In this document: in pieces, positions 1-64,000 of the stretch | Numbering within the stretch: the first letter of the stretch is position 1 | How the letters are laid out: each line of letters opens with the position of its first letter | Origin: Nitrospiria bacterium | GTDB taxonomy: Bacteria; Nitrospirota; Nitrospiria; DASWJH01 | Assembly (NCBI GenBank): GCA_036397255.1 | Contig: DASWJH010000048.1 | Coordinates: 4,172 to 68,171 of the forward strand | Reading direction: 5' to 3' | Length of the DNA: 64,000 nt | Translations under genes and position numbers: made by a program | Notes under the pieces: model-generated | The model's database searches: none | Told to the model about the DNA's origin: nothing | The model's input: the letters and a program-made list of their open reading frames with translations, nothing else

Positions 1-126
1 GAAAAAGGTATAAAATATTATTTTGCAGTAACAGCTTACGACTTATCCGGGAACGAGAGCGGGTTTTCGGAGGAGAGATCAAAAATAATACAACTAGGAG
101 GAGAATCAAATGAAAAACATAATTAA
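1..126 (+). CDS. 3' end of an upstream gene, truncated by the window edge, whose C-terminus looks like the end of a fibronectin-III-type domain
   Basis: Frame 1 reads ...YYFAVTAYDLSGNESGFSEE... and stops at 124-126. The Y-x-F-x-V-x-A-x-D-x-x-GNES pattern is the typical last beta-strand of an FN3 domain. It overlaps the ATG of the next gene. Confidence 0.4.
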   Translation, partial: EKGIKYYFAVTAYDLSGNESGFSEERSKIIQLGGESNEKHN

Positions 127-1909
127 AGGAAAAAATAAGCGAGGGAAATTTAATTTTACCGCTCTCAAACTTTTCTTCTCTCTAATAGGATTTCTACTTC
201 TGATTCCAAGTTTATCCTTTGCTGCCCCCGTTATTTTTTATACCGATATCACCAGTGGCCCTAATACGGGAGGAGAGAACAATAACGGGATCTATCTGTC
301 CATTTTTGGAAAGGGTTTCGGAACAGTTAAGGGAACATCAACCGTTAAAATTAATGGAACCGAGGTTGCGACATACAAGCAATGGGGAGCACAATCACGC
401 GTCTTTGATTCTCACGGGATCCGAGTTATCACCGTCCAACCGGGTGCTAATGTAAGTGGAGGGCCAATTGTTGTAACGGTCAATGGTGAAGTTTCAAATA
501 ACGATCACACTTTTACTGTTCGATCTGGGGATATTTTCTTCACTGACTGGAATAACGGGAACGACGCAAACGATGGGAGTTTTGGAAATCCGAAAAAATC
601 CGCACAAGCGGTGTTTGATGATAGAGCCAATTTCGGACCTGGAGATACAATTATTTTGATGGGTGGAAATTATGAACAGAAACAAGATGGCCGTGATTAT
701 TTTATGATATTTGAGGATTATCCAATAGGTTCTGAAAACAACCCGACGACGGTCATGGGTTATCCAGGGCAAGACGTATTTATAGATATGCGTACTGCCA
801 ATCCCAGTGGAGGGTATGCGCTGTTTGGAGCTTACACGGTTTCCTCCCAAAACGAAGGACTTGTTCTTTCAAATTTTCGTGGTGATAGTGGAGGAGACAG
901 TGCATTGATTATGAGAGAAACGGCTTATGTAAGATTGGTAAATGCTGAAATAGAAGGTATGTCTAAAACTGGAAGCGGAACAGGAATGATTAGCAGTCAT
1001 GGCGATTACTGGAAAATATTCGGAAATGAGATCCATAACAGCGGAGAGAATAAATTTTACCATGCAATTTATTGGAGCGATCAGGGGCACGACAATGAGA
1101 TTGCTTGGAATTATGTTCACAATATCCGTGGCGGTAGGGGTCTGCAGACTTACGATGCTGGACCTGGTCCGTTTTATAATTATACGATTCATGATAATAT
1201 ATGGCATGACATTGATAGAGATGCAATGGGATTTGGAGGGCCAAGCACAACTGGTTTTAAAATCTACAATAACATTATCTATCGAACTGGACTAGGAACT
1301 GCACCGTATGGTGGAGGGGATGGAGGCAATGGCGGTTCAAGTGGAATCCGTTTTGGAACCTCGGGTACGGTAGCAGAGGTGTATAATAATACCCTGTTTG
1401 ACAATCATTCATTCTCTGGGGCATTTTTTCTGGAATCATTTTCGAGTTTAACAATTAAAAACAATGTAATATTTGCCAACACCTGTAATAGAAATGATAG
1501 TTCGGGAAAAGACCCGGCTGACCCGGCTGGATGCACCGATAGCAACGGGCAATATTTCTATAACGATTTCGGTAAGGATACAAGTAAAATAACGGCAAGC
1601 AACAATGTTTGGTATTCATCTATTCAACCTCCAAGACAAGCTGCTCCGTCATGGGATACTAATCCAATAATACTCAACCCGCAATTTGTTGATCCAACCC
1701 AACCCGCCAGAAACTTCCACCTCCAACCAAGCAGCCCGGTCATCAACGTGGGGGCGCCTACTTCGATTACGAGGGATTTTGATGGAACAATAAGACCCCA
1801 AGGAAATGCTTTCGATATTGGCGCTTATGAATTTTGTGCATCCAACTGCCCTGTGGTTGATACTATTCCCCCAGGAATCCCGACAGGGTTCAATGTTACT
1901 GTAAAATAA
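110..1909 (+). CDS. secreted right-handed parallel beta-helix repeat protein (pectate-lyase-like fold; candidate polysaccharide-active enzyme or surface protein)
   Basis: The N-terminus has a Lys-rich n-region, a hydrophobic core and SFA-AP, which reads as a signal peptide. Periodic Asn-rich repeats (NNIIYRTG, HDNIWHD, YNNTLFDN, KNNVIFAN, SNNVWYSS) are typical of PbH1 beta-helix coils. AGGAGG lies 8 nt upstream of the ATG. The protein ends PPGIPTGFNVTVK, with no PEP-CTERM tail. Confidence 0.6.
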   Translation: MKNIIKGKNKRGKFNFTALKLFFSLIGFLLLIPSLSFAAPVIFYTDITSGPNTGGENNNGIYLSIFGKGFGTVKGTSTVKINGTEVATYKQWGAQSRVFDSHGIRVITVQPGANVSGGPIVVTVNGEVSNNDHTFTVRSGDIFFTDWNNGNDANDGSFGNPKKSAQAVFDDRANFGPGDTIILMGGNYEQKQDGRDYFMIFEDYPIGSENNPTTVMGYPGQDVFIDMRTANPSGGYALFGAYTVSSQNEGLVLSNFRGDSGGDSALIMRETAYVRLVNAEIEGMSKTGSGTGMISSHGDYWKIFGNEIHNSGENKFYHAIYWSDQGHDNEIAWNYVHNIRGGRGLQTYDAGPGPFYNYTIHDNIWHDIDRDAMGFGGPSTTGFKIYNNIIYRTGLGTAPYGGGDGGNGGSSGIRFGTSGTVAEVYNNTLFDNHSFSGAFFLESFSSLTIKNNVIFANTCNRNDSSGKDPADPAGCTDSNGQYFYNDFGKDTSKITASNNVWYSSIQPPRQAAPSWDTNPIILNPQFVDPTQPARNFHLQPSSPVINVGAPTSITRDFDGTIRPQGNAFDIGAYEFCASNCPVVDTIPPGIPTGFNVTVK

Positions 1910-1939
1910 ACTTGTTGTTTTATAAGGGCTGGTCGATAT

Positions 1940-1979
1940 CTAAATAAATAAAAAATCCTTTAATGCTCAAATTGAGCTA
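1940..1979. terminator. candidate weak bidirectional terminator between convergent genes
   Basis: A short hairpin gctca-aat-tgagc sits at 1965-1977 and overlaps the stop codon of the 1977..2780 gene. A T-run (ttttttatttattt) follows about 10 nt later on the minus strand. The stem is only 5 bp, so this is weak. Confidence 0.2.
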
Positions 1980-2780
1980 TAAAAGGCGTTTTCCCATACT
2001 TCGGAATTGTTTAACATCGCTCGATTTAGGAAAGGAAAAATAGGAAGTCTGGGTCTTTTCCGGCTCCTGGAATACAACCCTTCCTTGCTTAATATTTTCC
2101 AATATTTCGATCAGGTAAAGGGCACCTAAAGTTTTAGTCCGTTTGATGAGCATATCAAGCGATTCATGTGGGTTGATCTCAAATTCCCTTTGTAATAAAA
2201 ATTTCCCTCGATCCACCTCCTGATCCATTGTATGGATGGTAATTGCCGAAAATTTTTCGTTATGATACATTGCCCAAAAATTTGGGAGCATTCCTCTATA
2301 TTTTGGAAGTTTCGCATTATGTATATTAATGCACCCCCATTTAGGAACATTCAGTATTGCTTCTTTAAATATTTGGGGGGCAGCAACAGATACAATCACA
2401 TCAACCTTCATATCATTTAATCGTTTTATCATCTCTGAATCGTTAATATTTTTGCAGCGAATAACTTTTATTTTATAATAATTGCAAAGGTGCTCAATAT
2501 TAAAAAACGTTTTAAAGTAGATTTTCCCTAACAATGCTCCCAACATCTTATTTTTTGCGTACCGTAACCCTATCCGAAAAAAGTCAACCGGCCCATAAAA
2601 ACCATACATCTGCTTTATCAATTTGGTGATACTCTTTCCCATTGTTCTACATATAATCAAACCTTGAATTTCATAAAGGTTCTTATAGTTATTGAAAAAA
2701 GTTTCAAAGAATATCCTGATATAAAAAGGATCCTCCTGGGTGACAAAAACGATCTTCATGCTTTCCTCACTGTTTCCCAA
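1977..2780 (-). CDS. formyltransferase-domain protein (Fmt/ArnA-N-like; probably a sugar N-formyltransferase)
   Basis: The block VDVIVSVAAPQIF...INIHNAKLPKYRGMLPNFWAMYHNEKFSAITIHTMDQEVDRG matches the formyltransferase core (the H-x-SLLP-x-x-RG motif, the catalytic His and the downstream Asp). It is the last gene of the EPS locus. Confidence 0.65.
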   Translation of the reverse strand: MGNSEESMKIVFVTQEDPFYIRIFFETFFNNYKNLYEIQGLIICRTMGKSITKLIKQMYGFYGPVDFFRIGLRYAKNKMLGALLGKIYFKTFFNIEHLCNYYKIKVIRCKNINDSEMIKRLNDMKVDVIVSVAAPQIFKEAILNVPKWGCINIHNAKLPKYRGMLPNFWAMYHNEKFSAITIHTMDQEVDRGKFLLQREFEINPHESLDMLIKRTKTLGALYLIEILENIKQGRVVFQEPEKTQTSYFSFPKSSDVKQFRSMGKRLL

Positions 2781-3913
2781 ACACTCTTTTTCTCCCCCTT
2801 TAAAATATTAAAAAGGCCCATTAAACAAGCAATATTCACCACACAAAAATAAAGAGGCATGGAAAGAATCCTAACTTTTCCTCCCTTTTTGTCAATAAAC
2901 CATCCCGCAAGCGCCAATAGATATAAACTGAATTGCATGTAGAAAGTGGTATTGTAAAACCAGGGACCCAATAAAAACCAATTCAAGATAAATAATGCAA
3001 TCATCAAAAGGGGAACCAACCAGCGCAGAACCTTATGTGAGATTAATTGGAACGAAACAAACCCATATTTAAAGGGGTTTAACAAGGCTCGCATATGGAG
3101 AATGCCATTCATCCCCCGAGTAATCACTCTGATTCTCATTTTAAATTCCTCAGAGGACCCCTCCGTTGTCGTCTCAAATGCAATTGCTTCTTTTTCAAAT
3201 GCGATTCGATACCCTTTTTCAAGAATTTTTAAGGGTTCCACCAAATCGCTAATGATATCTCTTTTCAACGGTTCATAAAGATCCCTTCGGACGGAATAAA
3301 TACAACCACAGCAACCCGTTATGGTTTTAATGCGGGTTTGGCAAGATTTAATGAAATTCTCATATTTCCAAAAAAATATAGTTGCTATCCCCATTGCCGA
3401 CCCCTTTTTGGTAATATAATTATACCTCCCGCTGACAGCCCCAATGGTGGGATCCGCATAATTTCGAACAATTTTCCGGATGGCATCTCTTCTATATTCC
3501 GTTGTTGCATCTGAAAAAACAATAATCTCTCCCTTTGCATTTATAACGGCTTGGTTTTGGGTTTCGGTTTTACCAACCCTTCCCTCCACCCGGAGCAATC
3601 TAATATTTTCATACTTCCTACGGTATTCATTTACAATCTGATCGGTTCGGTCCGTTGAACCATCCGAAGCAACTAAAATTTCTATTTTAGAAGGAGGATA
3701 TTCCAAATCTTCTGCGTTTTCGAGTTTTTTGCCAATATCTTTCTCTTCATTATAGGCTGTAATCAAAAGGGTTACCGTGGGTTCATATTTATCATTTTTC
3801 TTAACAGGATTTCGAACAAAAATTGAAAACAGGAAAATTGAGAGTGTATACCCCACATAGACATAAAGGATCAGACCCAAGGTAATCCAAAAAAATAAGG
3901 AAGCCATAATCAT
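2756..3913 (-). CDS. membrane-anchored family-2 glycosyltransferase
   Basis: An N-terminal TM helix is followed by LITAYNEE...VASDGSTDRT...VFSDATT (the DxD region) and C-terminal TM helices. This is a GT2 fold in a synthase-like arrangement. Confidence 0.75.
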   Translation of the reverse strand: MIMASLFFWITLGLILYVYVGYTLSIFLFSIFVRNPVKKNDKYEPTVTLLITAYNEEKDIGKKLENAEDLEYPPSKIEILVASDGSTDRTDQIVNEYRRKYENIRLLRVEGRVGKTETQNQAVINAKGEIIVFSDATTEYRRDAIRKIVRNYADPTIGAVSGRYNYITKKGSAMGIATIFFWKYENFIKSCQTRIKTITGCCGCIYSVRRDLYEPLKRDIISDLVEPLKILEKGYRIAFEKEAIAFETTTEGSSEEFKMRIRVITRGMNGILHMRALLNPFKYGFVSFQLISHKVLRWLVPLLMIALFILNWFLLGPWFYNTTFYMQFSLYLLALAGWFIDKKGGKVRILSMPLYFCVVNIACLMGLFNILKGEKKSVWETVRKA

Positions 3914-3929
3914 ACCCTCTTAAGCTTTT

Positions 3930-4568
3930 TTACAAATCATAAGGGAAAAATTCCGAAAGGTGGGGAAGCATTCTTTGAATAAAATCCCGGTGAAGTGATT
4001 TTTGTTTTTCAAACTCTTCAGGCATGAAATAAAAGGAAGAAATTTTAACTAAAGCAGCATCAGTTCTTTTATTCAATATTGCGTTTAATGCATATTTAAC
4101 TCTCCCTGATCTCTTCCCCACCACACCATAAGAATCAAGGAAAAAAGCATATGAAACCAGTGCAAAGCGATTATTTTTTTTAAAACTTGCCTGGTTAATT
4201 CTTAATGAATGTTTTCCCGAATGGACAATCTTTGTGGAGGTGTGGACCAAACCCCAATTTTTATCCGGTAAAATGTTTTGTCCCCCAAATATATTATTCC
4301 CATGTCTAAATTTACCCCAATAACCAATATATAAAGATAATATATTTTTTTTCTCGTCTTGAAAATTTCTTAAAAAGATTACACCATCAGGAATGATTAC
4401 AATATTTTCAAAGGTTTCTTCTTGACCAGTCTGGGTCCAATTTCCCAATGCTTCAGGAAAAAGTCCAAAACTTGCCCTCAACGGGGTTCCCTCTCCCAAA
4501 GGGAAAAATTCAACATAAAGGGCAGTGATGCCTAATAAAAAAATTACAATAATCCACTTTTGAATCAC
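3930..4568 (-). CDS. EpsI-family exosortase-associated protein (periplasmic, with a single N-terminal TM helix)
   Basis: It lies immediately downstream of the exosortase. It has an N-terminal TM helix (IIVIFLLGITALYV) and is about 200 aa, the size and position expected of EpsI. The similarity is judged by context and size, not by a strong motif. Confidence 0.45.
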   Translation of the reverse strand: MIQKWIIVIFLLGITALYVEFFPLGEGTPLRASFGLFPEALGNWTQTGQEETFENIVIIPDGVIFLRNFQDEKKNILSLYIGYWGKFRHGNNIFGGQNILPDKNWGLVHTSTKIVHSGKHSLRINQASFKKNNRFALVSYAFFLDSYGVVGKRSGRVKYALNAILNKRTDAALVKISSFYFMPEEFEKQKSLHRDFIQRMLPHLSEFFPYDL

Positions 4569-4598
4569 AAAAGTTACCTTTAAAAATTTTTCTATTGT

Positions 4599-5483
4599 TT
4601 ACTGGCCCTTTAAGGAAAATTTAAGCGGGACGTAAAAAAAACATTTTTTTATTACCCGATCAATGGCGAAGAAACCAACAATGCCAATTAAAATAACAAA
4701 AGTCCACGCATAGCCATGAAACCCATCTGCGATATCATTATTAAAATAATAGGAAATAAACCCGATGGCCGAAATTCTTAGAATATTTGCGGCGATCGCA
4801 AGCGGTATTGCCAAAAGAATAAAAAGGGTTCGAATATAATTGGAATGGTACCCTAAATAAGCAAACACCGAACTAATGGCAAGAAAGGATATGATGGTCT
4901 GCATTCCACTACATGCTTCTACGATTTCTAAAGAAAGTGATGATAGATGAATCACATGTCCTTCTAAAAAAACTGGGATCTGGGCCAAACCTAATATGAA
5001 ACTTGAACTTCCCGCAATAAAAAACTTTAGTTGATTTGCGACAAAATAATTAATGAAATATGGAATGGGTAACATAAAAACCAAATAGGAAATGGGGAAT
5101 AAAAGTGCCTTTAACATGGTAAATCCATAAAGTACGTAAATTATTCCTAATAGAATTGTTACCATCCCAATTCCTTCGATAAAAATCTGGTCAAGAAATT
5201 TTCCCCATATAAAAAGCGACAAACCACTAAAAAGATACAAAACGCTAAGGGAACTTGTTTTATTATTTTCATATTCATAAAGAAGGGAAGCAATTTTTTC
5301 CCGATGGATCCAAATTAGGTATACCGATACGATTGGAATCAAAAATCCATGAGAGAACTCCGGATCACTTCTCCACTCAAAAAATAGTGCCCCCCCCAGA
5401 GGATAAAATAACCAAATTAAAAGAATTGTCATTAACAAGTAGAACAAAACCTTAAATTTATTAAGATTAATGGAGTTACTCAT
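4599..5483 (-). CDS. exosortase (Xrt family transpeptidase)
   Basis: It is a polytopic membrane protein containing EIVEACSGMQTII (the conserved exosortase ACSG active-site Cys block) and a downstream Arg (NILRIS). Its start overlaps the upstream GT4 stop (ATGA). Confidence 0.75.
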   Translation of the reverse strand: MSNSINLNKFKVLFYLLMTILLIWLFYPLGGALFFEWRSDPEFSHGFLIPIVSVYLIWIHREKIASLLYEYENNKTSSLSVLYLFSGLSLFIWGKFLDQIFIEGIGMVTILLGIIYVLYGFTMLKALLFPISYLVFMLPIPYFINYFVANQLKFFIAGSSSFILGLAQIPVFLEGHVIHLSSLSLEIVEACSGMQTIISFLAISSVFAYLGYHSNYIRTLFILLAIPLAIAANILRISAIGFISYYFNNDIADGFHGYAWTFVILIGIVGFFAIDRVIKKCFFYVPLKFSLKGQ

Positions 5484-6727
5484 AATTTTTTAGAAAAAAA
5501 CCTATCTAAAGTTTTAATAAGTTTCTCTGAATCAACTTTCCAATTATATTTCATTTCCACAGCTTTTTTCCCGTTTATTCCATAACCAACTCTGGACTCG
5601 TCCCGCAGTAATTGAATTATTTTTTCACCTAAATCATTACTATCACCGTTTTTAAAAATAACGCCGCACTTTTCTTCTTGAACGATCCTTTGAAGGGGGA
5701 GGCAATCGGAAACCACAACGGGCTTGCCCATGGCCATGTAATCAAAAATTTTATTTGGAATCGTAGTATCCGTATGCTCACTCCGTGAATGAGGGATCGT
5801 GCAAACACTGCTTTTTTTAATTATATTTGGAATGAGAGAAAAATTAACCCACCCTTCAAAATGAACAGAATCCTTTATTCCCATTTTTTCCGCACAGTTT
5901 ATTAAATTCCGTTTCTCTGTTCCATCCCCAACAACCCGCAAAATCGCATTTGGAAACTCTTTTAATACTTTAAGCATCGCCTGGATCAAAATCTTTACCC
6001 CTCGATGTTTATCAATTTTCCCAACATACAAAATGCATGGGTTCAATTCGTCTCCATTAAAATTATCTCCTTGAATCTTTTCTTTTTTATCCAGAAACAA
6101 ATTTAAATTAGGTGTGTTCAAAATGCATGAAATCCTATCCTCCGAAAAACCCATTTTAATCAATCGAGTCTTTTGTTCTTCCGCAACAACAAGAATATGT
6201 TTCATGAACTTTAAAGCAAAATGTTCATAGGTTCGGGGTAACCACCCATTCAAAAAGAGAAAAGGCTTATATCTGGGGTTACCATAGGCAATCAGAGCCG
6301 CGGGATAATTCTCAGCCATGTCTAGGACAACAGGCTTTTTTAAAAATTTACCCAGGACCCCCACCATAAGGGCCAAGGGAAGATCTCGAACAACGATCAA
6401 ATCCACCGAATAGTGGGTAAGGACTTTATAGGTTTTGTAAATCCAAAAAGGGTTAAAAAATATAGGATAGGACAACCATCTAAACCTTACATCCAAAAAT
6501 TCTGACAATTTAAAATAGACACGGTGGATTTCCCCATAGGAAAAAGACTCCATTAACGGCAAATTCTTTTTCCCTCGAGAGATCACATGGATCTCATGGC
6601 CCCGCTCACCTAACCGGTTTATCATCTTTTCCAAACGAATATCCCAAGGATATATACAATGCCAAAGGAATGCTATAATTTCAAATTGTCCGTTATTTCT
6701 CTTCTCTTGATTTTTGAGAGGACTCAT
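5480..6727 (-). CDS. glycosyltransferase family 4 (GT-B, retaining)
   Basis: The C-terminal block EHTDTTIPNKIFDYMAMGKPVVVSD is the GT4 E-x7-E donor-binding motif. Confidence 0.8.
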   Translation of the reverse strand: MSPLKNQEKRNNGQFEIIAFLWHCIYPWDIRLEKMINRLGERGHEIHVISRGKKNLPLMESFSYGEIHRVYFKLSEFLDVRFRWLSYPIFFNPFWIYKTYKVLTHYSVDLIVVRDLPLALMVGVLGKFLKKPVVLDMAENYPAALIAYGNPRYKPFLFLNGWLPRTYEHFALKFMKHILVVAEEQKTRLIKMGFSEDRISCILNTPNLNLFLDKKEKIQGDNFNGDELNPCILYVGKIDKHRGVKILIQAMLKVLKEFPNAILRVVGDGTEKRNLINCAEKMGIKDSVHFEGWVNFSLIPNIIKKSSVCTIPHSRSEHTDTTIPNKIFDYMAMGKPVVVSDCLPLQRIVQEEKCGVIFKNGDSNDLGEKIIQLLRDESRVGYGINGKKAVEMKYNWKVDSEKLIKTLDRFFSKKL

Positions 6728-7493
6728 CTTTGGTCAATTTCCATAGTCTATGATAAAGGTCATTTCCAATAAGACTCTTTATGGCATTTTTCATTGTGTA
6801 CTCTACTTCCTTTTTTATAATATACTTTTTTTCCAATTTGACCATTTTCTCAAAAGTAGGAAAATCGGTATTTTCTGAAACGATTAATCTCCCTAAAATA
6901 GGAAATTTGCCGCTTCTCCATTTTACCCTTGGCAAAGATACACATACTGCTTTGTAACCCATCTTTTTGGAAATTTCCAAAACAGATTCAGTGAACCGGC
7001 CACCGGGACAGGAAAAAAAAGATACCTTCTTCCCGGTAATATCTTGTAAAATATCTTTTGATTTTTCCAGTTCTTCGTAGATCTGATCTGGTGCTAAATC
7101 ATTCAGAAATCTGTGGGTATGAGTATGAGATTGAATAGACATTTGATTCTTTGCCATTTCCTTAATATGGTTTTCTTCGAGTAAATCCTTTCCTTTCCCA
7201 ATGAATTGTGTGGCAATAAAAAATTCCCCAGAAAACCCATAGCTTTTTAATAAAGGAAGAGCTAAGGTATAGTTACTCAGTTGTGTATCATCAAAAGTGA
7301 TGACTATTTTTTTTTCAGGACCAAATCCATCCTTTTTTATAATTTGGAATAATTCTTCTAAAAGAATCGTTTGATACCCGCTAGATTTTAAAAAATCAAG
7401 TTGCCTTAAAAATTTATCCTTTGAAACGGCATAAGGGTGTACACTAATTTCTTTTTGCACAATCTCATGATACATTAAAATAGGAATAATCAT
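6693..7493 (-). CDS. polysaccharide deacetylase (NodB homology domain)
   Basis: It contains ILMYHEI...ITFDDTQLSNYTLALPLLKSYGFSGEFFI, which includes the NodB TFDD metal-binding motif. Confidence 0.75.
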   Translation of the reverse strand: MIIPILMYHEIVQKEISVHPYAVSKDKFLRQLDFLKSSGYQTILLEELFQIIKKDGFGPEKKIVITFDDTQLSNYTLALPLLKSYGFSGEFFIATQFIGKGKDLLEENHIKEMAKNQMSIQSHTHTHRFLNDLAPDQIYEELEKSKDILQDITGKKVSFFSCPGGRFTESVLEISKKMGYKAVCVSLPRVKWRSGKFPILGRLIVSENTDFPTFEKMVKLEKKYIIKKEVEYTMKNAIKSLIGNDLYHRLWKLTKDESSQKSREEK

Positions 7494-7525
7494 TTAGTTT
7501 TCAATCATAAATTGATAATCTTAAT

Positions 7526-8653
7526 TTATTTAGCTAATTTTTCTTCTAACATAAGAGCATCAGCGAAAAACTTTGTCGCCCAATTCGGAAATGCAAATCG
7601 CTGGTACCCGCCCCAGATCGGGTGGGATCCTGCAATCGCCCCTCTTATTCTGGGATCTTGAATGGACAATAGCTGTCGCTCCTTTAGAAAATTATTAATT
7701 TTCCTTGCCCCAACAAAAAATTTTTTATCTCCAATTATTTCAAAAAGCCGGAGGAAAATAATGGATATTTGGGCATTCCCTGTTAAACAAGAGAATTTAG
7801 ACCCAGTTTCCCAGTTAGGGCCAAAAGTGGCCGAAAAAGAACCGTCAGAATTCATGGAATGAAGTAATTGGGAAGCCGACGTAATAGCGCGATTTATATA
7901 TTGTTCTTCCTTTAAAATTTCTCCTGTTTCAAGAATCCCTCGTATCGTATAGGCAATGGTATGGGTATAGGGATAGGTATGGGTGGCCAGTTTGAAACCG
8001 GTTTTATCAAACCATCCATTGGTATTTTGATTTTTAAGGACCCATTCAATATTCTTCTGCGAAGCCTCCTTGTAAACTGGTTTTTTTGTTAGGATAAACA
8101 TTTGAGCCAATGCCCAAGCTACGCGGGAATAATATGAGTGGGGAATATTGTTATATGTATAAGTACTCCAGGACCCATCCTTATCCTGGACACTGACTAA
8201 CCAATCACTTGCTTTCTGTGCTGCTTCAAGATATTTTTCATCCTTCCCATGGGTATATAATCGGATTAATCCAAAAACAATCTGCCCGGTATCAAAAACA
8301 AATTTCCCTAACCGGGACCCCCAAGGCCCTCCAAAAAATGAACCATCCTTGTTTTGGATGGAAATCTCCCAATCCCCCATTCTAAAGGCTCGATCCAAAT
8401 ATTCATTGGAACCCGTCAACCGGGCATAATTTAAAAACGTCGGAATGATATACCCTGTTGTTTCCGGGTATGATGGAGACCATCCAAAAATTAAAGAATA
8501 CCTTAGGGAAACGCCATCGTCATCGGTGGCATCTTGAGCAGTGGACAACCAATCGATCGCAGCCTTAATTCGGCCAAAATTAAATAAATTTCTCTCGGTT
8601 TTTCTAATACCTTGTTCAATTAAAAAACATGTTATAAGGCCTTTAAGATTCAT
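7526..8653 (-). CDS. hypothetical protein with repeated aromatic-rich DGS[FW] motifs (possibly an alpha/alpha-toroid or prenyltransferase-like repeat fold)
   Basis: It contains NKDGSFFGGPWG, DKDGSWSTYTY and SDGSFSATFGPNWE repeats reminiscent of toroid repeat enzymes. I cannot place it in a named family from sequence alone. Confidence 0.3.
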   Translation of the reverse strand: MNLKGLITCFLIEQGIRKTERNLFNFGRIKAAIDWLSTAQDATDDDGVSLRYSLIFGWSPSYPETTGYIIPTFLNYARLTGSNEYLDRAFRMGDWEISIQNKDGSFFGGPWGSRLGKFVFDTGQIVFGLIRLYTHGKDEKYLEAAQKASDWLVSVQDKDGSWSTYTYNNIPHSYYSRVAWALAQMFILTKKPVYKEASQKNIEWVLKNQNTNGWFDKTGFKLATHTYPYTHTIAYTIRGILETGEILKEEQYINRAITSASQLLHSMNSDGSFSATFGPNWETGSKFSCLTGNAQISIIFLRLFEIIGDKKFFVGARKINNFLKERQLLSIQDPRIRGAIAGSHPIWGGYQRFAFPNWATKFFADALMLEEKLAK

Positions 8654-8686
8654 TTTTTGTTTTTGGTTTAAATGAGGGAATTTGGG

Positions 8687-9892
8687 TTAATTGGAACCTG
8701 GGTTTGATTTCAGCAATTGTTGGTAACTCTTCTCGTAATTTTCTGCCATTATTCGCGAGGAAAATTCTTTAAATACTTTTCCATAACCCCTTTCTGAAAA
8801 TAATTGGGCTTGTTCTTTATCGGAAATGAGAAATTTTATTGAATCCGCTAATTCAACCACATTTCCAGGGTCCACTAACAGCCCATTAAATTTATCCTCG
8901 ATGAGCTGAGGAATTGCCCCTACTCTTGTAGATACAATCGGTTTTTTAGAGGCCATGGCTTCAAGCAAAACCATTGGTAATCCTTCATATAGGGATGTAA
9001 TAACAAAAACGTCCATAATCTTATAAAGTGTTGCCACATCCTTCCTTAATCCTGCAAAAAATGTATTTTCGGCAATTCCCAATGATAAACTTAAACCATG
9101 CAAATTCTCCTTTTCAGGACCTTCACCTATTATGAGGAAACATGTCTTTGGGTACTCATGAACGACGATCTTTGCAGCACGTATAAAGTTTTCAAACCCT
9201 TTTTCAGGAGATAACCTTCCCACACATCCCACAATTGTACATTCCTTTGGAACCCCAAGTTGATTTCGGAGGAGGTTTTTATCCACCCAGGCCTGAGATT
9301 CATATTCGTTAAGATTAACCCCATTATTTATTATTTGGATTTTATTTTGTTTAATTCCGTATTTCACCAGTTCTTCCTTCACTAACGGCGATACGGCTAT
9401 TATTGAATCAAAAAATCGCAACAAATATTTGTCTATACGAGAATACCACTTAAGCTTTTGGTTGAAGGTGTTCCAATTATGACATGTCGCTAATCGATGC
9501 ACCTTTAACCAATATGATGCCAACAGGGCATAAAAATCCGATTTATAATCATGGGAATGAATAATATCAACCTTTTGCTCTAGGAGAAACTTGCGAATCT
9601 CACGTATACTCCTTATATCCAATCTTCCCTCACAAGGGAAAATCACGTTTTCAATTCCTTTTTCGTGAGCCCTTTCAGCAATTTCTGTATGAGGATTTTT
9701 AGAATTTCTTAGGACGCCAATAATGGGTTTAAATCCAAGAACAGGGCCTTCTTGGGCAAGGGACAACAGGATAGTCTCACCGCCAAATATACCTAAGCTG
9801 CTGCATAAGTGCAAAACCTTGTATGCCATAAAATTAACAAGAGAAATTAATTTAACCCCTTGTTGCTTCGTAGGGTAGGTGGGCTTTCCCAA
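8687..9892 (-). CDS. glycosyltransferase family 4
   Basis: It has a GT-B layout and contains ITSLYEGLPMVLLEAMASKKPIVSTRVGAIPQLIED (the E-x7-E motif). Confidence 0.8.
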   Translation of the reverse strand: MGKPTYPTKQQGVKLISLVNFMAYKVLHLCSSLGIFGGETILLSLAQEGPVLGFKPIIGVLRNSKNPHTEIAERAHEKGIENVIFPCEGRLDIRSIREIRKFLLEQKVDIIHSHDYKSDFYALLASYWLKVHRLATCHNWNTFNQKLKWYSRIDKYLLRFFDSIIAVSPLVKEELVKYGIKQNKIQIINNGVNLNEYESQAWVDKNLLRNQLGVPKECTIVGCVGRLSPEKGFENFIRAAKIVVHEYPKTCFLIIGEGPEKENLHGLSLSLGIAENTFFAGLRKDVATLYKIMDVFVITSLYEGLPMVLLEAMASKKPIVSTRVGAIPQLIEDKFNGLLVDPGNVVELADSIKFLISDKEQAQLFSERGYGKVFKEFSSRIMAENYEKSYQQLLKSNPGSN

Positions 9893-9900
9893 ATAGTAAA

Positions 9901-11130
9901 TTATTTTTGGTAGGTAACTGGCCTGTTTTTTTCAATATGATTCCTAATAAATGCCTCCAGTCTATCCCTTATTTCGACTTTCTCATTTATTAAGTTAATC
10001 TTCTCACCGTAATCCTCTTTCCAATTATACAGCTCAAAAATTGACTCCCCATAATTGGCTATCATTTTCCATTCCCCATTAATTGCGCAGGCATAATTTC
10101 GGCTTTGCTCGCTTATAATAAATTTCGTTTTATAATCACTTTCTCTATTGTACATAAGCGGCATTAGGCTGTTCCCATCAAAATCATAGTTTACCTGTAT
10201 ATCCAAAACATCCAATACCGTAGGAACCAAATCCATAAGGCTGACAGGATAAGAACAAATTTGGCTTTTAATTTCTAAATCCTGAGGAAACTTAATAAAC
10301 AGGGGAACATTAATCATTTCGTTACAAAATATATCCGGATGACCATAGTATCCCCTGGTACCAAATAGATCGCCATGATCTCCTGTAATAATAATCATCG
10401 ATCGACTATCATCGTTTTCGTTCAGCAACTCCCCAATTTGAGAATCCAGGTACTTCATTTTCTCTTTGTAAACCGCAAGCATTTTCTCCTTTTCACTTGG
10501 ATTTATTTTCTCAGGGGAAATAGTAGCCTTTTTCCACACACTTCCTGCCTCCATTCTATTTTTGAATTGCCATCCCGATCTGGAAATATATGGACCGTGT
10601 ATATCCATATAATGCAAGCTAACAAAATACGGTAATTTGTCTTTTTTAAAGTTTTGCCGGATCTGGAAATTTAACTCTTCTCCTGAACTATAAGGATCCC
10701 TCAGGAGGGTTTTCAGTAAAAGGAGGGCCTCTAGCAAAGGCCCATGCATATTCTTGAATAAGATGCCATCATCCCTAAATACATTAAACCCTTTTTCAAA
10801 TTTCCTCCAACTCGACGTGCATGGATTGGCAGTAAAACCATACGTGGAATATCCATTTTTTTGAAGTATTTGCGACAACATCGTCCTTTTTGGAGAAACA
10901 GATTTATACCAATCTCCATATCGACACGGGCAACATCCCGAAAGGATTGCAAGAGCTGACACCGCTGTTCGAACACCAGCCGAATAGGCTGAGGTAAAAG
11001 TAACGCACTCTTTTGAAAAAGCATCCAGGTTGGGGGTCAAATTTTCAATTCGGGCCCCCTCATTGAAACATCCAACAAAATTTCGATTCCAAGAGTCAAC
11101 AATAACCAATACGATATTATACTTCGGCAC
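9901..11130 (-). CDS. sulfatase-like protein (alkaline phosphatase superfamily) with an atypical active-site region
   Basis: It has an N-terminal IVLVIVDSWNRNF metal-ligand block and IIITGDHGD. The canonical C/S-x-P-x-R position reads VRTAV instead, and a CCPCR pentapeptide lies just downstream. Confidence 0.55.
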   Translation of the reverse strand: MPKYNIVLVIVDSWNRNFVGCFNEGARIENLTPNLDAFSKECVTFTSAYSAGVRTAVSALAILSGCCPCRYGDWYKSVSPKRTMLSQILQKNGYSTYGFTANPCTSSWRKFEKGFNVFRDDGILFKNMHGPLLEALLLLKTLLRDPYSSGEELNFQIRQNFKKDKLPYFVSLHYMDIHGPYISRSGWQFKNRMEAGSVWKKATISPEKINPSEKEKMLAVYKEKMKYLDSQIGELLNENDDSRSMIIITGDHGDLFGTRGYYGHPDIFCNEMINVPLFIKFPQDLEIKSQICSYPVSLMDLVPTVLDVLDIQVNYDFDGNSLMPLMYNRESDYKTKFIISEQSRNYACAINGEWKMIANYGESIFELYNWKEDYGEKINLINEKVEIRDRLEAFIRNHIEKNRPVTYQK

Positions 11131-11229
11131 TTCCTTATCCTCTATTCGTACGACTTAAAACAGTTTGAGTAATTCTATAACCCGATTCAATTCCAGAAAT
11201 CGGCTTGATGGCTCCTCAGTCAAGATAGT

Positions 11230-11970
11230 TTAAGAATTAATCGGTTTATTTATTGGCTTCTTTGCAATGACCACCAACCAAGCTCCTAACAGTGCATCTA
11301 ATGTAGATGTCTCCTTCATCATATAAAATTTCTTATAATGCTTTGGAGAAAAAAAAGAAAATATTTTTGGTCCAATAACCAGAGGTGAAAGTAAGAGTGC
11401 TCCTAACGAGAAATGTGTTGACCGAACGCTTTCACATTGAAGCCCAACGCTTTTTATGGCACTCAGTACATTAGCAAGCGTCATCGGATAACGAAAGGAA
11501 GCCGCAGGATCTTCTGCATCGGGTACGCAAACATGGGGGGGGCCAATAACATTCCAGGTGACAGATCCTGTCATCATATACAATAGGCGCCGCCGGATAT
11601 CGGCATTATTTGGAAATGAAATGATTAGATTTCCCCCTGGTTTTACAACACGGGCCAGTTCCCGTACTGCACGTCCCCTTGCCCATACACGTTGAAGTCC
11701 ATTGAGGCATGCCACTGCATCAAAAGTATTATCGCCATAAGGAAGCCGATCGTTCAGATCGGCAAATTCACAAGAGATCTCAGATAATTTAAATTGGCTC
11801 GGAAAGATATCACAGCAAGACACGTTGAAACCTTGCTCAACAAGTAACTGGGCAAAAGGACCTTCTCCCGTTGGGCAATCAAGTAACTTTTTCGCCCCTG
11901 ATTCACCAAGCACTTCCAAAGCGATTTCAAACACCTTAGAAGGAGATCCTATTGCTTTAGGTTTATTCAT
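11230..11970 (-). CDS. class I SAM-dependent methyltransferase
   Basis: LLDCPTGEGPFAQLL matches motif I (G-x-G-like), and VKPGGNLIISFP is the post-motif II/III region. Confidence 0.65.
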   Translation of the reverse strand: MNKPKAIGSPSKVFEIALEVLGESGAKKLLDCPTGEGPFAQLLVEQGFNVSCCDIFPSQFKLSEISCEFADLNDRLPYGDNTFDAVACLNGLQRVWARGRAVRELARVVKPGGNLIISFPNNADIRRRLLYMMTGSVTWNVIGPPHVCVPDAEDPAASFRYPMTLANVLSAIKSVGLQCESVRSTHFSLGALLLSPLVIGPKIFSFFSPKHYKKFYMMKETSTLDALLGAWLVVIAKKPINKPINS

Positions 11971-11990
11971 CCTCTATTTTCCCCCAAATT

Positions 11991-13334
11991 TTATACGGTG
12001 GCTGTGCTGTTCAATTCCACCATTGATTGTTTTTTATTTGCTATGATGTTTCCCCGTACCACAAGGGCCCACACGACCCAATAAAAAGCACCCAACATTG
12101 CATAGGTCCACCGGTCCCCAAAAATATTGACAATGAAACAGGCAACCACTGTAGCAGAAAAACCCAACCCCAATCCTTTTAGGAAATTATCCTCCGCCAT
12201 TAAATAGAGTTTCCATCCTCCTTTAAAGGCCAGATAGAAAAGATAAAGGAAAAGGGCAATTCCAATAATTCCCATTTCCACCAAAAACTCAACGTATCGG
12301 TTATGGGGGTCTCCTTTACTGGATAGGTACCCCCGGTTTCCCCTAAATCCCAAAACGGCCACCGTTTCATATCCATATCCAAGGGGATTTTTAATAAAGA
12401 GATCAACTCCATGCTTCCATCTTCCCAATCTACCAGCCGCGGATGATTCGAGTCCAACCTCCTCATCTTGTGTCATATTGACTCTCTCTATAGCGGATTG
12501 GGGAATTAAATAAGTCAAGATAATAGCCATGAGGGAAACAAAAACGATGGCCTTTATGTTTCGGGTGGCAACAGAGATAAAGAGAAAGGCAATACCAAAC
12601 GCTAGATAGGCCCCTCTTGAAAAGGAATAAACCATGCAATAGATGTTCAATCCTAACACTCCAATCAAGGGCCACTTCCAAGGTCCAACCTTGGAGATTA
12701 ATAAGAGTCCTAGGATTATAAAAGAATACTCGGCCCAGAATGCCCCGATTTCATTTGGACCGAGATAGGTAAAGACTCCGCTCCATCTTCTCTCCTCCCT
12801 GAAATGGCCACCGGTATGTCCAAAATTCCGGTAAAAATGAAAGCTAACAAGAAACATGGAGATAATGATTACAGAGATGAGATTAATCATCTGCCGTTTG
12901 TTATAAATTATCTTGAAGGTAACGATAAAAAGGACAGGAAGGATCATATGATTCTTCCAATTAATAAATCTCACATCCTCACCTGAAATGGGAAGATCTA
13001 GGCCATTGATGAAGGAACCGATCCACAGAAAAACATAGGTCAAAAACATATAAAATAAAATCGGTTTCATAGGGATTAAGAAATTCAAATCCCTCTCTTC
13101 TTGTTTCTCAGGCCTCAATAGACAAAGCAGAAGCAAGGTAACAAGATAGATGTCAACAATATCCTTCCCCAATGGAAAAACTTGTATTTTCTCAATGAGA
13201 ACCTGCATCGGAATAAGAGCAACGATAAAATATAGCCCAATTTCCCGCTTGTAAAATAACATGATGAAATAAGTCACAACGGAAGATATATAAATAACAA
13301 GAGGTAAATAACTTGATAGCCCAAACTTGATCAT
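11991..13334 (-). CDS. wzy: O-antigen ligase/Wzy-like polymerase family membrane protein
   Basis: It has about 10-12 predicted TM helices with a large periplasmic loop near the C-terminal third. This is the typical Wzy/O-antigen-ligase topology. It sits next to Wzx. Confidence 0.55.
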   Translation of the reverse strand: MIKFGLSSYLPLVIYISSVVTYFIMLFYKREIGLYFIVALIPMQVLIEKIQVFPLGKDIVDIYLVTLLLLCLLRPEKQEERDLNFLIPMKPILFYMFLTYVFLWIGSFINGLDLPISGEDVRFINWKNHMILPVLFIVTFKIIYNKRQMINLISVIIISMFLVSFHFYRNFGHTGGHFREERRWSGVFTYLGPNEIGAFWAEYSFIILGLLLISKVGPWKWPLIGVLGLNIYCMVYSFSRGAYLAFGIAFLFISVATRNIKAIVFVSLMAIILTYLIPQSAIERVNMTQDEEVGLESSAAGRLGRWKHGVDLFIKNPLGYGYETVAVLGFRGNRGYLSSKGDPHNRYVEFLVEMGIIGIALFLYLFYLAFKGGWKLYLMAEDNFLKGLGLGFSATVVACFIVNIFGDRWTYAMLGAFYWVVWALVVRGNIIANKKQSMVELNSTATV

Positions 13335-14860
13335 CCCAAACCCATTCTGTCAGCCTTCACAAGATAGTTCAATCTCTGTCTTTCTCTTAAATCCAGGGTA
13401 AACAAATAGGAGGAAACAAAAAAAACCCCTATAATCATCACTGCGAGGAAACCAAACATGGGAATGGAATCTACAATATCCTTTTTCAGGAGGTAGTATA
13501 TCAACAGGACTGGAATAAGGCTAAAAACATTCTTTAAAAGGTATTTCGTATAATACTCCCAGAGGTCTATTCTATATACCCTGCAGGTAAATATTGGAAT
13601 CAAGGTTAGATTTACGATGCATAGTGGAATTGTGTAGGCATATGCCAATCCGACGAGACCATGGGTTTGTATTAAAAAAAAACTGAGAATGAATATAGAT
13701 GCAGACTCTAAAACTGTAAAAAAGGACAACACTTTGTGCTTTCCCGTAGCCTTAAGAAGGCTGTGGGTTGTGGATTGAGAAAGCTGGGAAAGGGCCCCTA
13801 TGGACAAAATCATCAGAATCGTCCCGCTTACCGGAGCGTATTCATCACCGATCCACAATGCTATGAAAGAATCCCCATAAAACATAAAAATGAAGATAAC
13901 TGGAATTGCGATAATTAAGGATATTCGGGTAAAACTCAAATAATATTCCTGAATCTTCTGTTCATTGTCTTTAGCATCCAACTGGCTAAACCGGGGAATT
14001 AAAACCTTAGATATGGCCAGTATGAAATTTTGTAAATAGATAATAAGATTATTCGAAATGGCAAAAAAAGTAATTGCGTTAGGAGACATAAAGATTGCAA
14101 TCACAATCGACCAAATAGAAAGATTTATTTTCTTGCAAATATTAATTATAAAAATATAAAAGGAAAAATTCATAATTTTAACCAGTGCATTTTTCCTAAC
14201 AGAACCTAAATGGATTCTCAAATTGGGAGCTGATCTTAAGGAGTAGACTGATAGGGTCAGCCCTCTTACCACATTGAAAAATGTTTGATTCAATACAATA
14301 GCCATTAGCTGGTATCCGTTTAATAAAAGAATTACCGCTGCAATTGAGCGAGCAATAAATATAATAGTTGTTATGATATTGACTTCAAAAAATTTTTGTT
14401 CTGCACTTAAAATAGCGGAAAAGGCATAAAAAACAAATTCTAGGGCTAGATTTAGACCGGCAATAACAAAAATTACCATGTAAATGCGGTTATCCATGAA
14501 GCTAAACAAGCTCCCTAAAAAAGGTGCGATGGAAAGAATCAATAAAGAGGTGCCTACACACAAGATTAAAAAAATAAACAGTCCAGAATTAAATATTTCA
14601 TTGGCAGATTTGTGGTCACTTAACTCGAAATATTTCGATAAATACCTCACGTTGGCGGTGTTTAACCCAAGATTTAGCAACTCCATATAACCGATTAGGG
14701 ATAAAATAAGTACCCATATTCCATATTGAGAATCCCCCAGTTTGTGGATGAAAAAGGGGGTAAGGAAGAACCGGATAGCCGTTATTGTCGAATACATTCC
14801 CCAGGTTGAAAATATATTTTTAATTACTCGACTTCCCATTGATCCCTTTCCAGTCGCCAT
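13331..14860 (-). CDS. wzx: polysaccharide flippase (MOP superfamily, Wzx-like)
   Basis: It is 509 aa with about 12-14 TM helices and the MATE/MOP-like repeat organisation. It is coupled by an ATGA overlap to the Wzy-like gene. Confidence 0.6.
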   Translation of the reverse strand: MATGKGSMGSRVIKNIFSTWGMYSTITAIRFFLTPFFIHKLGDSQYGIWVLILSLIGYMELLNLGLNTANVRYLSKYFELSDHKSANEIFNSGLFIFLILCVGTSLLILSIAPFLGSLFSFMDNRIYMVIFVIAGLNLALEFVFYAFSAILSAEQKFFEVNIITTIIFIARSIAAVILLLNGYQLMAIVLNQTFFNVVRGLTLSVYSLRSAPNLRIHLGSVRKNALVKIMNFSFYIFIINICKKINLSIWSIVIAIFMSPNAITFFAISNNLIIYLQNFILAISKVLIPRFSQLDAKDNEQKIQEYYLSFTRISLIIAIPVIFIFMFYGDSFIALWIGDEYAPVSGTILMILSIGALSQLSQSTTHSLLKATGKHKVLSFFTVLESASIFILSFFLIQTHGLVGLAYAYTIPLCIVNLTLIPIFTCRVYRIDLWEYYTKYLLKNVFSLIPVLLIYYLLKKDIVDSIPMFGFLAVMIIGVFFVSSYLFTLDLRERQRLNYLVKADRMGLG

Positions 14861-14883
14861 GTCCCTGAACTTTCCCGCCTATT

Positions 14884-16521
14884 CTAAAGGGTATTCCGTT
14901 TATAAACCTTGCTTCTATTTTCTCGATTGTCATTAAATACGAGATCAAACTCTTGTTCGATAAAGGAAATTATTTCAGGACCTACATAAGAATCTGATTT
15001 ATAATCTAAAATGACCCAAACTGGACTTTCTGCGTCATCAATAAGTTGCTGAAGCTTGCCAATTGTGTCGATGAGGGGTTTCCCATAGTAAGGTTCATAG
15101 GGTTTTTCAAAGGAGGTAAATCCTTCTTCCCCCTCACCACCGATCTTTTTCTGGCGAAGATAAAAAAATTGATAGTCAGGACCTAAAAAGAATAGACCAT
15201 ACTCGAGGGTTGTTAAAATTATTGGATCATTCGGTTCCACGTGTGAACTCAGATAGTGGTATGAAGGAGCCAGGTTCTGGTTAACCCGCAAATCGTGGTA
15301 ACCGAAGGCCTGCCCTACATATCCCAAAAACGCTCCCGAGGTGTTAATCTTATTTAAGACCACAATTCCCATTGCCATGACCACAAAGATGCTCAGGGTT
15401 GTTAGCAGCAGATATCGTCTGTTAATGAAAACGCTAGCCAAATCTTTGTGTAAGACCCCGTAGCTTTTAACCAACCGCTGACCTTCGAGTTCTTTCTTGC
15501 ACCATAAGGTAAGTGTCCCAATCATCTGAGAGCACGCCAAGATATAAAGGGGAACCCATCCAACAATGATCCTGTGTTGAACGCGATAGGTTAGGAAAGA
15601 TCCAATGATCAATGCCGGCAAAAGGACCACCAGGGGATAATGAAGGCGAAGATCTCCCTTACCGATTATCCAAACAGCCATTATTAAGAAGAATGGCATA
15701 GAAAAGGGTAATAGCTTGTCCAATGCCCGCCAAGGATAAATCAGGTTTCCGATGATCTCCTTTATAGGCATGCCTGCGTGAATCAGAATAGGTTGCCCAA
15801 CACCTGAATGGGCAGTAAAGGATTCGTAAGTCCCAGGAATCTCATAGATCTTGACAAACCAAAAAAACAGACCCCAAATGACAAGTCCAACGTATAACGG
15901 GGTCTCCTTCCACCAACCCGGAATTCGATAAACGAGAAAAGTAAAGGCGAAGATCGGGCCAACCAAGACTCCTGCCTCCGAACTCAGCATAGTTGCAGCC
16001 ATAAAAAAGATCGCCAACCACTTTGATACCACCCTACCCTTGATAAAACCCATATAAAAAAAGTACATGCTTAATGTATAGAAAGCTGCATAGGTAATAT
16101 ACATTCGCCCCGACAACGAAAATTGACTAAACAGAGAAGAAACAGACAGGATCAAAGCAGCCAAAATTGCAATCTGAGGGTTGGAAATTTCTTTTCCAAG
16201 AAGGTAAATGATAAAAATAGTCAATAGACCAAACAGAATTGAATTCAATCTCATCGAAAAATAGTCAATACCGAAAATGCCGATCGGTATCGATAGAAGG
16301 TAGTGGTGAAAGGGAGCACGCGTATAAAGAGAATTGGAGGGAAGATACGGTAACCCTGTCCTGGAAATCGAATCAGCCACCACGGAACTTAATATCTCAT
16401 CGGTATACGTAACGTAATCCCCCACGTAATTGAACTTCCAGAAAGCTGACAAAAATAGAATTAAAAAAAGAAGGAGCGGATATTTTATTCGAAACAAAAA
16501 AGGCCCAAAAGATGAACTCAT
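14884..16521 (-). CDS. GT-C fold membrane glycosyltransferase (ArnT/PMT-like, GT39/GT83 family)
   Basis: The first TM helix is followed by a loop YVTYTDEILSSVVADSISRTG, which resembles the ArnT DE-x-RYAE loop. It then has more than 10 TM helices and a C-terminal soluble domain. Confidence 0.5.
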   Translation of the reverse strand: MSSSFGPFLFRIKYPLLLFLILFLSAFWKFNYVGDYVTYTDEILSSVVADSISRTGLPYLPSNSLYTRAPFHHYLLSIPIGIFGIDYFSMRLNSILFGLLTIFIIYLLGKEISNPQIAILAALILSVSSLFSQFSLSGRMYITYAAFYTLSMYFFYMGFIKGRVVSKWLAIFFMAATMLSSEAGVLVGPIFAFTFLVYRIPGWWKETPLYVGLVIWGLFFWFVKIYEIPGTYESFTAHSGVGQPILIHAGMPIKEIIGNLIYPWRALDKLLPFSMPFFLIMAVWIIGKGDLRLHYPLVVLLPALIIGSFLTYRVQHRIIVGWVPLYILACSQMIGTLTLWCKKELEGQRLVKSYGVLHKDLASVFINRRYLLLTTLSIFVVMAMGIVVLNKINTSGAFLGYVGQAFGYHDLRVNQNLAPSYHYLSSHVEPNDPIILTTLEYGLFFLGPDYQFFYLRQKKIGGEGEEGFTSFEKPYEPYYGKPLIDTIGKLQQLIDDAESPVWVILDYKSDSYVGPEIISFIEQEFDLVFNDNRENRSKVYKRNTL

Positions 16522-16524
16522 AAA

Positions 16525-17922
16525 CTACAGATACCCCAAACTTTCTAGATTTTTCTTAGTTAATTCATCCACTGAAGATTGTTTTTCGTGTTCTATTTTT
16601 TGATTCATCGCTTGCCATTTTAAAAGTTTTTTCTTTAGCTCTGCCGCAATAATCTTTTCCTCACCAATCTTATTGAAACGTTCATCTTTGTCGCGCCCAA
16701 TATCGTACAGCTCTTCTTTTCCACTCTCACTTTTAATAAATTTATGATCGCCTTGCCTAATCATTACCATAGGGTCTTTAAATCGCCGAACCACCTCACT
16801 TGAGTCCGGATTTCCAACCCGCTTCATGATGAAGCTTGGAATTCTCCCTTCCCATTCCGCAATAATAAACTCATGAAAAATTTCCTTGGTTCCTCCCAAG
16901 CTCACCCCTTGGACTTTCTCTGATAACTGTTGATCTAAACCCAATACGTCAATTACCGTAGGGAAAACATCCACTAACTGCACAAGGCTTGACATCCACT
17001 TTCCATTATCTGAGCGTCCAGGATATTTAATTATTAAAGGGATATGGATTATTGGCTCGTATAGGCTAGAAACATGGGAATAAAGATTGTGTTCCCCGAA
17101 GTGTTCGCCATGATCCGCGGTTAGGATAATCATGGTCTCATCATAGATTCCTTCCCGCTTCAAGAAATCTGTGAGTTCGCCTATTTTTTGGTCCAAATAG
17201 TTTATCTCTGCATCATATAGCGCTTTCAATGCTTCAATTTCATTGGAATTCAGTGTCATTTCATCTACAAAATAAATAAGGGGATTATTAGCAACCAGGC
17301 CCACCTTCTTCAGATCGATATTTTGGAGAGAAATGTCTTTCCAATATCGCGCTTTAAAGGCAGATGGGGGATCAAGGGGGTTGTGAGGTTCTATGTAATG
17401 GAGAAACATATAGAAAGGATTATCCCGACTATCCAGGAACGATCGAAAAGCCAGTTGATTGGTTCGATGTGCACCATGGTCGCTAACACCCATGATACCG
17501 GCACCCTTTCTCAATAAAAAATTGATTCCCCTTTGAACCAGTGACGTTGAGGGTTGCCCCTTCCAAATTTCTTGATAAACCTGGTGCCCCTTTTCGAGTC
17601 CGACGAGTTCTCCCACCTGGGAGTTATTAATAAAACCAAAAGTCTTATAACCACACCCCAACAGAACCTGAGCAAGGGTCGGAATGTCACGCCTCAAACG
17701 ATTTTCACCAACAGCCCCATGACTCGAGGGGTATAAACCTGTTAGCAGAGAGGCATGGGCCGGAGGAGTCCACACGGCAGTCGAATATGCTTTCTCATAA
17801 ACGACCCCTTCCCTCCCTAGCTGATCGATGTTAGGGGATGTGGGCCGCTTGTAACCGTAGCAAGTAAGATGGTCGGCTCGTAACGTATCGATAGATATCA
17901 ACAAAACATTTGGACCTTTCAC
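16525..17922 (-). CDS. sulfatase-like protein (alkaline phosphatase superfamily) with a non-canonical nucleophile motif
   Basis: It has NVLLISIDTLRADHLTCYGY (a choline-sulfatase-like start). AYSTAVWTPPAHASLLTGLYPSSHG occupies the place of the canonical AAPVCSPSRAALLTG, so there is no Cys/Ser-x-P-x-R. Later it has ILTADHGEHFGEH. Confidence 0.55.
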   Translation of the reverse strand: MKGPNVLLISIDTLRADHLTCYGYKRPTSPNIDQLGREGVVYEKAYSTAVWTPPAHASLLTGLYPSSHGAVGENRLRRDIPTLAQVLLGCGYKTFGFINNSQVGELVGLEKGHQVYQEIWKGQPSTSLVQRGINFLLRKGAGIMGVSDHGAHRTNQLAFRSFLDSRDNPFYMFLHYIEPHNPLDPPSAFKARYWKDISLQNIDLKKVGLVANNPLIYFVDEMTLNSNEIEALKALYDAEINYLDQKIGELTDFLKREGIYDETMIILTADHGEHFGEHNLYSHVSSLYEPIIHIPLIIKYPGRSDNGKWMSSLVQLVDVFPTVIDVLGLDQQLSEKVQGVSLGGTKEIFHEFIIAEWEGRIPSFIMKRVGNPDSSEVVRRFKDPMVMIRQGDHKFIKSESGKEELYDIGRDKDERFNKIGEEKIIAAELKKKLLKWQAMNQKIEHEKQSSVDELTKKNLESLGYL

Positions 17923-19079
17923 CGTAATTTTCCCTCCAAAATTTGTATGTAGAAATCCTCCATCTTTTTTACCATTTGTTCCAATGAAAAATTATCCTGG
18001 ACCCTTTTTTTACCTTTTTCTCCCATTGCCATTCGAAGGCTAGGATTCTGATAGAGCTGTAATATGGCATTGGCCAACTGGACCGGGTCATTGGGTGGAA
18101 TTAAGATTCCTGTATCCCCCATCACAACCGCTTCCGCGTTCCCACCCACATCAGTGGCAATTATTGGCTTTCCCATAACCATTCCCTCCAAAATAGCATT
18201 TGAAAATCCTTCGTTACTTCTAGGCACAAGACAGACAAGATCCATTAATGCAATGTATCGTTCAACATTTAGAACCGATCCCATAAATTTTACTCGACCT
18301 TCCAAGCCTTTAGTCTTGCATAACGCTTTAAAATTTGCCTCAAGCGGGCCATTTCCAAGGATCAAGACGGCCCATTCTGGAATCTGATTCCGAATTTTAT
18401 CAATAGCAGCAAAAAAAACATCGTAAGCCTTTTCAAATCGGAAATAGGAAATGATTCCGATCACAAATGCTTTTGGAGATATCCCAAGGTTGTTTCGCAA
18501 ATTGAGGATGTCATTCATCTTCACCACTGGGAATTGGTCTAAATCAACACCATTATATATCGTTGTCATTTTTCTCATTGGAATACCCTCGGTTTTGTGC
18601 ATTGCTTTTCCAACTGAATCACATACCATGTTGAAATGATCAACAAATCGGTTCATAAATTTGCATAAAAGAACCTGGTGAGCTTTCTTGAGATCTCCCA
18701 TATCTCTACGGCTTGAAACGATTCTCTTTACTCCCCCAATCTTTGATATGAAGACTCCGTAGGTATCAGATTTAAAATGATAACTCTGAACAATATCAAT
18801 ATGGTAGTGTTTAATAAGACGAAGAAGTTTTAATGCCTGATAAATCGCATGAGGTCCATAAATTCTGCCAACCCGGATGTATTCAACCGGAACACCTACG
18901 CTCCTAATCCTTTCCACAAAGGGACATTCCTCCATATCAAAAGAGCAGATAATGCTATTGAACCGATTCCGATTGAGATGTTTGACCAGATTAGCAATAT
19001 GCGTTTCCGTTCCACCACCGTTCTTGTATGTATCTACGAGAAAGAGAATATTAATTTTTCCACTCTTCTTTGAAACCAT
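17919..19079 (-). CDS. glycosyltransferase family 4
   Basis: It has a GT-B fold and contains PRSNEGFSNAILEGMVMGKPIIATDVGG (E-x7-E). Confidence 0.8.
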   Translation of the reverse strand: MVSKKSGKINILFLVDTYKNGGGTETHIANLVKHLNRNRFNSIICSFDMEECPFVERIRSVGVPVEYIRVGRIYGPHAIYQALKLLRLIKHYHIDIVQSYHFKSDTYGVFISKIGGVKRIVSSRRDMGDLKKAHQVLLCKFMNRFVDHFNMVCDSVGKAMHKTEGIPMRKMTTIYNGVDLDQFPVVKMNDILNLRNNLGISPKAFVIGIISYFRFEKAYDVFFAAIDKIRNQIPEWAVLILGNGPLEANFKALCKTKGLEGRVKFMGSVLNVERYIALMDLVCLVPRSNEGFSNAILEGMVMGKPIIATDVGGNAEAVVMGDTGILIPPNDPVQLANAILQLYQNPSLRMAMGEKGKKRVQDNFSLEQMVKKMEDFYIQILEGKLR

Positions 19080-19087
19080 AATCAGAT

Positions 19088-20851
19088 CTAAATCGTTCCC
19101 AAATTCCCGTTGAGGCGTAAAGCCAAAACTTTCACAGAATTCATGATCTGGGTAAAGCAGGTCTCAAAGATAACATCTTTTTCCAAATCAGGATCAGGAA
19201 CTTCCATTAAGTTATCTTCCGAGAAACACCCTAGAAGAAACGTTTTTTCCATCGAATCTGGATAACGCTGATTCATCATAACCAGGTGCTTAATTTCCAT
19301 CACCAGAATGATATCGGCTTTTCGGACCATTGCATCACTGATCAAAACAGCACGATGAGATTTCACATTCAAACCAATCTCTTTTGCTTTCTTAATCATA
19401 TTTGGATGTGCATTTCGGCCAGAAACAGTATCGAGTCCGGCAGAATCAATGAAAATTGACTCTCTGTTTCTGTCTAGGGCTTGTTCAAGATACCTTGCAG
19501 CAAACGGACTTCGGATCACATTACCTGTACAGACAAAAAGGATTTTTTTAATTTGATCTACTTTTTCAAAGAGGGTCTTGGGGTCCTTTTTTATCTTTTT
19601 CATGCGTCGAAGCTCTCTCATATAAATGATCCTCTTTTTTGCAAAAGCAACCAGGCTCCCCCAAATATTATAAATATCCTGAAAACCGGGCATAGGATCG
19701 GTAAAACTGAACGTATCAGAGCACTCCGTTGGATTCAGAAACCTAAAGGTATCTATTAAAATACGGCTATAGGTTGGGTATTTTATAATTGGATTCTCTG
19801 TTTTTTTTCTAAACAAGACGGTTTTTAACCATTCCAACTCTTTTTCGATGTTTCGACAACGTTTTTCTGTTTTATAGGTCCTGGGAAAATTCCTCCGTTG
19901 ACTAACCATAAATTCATATAAATAATAGGGAAAGTCTGCTCCGGCTGCCACGGCAAGCGGTAGTGAACCCCAAAACCTTCCGTTAATTTCTAACAAATAC
20001 AGGGCTCGGGTCTTGCAATCCCTTTTGAATTCAATCATGGCAATTCCACTCCAGGAAAGGCTTCTCATCAGCCTGGAAACGTATTCTTCTACCTCAGGGA
20101 CAATGGGTTCACTGATGCGGTAAGAACTTGGCCCCCCGCTCAAAGGTACTTCATGGAGCCTTCGGTATTGAAAGGCTGTTTTTATCTTTCCTTCTTCTGC
20201 GAGAACAGCCATCCCAACACCTTCTCCGGTTACGTATTGCTGAATAACCACAGGATTCCATTCGAGCAAAGAAGTGGCTTTTTTTTCTAATTCTCCGAAA
20301 TCAAAGGCGTAGCTAACTGAAAGATCTTTGCCAAAATCTTCGGATATCCAGGACTTTGAGCTGTCCGGTTTAATGACAACAGGAAAAGATAATTCCTCTT
20401 CAATTTTTCTCAAATCCTGAACATTTTTCAGCGTCCATGTGTACGGAACTGGAATCCCGATTGCTTTAGCGAGCTCTCCCGTTCGACTTTTGGAAAGAAC
20501 GATGGCCAGTTTATCATTAGGTGCCATCGCAACGGGAACAATGGCTTCCACTTGATTCCGTATCTTCATGATAGGGCATATCGTAAGATCCGTCACAGGG
20601 ATAATGAGTTCATAAGCATCTTTATGAACATGATCCAATAGTGTTTTTGTAAAACCGGATACGTCAAACAAAGGATCTGGATAAATAAAATGATCGGAGC
20701 AGTATTTGGATTTCGCTGCCAGCGATTTAGGTCTACTTGATCCAACAGACACCGGTATCCCTCTTTTGCCTAGTGAACGGACAATGGCAAGTGCGGATGG
20801 CCATTCTCCATCGAGAACCAAAACTTTTTTCTCTAAAAATGTTTTCGGCAT
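19088..20851 (-). CDS. fusion protein: N-terminal ATP-grasp domain plus C-terminal low-molecular-weight protein-tyrosine phosphatase (Wzb-like)
   Basis: The N-terminal ~420 aa contain FPVVIKP...WSGIAMIEFK, an ATP-grasp B/C-domain signature. The C-terminal ~150 aa contain KILFVCTGNVIRSPFAARY (the C-x5-R P-loop of LMW-PTPs) and MEVPDPDLE (the DP general-acid motif). Confidence 0.65.
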   Translation of the reverse strand: MPKTFLEKKVLVLDGEWPSALAIVRSLGKRGIPVSVGSSRPKSLAAKSKYCSDHFIYPDPLFDVSGFTKTLLDHVHKDAYELIIPVTDLTICPIMKIRNQVEAIVPVAMAPNDKLAIVLSKSRTGELAKAIGIPVPYTWTLKNVQDLRKIEEELSFPVVIKPDSSKSWISEDFGKDLSVSYAFDFGELEKKATSLLEWNPVVIQQYVTGEGVGMAVLAEEGKIKTAFQYRRLHEVPLSGGPSSYRISEPIVPEVEEYVSRLMRSLSWSGIAMIEFKRDCKTRALYLLEINGRFWGSLPLAVAAGADFPYYLYEFMVSQRRNFPRTYKTEKRCRNIEKELEWLKTVLFRKKTENPIIKYPTYSRILIDTFRFLNPTECSDTFSFTDPMPGFQDIYNIWGSLVAFAKKRIIYMRELRRMKKIKKDPKTLFEKVDQIKKILFVCTGNVIRSPFAARYLEQALDRNRESIFIDSAGLDTVSGRNAHPNMIKKAKEIGLNVKSHRAVLISDAMVRKADIILVMEIKHLVMMNQRYPDSMEKTFLLGCFSEDNLMEVPDPDLEKDVIFETCFTQIMNSVKVLALRLNGNLGTI

Positions 20852-20855
20852 AGGA

Positions 20856-21929
20856 TCAGGTTGCTAAGCGAACCACTTTTCTAAAAAGGCTTCCCATCCT
20901 CTCCAATTCATAATCCAGATAATTGCTATAAATATAAAAAGATTGAACTCTTCCGGTTTCATTTGAAAACCGCTTTTTATATTCTTCACTCCCAATGGTA
21001 AAATCAAATGCATCCATTCGCTCTTGAATAGCATAATCCAACAACTCTTTTAAAAGTACCTGCCCGGGGGAATATTTTAAAAAAACCTGATTAAAAGAGG
21101 GGGTATACCAGGTTAATATTCCATTAAAATTAAATCCAAAGTGGTAAGCTAAAGGAATTCCCCCCGAACGTATCACCGAAAAAAGCAACCAGTTGTTGCT
21201 GCCAAGATTTTCCACAAGCCTTAAAAAGAAACGTCTTGATTTTTCATTTAGGAATTGACTAGGAGTACGAGAAGACTTCCAGCGTGAGATATGCTGCTCG
21301 AAAAAAGAATTCAAATGTGTCTCAATTTTAGCTGGGTCAAATAAATGGTCAACCTCATAACTCCCTTGTTTTCTGAAATGATTTTGTCTCCTCCTAAGGC
21401 TCTTCTTTCTAAGCACCCGTTTTACCTCATTGTCATAGTTATTGATCACCAGTTTGTGGGAATTAGAATACTTCACAAAAAACTTACCGCGCATGTGTCT
21501 GGAACAGGCTCCTATGAGTATCTTGCTTAAAACGGAGTTTTCAGTAATCCCTGTAAGCTTAAGACAATCCCAACGATTTCTATTTTCAAAAAGGAATTCA
21601 ATCATCAAGGGAATTATATTCTCACAACTTTCGTTTGTGATAAAGTTACAATAATCCGAAGTGCCAGAACCTATGAATTCAACAATTCTTTTTCGAGCAA
21701 GGATAGTATCCTGGCAAGTAATCATCAAAGGGGCAATTCCCACAACTTCCCCATCTTCCTTTGCAACAATTACAAAAAGTTCACGGTCATCCCCAAATAC
21801 CTCCCACCAGGCTTGATGCCACTCGTAGGTTTGGAAGATTGTGTTTAATCCGCTCTTTTGTGCCAATCTATTCCAAATCAATTTTTCAGGATTGATCTGA
21901 TCAAACCGATTGATTAAACAAATTTCCAT
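20856..21929 (-). CDS. FemAB-like/GNAT-fold acyltransferase (the PEP-CTERM-locus-associated FemAB-related family)
   Basis: It is about 350 aa, has no signal peptide, and has a C-terminal GNAT-like block (LLKELLDYAIQERMDAFDF). Its position next to a deacetylase and the exosortase-locus core matches the known FemAB-related family of these loci. Confidence 0.45.
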   Translation of the reverse strand: MEICLINRFDQINPEKLIWNRLAQKSGLNTIFQTYEWHQAWWEVFGDDRELFVIVAKEDGEVVGIAPLMITCQDTILARKRIVEFIGSGTSDYCNFITNESCENIIPLMIEFLFENRNRWDCLKLTGITENSVLSKILIGACSRHMRGKFFVKYSNSHKLVINNYDNEVKRVLRKKSLRRRQNHFRKQGSYEVDHLFDPAKIETHLNSFFEQHISRWKSSRTPSQFLNEKSRRFFLRLVENLGSNNWLLFSVIRSGGIPLAYHFGFNFNGILTWYTPSFNQVFLKYSPGQVLLKELLDYAIQERMDAFDFTIGSEEYKKRFSNETGRVQSFYIYSNYLDYELERMGSLFRKVVRLAT

Positions 21930-22955
21930 TTAGGGGATCAAGCTTGAATTTTTAAAGTGGTAGGATAATCCTGAAACGAGGCATTTAAATCGCGCAGGAC
22001 TGATATCGGCACCGATAGAAACTCTTTTTAGTTCGAACAAATCTTCAGATCGATCATTTAGACCCGGAATGGTCGTCAATGCACAATCTACTTGGGATTT
22101 TTTCAATTGTTCTTTTACATAGTCCGTAAAGTCGATCTTCCTTCCATTGGGGTAAGCAAAAAATTGGCAACTTTTTCCGCAATGATGCTCAATCGTTTCA
22201 CAAGACTCCTTGATTTCCTTCACGGCATCTGAGGGGTCCATTTGACTTAAGATATTATGGGTAGCCGTATGGGAGCCGAATTCAATCAAACCATAATTAC
22301 TTAAAAATTTTATATCATCCCAAGACATCAGATCAAAATCTGAATCTCTTGAAATCGAATGAATTTTCAAATGATCGATTATTTCTTCTAAAATGAGGTC
22401 CTTTTCATGGCGTGGTAACATTTTTAAGTATTCAGCAATTTCTTGATTTGCCATTTCCTTTTCAATGGGTAAACGAAGAGAATAATATGGCAGGCCCCAT
22501 TTGGTTAGATCAATCCCCTGCTTAGAAGTGTGTTTAATAGCAAGGTATAAACGATCGGGCCAACAATGGACTTGGTCTGACACACACCTTGTCGCCAAAA
22601 AAATTACCGCTGGGATATGGTACTGGCTTAATATGGGATAAGCAATCGTATAGTTATTGCGATATCCATCATCAAAAGTGACCACGGCTGTGTAATCCGG
22701 AAGGGGTTTCCCATTTCGCATTTTTTCGATTAGCTCTGAAAGTTTTAAGACCGAATAATTCTTTTTAAGATATGAAATTTGAAACCTAAATTTTTTCTCA
22801 GGAAGCTGAGTCCAACAAAAAGGCTCAAGGGACTGTCTCACAACCCCGTGATACATCAAAATTAAAATTTTTTTCCTGTTTAGCCATCTGAAGTATCGCG
22901 TCAACCCAAAAATGTCACAAAAATAAAAAAATACTTCTTTAAGGATCTTCCTCAT
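21930..22955 (-). CDS. polysaccharide deacetylase family protein
   Basis: AVVTFDDGYRNNYTIAYPIL is the NodB TFDDG motif. It has a C-terminal extension. Confidence 0.7.
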   Translation of the reverse strand: MRKILKEVFFYFCDIFGLTRYFRWLNRKKILILMYHGVVRQSLEPFCWTQLPEKKFRFQISYLKKNYSVLKLSELIEKMRNGKPLPDYTAVVTFDDGYRNNYTIAYPILSQYHIPAVIFLATRCVSDQVHCWPDRLYLAIKHTSKQGIDLTKWGLPYYSLRLPIEKEMANQEIAEYLKMLPRHEKDLILEEIIDHLKIHSISRDSDFDLMSWDDIKFLSNYGLIEFGSHTATHNILSQMDPSDAVKEIKESCETIEHHCGKSCQFFAYPNGRKIDFTDYVKEQLKKSQVDCALTTIPGLNDRSEDLFELKRVSIGADISPARFKCLVSGLSYHFKNSSLIP

Positions 22956-22990
22956 AAAAAAATCTCATCTAAACGCAGAGCTAGTCCCAC

Positions 22991-24133
22991 TTACTTGCTT
23001 CCATGGTCATCCACACCCCATTCAACACCACAAATCGTGTAAGACTCTCCTTCTCTCCTCCAATTTTTAATTATCTGAGACAAACGTTTGGTTAATCGAT
23101 GTAGGGCCAGACGGTAGGCCGGAGATAATAGCCATTGATTTCGCATACTGTGAGAAAGACTTAGTATTTCCCCTAATGCTTGTCGAATTTCAAGAAGGCT
23201 GACAAGCGGTATATCTTGTTTTCGAATCTTCGTTCCATAGCTTGACAAAAACAGACTTTGTAAACTCCTGATGGTTCCAACCCTAACTAAGGGATTCCAA
23301 CAGTAGTTATCCAAGGCATGTAACATGGTGATGACATCTCGATAAATCGGTCCTTTCCTAAAATCTGCAAAATCCAGCACCGTCACGTTACGGTCTCCAA
23401 CCAGAATATTCGACGGAATAAAGTCCGAATGCATTCCAGATATGGGTATGTCATAACACACCTCTGAAGCCACCCGTTCCACGTGCTCTCTTACCTGATC
23501 GGATATCTGCCCACTAAGGAAACCCCTTTCTCGTGCATTTGTCACTTGTGCATGGATATCGATTACCGTTTCAGAATGACTGTAAGGACGCCCATTAATC
23601 CGATTGGACTCTTTCTGGAAATGGCTTAACCATCTGCCAGAAAATTGACAATACTGCTCGATTTGTGTAATTGACCTAAATCCAAAATGAAAACGGGTGC
23701 CATGTTTAAGGATATGGCTGAAGGCCTGGCCGGAGAATTCCTCAGTAACAATGGCTTGCAGATCCTCAAAACAAGCGATGGGAAAGATAACATCGAACTC
23801 CACTAATCGATGATTTTGTTCATTTAGAGCCTTGAGAACCCTATATTCTCTAGCCATTTTTTCATAACCCAGTTTCTGATCTGGGAATTGAAAGATCTTG
23901 ACGAAGTAATTACGGCCAGTGCTTCCATTGCATAGGTTAACCTTCAGTACAAGGGATCGGGGCCTGCAGATGGTATTCAATCTTTCAATAGTGGGAATCG
24001 AGTCTAAACCGAATATCTCTTTGTAATTCTTCCTAATACGTTCGAATACGGCGTCAACGATTTTTTGAAAATCTTTTTTAGTCTTCCTGGTGGCTTGCTT
24101 TTCCACCTTACTCAAGGATACGCTCGATGGCAT
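22991..24133 (-). CDS. protein-kinase-like-fold phosphotransferase (APH/choline-kinase family)
   Basis: GMHSDFIPSNILVGDRNVTVLDFADF contains the catalytic HxD...N loop and a DF(A) metal-binding motif characteristic of aminoglycoside/choline kinase-like enzymes. Confidence 0.55.
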   Translation of the reverse strand: MPSSVSLSKVEKQATRKTKKDFQKIVDAVFERIRKNYKEIFGLDSIPTIERLNTICRPRSLVLKVNLCNGSTGRNYFVKIFQFPDQKLGYEKMAREYRVLKALNEQNHRLVEFDVIFPIACFEDLQAIVTEEFSGQAFSHILKHGTRFHFGFRSITQIEQYCQFSGRWLSHFQKESNRINGRPYSHSETVIDIHAQVTNARERGFLSGQISDQVREHVERVASEVCYDIPISGMHSDFIPSNILVGDRNVTVLDFADFRKGPIYRDVITMLHALDNYCWNPLVRVGTIRSLQSLFLSSYGTKIRKQDIPLVSLLEIRQALGEILSLSHSMRNQWLLSPAYRLALHRLTKRLSQIIKNWRREGESYTICGVEWGVDDHGSK

Positions 24134-25109
24134 AGTCCTTTACTTTCCTTGCATGAGTAAAAATGATTATTTCACCCAGAAGACCAATAGAAAATAACTG
24201 AACTCCCAAAACGATAAGCAATACACCGAGGACTAGAATAGGTCGGTCAGCGATGGCGCCGTGTCCTAGGATCCGGTCTGCTCCCAAGTAAACAATGATC
24301 ATTCCTCCAATTCCCACCAGACCCGATCCCAGCAACCCAAAGAACCGCAAGGGTTTTTTCGTGAATTTGAATAGAAAGAATAGTGTTAGGATATCCAGTA
24401 GCCTTCTGATATAGATTCCGGGTTTAAAAATCCTCCGCTTTTTATCATAGGCGCTTTGCTTTACGCAAACCTCTGCCACCCGAAATCCTCTCTCGTAACT
24501 CAATAAGGGTAGAAATCGATGGAGGTCTCCGTAAAGAGGGACTTCTTCGACAACTTTTCTCTTTATCGCTCGAAGTCCGCAACTCAGGTCATGATAGGTT
24601 CTCCCCGTCAGTAACTGGGTTAGCCGATGAAAGATCCAAGATTGTATCCGGTTGAAAAAGGAATCAATACGAGGAAATCTCCTGGAAATGGCAAGATCAT
24701 AATTTTCTTGAAAAACCTTATTCAAAATTCGATCGATTTCTTCGGGTTCAACTTGAAAATAGGAGGATATTGTCATTATAACGGGTGCCCTTGAAACCTC
24801 AAAACCCACCGATAACGCTGTTGCTTCTCCAAAAGATCGACTTAAGGAAACGATTTTGATATTTTGATACGTTTTTTTCAAATCATTCAATACACCGATA
24901 ACATTCAAATAGGATCCATCCACAACAAAAATAAATTCAAAGGCTTTTCCATATGCTGAAAGCTTTCGTGCGTATTGGACGTAAATTTCTCGAAGATCGT
25001 CAATCCGTTCAGTAACAGGGACCACGACCGAAATATCGATTGCAACATCCGATGTTTTTTCACTATCCAATTCTTTTATTTCCTTGTTTATCATTCTTTG
25101 TTGTTCCAT
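24108..25109 (-). CDS. family-2 glycosyltransferase (polyprenyl-phosphate glycosyltransferase-like, DPM1/GtrB type) with C-terminal TM helices
   Basis: ISVVVPVTERIDDL...FVVDGS, then two C-terminal TM helices. Confidence 0.65.
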   Translation of the reverse strand: MEQQRMINKEIKELDSEKTSDVAIDISVVVPVTERIDDLREIYVQYARKLSAYGKAFEFIFVVDGSYLNVIGVLNDLKKTYQNIKIVSLSRSFGEATALSVGFEVSRAPVIMTISSYFQVEPEEIDRILNKVFQENYDLAISRRFPRIDSFFNRIQSWIFHRLTQLLTGRTYHDLSCGLRAIKRKVVEEVPLYGDLHRFLPLLSYERGFRVAEVCVKQSAYDKKRRIFKPGIYIRRLLDILTLFFLFKFTKKPLRFFGLLGSGLVGIGGMIIVYLGADRILGHGAIADRPILVLGVLLIVLGVQLFSIGLLGEIIIFTHARKVKDYAIERILE

Positions 25110-25115
25110 ATTTAT

Positions 25116-26159
25116 CTATTGAACCACCATGGTTGGCTTAATACCCCTTTCAGGCCAATTATCCCCCATTTTCACCGAAAGTTCTCCTATAATTCCCATC
25201 GCAAAGAGATGGGCACTTAAGGATAACAGAAGAAAACTGACCGTTGATAAAATCAACCAACCGTCGATTTGTTCACCCAGAAACATGCCCATTCCTAAAA
25301 AGACTGCGATGAAGGCTAAAAGGGTGAAGGGTACGCTTAAGAAACCAAACCAAAGCGCCGGACGAGAAGAAAAACTTATAATCATTTTTACGGTAATAAT
25401 ATCGAGAACCACCCTCCAGGTTCTCCCAATCCCATATTTGCTCTTTCCAAAATGTCGTGGATGGTGATTGACCACAATCTCTGAAATTCTCGCTCCGGTT
25501 AGTGTCGACATGGCAGGGATAAATCGGTGCATCTCATTATAAAGCGTTACATTTTTAATCACAGAACCGCGGAAAGCTTTTAAGGAACAGCCATTATCAT
25601 GGATTTTTACTCCCGTTACGCTACTAATAATCCAATTGGCAATCATTGAGGGTAATAAGCGGCTCCAAAATTTATCCTGCCGCCTTTTCCGCCAACCGCA
25701 GACGACGTCATATCCTTCTTCAATCTTATCCAGGAGCCGGGGAATATCAGAGGGGTCGTTCTGGAGATCTCCATCCATACTCACAATGATCTTTCCCCGC
25801 GCCAATTCGAACCCTGCTGCCATGGCAGAGGTTTGCCCGTAATTCTTTCTGAACTTGATGATCCGAATCCTTTGATCTTTAAGCTGCATTTCGGTTAGCA
25901 ATCTAAATGTCTTATCCTGGCTTCCATCATCGATAAATACGATTTCATATTGGAGGGCTAACCCATCACAAATATTTTTTATGGAAGAATACAACTCTAA
26001 AATCGATTCCTCTTCATTCATTACTGGAATCACAATTGAAAGGTCTATTTTCCAATCAAGGTCCGATGCCGTTTTTTCAAGTTTTTGAAACCGCATATTT
26101 TCTAAGATCTTATTTGGTTTAGGTAGATACAGTCCGGAATCTTTGGATAATAATACCAA
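25116..26159 (-). CDS. family-2 glycosyltransferase (ArnC/GtrB-like undecaprenyl-phosphate sugar transferase)
   Basis: LSIVIPVMNEEESI...FIDDGSQDKT...VSMDGDLQNDP (the DxD motif), then C-terminal TM helices. The true start may be the internal Met at about 26096, which would remove the 41-nt overlap with the upstream gene. Confidence 0.7.
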   Translation of the reverse strand: MVLLSKDSGLYLPKPNKILENMRFQKLEKTASDLDWKIDLSIVIPVMNEEESILELYSSIKNICDGLALQYEIVFIDDGSQDKTFRLLTEMQLKDQRIRIIKFRKNYGQTSAMAAGFELARGKIIVSMDGDLQNDPSDIPRLLDKIEEGYDVVCGWRKRRQDKFWSRLLPSMIANWIISSVTGVKIHDNGCSLKAFRGSVIKNVTLYNEMHRFIPAMSTLTGARISEIVVNHHPRHFGKSKYGIGRTWRVVLDIITVKMIISFSSRPALWFGFLSVPFTLLAFIAVFLGMGMFLGEQIDGWLILSTVSFLLLSLSAHLFAMGIIGELSVKMGDNWPERGIKPTMVVQ

Positions 26160-27252
26160 GAAACGTACCGATTCCGTTATTGATCACGTCCATCAGCGAT
26201 GAAATTCTAACCAACGAGTAATACTGGAGGTACTCCATGCAAAGGGAAAAAAAAACCCCTAAAATTAAAACCGACACCATTTTAATCCCTGAATCATTAT
26301 TTGCAAATACCGTTGCAGCATAAGCCAAATAACCCAATGGAATAAAGAGAACAATATTGATAAGTATATCCGTTAACTGCTTCCATGAGAGGTTAAAGTT
26401 TTGGAAAGGATGCATAAGGAATACCTGATTGGTAATCTCTGGTCCGGTAAGAATTTGAGTTTGAATGAACGGTTTCACCCCACTCTTATCCATGATGACC
26501 TCTCCCTTTCTTTGATCAAACAAATATAACGTAGTAATTCCATCCATGACTCGACCTGAAGGACCATTTCCGGGAATTCCTTTTAAAGATTCTGCACGAT
26601 AATTTTGAACCACCTCTTGTTCTGATAAGGCTCGATTGTATAGAGCGACTAAAAATATCTTTCCGACCCATGGGCGATTGCCTGTCCCTTCATTCCCAAT
26701 CAATAAAGGGAAAGTCGGATTCCAATTGGAGAAATCACCACTCAGGGCAGTCGATGAATCACGAAGCTGCCCATCCACATAAATTTTTTCTTTAAAAAAG
26801 TCATATGTAACGGCAATATGCTGAGGATGATTGGAATCCAATACATCTTCCACTCTCCATTCGGGATTTTTCCCATTGAGATTCGTCTTTGTTGTTCTTA
26901 ATCTAACAATAAGATCTCTTCCTTCCTGGCCTATGGTAAAATTTCTTCTAACCTTATTAGCGGAATAGCTTATAATTCGAGCGGGTCCTTTTTGATTTAA
27001 ATGCTTGGTCGTTATCCAAAACTCTAAGGTTATCCCCGAACCTGTCTTCATTGCGTTATATAACTTCTCCGCGGATGAGGAGGATCTAATCCCTGCCGTC
27101 CCTCTAATTTCCATCCCTCTTGACTGCTCAAGCCATTGAATCTCACTTTTCAAGATGGGAAGGTGGAGATCAAAAGGGGATAATAATAAAACAAAAAGTA
27201 CAACAAGGTATAAAGTTGAGAGTGTGAAATACTTGACTCGTTGTTCTCTCAT
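26119..27252 (-). CDS. membrane protein with a LamG/ConA-like jelly-roll domain and a C-terminal VanZ-like domain
   Basis: It has an N-terminal TM helix. The middle region has KIFLVALYNRALSEQEVVQNY, typical of LamG domains. The C-terminal 4-TM block IVLFIPLGYLAYAATVF...VLILGVFFSLCMEYLQ resembles VanZ. Confidence 0.4.
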   Translation of the reverse strand: MREQRVKYFTLSTLYLVVLFVLLLSPFDLHLPILKSEIQWLEQSRGMEIRGTAGIRSSSSAEKLYNAMKTGSGITLEFWITTKHLNQKGPARIISYSANKVRRNFTIGQEGRDLIVRLRTTKTNLNGKNPEWRVEDVLDSNHPQHIAVTYDFFKEKIYVDGQLRDSSTALSGDFSNWNPTFPLLIGNEGTGNRPWVGKIFLVALYNRALSEQEVVQNYRAESLKGIPGNGPSGRVMDGITTLYLFDQRKGEVIMDKSGVKPFIQTQILTGPEITNQVFLMHPFQNFNLSWKQLTDILINIVLFIPLGYLAYAATVFANNDSGIKMVSVLILGVFFSLCMEYLQYYSLVRISSLMDVINNGIGTFLGIIIQRFRTVST

Positions 27253-27315
27253 CTCGTTTGGTTAGTTTTTTTCATGCTGAGTCAACACAATTAATCCCCT
27301 CTTTCCAGGTCTCCT

Positions 27316-28479
27316 TTATTTCATAACGCGAACTGTTTTTTTGAGTTCCTGAAGTGTAATATTTGCACTCCGCTCCCAATTAAAAAAGGTCGACCGATCC
27401 AAACTTTTTTTCCTTAACCCTATCCTGAAATCTTCGTTGGTTAACACGTTAACCATTTTTTGCGAAAAATCCTCTGGTTTTTTTGGATCTGCAAGGACTG
27501 CGGCACCTCCACCAATCTCCGGACAAGCCCCGGTCTTTGATGCAATAACAGGACAACCACAGCTCATGGCTTCGACCATTGCCATTGCATAACTTTCATA
27601 AAAAGATGGAATAACAAATAGACTGGCAAGATTATAAAGTTTAGGAATTTCTTTGTGAGGGACAAACCCAATAAAATGAACCCCTTCTAGCTCATCCCGG
27701 GTCCAACCCGTATGGAGAAGATATTCTTTCACATTTCGACCTGCGATTACGAGCTTGTGGGGATATTCATGACGCGATAGAAGGTATGCTCGGATAATTG
27801 TCTCAACATTCTTTCCTCCATAATAGGTTGGATTTTCATTTCCCACATGATCCACTCGAGTAACCCCAAGGATAAATCTTTCCGGAAGCTGATATTTTTC
27901 TCGAAAAGATTCAAGCAAGCCTGGTTCATGGATCGGCCGAAAATATTCCCGCGGAGCAGGATATGTAACAACTGCTTTATTGAACGATAATCCTATATAT
28001 TTTCGATTCTCCTCAATTATAAAATTGGAGATTGCAAACAAGACAGATGCTTTTCGACAATACAAGGGGAGCATTGTTTTAATATAGGCAATGTCCCACC
28101 ATTCATAATGCTCAGGCCACGCCCACCAGGCGGGCTCATGAATTCCCATTGCCACAGGACAATGACTGATTAGGGGGACACTAAATTTTTCGTTATATAT
28201 AATATCGGCTCCTTCCCTCCACGCCCGATAGGGAACGGCAATCTGATCCCAGAGGAACTTTTGGGGAGCATGAACAAGAATTTCCTTAGTATTTCGATAG
28301 GAAGAAAAGCGCCCAAACCACTTTGAGGACCTATATAAAAGCAGGTAAGTGTTCTCCTGGTCTATTTCCAACATATTCTCGATTAGGCCTTCTATAATTG
28401 CCCGGTGTCCACTATCTTGATCCATTGCACGCATCATTATCGCTATTTTCATTGAATAACCATTTTCAACTAAATCCAC
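27316..28479 (-). CDS. glycosyltransferase family 4
   Basis: PSFYESYAMAMVEAMSCGCPVIASKTGACPEIGG (E-x7-E). Confidence 0.75.
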   Translation of the reverse strand: MDLVENGYSMKIAIMMRAMDQDSGHRAIIEGLIENMLEIDQENTYLLLYRSSKWFGRFSSYRNTKEILVHAPQKFLWDQIAVPYRAWREGADIIYNEKFSVPLISHCPVAMGIHEPAWWAWPEHYEWWDIAYIKTMLPLYCRKASVLFAISNFIIEENRKYIGLSFNKAVVTYPAPREYFRPIHEPGLLESFREKYQLPERFILGVTRVDHVGNENPTYYGGKNVETIIRAYLLSRHEYPHKLVIAGRNVKEYLLHTGWTRDELEGVHFIGFVPHKEIPKLYNLASLFVIPSFYESYAMAMVEAMSCGCPVIASKTGACPEIGGGAAVLADPKKPEDFSQKMVNVLTNEDFRIGLRKKSLDRSTFFNWERSANITLQELKKTVRVMK

Positions 28480-29631
28480 CTACTGTGTTTCAGGATAGTA
28501 TGCGGAATGACGAGCCTTAACGTTAGGCCTCTTTAAGAGAAGACTAAAAAAAGTTTTTGGCAAGGCTTGATTTTGCCCTGATACGATTAGATTTTTGTTG
28601 GGTTTTCTTCTCAGGTTCATCTTTTTAATTTGATGCATGCTGGACTTTAACAATTCAATTGGGAGGTAGATAAAGGCCAATAGCTTTTTATTAAAGGCAA
28701 TAGATGAAAACTCATACCCATATTCTCTCATGAGAAAACCAGTTAATTTTTGAATGATGAATATCTTTGACCGTGACAATACTTTTTCCCCCTTCCGGAT
28801 AGATTGGGTGTTTACCCTTTTTAAAGTTCCCTTTTTCCAAGGTTCATTTTTAAAATAATTAGTAGATGTCTTATAGAATTCCAACATGGTTTCGGAATAT
28901 TCCTCTCCCACAAACCTGCATAATCTTTCCATCTCCTCTTTAGGGTGTTGAGTTAAATCCTCATACCGAACTTCAATATAGGATTCTTCTCTATTGGAAA
29001 AATGATTACCCAAAACAATATCACTTGCCCAAGAAAGAGCATGTATAATGATATCCTTTGAGGCATCTGGCATTTTCAAACTGGAGGCCACAACATCCCT
29101 GGGGTCCCGGATAATATGAATAACCTTGGCATTAGGAAATATTCTAAAAAGTTGATCAATATGCCTCACATTCCCTGGTGTTTTTTCCCCAAACCTGGTT
29201 GCCCCCTTTATTTTTGCGTACTCCTCGAGAAGAATCCTATAGAATCCCTCATAAGTTCTCGACTTGATCACTAGCATTCTATCTTTAACCCCCGAAAGAA
29301 TTTCCTCAATACCCGGCAAAAACTGGAACGCTCGAATTCTTCTCACAAAAGAAAAAAATTTTTCCAAATCTTCATCCCTACTCATTGAAGGTATGAATCG
29401 CTTGATTTGCAAAATTTGGTCAAAATAATGAATCTCCCCAAAAATAGCAATTTTGGGATGGGCATTGATTATGAGCTGCAACATGGTTGTGCCTGACCTT
29501 GCGGCTCCTACGACAAAAATTGGAAAACAGTCTTGAAAGCCTTCTTGAATATTTTTATTATTATTCATTGATAAGGAAAATCTTTTAATTTCTAAAAAAG
29601 AATCCTGATTTAAAGCATGGTGGTTTCTCAT
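28480..29631 (-). CDS. PAPS-dependent sulfotransferase
   Basis: FPIFVVGAARSGTTMLQ is the 5'-PSB P-loop-like motif, and VIHIIRDPRDVVAS is the 3'-PB motif. Both are sulfotransferase hallmarks. Confidence 0.7.
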   Translation of the reverse strand: MRNHHALNQDSFLEIKRFSLSMNNNKNIQEGFQDCFPIFVVGAARSGTTMLQLIINAHPKIAIFGEIHYFDQILQIKRFIPSMSRDEDLEKFFSFVRRIRAFQFLPGIEEILSGVKDRMLVIKSRTYEGFYRILLEEYAKIKGATRFGEKTPGNVRHIDQLFRIFPNAKVIHIIRDPRDVVASSLKMPDASKDIIIHALSWASDIVLGNHFSNREESYIEVRYEDLTQHPKEEMERLCRFVGEEYSETMLEFYKTSTNYFKNEPWKKGTLKRVNTQSIRKGEKVLSRSKIFIIQKLTGFLMREYGYEFSSIAFNKKLLAFIYLPIELLKSSMHQIKKMNLRRKPNKNLIVSGQNQALPKTFFSLLLKRPNVKARHSAYYPETQ

Positions 29632-29652
29632 TACAAGCAGGGTAAGAAAACG

Positions 29653-30633
29653 CTACACGTTCTCTTCCGTAACCTGTCGAGGAGGACGAAAACTGCCGCT
29701 CCCAAGGACGTAGGCCAACCACCAAGGAATCCAGGATAATATTTGGACCACCCGACCGATAAGCGTAATGGCAAGGGCTTCTGCGGGAGGAACTCCAACC
29801 ATTGACATGAATACCATAAAAGTAGCATCAAAGACCCCTAGCCCATTGATGGCAATCGGAATCCTTGTAATCAAAAGAGTTAAAGGTACAATTCCAGCAA
29901 TATAAACAAGACCGATGTCAACACCAATCGCCTTGGCAATTAGCCACGCATGAAGGATTGGAAGAAACTGCTCGCCAAATGTTAGTGAAGAAAATTTAAA
30001 AAGGGTTGTTTTATCATTTTGATATTCCCGATAGATCATGTGAAACTTGGTAATCTTTTTTAAGAGCCACGATTCCCTGAAGGACCCCAAAATTCTCTCC
30101 CTAATAAAATCAAAAACGGTTTGGCTAAAAGACATCGCAAAACCAAAGGTTGATAATAGAAGAAATAATCCTCCCACCCACCATACCGACTGGAATCGAT
30201 CATCAAGAGCCCCTGATATCGTAAGAATCGAAAACCCTATCAAGCCGACCAAGAGTGCAGAGAGAAAACCGATCATCCGTTCAATAATAATTGAAGCAAT
30301 AACCTCATTGGATTTTAATCCAATTCGTGTCGTGCTATAAGCTCTAATTGCATCTGCACCCACTGTGGCAGGAAGAAAAATACCCCAAACCATCGATGCG
30401 CAATAAATATTCATTCCCTTAACGAAAGGAAGAAAAATACCCCTTCCCTTTAATAACAATTTCCACTTAAAAGTCATAATGGCTCGATCAATCGTATTCA
30501 CCCCGAATACCAATAAAAGGTAGATTGGATTGGGTGTCATAATCATCCGCCCGAGTTCGCTTACTCCCCCTAATTTCCATAGGATTAACACGAACAAAGT
30601 AATTGTTACCGCAGCTTTTAAAAATAATTTCAT
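29653..30633 (-). CDS. flippase-like membrane protein (LPG-synthase-TM/UPF0104 family)
   Basis: It is 326 aa with about 8 TM helices, is Gly/Ala-rich, and begins with a short basic N-terminus. This architecture is commonly found beside GT2 genes. Confidence 0.45.
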   Translation of the reverse strand: MKLFLKAAVTITLFVLILWKLGGVSELGRMIMTPNPIYLLLVFGVNTIDRAIMTFKWKLLLKGRGIFLPFVKGMNIYCASMVWGIFLPATVGADAIRAYSTTRIGLKSNEVIASIIIERMIGFLSALLVGLIGFSILTISGALDDRFQSVWWVGGLFLLLSTFGFAMSFSQTVFDFIRERILGSFRESWLLKKITKFHMIYREYQNDKTTLFKFSSLTFGEQFLPILHAWLIAKAIGVDIGLVYIAGIVPLTLLITRIPIAINGLGVFDATFMVFMSMVGVPPAEALAITLIGRVVQILSWIPWWLAYVLGSGSFRPPRQVTEENV

Positions 30634-30675
30634 CCTTTAATTACTAAAACCCTCCAATAAAACCAATATAAATGT

Positions 30676-32280
30676 CTAGGCTGGTCCACGAAATTTTAGG
30701 AGATGCTCTCCGAGTCTTAATGCCAGTGCTGCAATGGTTAAAGTTGGATTTGCCGCCCCGACGGTTACAAATACACTACTCCCCACAATAAACAGATTTT
30801 TAACATCATGGGCTCTAAGGTTTTTATCAACAACGCTGGTCCTCGGGTCATTTCCCATCCTACAGGTCCCACTGTGGTGCCCCCCGTATCCAAGCCGGTG
30901 TACTTCCTGTTTTTCAGCCCCTAATGCCTCAAACATACTCTTTGTAATTTTATCAACCTTTTTAAAGGTTTCCCGCTCATAGTCGGAAATTGAATAAAAA
31001 ATCTTCGGACAGGGGTTCCCAAAAAAATCCTTCTTTTCATAATCCAGCTCCACACGGTTCTTCTCTGAAGGCAACGGTTCAACCATTGACCCAAATCCAA
31101 AGTACTTTCCAAATTCTTGCTTCAACTCATTTTTTATTTCTCTTTCAAGGTCCAATCCCCAATGCCCCCCGTATCGAATAATATCTTTTGCAATATTCCT
31201 CGGTCTTGGTCCACTATCGATTCCAGCAATCGTAAAAGCCGCCTCATGATCCCTGGTAGGTTTCTCATAAAACTGCTGTGTGCCAACGGTGTAAAAGCCC
31301 TTCCGAAAGGGATAGAATTGCGCTTTGACCCGCCCCTGTTGATAGCGACCGGTATGATCCATGAAGTACCTTCCCACTTTTCCGCTGGAATTCGAAAAAC
31401 CATCCGGAAAATCAAGAGATTTAGAAAGCAAGAGCAACCGCGGCGATTCAACTCCGTGAGCAGCCAAAATATAAATCCCGGCAATACACTGATGTTCCTT
31501 TTTATCCGGGGTTGCGAAGACAACCCTTTTTACCCCGCCCGATCCATTACTTTCAAAACGAACCACATTGGCATTGGGAACCACGTTAACCTTTCCGGTT
31601 TGTTCAGCCAACTCAATATGAATATCTCCGCTATACCGCGCTCGAATAGGGCATGCACTGCAAACGGAATACGTCATACAAGCAGGTCGCCCGCGATAAT
31701 TAACTGAGGTTCTCGCCTGAGGAATGGTCCGGAATTGAATCCCCAAAGCCTTACAAGCTTTGGTCCACTCTTTCTCCGCATATCCAGCAGGAAAACCCGG
31801 AAGAGGATACGGTTTTGAGCGAGGAGGCCCAAATGGATTATCATCATCTCCGGAAACTCCTAATTCTTCCTCGGCCTGACAATAATAAGGTTCAAGATCT
31901 TCGTACGTAATGGGCCAGTCCTCTGCGATGCCGTACCTCGATCTCATTTCAAAATCACTCTCATGAAGTCGAGTCGCATACCCTTGCCAATGCAGCGTAC
32001 TCCCCCCTACGGCCTTAACCCTGTATTTATTTAGAGGATACTCTACTTCACCACCATTGGTATAAATATCCCTTTCCGGAATATCTGATCGCCATGGGTT
32101 ATCCCCGTTGAGGAAACGGTCCATATAATGATGACGGTCGGCAACATCATGCCGCGGCCCTGCCTCCAATACGATTACTTTTATACCAGCTAAGCCCAAT
32201 TTATAAGCTACAAGGGCACCGGCGATCCCACCACCAATAATACACACATCGTAGGAATTGTAATTCAAGTTCTTAATCAT
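30676..32280 (-). CDS. GMC-family FAD-dependent oxidoreductase
   Basis: The N-terminus YDVCIIGGGIAGALVAYKLGLAGIKVIVLEAGPR is an FAD Rossmann fold. At 534 aa it has GMC-like length. Confidence 0.7.
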   Translation of the reverse strand: MIKNLNYNSYDVCIIGGGIAGALVAYKLGLAGIKVIVLEAGPRHDVADRHHYMDRFLNGDNPWRSDIPERDIYTNGGEVEYPLNKYRVKAVGGSTLHWQGYATRLHESDFEMRSRYGIAEDWPITYEDLEPYYCQAEEELGVSGDDDNPFGPPRSKPYPLPGFPAGYAEKEWTKACKALGIQFRTIPQARTSVNYRGRPACMTYSVCSACPIRARYSGDIHIELAEQTGKVNVVPNANVVRFESNGSGGVKRVVFATPDKKEHQCIAGIYILAAHGVESPRLLLLSKSLDFPDGFSNSSGKVGRYFMDHTGRYQQGRVKAQFYPFRKGFYTVGTQQFYEKPTRDHEAAFTIAGIDSGPRPRNIAKDIIRYGGHWGLDLEREIKNELKQEFGKYFGFGSMVEPLPSEKNRVELDYEKKDFFGNPCPKIFYSISDYERETFKKVDKITKSMFEALGAEKQEVHRLGYGGHHSGTCRMGNDPRTSVVDKNLRAHDVKNLFIVGSSVFVTVGAANPTLTIAALALRLGEHLLKFRGPA

Positions 32281-32295
32281 CTTTTTTCAAAAACT

Positions 32296-32961
32296 CTATT
32301 TCCAGCTTAGGCTCCCAGGTCCCACATATTCCCGGGGATTCCCTGGAACACCCGGGTAATTGGTGTATCCAGCCAATTTCCACCCCGCTTCTCCGGAATA
32401 AAAACGAACCAGAAGATCCCGCACTACAAAATCACGAAAATGGCGTTCAGGTTTGGATAGAAACAAACGTTCAACATTCGATTTAATCTTCCCGAAAAGA
32501 TTGGAAAGATCTTTTTGCCTTCCTCCTTCATATTTCCACAAAATGGATTCCAAAACCACACTTCTTTCCCTTAGCGAAATATTCGCAAAGCCTAATTTTC
32601 CCCTCCGCAACTTTGTCAATTGATCCAACATATTAAGCCCAGATTGATACTCCTTTAACAAACCTTTCTTTTGTTCGGTCGCATCATTGACCAGTTTGAC
32701 CATATTTTCCTGGCTAATCCACAACCTTTGGGGAACCAGTACTTCAAGTAAGGCCAACATGGTCCTCATATCCTGATCAGACAATCGGCCGGGAGGGTGG
32801 TTTCGATTCAAGTTGGGGTTAATGGCCTTCTTCACATATCGCAATGCAGGATAAGAAAAAATACCTATAAGGGTCAGCACACCCGCCGTAACCATGAAAA
32901 TCCGTCTGCTCATTATTTTTTCTTTGATTGAAGGGCGAGAATTCATCTTGCTCTCTCTCAT
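32296..32961 (-). CDS. Tat-signal small subunit partnering the GMC oxidoreductase (gluconate 2-dehydrogenase subunit 3-like)
   Basis: The N-terminus SRRIFMVTAGVLTLIG is a twin-arginine signal. It lies immediately upstream of the GMC flavoprotein, the arrangement seen in membrane-associated GMC dehydrogenases. Confidence 0.5.
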   Translation of the reverse strand: MRESKMNSRPSIKEKIMSRRIFMVTAGVLTLIGIFSYPALRYVKKAINPNLNRNHPPGRLSDQDMRTMLALLEVLVPQRLWISQENMVKLVNDATEQKKGLLKEYQSGLNMLDQLTKLRRGKLGFANISLRERSVVLESILWKYEGGRQKDLSNLFGKIKSNVERLFLSKPERHFRDFVVRDLLVRFYSGEAGWKLAGYTNYPGVPGNPREYVGPGSLSWK

Positions 32962-33033
32962 CTGAAAAAATTTAATTTCCGTTCATCATGGAATTTACTG
33001 ACCTCATTATAAAGGAGCATATTTTCTGATTTC

Positions 33034-34995
33034 TTAAATTTCAGCCTCAATCTTTTCATGGTTTCGAGCTGATTGAATCAGCTCTTCCGAGAGGTCCTGG
33101 ACGGAGGTATGTTCGATAAAAATCCGGTACCATACCTCACTATTCAGGAGAAGCCAAAGTCGATTTCCATGGTCTTTATTTCCAATCAGATGTTCCCCCA
33201 AAAAGCTATTAATCGAAGGTTGGTGGAATATACCGTTCTTGGCCATATGTGAATTTTCAAGGAATTTTTTGAACAAGAATGGATATTCATTTTTTAACAT
33301 GTAGGGAAGCGCTGAGGAAAAACCTTGCTTAGGGCGATTCAGAAGGGGCTCTGGCAAATACCGTTTAGCGAGCTGCATCTGGATATATCTAAGAGAGCGT
33401 CCCCTCACCTTAAGTCTTATGGGAAGCCTTGCAGCGAATTCTGCAATTTCGTGATCCATAAAAGGACTTCTTGCCTCCAGTCCATGCGCCATTGTCATTC
33501 GATCCAAAATCATCACCGAGTGGTCTGGAAGCCGAATTTGGCTATCTGCAGAAAGCATCCGATCTAGAATATCAGAGTCTGGGGCCCGATCAAAAGCCTC
33601 TCTGATGGCAAAACCGGGGTCAAATGGAAAGTTATTGATCTCTTTTACCGAACCATAAAGGTCATTGAGCTGCACGCGATCAAAATAAAAATAACCAAGG
33701 CTTTTCGCATAGCGTGTCCCACCTTCCAAAAAGGATAGTTTGTGCAACCATTTAAGCTGGTGCCCAAGGCTTTTATACCAATTTCCATCGGAAATGTATG
33801 GGAGGAGTTTTCCAATTATATTTTTTCGAATCATACTGGGAATTTGAGCATAATAACCGGCAAATCGATTTCCATAATAACGGTCATAACCTCCAAAAAG
33901 TTCATCCCCCCCATCGCCCCCAAGAACCACCTTCACATGCTCTCGCGCCATTTTAGCGATTAGGTCCGTACACACAGATAAAGAATCAGATGGCTCATCT
34001 AATTGCCATACCAGGCGTGGAAGACTTTTCACCAGGGAAGGAATCATAACTTTTTCATGATGTCGAGTGCCATACTGATTGGCAACCAATTTGGCAAGAG
34101 GGGCCTCGTCAAACGAACCAAAAGGAAGACTGACCGAAAATGTTTCAATAGGTTCGGAGGTCACATGTTTCATCACCATCGCAACAATTAGGGTTGAGTC
34201 TAATCCCCCGCTTAAAAAAGCCCCTACAGGTACATCGCTCACCATGTGATATTTTAAACACTTGATCATTCTTTCCTCAAGATCGTCCACTAAATCGTCA
34301 TCAGAACCCGATAATTTAGGTTCATACTCTAAATCCCAGTAGCGTTCGATCTTTAATCCAGTTTCCTCTTCAAAGGTTAGGAAGTGAGCTGGGGGAAGTT
34401 TTCGAATGGAACGAAACATAGAACGGGGGGGAGCTATAATACGTAAACTAAGATACTGGTCAAGGGAGCCAAGATCCATTTCGGCCAAAGAACGATCGAC
34501 CGCGAGAAGAGCCTTTATTTCTGAGGCAAAGAGAAATTCCTCTTCCCGTTGGACATAAAAAAAGGGTTTTTGGCCCAATCTATCACGGGCAGCAAATAAT
34601 CTCTTTGATTGATTATCCCAAATTACAAATGCAAACATCCCTCGAAGATATTTAACACATCGCTCCCCATACTCTTCATATAAATGCAAAATAGTTTCGG
34701 TATCAGTATCCGTATGAAATCGATGGCCCCTTCCAATCAGATCCGATCGAAGATCACGATAGTTATAGATTTCGCCATTAAAGACAATCCATTTTGTTCG
34801 GTCTTCATTCGAAATAGGTTGTTTTCCGGTATGGAGGTCAATAATGCTTAATCGACGGTGTCCGAGACCTACTTCGTTATTCATATAAAAACCTATATCA
34901 TCTGGTCCCCGGTGGGAGAGGGATTGGGCCATTATTTTAATTTCGCTCTGATTGACCTCACCTTGAAAGCTCACCTTTCCACAAATCCCGCACAT
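33034..34995 (-). CDS. asparagine synthase (glutamine-hydrolysing) family amidotransferase, EPS-locus type
   Basis: The N-terminus MCGICGKVSF is the Ntn Cys glutaminase start. SGGLDS is the PP-loop. It is 653 aa. Confidence 0.85.
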   Translation of the reverse strand: MCGICGKVSFQGEVNQSEIKIMAQSLSHRGPDDIGFYMNNEVGLGHRRLSIIDLHTGKQPISNEDRTKWIVFNGEIYNYRDLRSDLIGRGHRFHTDTDTETILHLYEEYGERCVKYLRGMFAFVIWDNQSKRLFAARDRLGQKPFFYVQREEEFLFASEIKALLAVDRSLAEMDLGSLDQYLSLRIIAPPRSMFRSIRKLPPAHFLTFEEETGLKIERYWDLEYEPKLSGSDDDLVDDLEERMIKCLKYHMVSDVPVGAFLSGGLDSTLIVAMVMKHVTSEPIETFSVSLPFGSFDEAPLAKLVANQYGTRHHEKVMIPSLVKSLPRLVWQLDEPSDSLSVCTDLIAKMAREHVKVVLGGDGGDELFGGYDRYYGNRFAGYYAQIPSMIRKNIIGKLLPYISDGNWYKSLGHQLKWLHKLSFLEGGTRYAKSLGYFYFDRVQLNDLYGSVKEINNFPFDPGFAIREAFDRAPDSDILDRMLSADSQIRLPDHSVMILDRMTMAHGLEARSPFMDHEIAEFAARLPIRLKVRGRSLRYIQMQLAKRYLPEPLLNRPKQGFSSALPYMLKNEYPFLFKKFLENSHMAKNGIFHQPSINSFLGEHLIGNKDHGNRLWLLLNSEVWYRIFIEHTSVQDLSEELIQSARNHEKIEAEI

Positions 34996-35591
34996 CAGTT
35001 ACCACCTCCTTTTACAGCAACTCTTTTCTCAAATTTTGTATAGCAGGATTTCAAAAAATGAGACAAAAAGATTAAGGAGAAAATCACAACGAGTTCAATC
35101 CCAATGGCAAGTAGGTTGTAGGGTTGAAGGATCGTTGCAATCCATTCATGGGTTCCCACAGAAGTAGAATGGGCATGACTGACGCCTAATAAAATTTGGA
35201 ATGGAGCCTGATAAGTCTCTCCACTGATAGGCCAAAATAGGGGAATTCCGTAAGGCGGCCGTTTATCCGGACCAAACATGTCTAAAAGGAGATGCGAAGC
35301 GTATGCAAATGATAGTATCCATCCGGATGGGATGATCAACTTTGTCTTTTTAAGATTGATAACCATTGATATCAAGAATCCAGAGGTTAAAGCGAAGATC
35401 AGGCTATGCGAAATCCCCTGATGGTAAAGCGCTGGTTTCCCTTGAATAATCCCAGGAATGAAATCCAAATCGGGAGCAACTGCAAGGAAAAGGCATAGGG
35501 ATAAAAATAAGGGTCTGTTAAAAAACTGGTTTCCAGATGCTATCTTATAAATGAGGTAACCTGCCAAGGCATGTCCAATAGGCGTTGCCAT
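34995..35591 (-). CDS. membrane-bound metal-dependent hydrolase-like protein (YdjM/DUF457 type)
   Basis: It is a small 198-aa polytopic protein with an N-terminal MATPIGHALAGY and several His residues in helices (HQGISHS, SHLLLD). Confidence 0.4.
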   Translation of the reverse strand: MATPIGHALAGYLIYKIASGNQFFNRPLFLSLCLFLAVAPDLDFIPGIIQGKPALYHQGISHSLIFALTSGFLISMVINLKKTKLIIPSGWILSFAYASHLLLDMFGPDKRPPYGIPLFWPISGETYQAPFQILLGVSHAHSTSVGTHEWIATILQPYNLLAIGIELVVIFSLIFLSHFLKSCYTKFEKRVAVKGGGN

Positions 35592-35650
35592 TTTTCACCC
35601 ATTATAAAACATCGAAAAAGTTCAAACCTTTGGATAAGGTTCTTCCAAAT

Positions 35651-37432
35651 TCAATTTGCTAAGGTTTTTCGTTCAGCCTCACGCAGTTGGACCCTTTTTT
35701 CAGCTGAGGGATTCATTACAGTAAATGATCCGATTGCCAAAACATCCAGATGCCCAATTTTGAAGGCACGAATCGCATCTTCCGGTGTACACACAATGGG
35801 CTCTTCGTGGATATTAAAACTCGTATTTACCACGCTGGATTTTCCGGTAAGCTCCTTGAAATTTTGGATAATACGATAGTAACTTGGATTATCGGTTTGG
35901 CTAACAAGTTGGGGCCTCGCCGTACCGTCTACATGTACCACACCTGGGCATTGGTTTTTCATTTCCTCGGTACATTGAAAGGTAATCGTCATAAAACGGG
36001 CGGTTTCTCGGGCCCCATCCAGGTTGTGGTAAAATTTATCTGCATCCTCTGCAAGGGTTGACGGCGCAAAGGGCATAAACTCGGTTCGTTTTAGGTTTTT
36101 ATTAAGCCAATCATTAACTGAATGATCATCAGGTTTATATAAAATCGATCGATTCCCGAGCGCTCGAGGGCCGTATTCCATCCTACCGTTTACTCTCGCG
36201 ACTACAAATCCCTTACTTATCAGCCTTGCAATTTCGGGTTCCACTTCCTGGTGAAATGAATATGATACCCCTGCTTTTTCCAATGCCTCTTTTATCCGAT
36301 CTTGGGAAAACTCAGGTCCAAGATATACATGATCCATACACCTTGTATTTATTTTTGAAGGGTCGGAGGAATTGATATAATTTAGAGCCAAAGCGGCACC
36401 CACGGCAAGGCCTTCGTCTGACATTCCAGGGTGAATAAATACGGAACGAACACCTGGCAATTCATGGATCCTTTGATTAATTTTTACATTGGCAAACAAA
36501 CCTCCAGCAAGTGCCACATCATGTTTTCCCGTTTTTTCCCTCCAATACTGGATATATTGGGTGGCCACCTCTTCTGCAACATTCTGGATCGTTGCCGACA
36601 AATCCTCCCTTTTAAAATCCTTGGGTAAAGCGCCTAACAATTTCTGAACGGCTGCAGTAAAAAAGGCATTTCCGATATTGGTAATGGTGCCATTATTGTA
36701 CTGAATAAATTGATACAATATATCCTTATAGGAATCCTTTCCGTAAGCGGCAAGACCGGTGATTTTTCCTTCGTGTTTGCCCGCTTTAAATCCACATATA
36801 TGGGTTACATATCCATAATAACTACCCAATGAATCAAAACCGGCCACCTTGTGCAAAATTTGCCATTTCCCATTGGTAACAGAATACACATGAGAAGAAT
36901 TACCATCCCCAGATCCATCCATGGTAACCACCAAGCCATCATTAAATCCACTGGAGTAATAGGCAGAACACGCATGGGAAAAGTGATGCGAAATGAATTT
37001 CACAGGACATTCAATTCCAAATTCTTCCTTTAAAACCCGGCGGATACTTATGCGGCGTTGAGCATAAACCGGTTTCCTAAGATTATAATAAAGACTCTCT
37101 AAAATAGGGACCTTTAACCTGTAATGGCTGAGCCTGGAACCAACAGAGAAAAATACGTTTTTGATGAGCCCACGGTCTACCTCAAATAAACCCCCATCAA
37201 AATCCACATATTTATTCAGAAACGTTCCCCATTGTGAGGCCACAGCGACTTGGTCCATTTCATCGGGTCGAACATTTGCAAGTCGGAAAACTTCGGCAAT
37301 TGATTTTCGGGGAAATCCCATAACCATTTTTTTTCGAACCAGTCTTTCTTCATTCACGGCTGCCAATACCTTGCCATCCTCCAAAATGGCAGCACCGCTA
37401 ATAATATGATCTGTGATTCCTAATATTTTCAC
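35651..37432 (-). CDS. carbamoyltransferase (NodU/CmcH family)
   Basis: The N-terminus MKILGITDHIISGAAILEDGKVLAAVNEERLVRKK is the hallmark start of the NodU family, and its 593-aa length is typical. Confidence 0.8.
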   Translation of the reverse strand: MKILGITDHIISGAAILEDGKVLAAVNEERLVRKKMVMGFPRKSIAEVFRLANVRPDEMDQVAVASQWGTFLNKYVDFDGGLFEVDRGLIKNVFFSVGSRLSHYRLKVPILESLYYNLRKPVYAQRRISIRRVLKEEFGIECPVKFISHHFSHACSAYYSSGFNDGLVVTMDGSGDGNSSHVYSVTNGKWQILHKVAGFDSLGSYYGYVTHICGFKAGKHEGKITGLAAYGKDSYKDILYQFIQYNNGTITNIGNAFFTAAVQKLLGALPKDFKREDLSATIQNVAEEVATQYIQYWREKTGKHDVALAGGLFANVKINQRIHELPGVRSVFIHPGMSDEGLAVGAALALNYINSSDPSKINTRCMDHVYLGPEFSQDRIKEALEKAGVSYSFHQEVEPEIARLISKGFVVARVNGRMEYGPRALGNRSILYKPDDHSVNDWLNKNLKRTEFMPFAPSTLAEDADKFYHNLDGARETARFMTITFQCTEEMKNQCPGVVHVDGTARPQLVSQTDNPSYYRIIQNFKELTGKSSVVNTSFNIHEEPIVCTPEDAIRAFKIGHLDVLAIGSFTVMNPSAEKRVQLREAERKTLAN

Positions 37433-37435
37433 TTC

Positions 37436-38605
37436 TCACCTCCGGCCATCAATGACTTCATAAAAAATGCTTTCATATTGCTCTGCACAGCGGTCGATGA
37501 ATAGTTCCTCAACCCGCCGTGAATTATCCTGCCCCATTTTCTTCCGTAGAGACTGATTCTGAACCAGAAAAAGGCATCGGGCTTCAAATTCCTTTAAATT
37601 ATTGAGCGGAATCAGATAACCATTTTTTTGATCTTTCAGGAAATCCGTCTGGCCACCGTAATCATAACAAATAACAGGAATACCACAAGCCATGGCCTCC
37701 AAGAAAACCATCCCAAATCCCTCATGCTGGCTTGTCGATACGTAAATATCCGACATTTGAAGAATTCGAAACTTTTCGGATTCACTAACTTGACCTAAAA
37801 ATTGGACTTTATTGTTGATACCAATCTGTTGGGAATCTCTGCGAAGTTGTTCTTCTTGAGGGCCGGTACCAATGACCAATAAACGGATTTTTAAATCCCT
37901 AAACGATTTCATTAAAATTAGTAGTTGGTGAATGGCTTTTCGGGCAATCAATCTTCCGACTGTAACGAGCAACACTTCATCCTCTGGAATACCGTAAGAC
38001 TTCCGATCCCCGGCCTCAATTTTAGGCCGCTTAATTCCCAACGGTATACGTATAGCATCTAACTGAGGAAGATAATACTGTTTTAAATTATTAAGGGTAT
38101 TTGTTGATTGGCCTATTACCCGGTCGGCTCTCCTAATAAGCCGTCGGATCCAAATGCGAAGAACGGGATGCCTGTGGGGTGAAGTGAATTTACTTGGGTC
38201 ATAAAGATCCCCCCCGTGCAAAGAGAGCACATTGGGAATCCCCGCCCTGCGTGAAAGCCACTGACCGACGGGGCCGCTTGGAAGAGCAAAGTGTGTATTT
38301 ATGACATCAAAAGATTCGTGTTTAAGCAAATGCCCTCCTTCACGTATTGCCATAAGCAAATACATCAACATCGAAATCAAATTAGCGGTTGCCTGGTTTC
38401 TCCTAAAATAAACCGGAACCCGAACAACACGAACATTATTCTCCACCCCCATAGGGGAAAGGCCGGGCCCACTAGAAGTCAGAACGGTAACCCGGTGACG
38501 CTTAGCTAATTCCTCCGCCAAAAGAGCATTGATCACTCCACCACCCCCCCCTAACGGGGGATACTCATAGTTACAAAAAAGGATTTTCAGAGATTCAGGG
38601 GCCAT
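37436..38605 (-). CDS. glycosyltransferase family 4
   Basis: TSQHEGFGMVFLEAMACGIPVICYDYGG (E-x7-E). Confidence 0.8.
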   Translation of the reverse strand: MAPESLKILFCNYEYPPLGGGGGVINALLAEELAKRHRVTVLTSSGPGLSPMGVENNVRVVRVPVYFRRNQATANLISMLMYLLMAIREGGHLLKHESFDVINTHFALPSGPVGQWLSRRAGIPNVLSLHGGDLYDPSKFTSPHRHPVLRIWIRRLIRRADRVIGQSTNTLNNLKQYYLPQLDAIRIPLGIKRPKIEAGDRKSYGIPEDEVLLVTVGRLIARKAIHQLLILMKSFRDLKIRLLVIGTGPQEEQLRRDSQQIGINNKVQFLGQVSESEKFRILQMSDIYVSTSQHEGFGMVFLEAMACGIPVICYDYGGQTDFLKDQKNGYLIPLNNLKEFEARCLFLVQNQSLRKKMGQDNSRRVEELFIDRCAEQYESIFYEVIDGRR

Positions 38606-38611
38606 TTAGAT

Positions 38612-39346
38612 TTAACCATCACCTTTTTTTGCCACAGCCCCAATTTTTTTGGTCCAAATTCGATTGGCTTTTCCATACAGCATAAAACTAAAGGTAAAAA
38701 ACAAATCATACATTTTACTTAAAACTAAGAGGACATAATTCAGTGGATTCGAATAAAAAACATAAAGATTAAGAGGTATCACCCGAATATCTTTAAAATC
38801 GGCATAGGATATTACCTGCCTCATCGTATATTCGGTGAAAGTATTATAGTGATCGAAATTTTGAGCAAGTGCTTCAGCACCCGTAACAGGGTTGGCACCA
38901 TTTAAGGAATGAACGATTAGGGTCCCATTTTCGCGGAGGGCATTCCGGCAGAGGGGAAGGAAATTCAATATTTCCTCCTTGGTGAGATGATTTAGTTCCT
39001 GTTCACAAAATATTACGTCAAAACTACCTTTATTTTTCTGAAGGAATTCAAAGGCACGTTCCACTCGGCAATTTAAACCCTTTTGAACAGCATGTTTAAT
39101 TTTTTCCGGTGCAGAATCGATTCCCATCACATTTTCATATCCATGAATAGTCAACATATTCACGAAATAACCCGGACCACAGCTAATGACGAGAATATTG
39201 GCCTTTCGATCATGGGGGAAAATTTTTAGATAATTATTCTTATAAAATTTATAAAACGAGGAATACCCTTTTTCGATATTTTCCGGTCCTTCCCAAAAAG
39301 AATCAAATGGCTCTATTTTTGCAGAAAGTGATTGTGATGATAACAT
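38612..39346 (-). CDS. class I SAM-dependent methyltransferase
   Basis: ILVISCGPGYFVNML is motif I, and FDVIFCEQELNHL is the motif II region. Confidence 0.6.
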   Translation of the reverse strand: MLSSQSLSAKIEPFDSFWEGPENIEKGYSSFYKFYKNNYLKIFPHDRKANILVISCGPGYFVNMLTIHGYENVMGIDSAPEKIKHAVQKGLNCRVERAFEFLQKNKGSFDVIFCEQELNHLTKEEILNFLPLCRNALRENGTLIVHSLNGANPVTGAEALAQNFDHYNTFTEYTMRQVISYADFKDIRVIPLNLYVFYSNPLNYVLLVLSKMYDLFFTFSFMLYGKANRIWTKKIGAVAKKGDG

Positions 39347-39383
39347 TTAGTTTTTTCTCCTGTTTGAGTATTTCAAATAACTC

Positions 39384-40373
39384 TTAAAGATCCCCCCGTT
39401 CGCGATACCAATTCGAGGTTTGCCGGGCACCATTCTCGAACGTTACCGTCGGGGAATACCCTAACTCAGAACGCATAAGGTCTTGCTTAAAGAAAAAACT
39501 TTTCCGGAAAAAATCCATTCTTCGGCGATGGAGTGGTGGTTGAATTCCCAAAGGTTTAAGGACCGTTTCCATTACTGCAGCAACCATTAAAAAAGGCATT
39601 AAAGGAACCCGCCATTTAGGTAACGAACACTCTAAAACCTGCGCAATCGTATTGACCATCTGCTGGGTTGTGACCGCCTCATTCCCAGAGAGGACATAGG
39701 TTTTCCCCAATACCTTTTCGGATCTGGCGGCAACCAGAAATGCCCCTATTAAGTCATCAATGTAAATTGGATGGTGAAGATTCTCGCCATTTCCAATCAC
39801 AAAAAAAACCCGTTTTTTAATTGCACGAAAAAGCTTTAACAGTCTCCGATCTCCCGGGCCATAGGTTTCAGAAATTCGTAATATCACGACCGGTAATTTT
39901 TCCTTAAAACGCAAAACAACCTTTTCTGCTTCGGCCTTCGTTATTCCATAAATATTGTCTGGACTTAGTTTCGACCCCTCATGAATGGCACCCTCCAATG
40001 CCGATCCATAAACACCGATTGTGCTCCCGTGGATAAATCGTTTGACCCCAGAGGAAACAGAAGCCTCTAACATGTTCTGGGTTCCCGAGACATTAATATC
40101 CCAAAAACGTTGATTTTGAATATTCGCTTCATGTTGAGCTGCAGCAAGGTGAAAAACCAAATCGGTGCCTTTTAGATGCTTCTCAAGATTACCTCTATCG
40201 GTAACAGAGACATCCACCACCCTAACGCCTTTGGATTGAAGCCAACGGGCGTTTTCTAACTCGGTTGGATTATTGGTCTGGCCCAACACCACAACCGAAT
40301 TCCCCTTTTCATGACAATGGAAGGCAAGCCTCGACCCGATAAAACCGGTTCCTCCCGTAATTAAAAGCTGCAT
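39384..40373 (-). CDS. NAD-dependent epimerase/dehydratase (extended SDR)
   Basis: MQLLITGGTGFIGSRL is the Rossmann GxxGxxG, and the protein has a YxxxK region. The ORF track extends to 40487, but the internal Met (MQLLITGG) at 40371-40373 is the likely start, because it removes the overlap with the upstream gene. Confidence 0.7.
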   Translation of the reverse strand: MQLLITGGTGFIGSRLAFHCHEKGNSVVVLGQTNNPTELENARWLQSKGVRVVDVSVTDRGNLEKHLKGTDLVFHLAAAQHEANIQNQRFWDINVSGTQNMLEASVSSGVKRFIHGSTIGVYGSALEGAIHEGSKLSPDNIYGITKAEAEKVVLRFKEKLPVVILRISETYGPGDRRLLKLFRAIKKRVFFVIGNGENLHHPIYIDDLIGAFLVAARSEKVLGKTYVLSGNEAVTTQQMVNTIAQVLECSLPKWRVPLMPFLMVAAVMETVLKPLGIQPPLHRRRMDFFRKSFFFKQDLMRSELGYSPTVTFENGARQTSNWYRERGDL

Positions 40374-40395
40374 TAGGTCACTCGCCCTCCTTGAC

Positions 40396-42099
40396 TCAAA
40401 TGTTCTTTTGATCTTTTGATCTTTTGATGACAGGTTTCCGAAAGTATGCGTTGACCCCTTCAATCTCCTGATGGCGCCGAGTTTCATCCCATCCCAAGGC
40501 CGACGCCATAACCTTCGAGCATTCGGTCAAAACTTCTTCGCCGGGATGTGTTGCGGTTCCCAAACCCGTTCGACGGAAAATAACATCTTCTAATTTCATG
40601 GCCATCTCTTCTTGGATACAATAAACAACCTCTGCTTTGATCACATCAGACTGACCCAGGGTAACGGCTAAATCTTTTAATTCTTCCACATAATGGAGAA
40701 CATCTTTGTAACGGGTTCCATGGCGATGAAGTAAGGCGATTAATATATTTTCTGGTAAATCCAACGAGAGTTCTTGTTTTGCCCTTGATAAGAGATTTTC
40801 AAAACTCTCAAAATCACCTCCATCAATAGGAGTTTCCGAAGTATAAGATCTTCCGACCTTCTTATTGAGTTTTTTTGAGGCTAAATCAATGGCCCGCTCT
40901 GCAACCCCTCTTGCCGTTGTATAACGAACGCCGACAAGGGTAATCAAACCGTCCAAACCGTTTTGTTTTTTATGGTCAACAAGCATCGAGCGCTTTCCAT
41001 AACTTAAATTGATAGACTGCGGCGTGTTTGCCCCGAATAAAACAAGGCCCGTGTAAAATTGGCTAATATCCTCTTCCGTTAGCTCTGCAGTGGGATAGGC
41101 CTCGTTTATTTCATCCAGAAAACACCGCAATTCCTCATAACCAATCGTTAATTGGTCAGGATGGCCTTCATAGACCACATGCCATACTCCAACCAGGGTT
41201 ACATTGCGCCAAGGTACTAGGAAAAGATGCCGGGCTCCCCGGCTCAGGAGGGCGTCAGGGTCTTGGGTTCGGCACGAAACCGCCAAACCACAGTCATTGA
41301 TCAACCTTCGATTGACGACAAAACTGGTATCTCTTGAAAACGATGGGCTTGGGTTTAATTCTAATTTAACGGAATGAAAAAGAAATCGATTTGCCCAAGG
41401 ACCCGCGGCATTAATAACCAGCCGGCCCCGAACATCAAATGTTTCACCACCAAGACGATCCTGTACTTTGACTCCGTAAAATCGACGGTCTTTCTGTAAA
41501 AAGTCAATCGCCTCGACATAATTTGCGGCCCGGACACCCGCTTCACAAGCGGATTTCAGGAACGACAGCGCTAGTCGAGCGGGGTCTCGCATTTGGCCAT
41601 CATAAAATATGGCCGCCCCGGTCAGCCCTTTTTGTTTAACCCCCGGAAACCTTTCAATGCATTCTTCCCGGGAAATAAAATAAGCAGCTGGAATATGTTG
41701 TTTGGGATCTGATATTCCTCTATTTCTATCAGCGGTTATCCCTTCATAAAGCCAAAAAGCAGCCTGAAGAAGGGCTTTCCCCTTCAACCCTTTCCCATAG
41801 GTCGGAATGGCGATCGGAAGCGGATGAACCAAATGCGGTGCAATTCTCAGGAGGGCTCTTCTTTCATTGCTCGATTCACGAATGCGATATAAATCGCCAT
41901 GTTGAAGATACCGAATCCCACCATGAACCATCTTAAAACAATTTGCAGAGGTCGCATGTGCAAAATCACCCCGCTCTACCAAAGCAACCGAGAATCCCCG
42001 AAGAACGGCATCCCAGGCAGCACATATTCCAAAAATTCCTCCCCCGATGATAACGAGGTCAAACTCCTTTTCTGTAAGACTCTTTACATTTCTGATCAT
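40396..42099 (-). CDS. FAD-dependent oxidoreductase of the glycerol-3-phosphate dehydrogenase (GlpA/GlpD) family
   Basis: FDLVIIGGGIFGICAAWDA is the FAD-binding GxGxxG. ATSANCFKMVHGGIRYLQHGD matches the GlpD signature (the S-x-KLIHGGLRYL type). Confidence 0.65.
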   Translation of the reverse strand: MIRNVKSLTEKEFDLVIIGGGIFGICAAWDAVLRGFSVALVERGDFAHATSANCFKMVHGGIRYLQHGDLYRIRESSNERRALLRIAPHLVHPLPIAIPTYGKGLKGKALLQAAFWLYEGITADRNRGISDPKQHIPAAYFISREECIERFPGVKQKGLTGAAIFYDGQMRDPARLALSFLKSACEAGVRAANYVEAIDFLQKDRRFYGVKVQDRLGGETFDVRGRLVINAAGPWANRFLFHSVKLELNPSPSFSRDTSFVVNRRLINDCGLAVSCRTQDPDALLSRGARHLFLVPWRNVTLVGVWHVVYEGHPDQLTIGYEELRCFLDEINEAYPTAELTEEDISQFYTGLVLFGANTPQSINLSYGKRSMLVDHKKQNGLDGLITLVGVRYTTARGVAERAIDLASKKLNKKVGRSYTSETPIDGGDFESFENLLSRAKQELSLDLPENILIALLHRHGTRYKDVLHYVEELKDLAVTLGQSDVIKAEVVYCIQEEMAMKLEDVIFRRTGLGTATHPGEEVLTECSKVMASALGWDETRRHQEIEGVNAYFRKPVIKRSKDQKNI

Positions 42100-42117
42100 T
42101 ATCTTTTGTACATTAAA

Positions 42118-43011
42118 TTAATCATTTTTTTTGATATTTGCCTTTTCTTGATATTCTTTTAATAGGTCTCTCATTGGCCCGAATTTAAATTCCTTCAATA
42201 ATTTTTTTAACCGGGGCTCCGTTTTCTCTAAAAAAATATAATGTCGAAACCGTGACAACATACTCCCCTCTAATCTTGGCTGGTTTGTATCAATTTCCCA
42301 CGGATGTAAATAAACAATGATGGGTTGATTTTCTTTTTCAACAATACTATTTAACCCCCAACGAAGGAACCAATAAGGAAATAATCTCAAATAACCTCCC
42401 CCAGCAATGGGAATATTGTTATTTAGAATTTTAATGGTCGACAGAGGGATCTCTAAAATATCGGACCCATTCTTTCCATTAATTCTATATGGAAACCTTT
42501 TCGCATTGGGAATTCCATAACGGTCCCTTCGTATGGGAAAAATACTCGAATCGTATAAAAAACCCTCCTCCATCATGATATCCAATGCCCACAAGGAATT
42601 TTCAGTAATCGAGTAACTGGGTGCGCGATACCCAATGACAGGTTCTCCAATTATTTCTTCAAGAATTCCCTTAGACTTATTCAAGTCATCCCTAAATTCC
42701 TGTGGGTTTTGCTTGTATACCAACCGATGGGCATAACTATGGGAAGCAATTTCATGACCTTCTTTATGAATCCGTTTTACCAGCTCAGGAAATTTCTCAG
42801 CGATCCACCCCAAAATAAAGAAAGTTGCCTTCACATTATATTCATTCAAGATAGATAAAAGTTTATCGGTGTTGGCTTCAGCACGGCATTCAAAGTTACC
42901 CCAATCCTCAAATCTTATTTGAGATTCAAAGCCCGAAACATTAAAATAATCTTCTACATCAATGGTTAAAGCATTGATCATTGACTTTTTTAACCTCGTA
43001 GCTAGCGGCAA
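42118..43011 (-). CDS. polysaccharide deacetylase family protein (the exosortase-locus-associated subfamily)
   Basis: LTIDVEDYFNV...HSYAH. The IDVEDYF start is characteristic of the deacetylase subfamily found in PEP-CTERM loci. Confidence 0.6.
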   Translation of the reverse strand: MPLATRLKKSMINALTIDVEDYFNVSGFESQIRFEDWGNFECRAEANTDKLLSILNEYNVKATFFILGWIAEKFPELVKRIHKEGHEIASHSYAHRLVYKQNPQEFRDDLNKSKGILEEIIGEPVIGYRAPSYSITENSLWALDIMMEEGFLYDSSIFPIRRDRYGIPNAKRFPYRINGKNGSDILEIPLSTIKILNNNIPIAGGGYLRLFPYWFLRWGLNSIVEKENQPIIVYLHPWEIDTNQPRLEGSMLSRFRHYIFLEKTEPRLKKLLKEFKFGPMRDLLKEYQEKANIKKND

Positions 43012-44180
43012 TCCCTTGCCCTTCCCATCTCATCCAGTTTAACTCGATCAATAATATTTAAAATCCTTTCAGATGCCCTACCATCTCCATATGGAGAAAC
43101 CGATTTTGCCATTTTTTCATAGGCTGACGGATCATCTAACAAATTTTTGGTCTCTTTGTAAATTATTTCGGGGGAGGTTCCTACCAATTTTGCAGTACCT
43201 GCGTCAATTCCCTCTGGCCGCTCAGTCGTTTCACGGAGAACCAACACCGGCTTACCCAAGCTGGGAGCCTCCTCTTGGACACCACCCGAATCAGTTATAA
43301 TTAAATAAGATTTCTCCATTAATTTAATAAAGGTTTGATAGTCCAGGGGATCCAGGAGGTGAATATTATTTGCAGGGGATTTATTTAAGACCTGTTGCAC
43401 TGTTTTCCGAACTTTTGGATTAAAATGAACAGGGAAAACCACCTCCACTTCTTGAGCATATTCATTCGCAAGACTGCATACTGCAGACATTATTTTTTCC
43501 ATAGGTACACCGAAGCTTTCTCTTCGATGCATCGTTAAAAGAATGACTTTTTTAGAATCAAAATTAATTTTTTGCAGGATTTTTTCTTTAAAGGTATATT
43601 CTTTTTTAATACCCAATAAAAGGGCATCAATTACTGTATTTCCTGTTACGAAAATTTTTTCTTTATCTATTCCTTCTTTTTGTAATTGGTTGCTGGAATA
43701 AACCGTGGGGGCAAAATGAAGATCGGTTAATACTGACACCAATTGACGGTTAATTTCCTCCGGAAAGGGATTATATTTGTTATAGGTTCGCAGTCCTGCC
43801 TCTACGTGCCCAACAGGTATTTGTTTATAATAGGCCGCCAATGCGGCAACAAAAGCTGTGGTGGTGTCCCCTTGAACCAGCACCAATTCTGGAGATACCT
43901 CATTTAGGACATGTTCCATGCCTGTTAATGCTCTCGTTGTGATATCAAAAAGAGTCTGTCCTGAAGTCATTATTTCCAGGTTTTTATCAGGCCTAATCTC
44001 AAATAAATTCAGAACCTGGGAAAGCATTTCATCATGCTGACCGGTAGCCAGGATAAAAGAATCATACCGCTTAGGGTCACTCTTCATCCCCAGTATAACG
44101 GGGGCCAACTTTATGGCCTCTGGGCGGGTTCCAAAAATGATCATTACTTTTTTACGGTTCATATGAGACCAATCAACCAA
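43002..44180 (-). CDS. wecB: UDP-N-acetylglucosamine 2-epimerase (non-hydrolysing)
   Basis: MIIFGTRPEAIKLAPV...TDSGGVQEEAPSLGKPVLVLRETTERPEG is the canonical WecB/MnaA pattern. Confidence 0.85.
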   Translation of the reverse strand: MVDWSHMNRKKVMIIFGTRPEAIKLAPVILGMKSDPKRYDSFILATGQHDEMLSQVLNLFEIRPDKNLEIMTSGQTLFDITTRALTGMEHVLNEVSPELVLVQGDTTTAFVAALAAYYKQIPVGHVEAGLRTYNKYNPFPEEINRQLVSVLTDLHFAPTVYSSNQLQKEGIDKEKIFVTGNTVIDALLLGIKKEYTFKEKILQKINFDSKKVILLTMHRRESFGVPMEKIMSAVCSLANEYAQEVEVVFPVHFNPKVRKTVQQVLNKSPANNIHLLDPLDYQTFIKLMEKSYLIITDSGGVQEEAPSLGKPVLVLRETTERPEGIDAGTAKLVGTSPEIIYKETKNLLDDPSAYEKMAKSVSPYGDGRASERILNIIDRVKLDEMGRARDCR

Positions 44181-44213
44181 CTGAGGTGGGGTTCACAACT
44201 GGATGAAGAAGCT

Positions 44214-45569
44214 TTAAATTAGGGAAGGGGTATCAAAATCCTGATTCGACTCAATCCCCAATGCCTTCACAACGGTAGGAGCGATATTCACAATATTGAC
44301 CCGGTTAGAAAAAGCATTTTTTACACTGATATAAAAAGTGGAATCATTCTGGGTGTGCATTCCGGTCAAAAGGCTATTTCCTGTAAGCGATTGTTTACTA
44401 ATGGTACCCTTCAGGTCATATCCCCAATTTGGAAGGAGAAGAATATCGGGGGCGTCGTTTATAAAGGAACCATTAAAAAGCTCCTCCTTAAAGTAAACTG
44501 TTTTAACCACGGGAAAACCATCGACCTTTAATTCCATTAATCGGGATTTTAACTCCTCTCGAAGGGAGTCATATTCCTTACCCGGTGAAATGCAGCCGGA
44601 GGGATATTTGCCCCTTAGATGAATATAAATTCTTGCAGGATCCATGTTGAATGCTTTTGTACCTTTATCAATATCCAAATAGGATTGAGGGTTTTCTCTA
44701 GAAAATCTCAGGTAGTCGTTCGAAACCAACCAATGATTAAGGTAAACCTCCTTCTGAATTTTACAGAAGCCGTGATCAGACATGATCATAAAGACACCTT
44801 TTCCTTGGAACCACTCATAGACTTTTCCTATGAATCGATCAACCTTAGAATAAAAAGACTTAAAAAAACCGTGAAACTTATGTTGAGGATCTTCAATGGC
44901 CACCCAAAGGTAGTGATGCATCCGATCTGTTTCAGTAATAACCCCAATAAAAAGATCCCATTGCTCGTTGATGAGAAGGTCCCATAGGATTTTTTCCCGG
45001 GCAGCAAAAACCTTATCAAGATCCTCCACAAAAACCTCTAATGATTCCCGTGCTTTTGTTGCATCCACGTCAAGTTGATAATTCACTTTTTCAAGCTTTG
45101 GCAGTAAGGAAGAGGGATATGTTGCTTTTGCTAAGTCTATGGCGACAAAACCAGATATAAGGGCCCCATTCAGAGGTTTCGCGGGATAGGTAGAAGGGAC
45201 ATTAACAACAATAGAGCGTTTACCATGCTCTCCTATTATTTCCCAAATGGGTTTTGATTTTATGTTGTGGGAATTTGGGAAATACATATCATAACTATTT
45301 GCCTTTAAATCCATAAAGCCAAAAATTCCATGCTTTGCCGGGTTCACTCCCGTGAAAAAAGTGGTCCAAGCCACAGAGGAGACCTCTGGGATACTCGTAT
45401 CCATTTGAGAAAGTGTCCCCTCCTTCACAATTTGAGCCAAATGAGGCATTGTCCCATCCTGTATGAATTTTTGCATCAAAGTATATGGGGCTCCATCCAA
45501 TCCAAGGATAACAACTTTTTTCATCTTAGAAGTGGTAAGGCTTGATTTTAAATTTTGTAATAATGCCAT
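44214..45569 (-). CDS. alkaline-phosphatase-superfamily nucleotide pyrophosphatase/phosphodiesterase (NPP) family protein
   Basis: ILGLDGAPYTLM...TSIPEVSSVAWTTFFTGVNPAKHGIFGF resembles the NPP metal-site/Thr-nucleophile block. Confidence 0.5.
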   Translation of the reverse strand: MALLQNLKSSLTTSKMKKVVILGLDGAPYTLMQKFIQDGTMPHLAQIVKEGTLSQMDTSIPEVSSVAWTTFFTGVNPAKHGIFGFMDLKANSYDMYFPNSHNIKSKPIWEIIGEHGKRSIVVNVPSTYPAKPLNGALISGFVAIDLAKATYPSSLLPKLEKVNYQLDVDATKARESLEVFVEDLDKVFAAREKILWDLLINEQWDLFIGVITETDRMHHYLWVAIEDPQHKFHGFFKSFYSKVDRFIGKVYEWFQGKGVFMIMSDHGFCKIQKEVYLNHWLVSNDYLRFSRENPQSYLDIDKGTKAFNMDPARIYIHLRGKYPSGCISPGKEYDSLREELKSRLMELKVDGFPVVKTVYFKEELFNGSFINDAPDILLLPNWGYDLKGTISKQSLTGNSLLTGMHTQNDSTFYISVKNAFSNRVNIVNIAPTVVKALGIESNQDFDTPSLI

Positions 45570-45590
45570 TAGAACATTCCCTTCCTGTGG

Positions 45591-46754
45591 TTAATTTACT
45601 ACGGCAACCCCAATAATCTTTCCCTTGCTTTTTAAGGCCATTCGCCCTAAAGAGGTTTTGCCTCTTTCCACAATCAAGGGATCTTTAAATTTGAGCTTTA
45701 CTATGCAAACCTCACCAATTTCAGCCTGAGCCAAAGTCTCAAACTCACATTCGGTCCTTGAGGGGCCGCATTCCAAAACAAGGTTATTTGGAACTTCTTC
45801 AAGCAAGATCGCATGGGCAGTTGCCTCGCGCGTGACCTGTGCAACACTCTCAGGAAGGCAACAAACCTCCCCCCGGTGAACGGAGGGTAGATTCCGGTCT
45901 AACACTAAACCAATATTTTCCCCGGGCATGGCAGTTTTTTGATTTTTATCCACTCCCATGATGGAACGAATGGTCGCCTTTCCATTGGAAGGGACAAAAA
46001 CAACCTCTTGCCCCACATGAATCTCCCCACTTTCTACCTTCCCTGCAAGGATCCGTTCGCCTGCCTTATTCTCGTACACATCTTGAACCGGTAACCGCAA
46101 GGGGAGATTCAAGAATGAATTCTGAACCTCTAATCCTTCCATATGCTCAAAAAGGGTCCTCCCCGTGTACCAAGGCATCTGTGACGAACGGGCCACCACA
46201 TTATCTCCCTTATAAGCGGAAATGGGAATAAAATCCACTTTTGGGCCAAGGATTGGTGTCTTCTCCAATGCCTTGATCTTTGAAACCATCTCCTCAAAAA
46301 CCTCTTGCTGATACTCCACATGGTCCATTTTATTAACCACGACGATTAGGGAAGCAAGCCCAAGCCAATTTGCTAATCGTAAATGGTGGCCGGTCTGTTC
46401 CTCTAAACCCTCCTTAGCTGAAACAATCAAAATTCCCGCATCAGCATGAGAGGCACCACTGAGCATGTTCTTGAGGAGTTCTCTGTGCCCAGGAACGTCG
46501 ATACAGTCATAAATATTTTTTTTACCTTTGACCTGAGCGTGAATTACATCAATCGTCATCCCATCTCTTCGCTCTTCCTCAAAGCTATCCAATAAAAAAG
46601 CGTACTCAAATGGTTTCCCAACTGTCTTGCAATACTCCCTCACCTCTTCAGTGCGGTCTTCCATTACGCTTTTAGTGTCATATAGAAGACGGCCAATCAA
46701 GGTGGACTTGCCATGGTCCTTATGGCCCAACAGTGTAATGGTAAATCGTTTCAT
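45591..46754 (-). CDS. cysN: sulfate adenylyltransferase subunit 1-like GTPase (CysN/NodQ-type, EF-Tu fold, no fused APS kinase)
   Basis: G1 is GHKDHGKST, G3 is DVPGH, and G4 is NKMD. It is translationally abutted to the upstream CysD-like gene (stop and start adjacent). Confidence 0.7.
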   Translation of the reverse strand: MKRFTITLLGHKDHGKSTLIGRLLYDTKSVMEDRTEEVREYCKTVGKPFEYAFLLDSFEEERRDGMTIDVIHAQVKGKKNIYDCIDVPGHRELLKNMLSGASHADAGILIVSAKEGLEEQTGHHLRLANWLGLASLIVVVNKMDHVEYQQEVFEEMVSKIKALEKTPILGPKVDFIPISAYKGDNVVARSSQMPWYTGRTLFEHMEGLEVQNSFLNLPLRLPVQDVYENKAGERILAGKVESGEIHVGQEVVFVPSNGKATIRSIMGVDKNQKTAMPGENIGLVLDRNLPSVHRGEVCCLPESVAQVTREATAHAILLEEVPNNLVLECGPSRTECEFETLAQAEIGEVCIVKLKFKDPLIVERGKTSLGRMALKSKGKIIGVAVVN

Positions 46755-47546
46755 TTACATATACCCCAAAGCTCGAAGGCGCTGCATGACATTCTCCTGC
46801 TCCTTGTCCTGCATTCGACCCGCTCTCTCAGAAGTGGTTGTTGTTTTAAGCTCTTCAATAATTTCATCAATAGTGGAGGCATGGGAATCAATCCCCACGG
46901 TGCATTGTGTACAGCCCAGACTACGGTAGCGGTTACCATTTCGGGAAAAGTAGAGAGGATTTACAGGTATCTTCTCCTGTTTAATATAAACCCACATATC
47001 CAATTCGGTCCAATGCAGTAAAGGATGAATCCTGATATGTGAAGCGTCCTCCGTCTGAGAAATAAAATCCCAAATTTCCGGAGCCTGGTTTTTGTAATCC
47101 CACCTAAACTCCTTATCTCTTGGAGAAAAATACCTCTCTTTCCCCCGAATTCCATGTTCATCTCGCCGGATTGAAACGAAAAGACCATCAAAGTTCCGCT
47201 CCCCCATCAAACCCTTAAGCGCATCGGTTTTATTTGAGCCACAGCACCTGACGCCTGACAAGTCATCCTTGATCACACTTTTGGGTACCAGCAGATCTAG
47301 GCCCCATTCCTTTGCTAGCCTCTCCCTGAATTCATAGGTTTCTGGAAAATCGATTCCATTATCAATATGAATCAAAGGAAAAGGAACACGACCGAAAAAC
47401 GCCTTTCTCGCCAAAGCAACCAAAACGGTTGAATCCTTTCCTGTTGACCAAAGGGCTGCTAGATTCTCAAACCGCGCATGGGCTTCTCGAATCGTAAAGA
47501 TACTCTTTGCTTCCAACTCCTTTAATTCATTTACCTCACTCATCAT
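46755..47546 (-). CDS. cysD: sulfate adenylyltransferase subunit 2 (PAPS-reductase-fold ATP pyrophosphatase, CysD)
   Basis: ALWSTGKDSTVLVALA is the PP-loop. Its size and its pairing with the CysN-like GTPase support the call. SD GGAGAC lies upstream of the MM start. Confidence 0.7.
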   Translation of the reverse strand: MMSEVNELKELEAKSIFTIREAHARFENLAALWSTGKDSTVLVALARKAFFGRVPFPLIHIDNGIDFPETYEFRERLAKEWGLDLLVPKSVIKDDLSGVRCCGSNKTDALKGLMGERNFDGLFVSIRRDEHGIRGKERYFSPRDKEFRWDYKNQAPEIWDFISQTEDASHIRIHPLLHWTELDMWVYIKQEKIPVNPLYFSRNGNRYRSLGCTQCTVGIDSHASTIDEIIEELKTTTTSERAGRMQDKEQENVMQRLRALGYM

Positions 47547-47589
47547 GGTCTCCTTTTAACTTAACTTATAATATTTTAAACAGGCTTCC

Positions 47590-47660
47590 GCTATACCGGT
47601 GCAAAACCGGTCCTACTTAAAAACAACTTTCAGGAATAAGGGTTTCAAAATAAAACCCCT
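47590..47660 (-). promoter_or_regulatory. structured intergenic leader between the NusG-like gene and cysD, containing two short hairpins
   Basis: On the minus strand there are gggttt-tattttg-aaaccc and accggt-tttgc-accggt (6-bp stems). The first is followed by a T-rich stretch. This may be a partial terminator/attenuator or an RNA element. Confidence 0.25.
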
Positions 47661-47678
47661 CACGATCCTCTGAAGACT

Positions 47679-48203
47679 TTAACTACCCACCACGTGCCCA
47701 AGATCTACTGTAACACGGGCGTGGAACGAGATCGTACGCAATAAGAGCATTGCCCTTTGGTGGTCAGGTAATTCTTGTTGAAAAACAGCTTCAAACCCTT
47801 GTAAGGGCCCTTGTTGAATACGAACTACTTGCCCTTCCACAAAAGAGGAATTTTTAATAATGACGTACCCGTCTTTACATCGGATCTTGATTGATCCAAT
47901 AATTTCTTCCTCAACTTTCACTGGAAAAGATCCAAAAGCAACAAGGCTTTTCACCCCATGGGCAAAAGCCACCATTCTGTAGTGTTGGCTCAGATTAAAC
48001 CTTGCAAAAAAATAACCCGGAAAAAGAGGACGCGTAACCGTTTTCCTGTTTCTCCGAATAATCCTTTCCTGTTGAAATCGGGGACAAAATGTCTCTATTC
48101 CAAGCCTTTGTAAATTCAATTCTGCAAAATTTTCTCGGTTGGGTTTAGTATGTACTGCATACCAATAAACTTCACTATCACCCATGCTTTTTTGATTCCC
48201 CAC
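47679..48203 (-). CDS. NusG-paralog transcription antiterminator (UpxY/RfaH-like)
   Basis: YWYAVHTKPNRENFAELNLQRLGIETFCPRF is the NGN domain, and EGQVVRIQQGPLQG is the C-terminal KOW. At 174 aa it lacks features of the full housekeeping NusG. Confidence 0.7.
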   Translation of the reverse strand: MGNQKSMGDSEVYWYAVHTKPNRENFAELNLQRLGIETFCPRFQQERIIRRNRKTVTRPLFPGYFFARFNLSQHYRMVAFAHGVKSLVAFGSFPVKVEEEIIGSIKIRCKDGYVIIKNSSFVEGQVVRIQQGPLQGFEAVFQQELPDHQRAMLLLRTISFHARVTVDLGHVVGS

Positions 48204-48252
48204 TTTCTTTAATTAGGAAAAAAATCCTCCCCTTTAAATAATAAGGGTTTCC

Positions 48253-49584
48253 CTATAATCGAACAATATGAGGTTGCCGGAACCCTTTTAGAGCGTTTCT
48301 TGTGTCGATAATTAATTGACTCTCCTTAACCACCATTTCATAATCAAAAGATGAATGATTAGTAACGATGATGACACAATCATAATTCTTAATGGGATTT
48401 TTTGAAATGTTTACGGATGAAAGGATTTGATTTACCACGTTTAAACTGGGAACGTAAGGGTCATGGTAACTAAGATTTGCCCCTAGCTTAAATAACAAGG
48501 CTAAAATATCGAGAGCAGGAGATTCTCTAATATCATCTATATCCTTTTTATAAGCTACACCTAGGACCAATAACTTTGAATTCCTGACGCTCTTCGAACG
48601 ATCATTTAAACTTTCGGTTATTTTATTCACCACATGTTCCGGCATCGAGCCATTAATTTTTCCGGCGAGTTCAATAAACCTTGCCTCAAACCCATTTTGC
48701 TTTGCTTTCCAGGAAAGATAGAAGGGATCAACCGGAATGCAATGGCCCCCAATGCCCGGCCCCGGGTGAAAGGGCATGAACCCAAATGGTTTGGTAGCTG
48801 CGGCATCAATTACCTCCCAAACATCAATCCCCAGCTTATTGCTCAATAAGGCTACCTCATTTACCAAAGCAATATTGACGCTTCTAAATGTGTTTTCTAA
48901 TAACTTTACCATTTCCGCAACCATTGTAGAGGATACGGGGATTACTTTTTTAACGATACTTTGATAAAGTTGTGTTGCTAATTTTGTGCAAAAGGGAGTT
49001 ACTCCTCCCACAATCTTGGGTGTATTCTGTATTTGGAATTCTTGGTTTCCCGGGTCAACTCGCTCAGGGGAGAAGGCCAGAAAAAAATCTCTTCCAACTT
49101 TTTTTCCTTTTTCGCTTAAAATCGGAAGCACAATTTCCTCCGTGGTTCCAGGATAGGTGGTACTCTCTAAAATGATCAACTGTCCCTTCCCCAACCATTT
49201 CTTTATTTCTTTTGCCGCAGAAACCACATGTGAAAGGTCAGGATCTTTGGTTTTAACCAAAGGGGTTGGAACACAAATAATGACAGCATCCAACCTCTCA
49301 ATAACCTCAAAGGATGAGGTTGGGTTTATCCTTTTCATTTCAATAAAGGGGTTCAATTCTTTATCCGATACGTCCTGAATGTAAGATTTTCCTTTTTCCA
49401 GCAATTTCACTTTTTGGGTATCAATATCAATTCCGGTAACCGTAAAACCCGATTTCGCGAATTCAAGGAGCAAAGGGAGACCAACATAACCCAAACCGAC
49501 AATTCCGATCTTTGCTTCTTTATTTTGGATTAATCCCTCAAATTCCAAATCCTCAATTTTGGCAGCTTTTAATCTCTTGCTCAT
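48253..49584 (-). CDS. nucleotide-sugar dehydrogenase (UDP-glucose/GDP-mannose dehydrogenase family; likely UDP-GlcNAc or UDP-ManNAc dehydrogenase)
   Basis: KIGIVGLGYVGLPLL is the NAD-binding motif. The catalytic GGHCIPVDP is present (Cys). Confidence 0.8.
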   Translation of the reverse strand: MSKRLKAAKIEDLEFEGLIQNKEAKIGIVGLGYVGLPLLLEFAKSGFTVTGIDIDTQKVKLLEKGKSYIQDVSDKELNPFIEMKRINPTSSFEVIERLDAVIICVPTPLVKTKDPDLSHVVSAAKEIKKWLGKGQLIILESTTYPGTTEEIVLPILSEKGKKVGRDFFLAFSPERVDPGNQEFQIQNTPKIVGGVTPFCTKLATQLYQSIVKKVIPVSSTMVAEMVKLLENTFRSVNIALVNEVALLSNKLGIDVWEVIDAAATKPFGFMPFHPGPGIGGHCIPVDPFYLSWKAKQNGFEARFIELAGKINGSMPEHVVNKITESLNDRSKSVRNSKLLVLGVAYKKDIDDIRESPALDILALLFKLGANLSYHDPYVPSLNVVNQILSSVNISKNPIKNYDCVIIVTNHSSFDYEMVVKESQLIIDTRNALKGFRQPHIVRL

Positions 49585-49645
49585 TTAAATTCCTTTTCTT
49601 GAATTGGATCTACTCACTTTCCTTTTGAGGAACCTCAAAATCAAG

Positions 49646-51040
49646 CTATCGGGCCCCTGCTCCAATGAGAACAATTTTAATTGTTTGGAAAACCACAGTT
49701 AAATCAAAAAACAGAGACATATTTTTTACGTAGAAAAGATCGTATTGTAATTTTTCCAAAGCATCATCGACACTTGAACCATAACGAAATTTAATTTGAG
49801 CCCATCCAGTAATTCCAGGTTTCACAGTATGCCGAATTGAATAATAAGGTATCTTTTCTATTAGTTCCTCAATAAAATGGGCCCGCTCTGGCCTGGGGCC
49901 AACAAAACTCATTTCCCCTTTCAGCACATTGACCATTTGTGGTAATTCATCGATTCTGGTTTTTCTAAGAATCTTTCCCACCCGGGTTACTCGGGGATCA
50001 TCTTTTTTGGCCCAAACCGGCCCCGAAACAGATTCAGCATTTAATGTCATCGATCGGAATTTGAGTAATGTAAATATTCGCCCATTTTCCCCAACGCGCT
50101 CTTGTCTATAGAAAACCGGCCCCGGAGAACCTAATCGAATCAACAGTGGAACCAACAAGAAAATAGGAAAGGCCAAAAAAAGCCCTATGATAGAAAAAGT
50201 TATATCAAATAGGCGTTTTAAAATCTGCAAACTTCGTGGCTTTTTAAACCCTCCTGAAAAAATCAGCCAACTGGGTTTAAGTTCCTCCACGCTGATCTTT
50301 CCGCTGATCTGTTCATAAAAAGAAACCCCATCAATTATTTTAATCCCTTTTACTTTACACTGTAACAGCTCATTCAATGGCAAATTTCCACGACGGTCCG
50401 GCAATGCAACAATTACCTTTTTAATATTCCACTGCTCTATAATTTGGGTTAATTTTTTGTAATCCCCAATCACACCTGGATTAACTATCTTTTTCCCCAG
50501 TTTCTCTGGGTCGTTATCAATAAAGCCAACAATCTTATAACCTAGATCCCTTTTAGTGTGTAGAATTTCACCAACATTTTTAGCAAGACGGCCTGATCCC
50601 ACAATCAATACCGACTCTTTAAACTTCCCTATATCCATAAATTTAAAATAGAGTACACGAAGGGTAAAAAAAATCAGAAAAAGGAAATTAGCTGAAACGA
50701 ATAGGCTCACCCTCCCAATTTCAGCAGAAGGAAAAATATAATAAATAACGACTAAAATAACACACCCTACGCCCAAGGATTGCATCAATCGCAATATCAA
50801 TTTTCTTCCTTTTATTTCTTCATCCAATACATATAAATCGTTGTAATAAAGGCAGAGCTGAAATATTACGGAAATTAAAAGTGCCTTCCAAAAGAAATGG
50901 TCAAAAGAAACCACCGAATCCGATAAAAAGAATTTCCTAAAAGAAATTCCTAGTAATACCACCCCTAGAATAAAAAGGTTTTCAATTATAAAAAAAATCA
51001 AATTTTTTAAGATAACAAGTCGCCCAAATATGTTCAGCAT
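49646..51040 (-). CDS. polyprenyl-phosphate sugar phosphotransferase (WbaP/EpsB-type initiating sugar transferase)
   Basis: It has N-terminal TM helices, a central Rossmann-like domain, and a C-terminal KRLFDITFSIIGL...DELPQMVNVLKGEMSFVGPRPE, the bacterial sugar-transferase signature. Confidence 0.85.
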   Translation of the reverse strand: MLNIFGRLVILKNLIFFIIENLFILGVVLLGISFRKFFLSDSVVSFDHFFWKALLISVIFQLCLYYNDLYVLDEEIKGRKLILRLMQSLGVGCVILVVIYYIFPSAEIGRVSLFVSANFLFLIFFTLRVLYFKFMDIGKFKESVLIVGSGRLAKNVGEILHTKRDLGYKIVGFIDNDPEKLGKKIVNPGVIGDYKKLTQIIEQWNIKKVIVALPDRRGNLPLNELLQCKVKGIKIIDGVSFYEQISGKISVEELKPSWLIFSGGFKKPRSLQILKRLFDITFSIIGLFLAFPIFLLVPLLIRLGSPGPVFYRQERVGENGRIFTLLKFRSMTLNAESVSGPVWAKKDDPRVTRVGKILRKTRIDELPQMVNVLKGEMSFVGPRPERAHFIEELIEKIPYYSIRHTVKPGITGWAQIKFRYGSSVDDALEKLQYDLFYVKNMSLFFDLTVVFQTIKIVLIGAGAR

Positions 51041-51222
51041 TCTAACCCCGAATTCTATTTCAATAAGAATAAAACGTTCACTAGTATCTCTTAAGATTTA
51101 AAATTTAAAAAAAAATTTTATGTAAATCCATTTTAAACCATATACATCAATCATTCCCGCCTGGTTTATGGCCGGATGAAAGGTATACAAAACCAGATAA
51201 AATCTCGACCTTCAAGATTTGC
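51041..51222 (-). promoter_or_regulatory. AT-rich 182-nt intergenic spacer inside the cluster (candidate internal promoter/processing region)
   Basis: It is the largest non-coding gap within the co-directional gene run. It has A/T tracts (aaaatttaaaaaaaaatttta). No defined -35/-10 or -24/-12 element is confidently readable. Confidence 0.2.
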
Positions 51223-52224
51223 TCAATAGGGATACCCATAATATCTTGTGAACCCGGATTCCATTCCGTTCAAAACAATTGCCCACACTTTCTCGGCAGG
51301 AAGACCAGCGAAAGCTTTTAGGACTAAGTCTCTTGGTGTCATTCCTGCCCTAACAACAAATAGGATTCCATTCACCAGTTCCGAAAAAATATTCATGTCG
51401 GCTAATGGTAAAACCGGAGGTGAATCGATAATGATGTATTCAAATTCCATTTCGGCCTGGGAAAGAGCCTCAGCCATTTTTGGTAAACTTAAAAGTCTGG
51501 TTGAATTTTTCTCATTGCTTCCAGCCGGTAACATAAAAAGTTTTTCGGTCAAAAAGGGATAGATACATTCCTCCAATGAATTATTTCTCGCAAGTATATC
51601 CACCAAACCTTTACCACATGGGGATTTTAAATATCGATGAAGATCCGGTTTTTTTAAATCTCCTTCAATAATAAGTGTCTTTTTATTAAAATCCTTGGCC
51701 ATGGTAACTCCCAGGTTTACAGACGTAGTGGTCTTTCCTTCCCCCTTTACAGAACTCGATATTGCAATGCGCTTTTGTTTTCCTTCCCCATTCATATGTT
51801 TGAATCGGGAATATAAAACCCGATACTGTTCACTGGCCATGGACTGGGGTTCCAAAAGTGCGATCGGATGCTCATCCATTTTCCTTTTCCTCTCCCCTTT
51901 TACAATTTCCCTTCTAACATTTAGGTCTTTCCTGCTATTTGAAAGCGTTAAAGCCCGGTGATCTATTTTTAAATATTTAAAATCCTCATCTTTGACCCCG
52001 GCAAAACGGTATGGGCTAAAATGAGCTCCATTGTTTTTCTTATTCATTACCAACTTATAAGCAGTAAGAATTTTTTCAAGGTTCATTTTTTCTTCTGTTC
52101 CGAGAAAACGACCATTTTTAAGACCAATAAATTCCTTAACAGCCAAATCAAAGGCTTTTTGTATTTCTTCCCTATTTGACTCAGGGTTAATTTTCAAAAT
52201 TTTAAAACTTTCTTCTTTTTTCAT
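51223..52224 (-). CDS. BY-kinase (bacterial tyrosine autokinase) cytoplasmic ATPase subunit
   Basis: Walker A is ISSSVKGEGKTTTSVNLG. The C-terminal tyrosine cluster is RYYGYPY. It is coupled by ATGA to the upstream chain-length determinant. Confidence 0.75.
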   Translation of the reverse strand: MKKEESFKILKINPESNREEIQKAFDLAVKEFIGLKNGRFLGTEEKMNLEKILTAYKLVMNKKNNGAHFSPYRFAGVKDEDFKYLKIDHRALTLSNSRKDLNVRREIVKGERKRKMDEHPIALLEPQSMASEQYRVLYSRFKHMNGEGKQKRIAISSSVKGEGKTTTSVNLGVTMAKDFNKKTLIIEGDLKKPDLHRYLKSPCGKGLVDILARNNSLEECIYPFLTEKLFMLPAGSNEKNSTRLLSLPKMAEALSQAEMEFEYIIIDSPPVLPLADMNIFSELVNGILFVVRAGMTPRDLVLKAFAGLPAEKVWAIVLNGMESGFTRYYGYPY

Positions 52225-53735
52225 TCTTTAAATAATTTTGGGTTCAAAAATTTTTTCTGACCTTCTTTTTTTTCCTTGATAGGACGGAATTTTATTTTTT
52301 TATATTTAGAAAATTTTGGAATGGATACAACCAAAGGACCCTTCATGACACCCTCTAAATCCTCAGGTTGTCTGAAACAGGGATTCAACATCTCAATCAA
52401 TAAAGCAAGCCCGAAACCTGAGGCTGCTCCAGCAAAACTTCCAGCAAGCAGGAGCTTTCGAAGATTTGGTTTATATGGTTTTTCTGGTAAATTGGCGGGG
52501 TCAATGATGCGAAAACGCTCCCCTTGTTGCCGTTTTTCGAGATTTTCCGAAAGCCTCGCATTTATACTTTTCCCCAATAGGTTCTGATAATTCCCTTGGG
52601 ACATATCGTAATCTCTTTGGAGTTTTTTAAGTTCAACTTCTAACATTGGCGTACGAGCGACTCTTGTTTCATAGCCTCTAATCTTCTCTACCAAAAGTTT
52701 CCCGGTCACTTCCAAGTCTTTAATCTCCCTTAAGATTTTCTGGTGTTGATCAAGGAGACGTTTGTAATTTTCATTTTCCCGGAGAAAAGGGATATCACCT
52801 GTAGGGTTTGATTTTGTGGTGGATTGGGAAAGCTGAGCCTCCATTTCCCGTATTTGTTTTTTTAAAAGGATGACATCGGGATAATTTTCTTTATATACAA
52901 TCCGAAGATTTTTGAGTTTTTCCCTTAATTGTTGAAGCGGCATATTTGGTTCCTCAATAGAAGACGCTGAATTTGTAGTGAAATTGAGGGCTTCTTGTTT
53001 CAATTTCAAAATTTGATTCTCTAGATCCTGGGCTCGATCTTCCTTTGAATTTATTAAATCTCTGTTGGCTTGAAAATTAATTTGAAGCCGGTCTAAGGTT
53101 CTTAGGTTTGAGTCTATTTCACTCGGCAATCCCCCTCTATTTTTCTCTTTAAACCTTCTGATATTCTCATCAAGGCTGTCCATTTGTTTTTTGGCTTCCG
53201 CCAATTCTTTCTGAAGGAAATTGGTTGTAACCTGGGCCTGTTGTTCCCGGACTTTAAGGTTTTCTTCAATGAAGCGTGAAGCGATTCGATTGGTTACGTT
53301 CATGACTTTTTCAGGGTCTTTTCCAACAAAACTGATCGAAAATGCCTGTTTTCCTACAACATCCAATTGAATATTTTTTTGCAGCTTTTCAACAACCGAT
53401 TCCTTTCCTAACTCAGCAAACTCTTTAGGAAAAAGGTCCAATTCGTCCCGCAGTTTAATTAAATTGGTCCGGCTCATTACCTGCTGGCTAATTGTTTTCA
53501 ACCGTTCCGAAATTGGAGTAGTTACAGTTGATTTAACGTAATCCTGGGGTATTATTTGGGGTTCGACTAAAATCATTGTGGTGGACCGATACGCTTTAGG
53601 GAGCCAATAACTTAGCCCTAGGCTAACCCCCAGGGCTACAATGATTGGAAAAAAGATCCAATATCTACGTCTAAAAAAAACATCAATATATTGGAAGATC
53701 ATCTTTTGAATTTCAGGTGAAAATTGGTTATTCAT
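52221..53735 (-). CDS. polysaccharide chain-length determinant (PCP/Wzz-like, transmembrane activator of the BY-kinase)
   Basis: There is an N-terminal TM helix (YWIFFPIIVALGVSLGLSYWL), a long periplasmic coiled-coil region (KQMDSLDENIRRFKEKN...), and a C-terminal TM helix (LLAGSFAGAASGFGLALLIE). Confidence 0.7.
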   Translation of the reverse strand: MNNQFSPEIQKMIFQYIDVFFRRRYWIFFPIIVALGVSLGLSYWLPKAYRSTTMILVEPQIIPQDYVKSTVTTPISERLKTISQQVMSRTNLIKLRDELDLFPKEFAELGKESVVEKLQKNIQLDVVGKQAFSISFVGKDPEKVMNVTNRIASRFIEENLKVREQQAQVTTNFLQKELAEAKKQMDSLDENIRRFKEKNRGGLPSEIDSNLRTLDRLQINFQANRDLINSKEDRAQDLENQILKLKQEALNFTTNSASSIEEPNMPLQQLREKLKNLRIVYKENYPDVILLKKQIREMEAQLSQSTTKSNPTGDIPFLRENENYKRLLDQHQKILREIKDLEVTGKLLVEKIRGYETRVARTPMLEVELKKLQRDYDMSQGNYQNLLGKSINARLSENLEKRQQGERFRIIDPANLPEKPYKPNLRKLLLAGSFAGAASGFGLALLIEMLNPCFRQPEDLEGVMKGPLVVSIPKFSKYKKIKFRPIKEKKEGQKKFLNPKLFKE

Positions 53736-53752
53736 TCATAAGGTCCTTTATG

Positions 53753-54949
53753 TTAGAAAGACGGAAAAATCGCTAAAAGTTGCATTTGAACCCGGTTTCT
53801 ATAAAGATCTTCACCCAGATTTCCACCAGATACCTGCCGGTTATGGGTATAAGAAACATTTCCAGATAACCATTTGTTAAATAAATAGTTCAATGTTGCA
53901 TTCAATCTAAAAAATTGAATGTCAACCTCCCCCCCCTTTATGGTTTTATTCGTACCATAACTTCCCCCCATTTGACCGGTAAGGAACTGTGTAAAACTCT
54001 TTGAAAGTGATACCCTTACATTTTGATGTTGAACCAAGCGATTGACCAAACCGGTTGACCTAATATCCTGGTTATATGAAAAATTAATTTTAGTATTTCT
54101 TTCCAACAAAAAACCTTTATCGATATTGCCTGAAAAAAAAGGCCTATATTCCTCGGTCCCAGCTTCGGCCAAATGAAGAACTCCCCCCTCAACCTGAAAA
54201 CTAAAAGTGGAGGAAAAAATATGCCTCCATCCCAGAGTGGCCAAATAAGTATCGGAGCTGTCCTCCCCATCAAACGAAACATTTTGATAGCGGGCAGCAA
54301 GGGTCATTGTATCATTTCGAAATAATTGGTAGGCATAGGTAGACTTAAGCGATTGCCCAAAACGATCCACAAGAGTTGGATCGGAATATTCTGTAAGGGT
54401 ATTTGTATATTCTAAAGACGCCTGAGCGCGCCGAGAAAGTTGATATCGGTATTCTGCTCCAAAATGATTCCGAAAGGCCGTGTTTCTCCCTACCTGGGTT
54501 CCATCATCTTCACCTGTAACCACACCGGGGTCTAACTCATAATCAGGTAAATCAGGCGTTATGACAAATCTTTCGGTAAAGGTTAGTTCTCCCCTCTTGT
54601 TAAAACGGTTAAGGAGCCGATCAAGGTTTAAGTCCAACCCCCCATTCTGGTTATAACGATTCAGTTGGGAGTGGTCTGCGTAAACATCCAAACTTCCTCT
54701 ATAGGTTAAAGCCGTGCTCACAAGAGGCCACTGGTAACTGACCCTTAAAGTTGGCGATATAGATGTAATATAATCAGATTCACGGTCAGAACCGCTGGAA
54801 AATATATTGTCATCAAAGGTTTCTGTGAACGACATAGCAGGTTCCACTATCAATTCACCTTTTACAATCTCGCAAGTTCCCATAATTAAAAAACCCCAGA
54901 TAAAAAGAAATAACCCAATAAAAAAAATAAAGTTTCTCATAAAGGCCAA
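53753..54949 (-). CDS. outer-membrane beta-barrel protein (exosortase/EPS-locus-associated OMP)
   Basis: It has a signal peptide and alternating amphipathic beta-strand pattern throughout, and ends ...QLLAIFPSF, a C-terminal Phe OMP signature. Confidence 0.55.
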   Translation of the reverse strand: MAFMRNFIFFIGLFLFIWGFLIMGTCEIVKGELIVEPAMSFTETFDDNIFSSGSDRESDYITSISPTLRVSYQWPLVSTALTYRGSLDVYADHSQLNRYNQNGGLDLNLDRLLNRFNKRGELTFTERFVITPDLPDYELDPGVVTGEDDGTQVGRNTAFRNHFGAEYRYQLSRRAQASLEYTNTLTEYSDPTLVDRFGQSLKSTYAYQLFRNDTMTLAARYQNVSFDGEDSSDTYLATLGWRHIFSSTFSFQVEGGVLHLAEAGTEEYRPFFSGNIDKGFLLERNTKINFSYNQDIRSTGLVNRLVQHQNVRVSLSKSFTQFLTGQMGGSYGTNKTIKGGEVDIQFFRLNATLNYLFNKWLSGNVSYTHNRQVSGGNLGEDLYRNRVQMQLLAIFPSF

Positions 54950-54980
54950 GGCATGGATTATTGGGAAATTTCTAACAAAC

Positions 54981-56039
54981 TCATGGCACCAGAATTGTGT
55001 CTCCCGGTTTTAGAAAAATGTTTTCCATTTCACCACCTGACACAATATCATCGTATTTTACTTTGATCTTGGTTTCTGGGTACTCTTTATAACCCTTTCG
55101 TAAAATAATTATTTTATTTCGGGACGCAAATTGGGTAAAACCTCCTGCTAGAGCTAAGGCTTGTATTACTGTTACATTGCTTTTCAACTGATACTTTCCA
55201 GGATTAACTACCTCCCCCATCAAATAAACCACATAACTATTGATTTCTTGGACAATTACAGTAACCACGGGATTTTCCATATATTCTTTTAAAAGGCCGG
55301 CAATTCTTTCCCGAAGTTGATTGGGTTTTAAACCCGCTGCCGAAACATCCCCAATTAAGGGAAAAGAGATTATCCCATCGGGCCTAACCTTTACTGTTCT
55401 GGAGAGAACGTCATTTTTCCAAACCATTATTTCGAGAACATCTTCAGACCCGATTAAATAATCTTTACCGGATTCGGCTAATGCGTGTTCCCTTTGAAAA
55501 TCATTTTCAGTGGAAAGGGCAAGGGAAACTAATTTATTGCCATCATTCCCGGAAGGGAAACCCTCATCAGTAGCAGAAAACCTGGAATCAAAAATTTCTA
55601 CAATGATTTTTCCTTCTTCACCTCTCACCCGAGTCGTTGCAGAAGGGTTTAGGTTGATTTCAAACTGAACGCCCTCCTTTGGTTTTCGGGTTTCCCGTGG
55701 ATAAATATCCAACACGGCCCCACGGTTAACTACCATCGGTTTGATGTGTTTACCCAGCGTAACCCCTGGAATTTCCAGTATCAGTTGGTGAGATTCTGGA
55801 ACTTTGATGGCTCTATAAAAAAGAGGCCCCTCGCCTTGAATCACCACCTCGGTCACTTCTGGCAAATCATTGATCATAAGATTTTTTATTTGAAAAAATT
55901 CTTGGTGTTGACTGTTTTTTGGACTTGAAGTCCCCATTACACAACCGGAGAATAGGAGATTGAATAAAACACAAGCAATGATCATCTCGTAACGGTTGAA
56001 ACAGGACCACATCTCTTTCCAAAAATTTTCCTTTTTCAC
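54981..56039 (-). CDS. polysaccharide export lipoprotein (Wza-like, Poly_export plus SLBB domains)
   Basis: It has a lipoprotein signal with lipobox LLFSGC. GSEDVLEIMVWKNDVLS...VRPDGIISFPLIGDVSAAGL is the polysaccharide-export motif, and it has a C-terminal SLBB. Confidence 0.7.
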   Translation of the reverse strand: MKKENFWKEMWSCFNRYEMIIACVLFNLLFSGCVMGTSSPKNSQHQEFFQIKNLMINDLPEVTEVVIQGEGPLFYRAIKVPESHQLILEIPGVTLGKHIKPMVVNRGAVLDIYPRETRKPKEGVQFEINLNPSATTRVRGEEGKIIVEIFDSRFSATDEGFPSGNDGNKLVSLALSTENDFQREHALAESGKDYLIGSEDVLEIMVWKNDVLSRTVKVRPDGIISFPLIGDVSAAGLKPNQLRERIAGLLKEYMENPVVTVIVQEINSYVVYLMGEVVNPGKYQLKSNVTVIQALALAGGFTQFASRNKIIILRKGYKEYPETKIKVKYDDIVSGGEMENIFLKPGDTILVP

Positions 56040-56105
56040 CTAAAACTCCTTCTTTATCCGATATTCCCCCTAAAACCGACTGAATTTTATTGCCAAAATT
56101 TTCTT

Positions 56106-56624
56106 TTATTCTTGGGGAAGACAAATCAAATTTCCACCCTCTGCCCGGGCTTTTTCTAACATTTCCTCTGCTTTTGAAATCAGGCTTTCAATGTCATTGG
56201 AATGGGTTGGAAAAGAGGCCCCTCCGATACTAATCGTTTGCTTCCGCTCCATTACCTTCACAATAAAAGTATAATCCTGTATCCGATCTTTAATTCTGTT
56301 TCCAATCTGACAGGTGCTTTGATAGTCTGCATGATGCAGAATTAAGAAAAACTTATTGTTTGCAATCCGGCCTATAATATCCGTTCCCCTAATCTCATCC
56401 CGAATAAGGTTTGCAAATGTTTTGAGCAAAGAATCATCCGAGAACGGAAAAGGCTCTTCCTCCTTCTTCATTTGGTCGGGCTGAATAATCAAGAGGGAAA
56501 AAAAGTAAAGGTATCGAACTGCTTTTCGAACTTCTAAATCAAGAAGGTATTCAAAAAACTCACGATCTAGCGTTTGTGTGACCCGATCCAACACGACATG
56601 CCCTCCTCTCTTTGGAATGGGCAA
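56106..56624 (-). CDS. stand-alone degenerate GGDEF-domain protein (catalytically inactive; candidate c-di-GMP/GTP sensor)
   Basis: YLYFFSLLIIQPDQMKK aligns with the l-DiDhFK region, and GRIANNKFFLIL sits where R-x-GGDEF should be. ISIGGASFPTHS...EEMLEKARAEGGN aligns with the SiGva...AD-aLY-AK--GrN C-terminus. Confidence 0.5.
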   Translation of the reverse strand: MPIPKRGGHVVLDRVTQTLDREFFEYLLDLEVRKAVRYLYFFSLLIIQPDQMKKEEEPFPFSDDSLLKTFANLIRDEIRGTDIIGRIANNKFFLILHHADYQSTCQIGNRIKDRIQDYTFIVKVMERKQTISIGGASFPTHSNDIESLISKAEEMLEKARAEGGNLICLPQE

Positions 56625-56770
56625 AGCCCTTCCATCAGCTCAAGTAAAAACAATCCCAATTTTCAGAAAAACTTCAACTAGTACCTAATACAATTTTTCG
56701 TTTTTTCATTACGGGAAGAATATCGAAAAAATTTTTACCGGGTTTCCCCATTCGAAATCTTAATTTATCC

Positions 56771-58204
56771 TTAATTTTTTTCTTCCCAATCGCACTCTTT
56801 AATTTTATATAAAAGGGCTTTATAGCTAATTCCCAAAATTTTGGCCGTTTCCTTTCGATTCCAATGGGTATCTTGTAGAACTTTTTTAATCAATTCGGAT
56901 TCGGCTTTACGGGCAGCGGTTTTTCCCGTTTTTTTCAGGGAAAAACTAGACGAATCCAGCGAAACAACGGAAGAAACAACCGGTTCGGGGAGGTTTTCCT
57001 CCATCTTTGAAGAAGAAACATTTAAATTATTCTCTTTTTCCTTGAAGTAATTTCTCACAGCAGCATCTTCATTTCCTAAAATAACAATTCGTTTAACCAT
57101 ATTTTCTAATTCCCTAACATTTCCCGGCCAATCGTAATCCAAAAAACGTTTCATATTGTGGTCAGAGATTCCTCTCATTTCACGGTTAAACTGTTGACCG
57201 TACTTTCTAACAAAGATTTCAGTTAAAGTCGGAATATCCTCTTTCCGATCTCTCAGGGGGGGAAGGTGAATACTGACCACATTTAAACGGTAATATAAAT
57301 CCTCCCTAAAGGTTCCTTGGCGAACGGCCACCTCTAAATGTTTATTCGTTGCCGCAATCACCCGCACATCCACTTTAATTTCATTACCTCCCAACCGGGA
57401 AAACTCTCCATCTTGTAAAACCTGAAGAAGTTTTGCTTGAAGAGAAAAAGGAATATCACCTATTTCATCCAAAAATATAGTACCGTGATTTGCAAATTCA
57501 AACTTTCCAGGGTTACTGCGATGAGCCCCCGTGAAAGACCCTTTCTCATGCCCAAATAGTTCGCTCTCCAATAAACCGTCTGGAATAGCTGCACACAATA
57601 CCTTCACAAAAGGGCGATCGACCCGTGTGGAACAGGTATAAAGGGTTCGGGCAACCAACTCCTTCCCAGTTCCACTTTCTCCCCCAATTAAAACCGTAAT
57701 ATCAGTTTTGGCCACCTGGTCAATTACGGTCCTAACCTCCTCCATTTTCCTGCTTGATCCAGTTAAAAGGTGGGGGTGATTATTTTTTGGTTTTACCCGT
57801 TTTTCAGTTTCCTCCTTCTTCATTCCTTCTTGGGGAAGGGAGCTACAAACTTTGCCAATCTTTAAAATAAGATCTTGATAATCCAAAGGTTTTTTTACAA
57901 CTTCAATTCCATCTCGATCGTATAAGTTCCGATTGATTGGAGGGATTTGCTGTAGGTCAGCCAAGAGAATGACAGGAATTCTTTTTCCATGGTTACTCAA
58001 TTGCTTTACCGTTTCTAAGGAATTCGAACCAAAAGGAAGATTAAATAAAATGAGATTGGGGTCAATGGAAACGGCTTCGGAAAGGGTATCTGGGCCATTT
58101 CGGGTCGAAAAAATTTTATACCCAAAGGACGTTAAAAAACTTTTAAGATAACTCTTCATTAATGGGTCATTATCAACAATTAACACCTTAAATTCGTTTC
58201 CCAT
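56771..58204 (-). CDS. sigma-54-dependent response regulator (NtrC family; PrsR-like EPS regulator) with an atypical receiver
   Basis: The receiver VLIVDNDPLM has Asn where the phospho-acceptor should be (LILFNLPF). AAA+ has VLIGGESGTGKELVAR, and GSFTGA is a GAFTGA variant. The C-terminal Fis-type HTH is ETAKILGISYKALLYKI. Confidence 0.8.
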   Translation of the reverse strand: MGNEFKVLIVDNDPLMKSYLKSFLTSFGYKIFSTRNGPDTLSEAVSIDPNLILFNLPFGSNSLETVKQLSNHGKRIPVILLADLQQIPPINRNLYDRDGIEVVKKPLDYQDLILKIGKVCSSLPQEGMKKEETEKRVKPKNNHPHLLTGSSRKMEEVRTVIDQVAKTDITVLIGGESGTGKELVARTLYTCSTRVDRPFVKVLCAAIPDGLLESELFGHEKGSFTGAHRSNPGKFEFANHGTIFLDEIGDIPFSLQAKLLQVLQDGEFSRLGGNEIKVDVRVIAATNKHLEVAVRQGTFREDLYYRLNVVSIHLPPLRDRKEDIPTLTEIFVRKYGQQFNREMRGISDHNMKRFLDYDWPGNVRELENMVKRIVILGNEDAAVRNYFKEKENNLNVSSSKMEENLPEPVVSSVVSLDSSSFSLKKTGKTAARKAESELIKKVLQDTHWNRKETAKILGISYKALLYKIKECDWEEKN

Positions 58205-58617
58205 ATGATTCCTCTTTCATTAAATGGTCTAGGAGAATAGATTAAATAATTTTTCCTCCTATATTTAATAGTTAGCTTTTAGGTGCAAGGATTGTACCAA
58301 TTAATTAAACTTCCCAATACTAATTAAATTGCAATAAAACTAATAAGTTATAACTTTTTTTCTGTTAATTTATTTTCTTGGGATGTGAAATGAAAAAAGT
58401 AAAGGAAAAAAAATTACATAAAGTGTAAATTTTATACTATTTATGTCTAAATTTTACCTATTTTAAGAAATTAATTAACCATGAACAAAAAATAAAGGAA
58501 TTAAATAACCTAAAAATCAAACCTTGTTTCCCTTTTATGAAAAACACACCCTTCTAGGCAAAATATAATAATTGGGTTATACTTTAAACCAACTTAACCC
58601 AAAAACCTTCGTAAATC
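58205..58617. promoter_or_regulatory. 413-nt AT-rich divergent intergenic region carrying promoters for the sigma-54 regulator/EPS cluster (minus) and the REC-GGDEF gene (plus)
   Basis: It is the longest non-coding region in the window and is about 25% GC. It is flanked by divergently transcribed regulatory genes. No individual motif is confidently assigned. Confidence 0.4.
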
Positions 58618-59550
58618 ATGGAAAAAACCTTATTAGTCGTTGAAGATTCCTCATCGATTAGGGAATCTATCGTAAACTCATTAAAATCATGCTCCTTTTT
58701 CTCCCTGATTCTAGAAGCCGAAAATGGGATCAACGCACTTGAAATCCTATTACGAGACGAAATTCATTTTGTCATTTCTGATGTGGTTATGCCCCAAATG
58801 GATGGCTATAAACTTCTATCCTTAATTAGGAATCATGAAAAGTACCTAGACCTACCGTTTATTCTTTTAACTAGCGAAAAGGATTCAAGATCAAAAATCA
58901 AAGGAATTTCAATGGGAGCCAGCGATTATTTGACCAAACCTTTTGATCAAAGTGAACTTTTGGCAAGGGTTAAAAATTTATTGAAAACGAAGGGGATGCA
59001 GGAAGAATTAAAGGAAAAAAACCAAGAGCTTGAAAAGTTGAATCAAAAATTAAAAGAACTATCGGTAACAGATCATCTGACCAAACTTTATAATCGACGT
59101 TATTTCAATGAAAGACTATCCATAGAACTGCAACGGGCTCAAAGGTTCCAGCTTCCCCTAGCATGTCTATTATTGGATATTGACCACTTTAAAACCATTA
59201 ATGACACCTTTGGCCACCAAAACGGGGACCAGGTTTTACAAGAAGTTGCTCACATGTTAAAATCCTTATGCCGTTCCCATGATGTTGCAGCCCGGTTTGG
59301 GGGAGAGGAATTTATTTTATTTTTGTGTCAAACCCACAAGGAAGAAGCTCTTAAATTTGCAGAAGGTTTACGATGTGACATTGAATCTTTTCCTTTTTTA
59401 GAAAGAATGGAAAACACTATTTCCATAACCGTCAGCATTGGGGTTTCCGGGTTTCCTCATCCGAAAATTCAAAACTTTCAGGATATGATTCGATGCGCTG
59501 ATGAAGCCCTCTATGCGGCAAAACGGGCGGGACGTAATAAGGTCATATGA
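58618..59550 (+). CDS. response-regulator diguanylate cyclase (REC plus GGDEF; PleD/WspR-like)
   Basis: The receiver is LLVVEDSS...FVISDVVMPQMDGY...KP. The GGDEF domain has DHLTKLYNRRYF, an RSHD I-site and RFGGEEF (intact GGEEF). Confidence 0.85.
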   Translation: MEKTLLVVEDSSSIRESIVNSLKSCSFFSLILEAENGINALEILLRDEIHFVISDVVMPQMDGYKLLSLIRNHEKYLDLPFILLTSEKDSRSKIKGISMGASDYLTKPFDQSELLARVKNLLKTKGMQEELKEKNQELEKLNQKLKELSVTDHLTKLYNRRYFNERLSIELQRAQRFQLPLACLLLDIDHFKTINDTFGHQNGDQVLQEVAHMLKSLCRSHDVAARFGGEEFILFLCQTHKEEALKFAEGLRCDIESFPFLERMENTISITVSIGVSGFPHPKIQNFQDMIRCADEALYAAKRAGRNKVI

Positions 59551-59561
59551 AGAAAGGCCAA

Positions 59562-60971
59562 CTAAAATAAATCCAGTTGGTTATTTTCCCGAGTGATTGG
59601 GATGGGATAGTTTTCTGTAAAACAGGCTGTACAAAATCCAATTTTGGAACCACCAGCTGCTTTGAGCAAACCCTCTACACTTAAATATTCAAGGGTATCT
59701 GCGGTGATAAAATCACGTATTTTTTCTACCGCTTGAGAGGAAGCGATCAATTCTCCTTTTCGCGGGGTATCAATTCCGTAAAAACAAGGGGAAACAATAG
59801 GGGGCGAACTGATCCTGACGTGAACTTCTTTCGCTCCCGCATTCCGAATCATTTTAATAATTTTCCTGGCGGTGGTACCCCGGACAATGGAATCGTCCAC
59901 AACCACCACCCGCTGCCCTTCAATAACACTTCTCACTGCATTTAATTTCAATTTTACCCCAAAATGGCGGATAGATTGTTGGGGCTCAATAAAGGTCCTT
60001 CCTACATAATGACTTCGAATTAACCCCATTTCATAAGGAAGATTGGCTCCTTCCGCAAAACCAAGAGCGGCCTGAACACCCGAATCCGGTACCGCAATAA
60101 CCAAATCGGCATTCACGTTTTTTTCCATGGCTAATTGTTTTCCCAGCTGTTTTCGAATGTTGTGGACACTTTGCCCGTAAACAATACTGTCCGGTCTGGA
60201 AAAATAAACATATTCAAATACACATGACGCCTGTTTTGAAGGGGAAAAAGGATTCAAAGAAGAAATTCCGTCACGATTAATTAAGACGAGTTCCCCAGGT
60301 TCGATATCCCGGACAAAATCTGCTTCAATTAAATCAAAAGAACAGGTCTCGGATGAAACCACATATGCGTCCTTTAGGCGTCCTAAAGAAAGAGGTCGAA
60401 AACCATGGGGATCACGAACCGCAATCAAACCCTCATCGGATAGGAAAAGAAGTGAAAACGCTCCACGAACCTGCCTTAAGGCATCAATCACTCTCCCTAA
60501 TAGAGCCTTTTCCTTTGAGTGCGCCACCAAATGCATAATGACTTCTGTGTCAACTGTGGTATGAAAAATCGAACCATACGCCTCAAGTTCATCCCGAAGG
60601 ACTCCCCCATTAATCAAATTCCCATTGTGGGCAATGGCCAGGGTTCCTAAGGCATAATTCATGACCAGGGGCTGTGCATTTTTTAAAAAACTTTCTCCTG
60701 TGGTAGAATACCGGTTGTGGCCAACAGCCATATACCCCATGAGCTTTCGCAATTTGGACTCAGAAAAAACTTCTGAAACCAAACCCATTCCCTTCTCTTG
60801 GTAAAATTCTTTGCCATCAAAAGAAACAATCCCGGCGCTTTCTTGTCCACGGTGTTGGAGGGCATGAATTCCTAAATAGGTAAGATGTGCGGCTTCAGGA
60901 TGTCCGTAGATCCCAAAAACACCACATTCCTCTTTGAATTTATCAAACATATGAGGCCCCTCCCTGATCAA
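59562..60971 (-). CDS. purF: amidophosphoribosyltransferase
   Basis: [10 protein letters not shown] is the Ntn Cys after a short propeptide. The PRTase motif is [14 protein letters not shown] 4Fe-4S Cys pattern ([13 protein letters not shown]) is present. Confidence 0.9.
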
Positions 60972-63198
60972 GCAATAGAGGGATGGCCCCTTCCCATATT
61001 TCCCTCAAACTATTAACCCTTTGGGAAATAACAGGGGAAGGGATTTTTTTTCTACTTTTCTCATACACGGTTAAACGGTCTCCACCTACACGACCCAAAA
61101 TCTGCCATGGCACCCCTTCTGAGTTTGCGAGGTTTTTTAAGGGTTCAAGGTTTTTCTCAGAAAGACTAACGATAATTCGGGACTGCGTTTCACCAAATAA
61201 CAAAGCATCTAGCCGTATTCCACTGGCTTCTAAATTAATTTCCGCCCCTAATAAATGTCCCGGTGAAAGGAAACAACTCTCCGCCAGTGCAACCATTAAT
61301 CCCCCCTCTGAGCAATCTTGAGCCGATGAAAGCAAACGATTTTGAATGGCCTTGAAACAAACCCGCTGCACCCTTTCCTCTAAGGAAAGATTCAAGGAAG
61401 GGGGAAGGCCTTTCTCCTGATGCATAACAAGGTGCAGATATTCGGTCCCGCCCAACTCCTCCAATGTTTTCCCTAAAAGAAGTATTAGGTCTCCCTCATT
61501 CTTAAACCAGGGGGTGGTAAAAAGTGAAACATCCTCCATCAGCCCGACTAATCCAATCACCGGAGTGGGATATATTCCTACTCCTTGGGTTTCATTATAG
61601 AAGCTTACGTTGCCGCTCACAACCGGAATTTTGAATTGCCGTGCGGTTTCCGAAATCCCTTCAACCGCCAAAGCAAACTGCCACATTACTTCTAACCGCT
61701 CTGGATTTCCAAAATTCAAACAATTTGTTAAAGCAAGGGGACGGGCTCCGACACACACCACATTTCGGGCCGCTTCTGCAACAATAATTTGCCCACCTAA
61801 ATAGGGATTTAATAAACAATAACGGCTATTTCCATCAACGGTTAAGGCCAATCCCTTTTGGGTTCCCTTTACCCGTATGACTGAGGCCCCTCCTCCTGGT
61901 AAAACCACGGTATTGGTTCTCACCATGTGGTCATACTGTTCATATACCCACCGCTTGCTGGCTAAAGAAGGGGAACCAATCAGTTTTAAAAGGATTTCGT
62001 TGAAATCATCTGGTTCTTTCAAAACTTCTAGATTCAAAGCCTGAAGTTGATCCAAAAAAGGAGGGGGAGCCAAAGGGCGTTCAAGGACGGGGGCATCATC
62101 AATTAAACCGTGAATCGGAATATCCGCTACCTTTCGATCGCCCTCCATCACATATATCCGTTTTTCAGCTATGACCTCCCCAATCACCACCGCCTCCAGG
62201 TCCCATTTTCCGAGAATATTCTCGACTTCTTTTGTTTTCCCACTTTTTACAACCAAAAGCATTCTTTCCTGTGATTCTGATAGCATAACTTCATAAGGGG
62301 TCATTCCTTCTTCACGTTTCGGGACAAGGGAAACATCCAATCGAACTCCGTTATCCGATCGCCCCGCCATTTCAATGCTTGAGCTGGTTAACCCAGCAGC
62401 ACCCATGTCCTGTATCCCAACCAATAATTTTTTTTCTATAAGGTCCAAACAGGCCTCTAAAAGGAGTTTCTCAGTAAAGGGATCCCCAATTTGGACCATG
62501 GGTTTTTTTTGATTGGACTGGGACCCAAATGACTCTGAAGCCATGGTGGCCCCATGTATTCCATCTCTTCCCGTTTTTGACCCTACATACATTATAGGGT
62601 TACCAATCCCATCCGCTCTTCCCCGAATAATATTGCCTTTCCTTGCAATTCCCAAACAAAAGACATTTACCAAATTATTTTTTGAATAGATCTCGTTGAA
62701 ATAAATTTCTCCTCCCACCGTGGGAACTCCAATGCAATTTCCATAACTGGCAATTCCACTAACAACACCATTAAAAAGATATCGGTTTTTAGGTAATTCC
62801 AAGGGACCAAAACGAAGGGAATTCAATAAGGCAATTGGCCTGGCCCCCATGGTAAAAATATCGCGAAGAATTCCCCCAACCCCGGTTGCCGCCCCTTGAA
62901 ACGGTTCAATAAAAGAGGGATGATTATGACTTTCAATTTTAAAGACAGCCACCCAATCATCCCCAATATCCACCACTCCGGCATTTTCCCCTGGACCCTG
63001 AATTACACAATCACCTTGAGTTGGAAATTTTTTTAAAAAACGCTTAGAACTTTTATAACTACAATGTTCACTCCACATCACTGAAAAAATGCCCAGCTCT
63101 ACGGGATTAGGCTCTCTGCTTAAAATTTCACAAATTTTCAAATATTCCTCTTCGGTCAGCCCCATTTGTTTAATTAAATCTTCACGAACCTTGTTCAT
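60943..63198 (-). CDS. purL: phosphoribosylformylglycinamidine synthase subunit PurL
   Basis: It is 751 aa, with N-terminal MNKVREDL...HCSYKSS and duplicated AIR-synthase-related domains (ESHNHPS, GGAAT). Confidence 0.9.
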
Positions 63199-63202
63199 CG
63201 AA

Positions 63203-63895
63203 TTAGGAAATCCTCGAATGAATTAATGAATCAAAAATGACTCGGCCATCCACTTGTTGAAACAGAGGATCACACGCCCTTTCAGGGTGGGGCATTAAAC
63301 CCAAGACATTTCCCTCCTTATTACAAATTCCGGCAATATGGTGAAGGGAACCGTTAGGGTTACTGGGTTCAGACAATTTTCCTTCGGCATTACAATATCG
63401 AAAAACAATTTGGTGGTTCTTTTCCATTTCTTTCAAGGTTTTGGAATCGACAAAATAGTTCCCATCCGCATGGGCAATGGGAAGTTTTAAGATATCATTT
63501 TCCTGGTTAGACCGGGTAAAAGGAATTCGGTTATTTTCAACCTTTAAAAAAACATCCTTACACACAAATTTCAAGGATTGATTCCTGAGCATAACCCCGG
63601 GCAAAATTCCTGATTCAAGAAGGATTTGAAAACCATTACAAATCCCCAAAACCAGCCCCCCTTGTTTAACATATTTTTCAAGAGCCTTCATTACCGGGGA
63701 AAACCTCGCAATTGCACCACAACGCAAATAATCCCCATAAGAAAATCCACCGGGGATAATCATCACATCAAAAGAAGAAAGCGAGGTTTCCTTATGCCAA
63801 ACAAACTCCACATTTTGGGAAAAAAGGTTTTTTACCACCCAATAACAATCATGATCACAGTTTGAACCGGGAAAATTAAGAATTCCAAAGCGCAA
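63203..63895 (-). CDS. purQ: phosphoribosylformylglycinamidine synthase subunit PurQ (glutamine amidotransferase)
   Basis: [17 protein letters not shown]...GICNGFQIL is the class I GATase Cys. HPE is in the C-terminal half. Confidence 0.9.
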
Positions 63896-64000
63896 AATAC
63901 ATCTCCTTCAAAAAATCCATTTTATACTATATTGGGCTTTAAATGGGAATGGATTCGCCTAAAACAGGTTATTAAACGGGAAAATTTCTCTGACTAGAGT

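Follow-up and report, generated by a model that had tools for sequence, protein, structure and literature searches.

A lipid-linked glycosylation route with a DXD-less synthase partner, and a UPF0104 protein set apart, proposed for an EPS operon of an uncultured Nitrospirota bacterium

Do the two GT2 proteins, the GT-C transferase and the UPF0104 membrane protein encoded in an EPS operon of an uncultured Nitrospirota bacterium (a Nitrospiria MAG) serve a single lipid-linked glycosylation route? The question arises from a window of 64,000 nucleotides, the whole stretch of DNA analyzed here. All four ORFs have strong family matches, lie on the minus strand at the positions assigned by the first-pass annotation, and fall within one XrtA/PEP-CTERM Wzx/Wzy EPS operon of ~55 kb. 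That annotation had read them as the parts list of a Gtr/Arn-type system; our analysis retains a synthase and the GT-C from that list, but neither a second synthase nor UPF0104 as the flippase. The explanation that we find best, and to which as a whole we give an even chance of being correct, is a route comprising one GT2 enzyme (GT2a), its DXD-less paralogue (GT2′) and the GT-C, with the UPF0104 protein set apart alongside a GT4 glycosyltransferase.

GT2a (25116-26096, minus strand) is of the ArnC/GtrB/DPMS type of polyprenyl-phosphate glycosyltransferase and scores 116 bits against Pfam Glycos_transf_2. Its maximal ORF (25116-26159) encodes 347 aa from a TTG start at 26159; identical metagenome contigs have the gene called from an inner ATG at 26096, yielding a protein of 326 aa, and this ATG is the likely start. 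Searches of the PDB returned full-length matches to ArnC (E 4.7e-50), GtrB (E 1e-40) and DPMS (E 4e-21), and the NCBIfam models for ArnC and PgfS gave 192 and 159 bits, respectively, both under their equivalog cut-offs (529 bits for ArnC). The DGDLQN motif is intact, and the counterparts of ArnC N77, D100, D102, Q104, R128, R137, R205, S210 and K211 are kept in 63-66 of 66 GT2a orthologues (the roles of the donor, metal and UndP residues of ArnC are taken from bioRxiv 10.1101/2025.01.29.634835 and PMC12698845). By these sequence criteria, GT2a is of a bona fide, canonical polyprenyl-P-sugar-synthase type. The GT2 proteins match ArnC, GtrB and DPMS rather than clustering with processive synthases, and the family and structure-database matches of GT2a rule out a processive reading of that protein. 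The gene immediately upstream of GT2a encodes a LamG_3-VanZ fusion membrane protein (26119-27252, minus strand; Pfam Laminin_G_3 77 bits, VanZ 50 bits), a position kept in close relatives only (L005 and L030).

The second GT2 protein, GT2′ (24108-25109, minus strand; 333 aa, Pfam Glycos_transf_2 58 bits), lies 6 nt downstream of GT2a and is 29% identical to it. Its alignment with ArnC (PDB 9hwj, E 8e-31) is full-length, with ArnC-like sequence over residues 26-332, and the best 25 PDB matches to its predicted model are all ArnC, GtrB or DPMS. However, the sequence SSYFQVEP stands where those enzymes have DADLQNPP, such that the metal-binding and catalytic aspartates are gone. Neither aspartate of the DXD motif was present in any of the 120 closest homologues or in any of 66 genome copies. 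Thus, the initial description of two DPM1/ArnC-like enzymes holds for GT2a, but not for GT2′. The equivalents of ArnC D48, Q104, R128, R131, D133 and R137 are nonetheless retained, and mean column identity across phyla is 70%. GT2′ always comes immediately after a GT2a whose DXD is intact, across at least eight phyla; the pair was found in 78 of 80 genome loci, from Nitrospirota, Poribacteria, Gammaproteobacteria, Acidobacteriota and other lineages. With both the aspartates of the DXD and the contacts to the nucleotide lost, GT2′ is probably a non-catalytic partner and not a second enzyme; that it produces another lipid-sugar is unlikely. It could catalyze transfer through a metal-independent mechanism, which is conceivable given that Q104 and D48 persist, as does an invariant E/P that follows the motif.

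The GT-C (14884-16521, minus strand) is a 545-aa protein of the PMT_2 family (Pfam 55.5 bits; cut-off 26.1); NCBI assigns the identical protein, from a Nitrospiria bacterium, to the GT39 family. Its AlphaFold model (pLDDT 86.7, pTM 0.87) was compared with the PDB using Foldseek, and ArnT (5ezm) was the best match (E 2.4e-11, TM 0.58), followed by AglB, STT3, PglB, ALG9 and PMT. The model thus predicts an ArnT-like fold; by sequence, the match to ArnT reaches an E of only 0.038. The ArnT-like DE loop noted at first pass is borne out: D41-E42 follows TM1, within periplasmic loop 1, and all 27 homologues aligned, distant PMT_2 proteins among them, have it unchanged, so the conserved catalytic loop is in place. 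R91 and R139-M140-Y141 are likewise invariant, and residues ~400-545 form a C-terminal periplasmic alpha/beta domain.

These structural relationships bear on the nature of the acceptor. The PMT_2 family constitutes the superfamily of protein-O-mannosyltransferases, OSTs, PMTs and DPY19 figure among the structural matches, and the genes belong to a locus for protein sorting by exosortase. The GT-C might therefore be a PMT-like enzyme whose targets are PEP-CTERM proteins or others that are secreted, which it would glycosylate with a donor made by GT2a, leaving the polysaccharide unmodified. The PgfS model score of GT2a fits such a role, since streptococcal systems that combine a PgfS-type GT2 with a GT-C are reported to glycosylate proteins (see PMC12041528). 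We nevertheless regard this reading as decidedly unlikely. The best structural match is ArnT rather than a PMT or an OST, and no WWDYG-type OST motif was found on reading the GT-C sequence. The GT-C gene is fixed beside Wzx/Wzy and not beside PEP-CTERM substrates, and no PEP-CTERM protein gene was seen within the window. Directly downstream of the GT-C gene lies the MOP-family flippase Wzx (13331-14860, minus strand; Pfam Polysacc_synt_3/Polysacc_synt), and the same strand carries a Wzy-type polymerase or O-antigen-ligase-like protein (11991-13334; Pfam Wzy_C 73 bits; TIGR03097 PEP_O_lig_1 69 bits, under cut-off). Orthologues of the GT-C also adjoin Wzx in EPS loci L005 and L007. This fixed position suggests that the acceptor may be Und-PP-linked or nascent EPS.

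Is the GT-C truly linked to the GT2 pair? The two are separated by 8 genes in the window, among them a minus-strand FemAB-like Acetyltransf_6 protein (20856-21929) and polysaccharide deacetylase (21930-22955), both assigned by Pfam; in other genomes, the FemAB-like family occurs at +1 after GT2′ in 13 loci, and the deacetylase family at +2 to +8 downstream of the pair. A PMT_2 GT-C directly adjoins the pair in 13 of the 80 loci, in at least four arrangements, which argues for a functional link and supports a real synthase-to-GT-C route. Those adjoining GT-Cs mostly belong to another, longer PMT_2 subfamily (600-700 aa, versus 545 aa in the window). Orthologues of the window's own GT-C and of GT2′ shared a contig in three of the five GT-C contigs examined. 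Widening the neighborhood to 10 kb brings the count to 28 of 80 loci; the remaining 52 have no GT-C that near, and a GT-C close by is thus no obligate companion of the pair. This last count, together with a GT-C orthologue that lies outside an EPS locus (L008), accords with the notion that the parts are unrelated passengers of the EPS operon, the pair, for instance, making a lipid-sugar destined for an envelope component such as lipid A, and the GT-C drawing its donor from elsewhere. Direct adjacency in several lineages, and the sharing of an operon here and of contigs in relatives, speak against this notion, which has the slimmest prospects of the readings considered.

The UPF0104 protein (29653-30633, minus strand; 326 aa) belongs with confidence to the LPG_synthase_TM/UPF0104 family of PplT and MprF-flippase-like proteins (Pfam 109.6 bits, cut-off 33.4; TIGR00374 73 bits, cut-off 43), as first annotated. 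Its presumed role in flipping Und-P-sugar finds no such support. An ArnC-like GT2 directly adjoins the UPF0104 orthologue in none of 60 loci, whereas a GT4 orthologue (scoring 400-590 bits) lies within ~2 kb or less on the same strand in 31; an XrtA-type (AsnB-type) amidotransferase is the direct neighbor in 10. In the window, the corresponding GT4 (GT-B) glycosyltransferase (27316-28479, minus strand; Pfam Glycos_transf_1 89 bits) is separated from the UPF0104 gene by a sulfotransferase gene (28480-29631, minus strand; Pfam Sulfotransfer_3 123.5 bits), which is context only and lies outside the lipid-linked route. With GT4 as its conserved partner, the UPF0104 protein is a candidate lipid flippase that more probably translocates the lipid-linked product of the GT4 than that of GT2a. 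Pairs and fusions of a GT-B with UPF0104 offer precedent: GpgS/GpgD/GpgF of P. aeruginosa (for the GpgS/GpgF glycolipid system, see PMC12713373), HexSDF of C. difficile and PplT-GT-B fusions. These systems resemble the window in their conserved GT4 neighbor and nearby deacetylases; they differ in that the window's GT4 reaches no more than 33 bits against the GlcN-PG synthase model and its pair sits inside an XrtA EPS operon beside an AsnB-type amidotransferase.

These counts weigh against the original proposal of one Gtr/Arn-type system, in which UPF0104 flips the Und-P-sugar and the GT-C adds a side branch to EPS after polymerization. All of its parts lie in one co-directional operon, and UPF0104 is the sole spare flippase-like protein, since the window holds no GtrA-size gene and no Wzx besides the one described. 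Viewed from the GT2 pair, 11 of 80 loci have UPF0104 at a distance of 10 kb or less, and in two, L077 and L085, it is directly adjacent. In archaeal AglD/Agl23-type modules, the same three protein families co-occur, with UPF0104 fused to or beside AglD-type GT2 and PMT/STT3-like enzymes (PMC5898192), and the window's GT-C weakly matches the Agl23 model TIGR03663 (23 bits, cut-off 126). The window, however, is bacterial, its families are unfused, and its UPF0104 is not beside a GT2. One of the two GT2s lacks the DXD, and the literature searched calls the flippase role of the UPF0104 family predicted, with no polyprenyl-P-sugar flipping shown there. Given these points and the neighbor counts, we consider the single-system model unlikely.

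A different use of all four parts can be drawn by analogy with mycobacterial PIM/LM-like lipoglycans: a glycolipid made by GT4 at the cytoplasmic face would be flipped by UPF0104 and extended outside by the GT-C with polyprenyl-P-sugar from GT2a, UPF0104 thus carrying the acceptor rather than the donor. The GT4-UPF0104 coupling agrees with this scheme. So do the surroundings of UPF0104 orthologues in 24 long loci: 12 have the GT2 pair within 10 kb, and eight have a GT-C. The GT-C is about as frequent there as near the pair, and direct adjacency alone discriminates. PimE and AftB are structurally related to the GT-C, and the GT4 + UPF0104 glycolipid systems named above lend precedent here too. 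As the scheme is pure analogy, and GT4s abound in all EPS loci, where their usual substrates are repeat units linked to Und-PP, it appears very improbable.

In the route that we favor, GT2a would charge undecaprenyl phosphate at the cytoplasmic face with a sugar drawn from a nucleotide-sugar, an activity suggested by its fold and motifs. It would most likely do so in a hetero-oligomer with its obligate neighbor GT2′, a protein that preserves the architecture of ArnC/GtrB, the TM and C-terminal parts through which tetramers form, and the arginines that bind the lipid phosphate. The lipid-sugar would then be flipped, and the ArnT-like GT-C would use it at the periplasmic face to decorate the acceptor.

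The Arn pathway of lipid A aminoarabinosylation (ArnC, ArnD, ArnE/F, ArnT) shares several elements with this route: GT2a best matches ArnC, the GT-C is structurally ArnT-like, and the operon also encodes a member of the polysaccharide deacetylase family (cf. ArnD) and, at 1977-2780, a formyltransferase resembling fmt/ArnA. The scores of GT2a and the GT-C against ArnC and ArnT set them apart, and the window has no genes for ArnE/F, ArnB or the ArnA dehydrogenase; its context is EPS/exosortase rather than lipid A modification. Three-component systems of periplasmic glycosylation offer a further parallel. By definition (PMC11127046), these bring together a synthase of the lipid-sugar, a flippase and a GT-C, and they include GtrA/GtrB/Gtr* of Shigella and Salmonella, GacI/J/K/L of streptococci and the pentofuranose systems of Citrobacter (PMC11127046). 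The window likewise combines a GtrB/ArnC-type synthase and a GT-C within a Wzx/Wzy polysaccharide locus, and the same logic of lipid-linked donor, flipping and extracytoplasmic transfer is expected. It differs in lacking a flippase gene of the GtrA/SMR type and a second one of the MOP/MATE type, in the spread of its components over 16 kb, and in the pairing of its synthase with an obligate DXD-less paralogue. The closest precedent for an accessory subunit is the small GacJ. Glycosylation outside the cell by a lipid-sugar synthase and a GT-C is a well-known mechanism, and the proposed route with its DXD-less GT2′ would be a variant of it.

The window holds a complete XrtA/PEP-CTERM exopolysaccharide (EPS) locus, nearly all of it one tightly packed minus-strand operon on the ORF map. 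The initiation and export set comprises an EpsB_2 initiating phosphoglycosyltransferase, a chain-length determinant, a tyrosine kinase, Wza and an outer-membrane protein. These are accompanied by the XrtA-system deacetylase and amidotransferase, the exosortase and EpsI, a single Wzx (13331-14860), a single Wzy (11991-13334), many GT4 enzymes, a set for sulfate activation and sulfotransfer, and an RfaH-like antiterminator. The last of these, an RfaH/UpxY-like gene (47679-48203), is internal to the operon and stands upstream of the genes for sulfate activation and for the glycosyltransferases; in locus L009, a gene of the NusG family occupies a similar place. On the opposite strand, a 599-aa ORF (110-1909, plus strand) has a C-terminal choice-of-anchor Q domain as its sole match.

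The first-pass annotation had read four ORFs of this operon, namely two DPM1/ArnC-like GT2 enzymes, a GT-C membrane transferase and a UPF0104 flippase-like protein, as a Gtr/Arn-type system for side-branch glycosylation of the EPS. HMM scans confirm all four ORFs and their coordinates, with family matches far above chance, save for one start: the GT2 ORF at 25116-26159 had been begun at a TTG (26159), but on identical metagenome contigs the gene is called from an inner ATG, giving a 326-aa protein (25116-26096, minus strand), here called GT2a. The observation as a whole stands with one important correction, the missing DXD motif of the second GT2 protein (GT2'; 24108-25109, minus strand), and the interpretation survives in part.

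GT2a has the marks of a catalytic-type polyprenyl-phosphate glycosyltransferase. Both it and GT2', encoded 6 nt downstream, carry the GT-A/GT2 domain PF00535 (116 and 58 bits, respectively; cut-off 23.3), and ArnC aligns with both over approximately residues 10-295/314 of 322, which takes in the GT-A domain, the juxtamembrane helices and the two C-terminal TM helices. The top NCBIfam models for both are ArnC, PgfS and AglJ, matched at full length, and a PDB search returned ArnC, GtrB and DPMS as the closest solved structures. This full-length match to the ArnC/GtrB/DPMS type argues against processive-synthase-type GT2 proteins; the two group with the polyprenyl-phosphate glycosyltransferases, as had been claimed. 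Neither is ArnC proper, the Und-P Ara4FN transferase, whose equivalog cut-off (NF007986, 529 bits) is missed by GT2a (192) and GT2' (116) alike. In GT2a the DXDLQ motif reads DGDLQN and is kept in 64 of 66 orthologues, while N77, D100, D102, Q104, R128, R137, R205, S210 and K211 (ArnC numbering) are kept in 63-66 of the 66. In ArnC, these residues are reported to contact Mn2+/UDP or UndP (bioRxiv 10.1101/2025.01.29.634835, PMC12698845).

The fold and family assigned to GT2' hold as well, but its equivalence to GT2a does not. The protein is 29% identical to GT2a and aligns to ArnC residues 10-314, and the 25 best PDB matches of its AlphaFold model are to ArnC, GtrB and DPMS. At the place of D100-A-D102-L-Q104 of ArnC, however, GT2' has S115-S-Y117-F-Q119, and the DXDLQ motif is lost. 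DXD occurs in 0 of its 120 closest database homologues (55-87% identity), which share x[SPA][SAP]Y[FI]QVEP, and neither aspartate is found in any of 66 species-genome copies, where P/A/S and Y/F/H stand instead. Every alignment agrees on the loss of D100 and D102. Of these two aspartates, the second is a metal ligand in ArnC and GtrB, and the first has been proposed as the catalytic base (bioRxiv 10.1101/2025.01.29.634835, PMC12698845). Because both are missing, it is very unlikely, to judge from the sequence, that GT2' catalyzes nucleotide-sugar transfer by the family mechanism, and we do not count it as an active polyprenyl-phosphate glycosyltransferase. Nonetheless, the GT2' family is strongly constrained, with a mean column identity of 70%, and the 66 copies keep D48, Q104, R128, R131, D133 and R137. 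In MAFFT alignments the lipid-phosphate arginine of ArnC, R128, is present in 66/66 members of both families, and R137 in 66/66 of GT2a and 56/66 of GT2', where HMMER instead places N153/R154 of GT2'. GT2' conserves neither N77 nor the R205/S210/K211 region (n = 66); the mapping near the latter is alignment-dependent (HMMER and MAFFT differ), and only non-conservation is claimed for it.

GT2' is found almost invariably with an active-type partner. A GT2' profile run against one genome per GTDB species identified 326 relatives, and the best 80 loci of the 326, used for the neighbor counts of the pair, are spread over Nitrospirota, Poribacteria, Gammaproteobacteria, Acidobacteriota, delta-proteobacterial lineages, Fibrobacteria, Omnitrophota and Tectomicrobia. 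Of the 80, 78 have a GT2a orthologue with intact DXD as the next gene upstream of GT2'; the exceptions are L045, at a contig edge, and L091, and the contig-edge locus L058 is likewise without a GT2a match. All inspected metagenome contigs show the same pairing. Among the carriers of the pair are the culturable Methylonatrum kenyense AMT 1, Virgifigura deserti SYSU D60014 and Nitrospira sp. T9. ArnC and GtrB form homotetramers, each protomer touching its neighbor through TM2 and the C-terminal hairpin (bioRxiv 10.1101/2025.01.29.634835, PMC12698845). Taken with the pairing, these contacts make a GT2a/GT2' hetero-oligomer the simplest reading, with GT2' as a putative non-catalytic, lipid-binding subunit. 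We tentatively propose, with somewhat less than even confidence, that the tandem is an obligate heteromeric polyprenyl-phosphate glycosyltransferase of exosortase-type EPS loci in at least eight phyla, made up of a catalytic subunit and a pseudo-glycosyltransferase that has kept its ability to bind undecaprenyl phosphate or the sugar adduct of this lipid. The latter subunit may supply substrate, pass the product on or help to translocate it. Such a role would account for the absence of a GtrA-type flippase: in the window, no scanned ORF has a GtrA domain, no intergenic gap exceeds ~415 nt, and there is one Wzx only. The literature that we searched yielded no paired active/inactive Pren-P GT and no inactive or pseudo-glycosyltransferase partner of these enzymes. 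We found no description there of an ArnC-like synthase that is strictly paired, over a broad phylogenetic range, with a DXD-less paralogue, and regard this pairing as new.

In the 80 species-genome loci (L012-L091; neighbor totals for the pair are, here and below, counts on unfiltered ORFs), a FemAB-like Acetyltransf_6 protein (acyl/aminoacyl-transferase) is at +1 after GT2' in 13, and a ~390-aa PgaC/ceramide-GlcT-like membrane GT2 is just downstream (+1 to +3) in 22; deacetylases are further common neighbors. In the window, the end of GT2' shares 26 nt with an APH-family kinase-like gene (22991-24133) that weakly matches the sugar kinase AmgK, and APH-like genes are also found near GT-C and Wzx in loci L006, L007 and L009. 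Directly upstream of GT2a is a membrane protein in which a LamG_3 (concanavalin-like lectin) domain is fused to VanZ (26119-27252), a position kept only in L005 and L030. A 587-aa fusion of an ATP-grasp ligase and a low-molecular-weight, Wzb-like phosphotyrosine phosphatase (19088-20851) is kept on metagenome contigs L001-L004 and is encoded close to the GT2 pair in L013, L014 and L032 (297-317 bits); L005 is without it and has, instead, a fusion of the FemAB-like gene with a GT4.

The GT-C protein (14884-16521, minus strand; 545 aa), of which an identical copy is annotated at NCBI under a Nitrospiria MAG, is by sequence a generic PMT_2 member only. PF13231 (PMT_2) matches residues 68-220 with 55.5 bits (gathering score, 26.1); phmmer found no match in the PDB, the family profile reached ArnT at an E-value of 0.038 only, and no ArnT model of NCBIfam was matched. 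At this level, GT-C thus differs from ArnT proper (GT83, lipid A acceptor). The best Foldseek match of its structural model (pLDDT 86.7, pTM 0.87) is ArnT (5ezm; full length, E 2.4e-11, TM 0.58), followed by AglB, STT3, PglB, ALG9, DPY19 and PMT. Further, the ArnT-like DE loop that had been pointed out is borne out: D41-E42 directly follow TM1 (helix 6-32), in the first extracytoplasmic loop, and are invariant in 27 sequences, distant ones included, as are R91 and R139-M140-Y141 in the 27 homologues. The family is small (24 close homologues), and its members reside in exosortase EPS loci, beside Wzx on contigs L005 and L007; the L008 member lies outside such a locus. An OST-like en bloc transfer by GT-C was considered and rejected, as the best match is to ArnT and an informal reading of the sequence found no WWDYG motif. 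Our literature search for exosortases together with GT-C or ArnT found nothing relevant.

Synthase and GT-C are encoded together in the window operon, 8 genes apart, as in a three-component periplasmic glycosylation system, of which the synthase-to-GT-C route is the hallmark (PMC11127046). Of the 80 genome loci, 28 encode a PMT_2 GT-C with a DE-type motif no more than 10 kb from the pair, and in 13 it is a direct neighbor; the adjacent cases represent at least four arrangements or size classes and come from Nitrospirales, other Nitrospirota and Gammaproteobacteria. Such recurrent direct adjacency supports the route. Five contigs bearing orthologues of the window's GT-C were examined, and 3 of the 5 also encode a GT2' orthologue. 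Linkage of the pair to a GT-C is facultative, with none found within 10 kb in 52 of the 80 loci. These 52 loci suit the rival explanation that the GT2 pair, GT-C and UPF0104 are unrelated passengers, which the repeated adjacency in differing arrangements fits poorly.

In the mechanism that we favor, GT2a, which has the fold and motifs for it, would charge Und-P with a sugar, GT2' would serve as its non-catalytic partner, a flippase to which we assign no specific gene would translocate the lipid-sugar product, and the ArnT-like GT-C, if it follows the mechanism of its family, would transfer the sugar at the periplasmic face. The acceptor would most likely be the EPS or its Und-PP-linked repeat, given that the GT-C gene is fixed beside Wzx/Wzy. 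Its PMT matches and exosortase setting could also suit a PMT-like protein glycosyltransferase of exosortase substrates; that rival must be set against the same Wzx/Wzy placement, and no PEP-CTERM substrate gene was recognized anywhere in the window.

The weakest link of the first-pass model is the role of Und-P-sugar flippase that it gave to UPF0104 (29653-30633, minus strand). Membership of this protein in the UPF0104/LPG_synthase_TM family (PplT, MprF flippase domain) is clear (PF03706, 109.6 bits vs 33.4, profile positions 4-295 of 302; TIGR00374, 73.3 vs 43.2), and a sequence search of the PDB gave no match. In the literature, UPF0104/PplT is a predicted flippase for several lipid classes; in what we searched, flippase activity is described as demonstrated for the MprF domain only, and as predicted for GpgF and AglD (PMC12713373, PMC5898192). 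A metagenome scan with a UPF0104-orthologue profile gave 80 loci, and neighbors were counted in the 60 with usable flanks. An orthologue (400-590 bits) of the GT4 encoded at 27316-28479 (minus strand) lies within ~2 kb on the same strand in 31 of the 60 and an XrtA-type AsnB amidotransferase is directly adjacent in 10, whereas an ArnC-like GT2 is directly adjacent in none. Of the 24 longer UPF0104 loci, 12 have the GT2 pair within 10 kb and 8 have a GT-C; from the side of the pair, UPF0104 is within 10 kb in 11 of 80 loci and directly adjacent in 2. These counts identify GT4 as the conserved partner of UPF0104, and the two most likely constitute a separate lipid-linked step. Glycolipid systems of GT4, deacetylase and UPF0104 are known (GpgSDF, HexSDF; PMC12713373), and PplT-GT-B fusions have been reported in Nitrospirae.

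The rival single-pathway model, in which the GT2 protein(s), UPF0104 and GT-C act together, must accommodate these counts; it has a parallel in archaeal AglD-type GT2-UPF0104 fusions, which adjoin PMT/STT3-like proteins (PMC5898192). With no GtrA-type gene and one Wzx in the window, it is possible that UPF0104 flips the GT2a product, though nothing specifically supports this. In another rival, a PIM/LM-like lipoglycan route, UPF0104 would flip the acceptor; the GT4-UPF0104 coupling speaks for this reading, which is otherwise drawn by analogy. Returning to the separate UPF0104-GT4 step, the two genes and the XrtA-type AsnB amidotransferase form a module (27316-35591) that recurs in many metagenomic EPS loci (L092-L171), frequently accompanied by YdjM and a carbamoyltransferase. 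This module of exosortase loci is also new. In the window, a sulfotransferase (28480-29631) is inserted between UPF0104 and GT4.

A sulfation tool-kit (9901-11130, 16525-17922, 28480-29631 and 44214-47546), consisting of CysD, a CysN-like GTPase, the sulfotransferase, two sulfatase-family proteins and a type I phosphodiesterase/NPP-family protein, suggests that the EPS is sulfated. The CysN-like GTPase is without an obvious APS-kinase domain; an APS kinase is present in the related locus L010, and none was identified in the window. Directly downstream of exosortase/EpsI, an fmt/ArnA-like formyltransferase gene (1977-2780) overlaps that of a PgaC-like membrane GT2 (2756-3913), and the gene group at 1977-3913 recurs in L007 (6694-8630). 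Formyltransferase, ArnC-like GT2a, deacetylase and ArnT-like GT-C make up an Arn-pathway-like parts list that may hint at an N-formylated amino sugar. An ArnD-like role was considered for the deacetylase (21930-22955) but is not claimed, NCBIfam giving PgaB/IcaB-type N-terminal matches only.

Bacteria are well known to diversify their surface glycans by extracytoplasmic glycosylation from polyprenyl-phosphate sugars. The route itself is thus of a known kind, and its presence in an EPS locus is unsurprising. Its occurrence in XrtA/PEP-CTERM EPS loci of Nitrospirota and many other environmental phyla widens its range to the matrix polymers of nitrifying and floc-forming communities, and exosortase loci have a second conserved module in the UPF0104-GT4-amidotransferase triad. 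Of greater interest is a point of mechanism, namely the strict pairing of the synthase with a DXD-less ArnC-like paralogue. To our knowledge, GtrB/ArnC-type enzymes have so far been solved solely as homotetramers. Recent cryo-EM work on ArnC and GtrB offers a framework for testing the hetero-oligomer; if GT2a and GT2' do form one, it would add a new kind of regulation or structure to this class of enzymes.

Follow-up and report, generated by a model that had tools for sequence, protein, structure and literature searches.

An exosortase-type, Wzx/Wzy-dependent EPS cluster of an uncultivated Nitrospiria bacterium (MAG) appears equipped to sulfate its own polymer by means of a PF13469-family sulfotransferase, with AP-superfamily proteins as a less certain second set of enzymes. 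We put the probability of this joint reading at about 0.65. The cluster lies in the window, by which we mean the whole 64,000-nucleotide stretch of DNA that was analyzed, and as a sulfated-polymer cluster it is of a kind already known from synechan and from the capsules of Vibrio and Cobetia. The first-pass annotation had claimed that the exported polymer is sulfated. A genuine sulfotransferase within the EPS locus, accompanied by CysD and a GTPase, speaks for that claim, but the latter pair would provide APS, not PAPS, and the claim stands only in part.

The EPS locus and its sulfotransferase

The locus is a single run of genes on one strand, bounded by a sigma-54 response regulator at one end and a formyltransferase at the other. 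Its right flank consists of pur genes, and on the left side the contig runs 4 kb past the window before ending. The features that define the locus and surround the sulfotransferase are as follows.

1977..58204 (-): whole EPS locus, 48 co-oriented genes, ~56 kb, largest intergenic gap 182 nt
56771..58204 (-): sigma-54 response regulator (PF00158)
49646..56039 (-): export and chain-length genes together with the priming transferase (AAA_31, GNVR/Wzz, BBP2_2 barrel, Poly_export)
49646..51040 (-): priming sugar transferase
47679..48203 (-): RfaH/NusG-like operon antiterminator, directly upstream of CysD (Pfam NusG, 7e-16)
29653..30633 (-): LPG_synthase_TM, membrane protein of flippase-like type, encoded immediately upstream of the sulfotransferase
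28480..29631 (-): PAPS-type sulfotransferase (PF13469, TPST/CurM-like clade), 383 aa, the sole such gene in the window
27316..28479 (-): GT4 glycosyltransferase, with its start codon right after the sulfotransferase stop (0-nt gap)
13331..14860 (-): Wzx-like flippase
11991..13334 (-): Wzy-like polymerase
4599..5483 (-): exosortase EpsH (PF09721, 3.4e-54)
3930..4568 (-): EpsI (PF11984, 1.1e-22)
1977..2780 (-): formyltransferase

Other markers of exosortase-type EPS systems in the locus include a DUF3473 deacetylase (PF11959), an AsnB-type amidotransferase (PF00733), and a FemAB-like protein (PF13480). The antiterminator scored 112 bits against the RfaH model TIGR01955, under the cutoff of 144.5, and in one other locus (L092) the matching position is likewise occupied. 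An additional ORF (7526..8653) was weighed as a glucuronyl C5-epimerase, in parallel to Agl32. PF06662 was just one of its ten alpha/alpha-toroid matches, and its best match in the PDB was squalene-hopene cyclase, with D-glucuronyl C5-epimerase at an E value of 0.3.

The 383-aa ORF reported in the first-pass annotation, with its two PAPS-binding motifs, is present at exactly 28480..29631 (-). Its 5'-PSB reads A-R45-S-G-T-T49 and its 3'-PB reads I-I-R175-D-P-R-D-V-V-A-S183. Profile searches, which had been named as a check on these motifs, returned matches well beyond chance: Sulfotransfer_3 (PF13469) matched at an E value of 2e-35 and 123.5 bits (cutoff, 27) over profile positions 1-216 of 216, and Sulfotransfer_1 matched at 4e-16. 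About 680 homologues were found. Across 31 aligned homologues, R45, S46, G47, T48, and T49 were conserved in at least 90%, and E66, K150, R175, and S183 were invariant. The A-R45-S-G-T-T49 segment aligns with the PRSGTT loop of TPSTs, and residue-by-residue alignment to TPST2 pairs E66 with the catalytic Glu, K150 with the catalytic Lys, and R175 and S183 with the 3'-PB. Following the TPST2 literature, we take E66 to be the general base and K150 to be the catalytic Lys. A 3'-phosphate-binding motif of the form R-x7-S marks PAPS, not APS, as the donor.

The AlphaFold model of the protein (pLDDT, 87; pTM, 0.86) matched solved PAPS sulfotransferases in Foldseek with a best E value of 7.5e-12, and each of the 50 listed matches was a protein of sulfotransferase fold whose solved structure contains PAP or PAPS. 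Judged by conserved motifs and modeled fold, 28480..29631 is a genuine, full-length PAPS-type sulfotransferase that is predicted to be catalytically intact. Translation probably begins at M22 (ATG at 29568, giving 362 aa), a start favored because the NCBI call is there, orthologues begin there, and residues 1 to 25 have a pLDDT of <50; no clear Shine-Dalgarno sequence was seen upstream of either candidate ATG. The protein is predicted to be cytoplasmic, having neither a signal peptide nor a transmembrane segment. It carries an extra basic C-terminal tail of ~80 aa, with 15 K/R versus 4 D/E and a 12-residue hydrophobic patch; a hydrophobic-moment scan for an amphipathic anchoring helix gave this tail no special standing.

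A comparison with carbohydrate sulfotransferases, by structure and by HMM, had been proposed as a way to examine the enzyme. When this was run, the nearest relatives proved instead to be tyrosylprotein and CurM/OLS sulfotransferases (E about 1e-11). TPST1/2 matched at 5e-9 by phmmer and 7.5e-12 by Foldseek, against only about 1e-4 for the glycosaminoglycan sulfotransferases (NDST, 3-OST), and the best NCBIfam match was a weak and fragmentary one to NoeE. TPST1/2 and the CurM/OLS domains, the closest solved structures and sequences, share with the Nitrospiria enzyme the R-S-G-T-T loop, a Glu base 21 residues downstream, the Lys, and the R...S 3'-PB, but identity is just 17-23%. They also differ in setting, since TPSTs sit in the Golgi as type II membrane proteins and work on peptides and the CurM ST is a PKS domain, whereas the enzyme described here is free-standing, cytoplasmic, and encoded in a glycan locus. 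Because the nearest relatives are not carbohydrate enzymes, it is gene context, and not similarity, that points to a sugar acceptor. The nearest solved structure tells little of the acceptor in any case, because the PF13469 family is broad.

The gene context is consistent across contigs. Orthologues of the sulfotransferase (35-48% identity) occur in four other contigs, all in polysaccharide gene settings: between a GT4 gene and Wzx in two (L007 and L008), adjoining LPG_synthase_TM, as here, in the third (L009), and among glycosyltransferases in the fourth (L010). In a further locus (L176), Wzx and Wzy flank a related PF13469 gene. Orthologue neighbors were read from precomputed Pfam contexts, as a tblastn census is too insensitive for divergent glycosyltransferase and Wzx families. 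With orthologues consistently in polysaccharide loci, a sulfated polymer is the best reading.

It is rather improbable that the enzyme acts instead in a TPST/RaxST-like manner, on a tyrosine acceptor in some secreted or PEP-CTERM protein or peptide, or in a CurM/Stf-like manner, with a lipid or other small molecule as acceptor, its placement in the EPS locus then reflecting co-regulation only. Such an acceptor would fit the ranking of relatives, in which TPST1/2, CurM/OLS, and mycobacterial Stf1/Stf9 come far ahead of the glycosaminoglycan enzymes and the NoeE match is fragmentary; it would also fit the substrates of the solved relatives, a protein tyrosine and a polyketide intermediate, and the MprF/HpnL-like, lipid-flippase-type character of the membrane protein encoded upstream. 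However, the orthologues sit among glycosyltransferases in four independent contigs, with Wzx adjacent in two, and the 0-nt gap ties the sulfotransferase to a GT4 gene, with no peptide-export ABC/peptidase system or precursor peptide beside it. If the acceptor is the polymer, as we favor, sulfation would follow the steps of the neighboring GT4 enzymes and precede Wzx flipping of the unit, and the basic C-terminal tail may keep the enzyme at the membrane.

Sulfate activation and the supply of PAPS

The cluster was also said to encode CysD and a CysN-like GTPase. Both genes are where they were placed and the identity of CysD holds, but the GTPase falls under every curated cutoff.

46755..47546 (-): CysD, sulfate adenylyltransferase small subunit, 263 aa (Pfam PAPS_reduct, 2.7e-35)
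45591..46754 (-): short EF-1alpha/CysN-like GTPase, 387 aa, start abutting the CysD stop, without an APS-kinase domain

CysD scored 302.6 bits against NCBIfam NF003587 (cutoff, 195). The GTPase scored 266.8 against a cutoff of 336.1 for CysN (TIGR02034) and 319 against a cutoff of 502 for EF-1alpha, so that EF-1alpha models outscore CysN; its G-motifs (GHxDHGKS and PGHRxxxKNM) look like those of EF-1alpha. In 59 of 69 related loci the GTPase gene comes immediately after CysD, and we read it as the G-subunit of ATP sulfurylase because of its adjacency to CysD. It is a member of a distinct, conserved short-GTPase subfamily. Like canonical CysDN/CysDNC (NodPQ), the pair combines a CysD over the curated threshold with an adjacent, apparently translationally coupled GTPase of the EF-1alpha/CysN lineage with intact motifs. 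Unlike the canonical GTPase, which has 475 aa (~630 aa with CysC), the protein here has 387 aa and scores under the CysN cutoffs, and its subfamily never occurs with a fused or adjacent APS kinase and is found in glycan loci with AP-superfamily partners.

On the evidence of their sequences, CysD and the short GTPase should together convert sulfate to APS, using ATP and GTP. A search of the window for APS kinase (CysC) gave no P-loop motif in six frames, no tblastn match to an E. coli CysC probe, and no Pfam APS_kinase match, and no CysC was found in 83 related CysD-GTPase loci. The probe is approximate but does detect CysC, as it matched L035 at 55% identity. Neither CysQ (PAP phosphatase) nor a sulfate permease was found as a Pfam family on ORFs of at least 150 aa in the window, and none was found in the left flank. 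As CysD and the GTPase yield only APS and neither APS kinase nor PAP phosphatase accompanies them, the locus encodes no PAPS supply. Because the locus is without APS kinase, the sulfotransferase would depend for its PAPS on a kinase whose gene lies in another part of the genome.

AP-superfamily proteins and the CysD-GTPase pair

Three AP-superfamily genes of the locus were absent from the first-pass annotation.

44214..45569 (-): AP-superfamily "Phosphodiest" protein (PDE-like), 451 aa, cytoplasmic, nucleophile Ser64, metal ligands conserved
16525..17922 (-): SulfA, sulfatase-fold protein, 465 aa, Thr52 (W-T-P-P-x-H) in place of C/S-x-P-x-R, no signal peptide
9901..11130 (-): SulfB, sulfatase-fold protein, 409 aa, sharing 26-27% identity with SulfA, nucleophile position occupied by Thr, no signal peptide

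The PDE-like gene directly follows the CysD-GTPase pair and is its conserved downstream partner. SulfA and SulfB both have the S1 sulfatase fold, with 6HHM and 5G2U as the nearest solved structures. The formylglycine motif is missing from both, SulfA having T-P-P-A-H and SulfB T-A-V-S-A where 7OZ8 has S-T-P-A-R, and Thr52 is invariant in 31 of 31 SulfA-family members. By inspection, the first metal-binding Asp of the sulfatase-fold ORFs is at residue 12, with no N-terminal hydrophobic leader; most carbohydrate sulfatases of bacteria are exported to the periplasm or beyond. A role for SulfA and SulfB as true polymer-trimming sulfatases was rejected on three grounds: the missing formylglycine motif, the invariant Thr, and the lack of a signal peptide.

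Comparison of metagenomic loci showed how closely such genes accompany the CysD-GTPase pair. An AP-superfamily gene lies within 5 kb of the GTPase in 18 of 22 loci (16 of 20 after de-replication) versus 5 of 62 control loci (Fisher p, 2e-10), and in independent metagenomic loci this conserved partner carries a Ser/Thr nucleophile, with Thr at that position in 25 of 25 sulfatase-like neighbors. The sulfotransferase HMM, the CysC probe, and the PSB/PB motif pair gave no match in any of the 83 CysD-GTPase loci. The usual partner of CysD and the short GTPase is an AP-superfamily gene, not a Pfam-type sulfotransferase. None of the 83 loci had a haloarchaeal GC content or acidic proteome. Two SulfA-family loci (L176 and L177) are without a CysD-GTPase pair within 10 kb; in both of these and here, SulfA-family genes are interleaved with glycosyltransferases.

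A precedent for sulfatase-like proteins that add sulfate comes from Halobacterium salinarum, in which Agl30 (VNG1056C) and Agl31 (VNG1057C) were described in 2025 as N-glycan sulfotransferases (PMC11980604). SulfA and SulfB resemble them in having an AP-superfamily, sulfatase-like fold and in being encoded in a cluster for lipid-linked glycan assembly, a likeness of fold and context. Agl30 and Agl31 differ in being archaeal, in acting on a dolichol-phosphate-linked N-glycan, and in having no reported link to CysD/CysN; the paper is silent on the sulfate donor, the nucleophile residue, and the mechanism (PMC11980604). SulfA is a candidate Agl31-like sulfotransferase.

By analogy with these enzymes, APS may plausibly feed a second route of sulfation, in which the AP-superfamily proteins would be a second, Agl30/Agl31-like set of glycan sulfotransferases fed by the dedicated CysD-GTPase; we infer this with less certainty than the role of the PF13469 enzyme. 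A more specific version, which we offer tentatively, is that CysD, the short GTPase, and one or more cytoplasmic AP-superfamily proteins make up a self-contained, PAPS-independent system of glycan sulfation, a bacterial counterpart of Agl30/Agl31 in which the pair would make APS and the AP enzymes would move the sulfuryl group to lipid-linked sugars.

The same proteins could possibly, though we think it doubtful, be cytoplasmic phosphoryl transferases or hydrolases, and the CysD-GTPase pair would then boost APS/PAPS supply to classical sulfotransferases whose genes lie elsewhere. AP-superfamily enzymes of phosphoryl transfer as a rule use a Ser/Thr nucleophile (NPP, LtaS, EptA, PhnA), and a Thr in this role is characteristic of phosphoryl rather than sulfuryl transferases (LtaS, EptA, NPP), so the three proteins could add phospho-substituents or hydrolyze nucleotides. 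Possible roles would include adding or removing phospho-substituents of the glycan and hydrolyzing PAP, PPi, APS, or nucleotide-sugar by-products. The PDB sequence matches of the PDE-like protein, which are phosphonoacetate hydrolases only, point the same way; a pyrophosphatase or PAP-ase beside ATP sulfurylase would pull an unfavorable reaction, and the window itself holds a classical sulfotransferase. Very improbable, in our estimate, is a role for the CysD-GTPase pair and the sulfatase-like genes in sulfur scavenging and assimilation, the sulfatases releasing sulfate from organosulfates and CysDN activating it for cysteine synthesis, with their place in an EPS cluster due to chance. Sulfatase and cysDN genes are indeed co-regulated in classical sulfate-starvation regulons, and both Pfam and NCBI label SulfA and SulfB sulfatases. 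However, these proteins lack C/S-x-P-x-R, with a family-invariant Thr in its place, and neither has a signal peptide; cysH, cysI/J, and a transporter are all missing from the locus, and glycosyltransferase genes stand between them, in L176 and L177 as well as here, with no gap exceeding 182 nt.

Known sulfated polymers and significance

In studies of sulfated capsules, the hallmark of the gene clusters is cysD, cysN, and cysC together with a sulfotransferase (PMC11641403, PMC11766843). The capsule clusters of Vibrio sp. KMM 8419 and Cobetia marina KMM 1449, whose polymers are chemically proven to be sulfated, resemble the Nitrospiria locus in placing one or more sulfotransferase genes and a dedicated second cysD/cysN copy in a polysaccharide cluster (PMC11641403, PMC11766843). 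They also carry cysC, fused or separate, and in Cobetia cysQ and a sulfate permease as well, and thus encode complete PAPS supply and recycling, whereas the locus here has no cysC or cysQ. Export in those strains is by an ABC transporter (Kps) rather than by the Wzx/Wzy and exosortase-type system seen here, and the short EF-1alpha-like CysN and the three AP-superfamily genes further set the Nitrospiria locus apart. Another known system of this kind is the synechan (xss) cluster of Synechocystis PCC 6803, a Wzx/Wzy-dependent EPS cluster with embedded Pfam-type sulfotransferases, XssA/XssE (PMC8205485). The synechan study, which searched PF00685, PF03567, and PF13469, demonstrated a sulfated EPS by genetics and chemistry (PMC8205485). 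The xss cluster is cyanobacterial and without sulfate-activation or sulfatase-like genes, and the likeness drawn here is one of cluster type.

The first-pass annotation had described sulfated bacterial EPS as rare, a view that is partly outdated: in chemical terms, sulfated glycoconjugates are a common component of biofilm EPS (PMC10483923), and the homologues of this sulfotransferase alone number in the hundreds. Known sulfotransferase genes are rarely found in dominant biofilm organisms even though sulfated glycoconjugates are widespread (PMC10483923). The CysD-GTPase-AP module, which comes without an APS kinase or classical sulfotransferase, is in our view the more important result, as it offers a testable hypothesis for two questions: the sulfate donor and mechanism of the sulfatase-fold sulfotransferases Agl30/31, and the mismatch between abundant sulfated glycoconjugates in environmental biofilms and scarce classical sulfotransferase genes. 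If the hypothesis is true, a PAPS-independent polysaccharide sulfotransferase would be attractive for sulfated-glycan biomanufacture, in which the cost of PAPS is a bottleneck. If the polymer is sulfated, sulfated EPS would be extended to exosortase-type EPS systems and to the Nitrospirota, which matter in nitrification, manganese cycling, and engineered biofilms.

Conserved residues of a PAPS-type sulfotransferase

The 383-amino-acid product of the minus-strand ORF 28480..29631 matches Pfam Sulfotransfer_3 over the entire profile (PF13469, positions 1 to 216 of 216; E = 2e-35, 123.5 bits against a cutoff of 27) and also Sulfotransfer_1 (E = 4e-16). Both binding motifs reported by the first-pass annotation are present, A-R45-S-G-T-T (5'-PSB) and I-I-R175-D-P-R-D-V-V-A-S183 (3'-PB), bearing out its description of this gene. 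Across 31 homologues with 25 to 48% identity, H58, E66, K150, R175, D176, R178, and S183 were invariant, and R45, S46, G47, T48, and T49 were at least 90% conserved. Residue-by-residue phmmer alignment placed R45 in the PRSGTT loop of human TPST2, E66 at the second Glu of CGEE (21 residues past the Arg, the same spacing as in TPST2), K150 at the Lys of NKDP, and R175/S183 in VRDGRASVHS. From the TPST2 literature, we take these to be the catalytic Arg, the Glu base, the Lys, and the 3'-phosphate site. Because the 3'-phosphate site is intact, this enzyme should need PAPS as its donor.

A confident AlphaFold model built on the homologue alignment (pLDDT 87, pTM 0.86) gave top Foldseek PDB matches that were all PAPS- or PAP-bound sulfotransferases. 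NCBI names the identical protein "sulfotransferase [Nitrospiria bacterium]" and starts it at M22 (362 aa), which is the likelier start since orthologues begin there and residues 1 to 25 are disordered in the model; neither candidate ATG has a clear ribosome-binding site. The family HMM found no second copy in the window.

Both sequence and fold place the nearest solved relatives in the TPST/CurM type. TPST1/2 (phmmer E = 5e-9; Foldseek E = 7.5e-12) and the CurM and OLS sulfotransferase domains (1e-7; about 1e-10) were followed in Foldseek by mycobacterial Stf9 and Stf1 (1e-7 and 4.5e-7, respectively) and heparan sulfate NDST and 3-OST (about 1e-4). The structural and profile comparison proposed in the first-pass annotation therefore confirmed a sulfotransferase and did not single out a carbohydrate enzyme, so the acceptor must be sought in gene context.

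Genomic context and the probable glycan acceptor

The gene lies among 48 co-oriented minus-strand genes (1977-58204; largest gap at most 182 nt) in a window of 40% GC. Pfam annotation identifies an exosortase/PEP-CTERM-type, Wzx/Wzy-dependent EPS locus, flanked on the right by purine biosynthesis genes. To the left of the window, about 4 kb encoding secreted fn3-type proteins precede the contig end.

Content of the EPS locus by Pfam (all window ORFs of at least 150 aa)
Regulation: sigma-54 response regulator and GGDEF protein
Antitermination: RfaH-like protein
Priming and precursors: priming Bac_transf, UDP-sugar dehydrogenase, WecB
Assembly: five GT4 and three GT2 glycosyltransferases, Wzx, Wzy
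Export and chain length: Poly_export, BBP2_2 barrel, GNVR/Wzz, AAA_31 ATPase
Modification: three deacetylases (one with DUF3473), AsnB, FemAB-like protein, carbamoyltransferase, two methyltransferases
Exosortase: EpsH and EpsI

A GT4 gene start abuts the sulfotransferase stop codon, and a flippase-like LPG_synthase_TM gene lies 21 nt upstream. An identical-protein look-up returned only contigs carrying the same locus, and contexts were compared on four unrelated contigs with orthologues 35 to 48% identical. Two have the order GT4, sulfotransferase, Wzx (L007 and L008), one has a polysaccharide deacetylase and LPG_synthase_TM as flanking genes (L009), and in the fourth (L010) the orthologue adjoins a series of glycosyltransferase, methyltransferase, and sugar-nucleotide genes. 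In another locus, L176, a different PF13469 gene sits between Wzx and Wzy. It is this consistent context, not similarity, that points to a glycan acceptor. The protein has neither a signal peptide nor a transmembrane segment and ends in a strongly basic tail of 83 residues (15 K/R versus 4 D/E). The enzyme would sulfate one of the sugars in the lipid-linked repeat unit on the cytoplasmic side of the membrane, before the unit is flipped, the same model proposed for XssA/XssE of synechan (PMC8205485). Paralogous sulfotransferases occur in tandem in L030 (8923..10792) and about 7 kb apart in L007 (18357..19319).

Other genes of the locus may bear on the polymer or its control. A stand-alone 172-aa GGDEF protein (56106..56624, minus), flanked by the sigma-54 regulator and export genes, and a divergent response-regulator-GGDEF protein at the locus edge (58618..59550, plus), hint at c-di-GMP control. 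The RfaH/NusG-paralogue antiterminator (47679..48203, minus), which scores under the curated RfaH cutoff, lies within the operon directly upstream of CysD; in L092 a NusG-like gene (6260..6751) stands in the order Bac_transf, NusG-like, UDP-sugar dehydrogenase, epimerase, CysD. A GMC-family FAD oxidoreductase (30676..32280, minus) comes just before the flippase-like gene and the sulfotransferase, and is itself preceded by a 221-aa protein (32296..32961, minus) with no family match. The N terminus of the 221-aa protein (…SRRIFMVTAGVLTLIG…) resembles a twin-arginine signal, which suggests that the pair may form a periplasmic two-subunit sugar dehydrogenase.

The carbamoyltransferase (Carbam_trans_N/C; 35651..37432, minus) suggests that the polymer is O-carbamoylated; in L176 (11426..13828) a sulfatase-like gene is followed by SxtJ- and DUF5989-type small proteins and then the same carbamoyltransferase. 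A 587-aa fusion of ATP-grasp and low-molecular-weight phosphotyrosine phosphatase (19088..20851, minus) and a separate 380-aa APH-fold kinase (22991..24133, minus), both mid operon, may likewise modify the polymer or have a regulatory role. A fusion of Laminin_G_3 (concanavalin-like) and VanZ membrane domains is shared by two unrelated EPS loci with a sulfatase-like gene, this one (26119..27252, minus) and L177 (right end). The epimerase and DAO-family oxidoreductase calls (39384..40487 and 40396..42099, minus) overlap by 92 nt; the JGI epimerase product has 329 aa, so its translation probably begins further downstream than the listed ATG. Divergent at the end of the locus, a secreted, Gly/Asn-rich, possibly beta-helical 599-aa protein without a Pfam match (110..1909, plus) is a candidate matrix protein or polysaccharide-processing enzyme; contig L174 places fn3 and purple-acid-phosphatase-N-domain proteins beside it, just outside the window.

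The CysD-GTPase pair and its alkaline-phosphatase-superfamily neighbors

The pair and the AP-superfamily genes of the locus are five minus-strand genes:
46755..47546, minus: CysD
45591..46754, minus: short CysN-like GTPase
44214..45569, minus: alkaline-phosphatase (AP)-superfamily "Phosphodiest" protein (PDE-like)
16525..17922, minus: SulfA, matching Pfam Sulfatase and SGSH_C
9901..11130, minus: SulfB, matching the same two families

CysD clears the curated NCBIfam model, and the GTPase gene starts at the base following its stop codon. The GTPase belongs to the EF-1alpha/CysN lineage and has only 387 aa; it scores under every curated NCBIfam cutoff, EF-1alpha models beat CysN models, and NCBI labels it simply "GTP-binding protein." Its subfamily (P0121 to P0156) is tight and coherent (386 to 389 aa, 50 to 70% identity, mean column identity 61%), with several members from Nitrospirota and Manganitrophaceae, and has G-motifs that resemble those of EF-1alpha rather than CysN. 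Database labels within it vary (GTP-binding protein, EF-1alpha, 50S ribosome-binding GTPase, CysN/CysC), and one relative (P0157) has 556 aa with an unexplained extension.

No APS kinase was detected in the window, as a GxSGSGKST P-loop in any frame, a tblastn match to a CysC probe, or a Pfam APS_kinase domain, and neither CysQ nor a sulfate permease was found in the EPS locus. In contrast, capsule clusters with chemically validated sulfation in Vibrio sp. KMM 8419 and Cobetia marina carry cysD, cysN, and cysC, and the latter adds cysQ and a permease (PMC11641403, PMC11766843). Of the sulfate-activation pair proposed in the first-pass annotation, CysD stands, the GTPase falls under the CysN cutoffs, and CysD plus CysN do not amount to a PAPS supply. 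If the sulfotransferase needs PAPS, an APS kinase would therefore have to be encoded elsewhere in the genome.

That annotation also overlooked the three AP-superfamily genes, which amends its interpretation. Two further loci of the GTPase subfamily (L091 and L092) share the order CysD, GTPase, Phosphodiest with the window, L092 being an exosortase locus arranged like the window, and in a third (L093) the pair is surrounded by three Phosphodiest genes. Together with 80 loci from a metagenome-contig scan with the GTPase alignment, these gave 83 loci, searched with all window proteins. CysD was directly upstream of the GTPase in 59 of the 69 with room for it. Where at least 5 kb was available on both sides, a PDE-like or sulfatase-like gene lay within 5 kb of the GTPase in 18 of 22 loci (16/20 after de-replication at 80% GTPase identity), versus 5 of 62 control loci of sulfotransferase homologues (odds ratio, 51; Fisher P = 2e-10, indicative only because of some dependence among loci). 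None of the 83 loci gave a match to the sulfotransferase-family HMM, the CysC probe, or the 5'-PSB/3'-PB motif pair. The CysD-GTPase pair is linked more tightly to the three AP-superfamily genes than to a classical sulfotransferase. Separately, CysD-GTPase was near a sulfotransferase homologue in only 1 of 84 loci (L061, Bryobacteraceae), and a Chloroflexota locus (L042, 5566..8656) has tandem PDE-like genes directly upstream of one.

Sulfatase-like proteins and a possible sulfate donor

In alignments with genuine sulfatases, T-P-P-A-H of SulfA takes the place of the formylglycine motif (S/C-x-P-x-R), and SulfB likewise has Thr there. With the motif missing and no signal peptide on either protein, they cannot be formylglycine sulfatases. 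Sulfatase-like ORFs beside CysD-GTPase in other loci had the Thr in 25/25 cases and the motif Arg in 0/25. Among 31 SulfA family members, from taxa including Nitrospirota, Methylomirabilales, Marinimicrobia, KSB1, and Calditrichota, W51-T52, P54-x-H56, D12, and D270-H271 were invariant and P53 was at least 90% conserved. The PDE-like family keeps metal ligands D25, H80, and D265-H266 and has Ser or Thr at the nucleophilic Thr of phosphonoacetate hydrolase, its only PDB relative, which is very distant (E = 0.003).

Ser/Thr nucleophiles of the AP superfamily usually attack phosphorus, not sulfur. This chemistry makes a role as phosphotransferases or nucleotide hydrolases a serious rival, and is the main objection to the alternative that a class of sulfatase-fold sulfotransferases could use APS as donor, suggested by the constant CysD-GTPase pairing without an APS kinase or classical sulfotransferase. 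A precedent for sulfotransferases of this fold is Halobacterium salinarum, where membrane-bound Agl30 and soluble Agl31, annotated as alkaline-phosphatase or sulfatase-like, were shown in 2025, through gene deletions and through Haloferax expression, to sulfate a dolichol-linked N-glycan (PMC11980604). Their nearest solved structures are 5G2U (BT1596) and 6HHM, and the paper is silent on donor, nucleophile, and mechanism (PMC11980604). The likeness of SulfA to Agl31 lies in fold neighborhood, solubility, and glycan-cluster context. A literature search found no paper describing a CysD-GTPase-AP-superfamily module.

One gene away from SulfB, an alpha/alpha-toroid protein (7526..8653, minus) matches several Pfam families, including the D-glucuronyl C5-epimerase C terminus (31 bits, above cutoff); in L174/L175 its Pfam record also lists Ulvan_lyase_N. 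In a PDB sequence search, this protein was not distinguishable from repeats of the squalene-hopene-cyclase type (C5-epimerase E = 0.3). A homologue directly follows a SulfA-like gene in L177 (11416..12669), and the locus tag of the Halobacterium C5-epimerase Agl32 (VNG1058H) immediately follows those of Agl30/31 (VNG1056C, VNG1057C).

In granular-sludge EPS, sulfated glycoconjugates are chemically common, and few known sulfotransferase genes occur in its dominant organisms (PMC10483923). All functions described here are predictions for an uncultivated organism. Sulfation of the exported polymer, as the first-pass annotation suggested, is the best-supported reading, with the glycan substrate now drawn from context and CysD plus CysN not taken as a PAPS supply.

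Follow-up and report, generated by a model that had tools for sequence, protein, structure and literature searches.

A predicted GTPase-coupled sulfate-activation module beside a cytoplasmic alkaline-phosphatase-superfamily gene in an exopolysaccharide operon of a Nitrospiria bacterium

An exopolysaccharide (EPS) operon of a Nitrospiria bacterium contains a pair of abutting genes that, with strong support from the sequence, is predicted to encode a genuine GTPase-coupled ATP sulfurylase. The assignment of the pair as a co-transcribed part of the operon that would be dedicated to sulfating the EPS polymer, in the manner of NodPQ, is likewise strongly supported. Our comparisons also strongly support placing the module in a widespread kinase-less class, in which a cytoplasmic alkaline-phosphatase (AP)-superfamily gene, not cysC, lies beside an unfused GTPase across phyla. 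The AP-superfamily enzyme is referred to here as NPP-A. Our explanation as a whole combines a dedicated GTPase-coupled sulfurylase module for EPS, an NPP-A that would act on activated sulfate, and docking tails, and we hold it with moderate confidence. The analysis covered 64 kb of a Nitrospiria MAG (Nitrospirota), called the window, together with approximately 14 kb of contig flanks that were examined for APS kinase.

Table 1. Features of the window discussed in the text
Feature	Position	Strand	Length or model match
CysD, ATP sulfurylase catalytic subunit, PP-loop ATP pyrophosphatase of the GTPase-coupled type	46755..47546	-	263 aa
C-terminal tail of CysD, QENVMQRLRALGYM-COOH, putative docking peptide	46758..46799	-	shared tail motif
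Compact EF-1alpha/CysN-like GTPase, G-protein partner of CysD	45591..46754	-	387 aa
NPP-A, cytoplasmic AP-superfamily enzyme, conserved third gene of the module	44214..45569	-	PF01663
NusG paralogue (RfaH/UpxY-like), upstream of cysD	47679..48203	-	PF02357
XrtA-system polysaccharide deacetylase (locus-type marker)	42118..43011	-	TIGR03006, 396.8 bits (cut-off 276)
Canonical sulfotransferase	28480..29631	-	Sulfotransfer_3, 123.5 bits; alignment to TPST2
Sulfatase-family AP-superfamily protein with the shared C-terminal tail (..KKNLESLGYL)	16525..17922	-	PF00884, 153.8 bits
Second sulfatase-family protein, without the tail	9901..11130	-	PF00884, 110.5 bits
Exosortase EpsH and EpsI (PEP-CTERM/XrtA EPS markers)	3930..5483	-	PF09721, 184 bits; PF11984, 81 bits

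Organization of the locus

The cysD, GTPase and NPP-A genes all lie inside one unidirectional XrtA/PEP-CTERM exopolysaccharide operon (Table 1). In addition to the marker genes in the table, the locus encodes a chain-length/tyrosine-kinase pair (GNVR/Wzz and AAA_31) and a sigma-54 response regulator (Sigma54_activat), and the exosortase, EpsI, the XrtA deacetylase, a Wzx/Wzy pair, glycosyltransferases and the sulfotransferase are all encoded on the same strand. CysD and the GTPase are encoded between the NusG paralogue and NPP-A, as the earlier note on this DNA had placed them. The NusG paralogue scored 112 bits against the RfaH model and 76 bits against the UpxY model, each under the curated cut-off, and is probably the antiterminator of the operon. 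Two sulfatase-family proteins are encoded farther along the operon strand. The tail-bearing one has no C/SxPxR formylglycine motif, signal peptide or transmembrane segment; in the second, CCPCR at residue 66 matches CxPxR, and no signal peptide was found.

Since the pair is predicted to be co-transcribed within the XrtA/PEP-CTERM operon, it would be a sulfate-activation module dedicated to that polymer. Homologous CysD/GTPase pairs also occur in EPS loci of like type (L008 and L011). Such an arrangement resembles NodP/NodQ and other dedicated CysDN copies, in which a pathway-dedicated module lies in a glycoconjugate locus alongside a sulfotransferase. NodPQH is a second, dedicated sulfate-activation module for sulfated glycoconjugates, and NodQ carries an APS-kinase domain; in contrast, the present locus lacks a kinase across approximately 78 kb.

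CysD and its GTPase partner

CysD carries the PP-loop WSTGKDST at residues 33-40 and matched PF01507 (PAPS_reduct fold) with 122 bits. Its score against the NCBIfam model NF003587 (302.6 bits) is above the cut-off of 195, and its scores against TIGR02039 (226 bits; cut-off 396.6) and NF009214 (227.6 bits; cut-off 413) are under both cut-offs. The protein aligns at full length to the CysD chain 1zun_A (199 bits) with a deletion of approximately 35 aa, and it keeps the loop FRWDYKNQAPEIWDF (pattern FRWDxKNQxPExW). This loop tracks the GTPase: it was found in 58 of 59 CysDs that adjoin a GTPase and in 0 of 22 GTPase-less CysD-like proteins. The abutment of the two genes described earlier was confirmed, with the TAA stop codon of cysD directly followed by the GTPase ATG at zero gap (...GGGTATATGTAAATGAAACGA). 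A 21-nt spacer containing AGGAAGG separates the GTPase stop codon from the NPP-A ATG.

The GTPase has intact G1-G4 motifs (GHKDHGKST, DVPGH and NKMD). Its top profile match was the EF-1alpha model NF008969 (319 bits), under the cut-off of 502, and it was also under the cut-offs of the CysN models TIGR02034 (266.8 bits; cut-off 336.1) and NF003478 (265 bits; cut-off 590). Among PDB sequences, aEF1A scored higher (239 bits) than CysN (193 bits). The AF2 model (pLDDT 86) has three domains, and Foldseek aligned it with a TM score of 0.80 both to aEF1A (3wy9_A, 34% identity) and to CysN (1zun_B, 26% identity). The earlier note was right that the protein has no fused APS-kinase domain, but its supposition that a domain is missing from the 387-aa protein did not hold, since the model and the Foldseek comparison with CysN and aEF1A show a compact three-domain protein.

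The pair is like the CysD-CysN systems of the E. coli cysDNC operon and of P. syringae (1ZUN) in that the genes for a PP-loop CysD and for a GTPase derived from EF-1alpha directly adjoin each other. Unlike CysN, however, the GTPase has no N-terminal extension and a trimmed domain III, and its identity is 26% with CysN but 34-35% with archaeal EF-1alpha. Furthermore, cysC is neither fused nor adjacent, and an AP-superfamily gene comes next instead; a linked kinase, as in CysNC and NodQ, is frequent among CysN proteins but is not a fixed feature. By analogy, CysD would convert ATP and sulfate to APS, and the compact GTPase would drive this unfavourable reaction as CysN does.

The earlier note had allowed that the pair might be assimilatory and unrelated to EPS. 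A cysDN pair without a kinase is normal in APS-reducing assimilators, and the higher score with EF-1alpha than with CysN would suit a translation-factor paralogue unrelated to CysD. However, Pfam scans of the window ORFs detected neither cysH nor a sulfite reductase nor a transporter for sulfate. The pair follows the antiterminator candidate within the operon and is read in the same direction as the sulfotransferase, and the occurrence of homologous pairs in like loci also leaves the assimilatory reading unsupported. The abutting stop and start codons and the GTPase-linked loop kept in CysD argue against a translation factor. We therefore regard an assimilatory pair of the APS-reductase route that merely lies within the EPS region, or a GTPase unconnected with CysD, as barely credible.

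Absence of APS kinase and supply of PAPS

Pfam scans of all 54 window ORFs of at least 150 aa gave no match to PF01583, the sole match to the Walker A pattern GxxxxGK[ST] in a six-frame search of the window was the GTPase, and tblastn with two APS-kinase probes found no APS kinase in the window or flanks. These searches bear out the earlier report that the 64 kb holds no APS kinase. A co-transcribed cysC just outside the window, which would have made the locus ordinary, is excluded for 10 kb past the window end, where che genes are found, and for the approximately 4 kb between the window start and the contig end.

The sulfotransferase aligned to TPST2 keeps both the 5'-PSB (GAARSGTT) and the 3'-PB (RDPRDVVAS), whose roles are known from established sulfotransferase structures, and it probably uses the activated sulfate within this operon. 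Because the 3'-phosphate-binding motif is retained, this enzyme probably needs PAPS, and the motif speaks against the earlier suggestion that the sulfotransferase uses APS, as far as this canonical enzyme is concerned. An APS kinase is therefore expected elsewhere in the genome, and a distant cysC is most likely the supply route for the sulfotransferase. Since the sulfotransferase looks PAPS-dependent, the locus would not be self-sufficient unless NPP-A supplied PAPS.

NPP-A, the third gene of the module

NPP-A matched PF01663 with 151.4 bits (cut-off 23), and no signal peptide or transmembrane segment was found. Residues D25, S64/S65, D215, R216, H219, D265, H266 and H405 are invariant among 29 family sequences, and the complete set of metal ligands is kept together with the nucleophile, which is Ser. 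Among solved structures, its AF2 model (pLDDT 89) most resembles PhnA and the NPPs, with 13-18% identity. Phe85, invariant within HGIFGF, presumably takes the place of the Asn through which NPPs contact the phosphoryl group, as judged from a manual motif comparison with the Xac NPP sequence. NPP-A thus has the fold, metal ligands and nucleophile site of the NPPs and phosphonoacetate hydrolase (PF01663); it differs from NPPs in its low identity, its Ser rather than Thr nucleophile, its cytoplasmic location, an invariant Arg after the Asp ligand, and genomic partners that are sulfate-activation enzymes. A profile search at E <= 1e-30 put the family at approximately 5,200 clusters (50% identity). 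One 556-aa relative (P0037), considered as a GTPase fusion, was dropped as its C-terminus is frameshift-like low-complexity sequence.

Our literature searches found no biochemical precedent for an AP-superfamily sulfotransferase, and searches on NPP with APS kinase and EPS, on sulfated EPS in Nitrospira and on COG3379 found nothing relevant. Agl7 of H. volcanii was considered as a possible AP-superfamily protein and hence a possible precedent. In a search seeded with a haloarchaeal NPP-A homologue, every match was named 'alkaline phosphatase family protein' and Agl7 was not among them; Agl7 is not used as evidence here. Agl7 is reported to be required for dolichol-phosphate hexose sulfation (PMC3892788).

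Gene neighbourhoods of NPP-A and the GTPase

NPP-A relatives are present in 525 species genomes. Our census used the best 80 loci from species genomes in a larger match list, without de-replication, and a sulfate-activation or sulfate-transfer gene lay at most two positions upstream of NPP-A in 66 of these 80. The upstream partner was an APS kinase (40 loci), a GTPase-less CysD-like protein, called CysD-like2 (21), a small sulfotransferase (3) or CysD with the GTPase (2). One NPP-A-adjacent APS kinase that was tested passed the NCBIfam cut-off of 244 with 280.6 bits. Adjacency of NPP-A to sulfate genes recurs in Nitrospirota, Acidobacteriota, Schekmanbacteria, Verrucomicrobiota and metagenomes, and in one instance (P0352; E = 5e-82) NPP-A is naturally fused to a CysD-like protein. 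This fusion, like metazoan PAPS synthase and the CysN-CysC fusions, couples sulfate-activation steps physically, as the tails of APS kinases possibly do, but it involves an AP-superfamily enzyme where those systems have a P-loop kinase.

A second sample, unbiased with respect to NPP, was obtained by scanning metagenomes with an alignment of the GTPase; the matches listed are relatives at 34-47% rather than members of the close clade, and the loci used were likewise the best 80 of a larger list, without de-replication. Among them, an AP-superfamily gene lay within three genes of 35 of 47 unfused CysD/GTPase pairs, against 0 of 11 long CysN forms (Fisher p ~ 6e-6), and none of the 47 had an APS kinase. 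The census and the fusion lend strong comparative-genomics support to the earlier proposal of a role for the NPP-like neighbour in nucleotide-sulfate metabolism; the reaction itself is inferred.

One could instead suppose that CysDN feeds a distant cysC and that NPP-A is an unrelated EPS-modifying phosphodiesterase, there by chance. The canonical sulfotransferase requires a cysC elsewhere anyway, and polysaccharide loci often hold AP-superfamily genes. Nevertheless, the adjacency recurs across phyla and involves three kinds of sulfate-activation partner, and both a gene fusion and a common tail motif are seen. A chance neighbour is thus strongly disfavoured, and we consider it very unlikely.

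The place of NPP-A in the module, which is that of cysC in cysDNC operons, raises the question of a non-orthologous replacement of CysC. NPP-A would then be a phosphotransferase that takes up phosphate as phospho-Ser, for example from the PPi that CysD releases, and hands it to the 3'-OH of APS, and CysD, the GTPase and NPP-A would form a complete PAPS synthase. Phosphatases are known to transphosphorylate from PPi, PAPS is probably required by the window sulfotransferase, and the fusion resembles bifunctional PAPS synthases. Furthermore, among the matches listed, no CysD/GTPase pair had both an AP neighbour and an APS kinase, whether fused or adjacent. However, a bona fide APS kinase is the upstream partner of NPP-A in half of the 80 best loci, and the replacement would therefore be redundant if the NPP-A orthologues (approximately 50% identity) share one function. 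We also know of no AP-superfamily nucleotide 3'-kinase, and we judge such a replacement decidedly unlikely.

NPP-A might also scavenge by-products without handling the sulfuryl group, hydrolysing either PPi, which would pull the sulfurylase, or PAP, which would free sulfotransferases from inhibition in the way of a CysQ analogue. Plain hydrolysis is the default chemistry of the AP fold, a GTPase-less CysD-like2 would require product removal, in one locus (L093) NPP-A has an APS kinase on one side and a sulfotransferase on the other, and in Natronococcus (N. occultus) a family member adjoins an inorganic pyrophosphatase and not sulfate genes. On the other hand, we give less weight to the PAP-phosphatase role because one NPP-A operon (L048) already encodes a CysQ-type Inositol_P protein. 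The commonest neighbour, APS kinase, yields no PPi, a housekeeping PPase is already present in cells, and tandem tail-bearing paralogues fit poorly with a scavenger, which we consider unlikely.

We prefer a reading in which NPP-A would itself use the activated-sulfate nucleotide as substrate: at the Ser64/two-metal site, it would pass the sulfuryl group of APS (or PAPS) on to an acceptor that is a sugar or is lipid-linked. In a Blastocatellia operon, an APS kinase is encoded together with four AP-superfamily proteins, a flippase, a YfhO-like protein and a polyprenyl-P-hexose GT2, and canonical sulfotransferase genes are absent up to 10 kb away. The pyrophosphatase neighbour in Natronococcus, on the other hand, weighs against this reading. 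Canonical sulfotransferases adjoin NPP-A in several loci (L022, L048, L055, L077 and L082) and occur in the window, so NPP-A is not needed as the sole transferase.

A shared C-terminal tail

CysD ends in a motif, EEE[VI]xx[RK]LxxLGY[MLVF]-COOH with the acidic stretch at its start, that is common to five unrelated enzyme families: CysD, APS kinase, small sulfotransferases, NPP-B and sulfatase-like paralogues. In 84 related loci, the motif ended 93 of 1087 ORFs, all 93 in these five sulfate-linked families, and it was found on none of 83 NPP-A proteins and none of 7 GTPases. Within the window, it occurs on CysD and on one of the two sulfatase-like proteins (Table 1). Small RHH-like proteins also carry the tail, and it was seen in an internal loop of TauE permeases that adjoin cysD.

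Such a tail would serve as a docking peptide that holds these enzymes together, and its receptor would be the EF-1alpha-like GTPase or NPP-A. The tail is like that of the archaeal stalk protein aP1 on aEF1A (3WY9), whose aEF1A chain is the best structural match of the window GTPase: in both, a short hydrophobic C-terminal peptide of the LxxL type comes after an acidic linker. The tails differ from that of aP1 in ending in LGY[MLVF] and in being carried by metabolic enzymes, and docking on the GTPase is putative. Many loci that encode a tail-bearing protein lack a GTPase gene within 10 kb. In view of the acidic stretch before it, the tail was judged less likely to be a membrane-targeting helix.

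Implications for sulfate activation

More broadly, but only tentatively, the cytoplasmic AP-superfamily enzymes (NPP-A, NPP-B and the sulfatase-like paralogues) may constitute an unrecognised branch of sulfation, together with a metabolon built on the LGY-tail. Such a branch could be a new class of sulfotransferases that sulfate glycans directly from APS or PAPS and for which APS kinase would be dispensable, or it could make PAPS out of APS with no P-loop kinase involved. In the metabolon, the LGY-tail would mimic the archaeal ribosomal-stalk tail and dock on the EF-1alpha-derived GTPase (or on NPP-A).

Sulfated bacterial exopolysaccharides are relevant to biofilms, granular sludge and host interactions. 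To our knowledge, the textbook pathway of EPS sulfation is always drawn from ATP sulfurylase through APS kinase to a PAPS-dependent sulfotransferase. The present locus exemplifies a large group in which a phosphatase-type enzyme occupies the kinase slot next to CysD/CysN. If NPP-A uses APS directly or makes PAPS in another way, this pathway would have a further branch that has gone unrecognised, and a function would be assigned to many 'alkaline phosphatase family proteins'. The C-terminal tail common to five families offers a concrete handle on how sulfate-activation enzymes are organised, and it may reveal the way in which clients are brought to a G protein derived from EF-1alpha.

The CysD/GTPase gene pair and its locus

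The 54 ORFs that reach 150 aa, called mechanically, were compared with Pfam and NCBIfam models, which showed that a single long minus-strand exopolysaccharide (EPS) locus of the XrtA/PEP-CTERM type lies in the window. The locus encodes exosortase EpsH and EpsI, an XrtA-system deacetylase (TIGR03006, 396.8 bits against a cut-off of 276), a priming sugar transferase, Wzx-like and Wzy-like proteins, a chain-length/kinase pair, an outer-membrane export protein, many glycosyltransferases and a sigma-54 response regulator.

Features of the EPS locus (positions in the window)
Feature	Position	Strand	Description
Sulfatase-family protein, second	9901-11130	-	CCPCR (CxPxR-like) at residue 66; no signal peptide, no tail
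Sulfatase-family protein	16525-17922	-	PF00884; in EPS operon; no signal peptide, no C/SxPxR formylglycine motif; ends LGYL
ATP-grasp ORF	19088-20851	-	C-terminal low-molecular-weight phosphotyrosine phosphatase domain in the same ORF
APH-type kinase-like protein	22991-24133	-	380 aa; in EPS operon
Canonical sulfotransferase	28480-29631		
ORF	32296-32961	-	221 aa; no Pfam match; in EPS operon
Two mechanical ORFs	39384-40487; 40396-42099	-	92-nt overlap
NPP-A	44214-45569		Gene after GTPase; PF01663 'Phosphodiest', 151 bits
GTPase, CysN-like	45591-46754	-	387 aa; GHKDHGKST, DVPGH, NKMD; Pfam GTP_EFTU and GTP_EFTU_D2
CysD	46755-47546	-	263 aa; PP-loop WSTGKDST
NusG paralogue, RfaH/UpxY kind	Upstream of cysD		Below both curated cut-offs
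Head of EPS operon	56106-59550		Sigma-54 response regulator (PrsR-like), stand-alone GGDEF protein, divergent REC-GGDEF protein

The pair of CysD and CysN-like genes described in the earlier note is real: the ORFs, the PP-loop, the G motifs and the abutting stop and start were all found, the ATG of the GTPase coming straight after the TAA of cysD. A 21-nt spacer containing AGGAAGG separates the GTPase gene from that of NPP-A, an alkaline-phosphatase (AP) superfamily protein. CysD scored 122 bits against PF01507 (Pfam scan) and 302.6 bits against the NCBIfam CysD subfamily model NF003587, above its cut-off of 195, and scored under the cut-offs of stricter NCBIfam CysD models; it aligned with 1zun_A of the solved CysD-CysN complex (199 bits) over its full length save a deletion of ~35 residues. 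An identical GTPase is on record in a Nitrospiria MAG and several metagenome contigs, with the gene order unchanged.

The protein at 16525-17922 is probably not an ordinary secreted sulfatase. A sulfatase-maturing enzyme was not noticed among the genes of the window. The overlap of the two mechanical ORFs is probably an artefact of using the first start codon, and gene callers on the source contigs placed the epimerase start later (329 aa). No PrsK-like kinase was found in the window.

The missing APS kinase and the canonical sulfotransferase

The 64 kb had been said to lack a fused or separate APS kinase (CysC), and our searches agreed: the 54 ORFs contained no APS_kinase domain (Pfam), the P-loop of the GTPase was the sole GxxxxGK[ST] in the six frames of the window, and tblastn with two APS-kinase probes gave no match in the window or its flanks. 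A co-transcribed cysC just outside the window was not found either; on the source contigs, the window is followed by 10 kb of chemotaxis genes and preceded by fn3/PhoD-like genes, with the contig ending 4 kb out, and cysC is absent from these ~78 kb.

The canonical sulfotransferase aligned with human TPST2 over the two motifs that bind PAPS, GAARSGTT and RDPRDVVAS. In sulfotransferase structures, motifs of the first type bind the 5'-phosphosulfate and those of the second type the 3'-phosphate. Since both are kept, the enzyme should need PAPS, and the retained RDPRDVVAS disfavours the earlier suggestion that it uses APS. The simplest and likely source of PAPS would be a kinase encoded elsewhere in the genome.

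A compact, EF-1alpha-like GTPase

The GTPase scored higher against the EF-1alpha profile NF008969 (319 bits) than against the CysN profile TIGR02034 (267 bits), both under the cut-offs, and comparison with solved proteins gave 239 bits for archaeal EF-1alpha and 193 bits for CysN. Its AlphaFold model (25 family members, pLDDT 86) comprises a G domain (residues 1-207), domain II (220-300) and domain III (307-386), and superposes on aEF1A-GDP (3wy9_A; TM 0.80, 34% identity) and on CysN (1zun_B; TM 0.80, 26% identity). None of the three domains is missing; at 387 aa, the protein is short because it has no N-terminal extension and no CysC domain, and because domain III is trimmed. CysN descends from archaeal EF-1alpha (PMC4342817), and the clade of the window GTPase is a compact, EF-1alpha-like form of CysN.

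Of 59 CysDs beside such a GTPase, 58 had the loop FRWDYKNQAPEIWDF; it was missing from all 22 CysD-like proteins that lack a neighbouring GTPase. Because the genes abut and the loop tracks the presence of the GTPase, a working partnership of the GTPase with CysD is supported at the sequence level. The pair would work as CysD-CysN does, although the GTPase scores under the curated CysN cut-offs, and would be put to a use similar to that of NodPQ; NodQ, however, carries a kinase, whereas the window module has none.

AP-superfamily neighbours of the GTPase

Metagenomes were scanned with the GTPase alignment, a search in which the NPP played no part; this gave relatives at 34-47%, and the set consisted of the best 80 loci of a longer list, without de-replication. 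Among the loci listed, 47 had an unfused GTPase (<480 aa) next to CysD; an AP-superfamily gene lay within three genes in 35 of these (35 of the 41 having any downstream ORF), and none contained an APS kinase. No AP-superfamily gene lay within three genes in the 11 loci with a long GTPase (>=550 aa; Fisher p = 6e-6 among the loci listed); in 9 of the 11, an APS-kinase-like domain could be detected or a kinase lay adjacent. The neighbours of the unfused pairs were NPP-A, its longer paralogues (NPP-B), sulfatase-like proteins or a 'mini' PF01663 protein (230 aa) encoded between cysD and the GTPase gene. The window is therefore typical of a class whose CysD and GTPase have an AP-superfamily enzyme, rather than CysC, as their companion.

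The reduced protein (miniAP, ~230 aa) occupied this position in L104-L108, L117, L118, L120 and other loci; in L104, a PstS-type (PBP_like_2) ABC transporter and a TauE permease come next.

The NPP-A family and its neighbourhoods

NPP-A belongs to a large, well-conserved family without a name, annotated everywhere just as 'alkaline phosphatase family protein' (2360 word-index matches; 5211 clusters at 50% identity in a profile search, E <= 1e-30). The metal ligands and nucleophile (D25, S64/S65, D215, H219, D265, H266 and H405) and the Arg beside D215 were invariant in 29 members, the sequence contained no signal peptide or membrane segment, and the model (pLDDT 89) was closest in fold to phosphonoacetate hydrolase and NPPs (13-18% identity). 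NPP-A is apparently an active, cytoplasmic enzyme.

Other members include P0388 (639 aa), with a putative C-terminal domain resembling, by eye, a 2-oxoglutarate/Fe(II) oxygenase, and P0247 and P0366, with tandem NPP domains; tandem-NPP proteins end LGYLD or LGYLE. Members are widespread among cultured Halobacteria, and in Natronococcus occultus (CP003929; L179:9017-11344) an inorganic pyrophosphatase gene precedes a homologue by ~450 bp in otherwise housekeeping surroundings.

With each GTDB species represented by one genome, a scan gave 525 relatives; the census used the best 80 loci, without de-replication. Within two genes upstream of NPP-A on the same strand, these 80 loci had an APS kinase (40), a GTPase-less CysD-like protein ~30% identical to the window CysD (CysD-like2; 21), a small sulfotransferase of ~224 aa (PF00685; 3), CysD with the GTPase (2), anything else (12) or a contig edge (2). 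One of the kinases was scored, at 280.6 bits, above the curated cut-off of 244. In P0352 (707 aa), a natural fusion, a CysD-like2 domain (45% identity, E = 5e-82) comes after NPP-A; the P0352 gene, the one such fusion found, sits in a nonulosonic-acid glycan cluster. NPP-A is genomically tied to enzymes making or using APS/PAPS. The proposal that it takes part in nucleotide-sulfate metabolism thus stands as a genomic association, borne out by the censuses and the fusion, whereas the reaction, like every function given here to NPP-A and the tail, is one that we infer.

A real APS kinase as immediate neighbour in 40 loci (best 80 of 525) argues against NPP-A being a CysC analogue that phosphorylates APS, the third of our readings in preference, even though mutual exclusion with CysC around CysN would suit it. 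That commonest neighbour yields no PPi, which also weighs against our second reading, a scavenger of PPi or PAP, simple as the chemistry would be; moreover, one operon (L048) already has a CysQ-type gene. This operon (L048:7824-12854, Nitrospira sp. Ru_enrich_NS) encodes an APS kinase, the CysQ-type Inositol_P protein, a 224-aa sulfotransferase with an LGYM tail, NPP-A and a 492-aa protein without a Pfam match.

In Nitrospirota, the CysD-like2/NPP-A pair has a PrsK-like kinase on one side and a PrsR-like sigma-54 regulator on the other. In L092:6954-12852 and ~20 other Nitrospirota loci, the CysD-like2 stop overlaps the NPP-A start, and the PrsK-like GAF/histidine kinase and the PEP-CTERM-system regulator flank the pair; in the same slot, L076 has an APS kinase in place of CysD-like2, and L030/L031 have NPP-A alone.

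A Blastocatellia operon encodes an APS kinase, NPP-A, two to three NPP-B, a YfhO-like membrane glycosyltransferase, a flippase and a polyprenyl-phosphate-hexose-type GT2, with no canonical sulfotransferase within 10 kb; the operon resembles a pathway to a sulfated lipid-linked sugar. L021/L091 and ~35 other Blastocatellia loci (e.g. L091:9382-17033) keep the operon, with a tailed APS kinase and some tailed NPP-B; the YfhO-like protein is a GT-C and the flippase is Wzx-like.

A shared C-terminal tail

The proteins upstream of NPP-A have unrelated folds but like C-terminal ends: ...VMQRLRALGYM in the window CysD, ...IMGKLRDLGYM in CysD-like2, ...EEEEVRRRLEALGYV in APS kinase and ...IKARLRDLGYM in the small sulfotransferase. 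Two window proteins have the tail, CysD and the sulfatase-family protein at 16525-17922 (...KKNLESLGYL). A C-terminal GY[MFLVI] was looked for in the 1087 ORFs retained from 84 loci and occurred in 93, all of them in sulfate-linked families: 39 of 42 APS kinases, 22 of 22 CysD-like2, 5 of 6 CysDs, 4 of 4 small sulfotransferases and 23 NPP-B. It was absent from all 83 NPP-A, all 7 GTPases and every other ORF of the 84 loci. Position -10 was V/I and positions -6 and -3 were L in all 93, position -7 was R/K in 88, and an acidic run precedes the motif.

In the loci found through the GTPase, small ribbon-helix-helix-like proteins (70-109 aa) upstream of cysD in L099, L107, L131, L153, L162 and L168 have an acidic, RLRxLGY[FLI] end. 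TauE-family permeases beside cysD (L099:301-1137, L107, L131) have the motif too, but inside the chain, in a loop (e.g. KERLSQLGYREKF).

We read the tail as a putative docking peptide. The EF-1alpha-derived GTPase is a candidate receptor by analogy, because the acidic/hydrophobic C-terminal tail of the stalk protein aP1 is bound by archaeal EF-1alpha (entry 3WY9) and because canonical CysD also ends GY-Phe (1zun_A alignment). NPP-A may be another candidate, because it is never tailed and is a constant neighbour, a constancy that arises partly from ascertainment.

A possible role for NPP-A

The reading that we place first is that NPP-A would move a sulfuryl group from APS or PAPS onto a glycan or lipid-linked acceptor. 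Sulfuryl transfer suits every context seen, and it is favoured by the kinase-less CysD/GTPase modules and the CysD-like fusion, by the Blastocatellia operon without a canonical transferase and by the tail on the paralogues; it also agrees with the sulfuryl-transfer chemistry known in the AP superfamily. However, such a role for NPP-A has no known precedent, and canonical sulfotransferases adjoin it in some loci. The AP-superfamily partner and the shared tail suggest a substantial chance of new biochemistry behind known sulfate activation.
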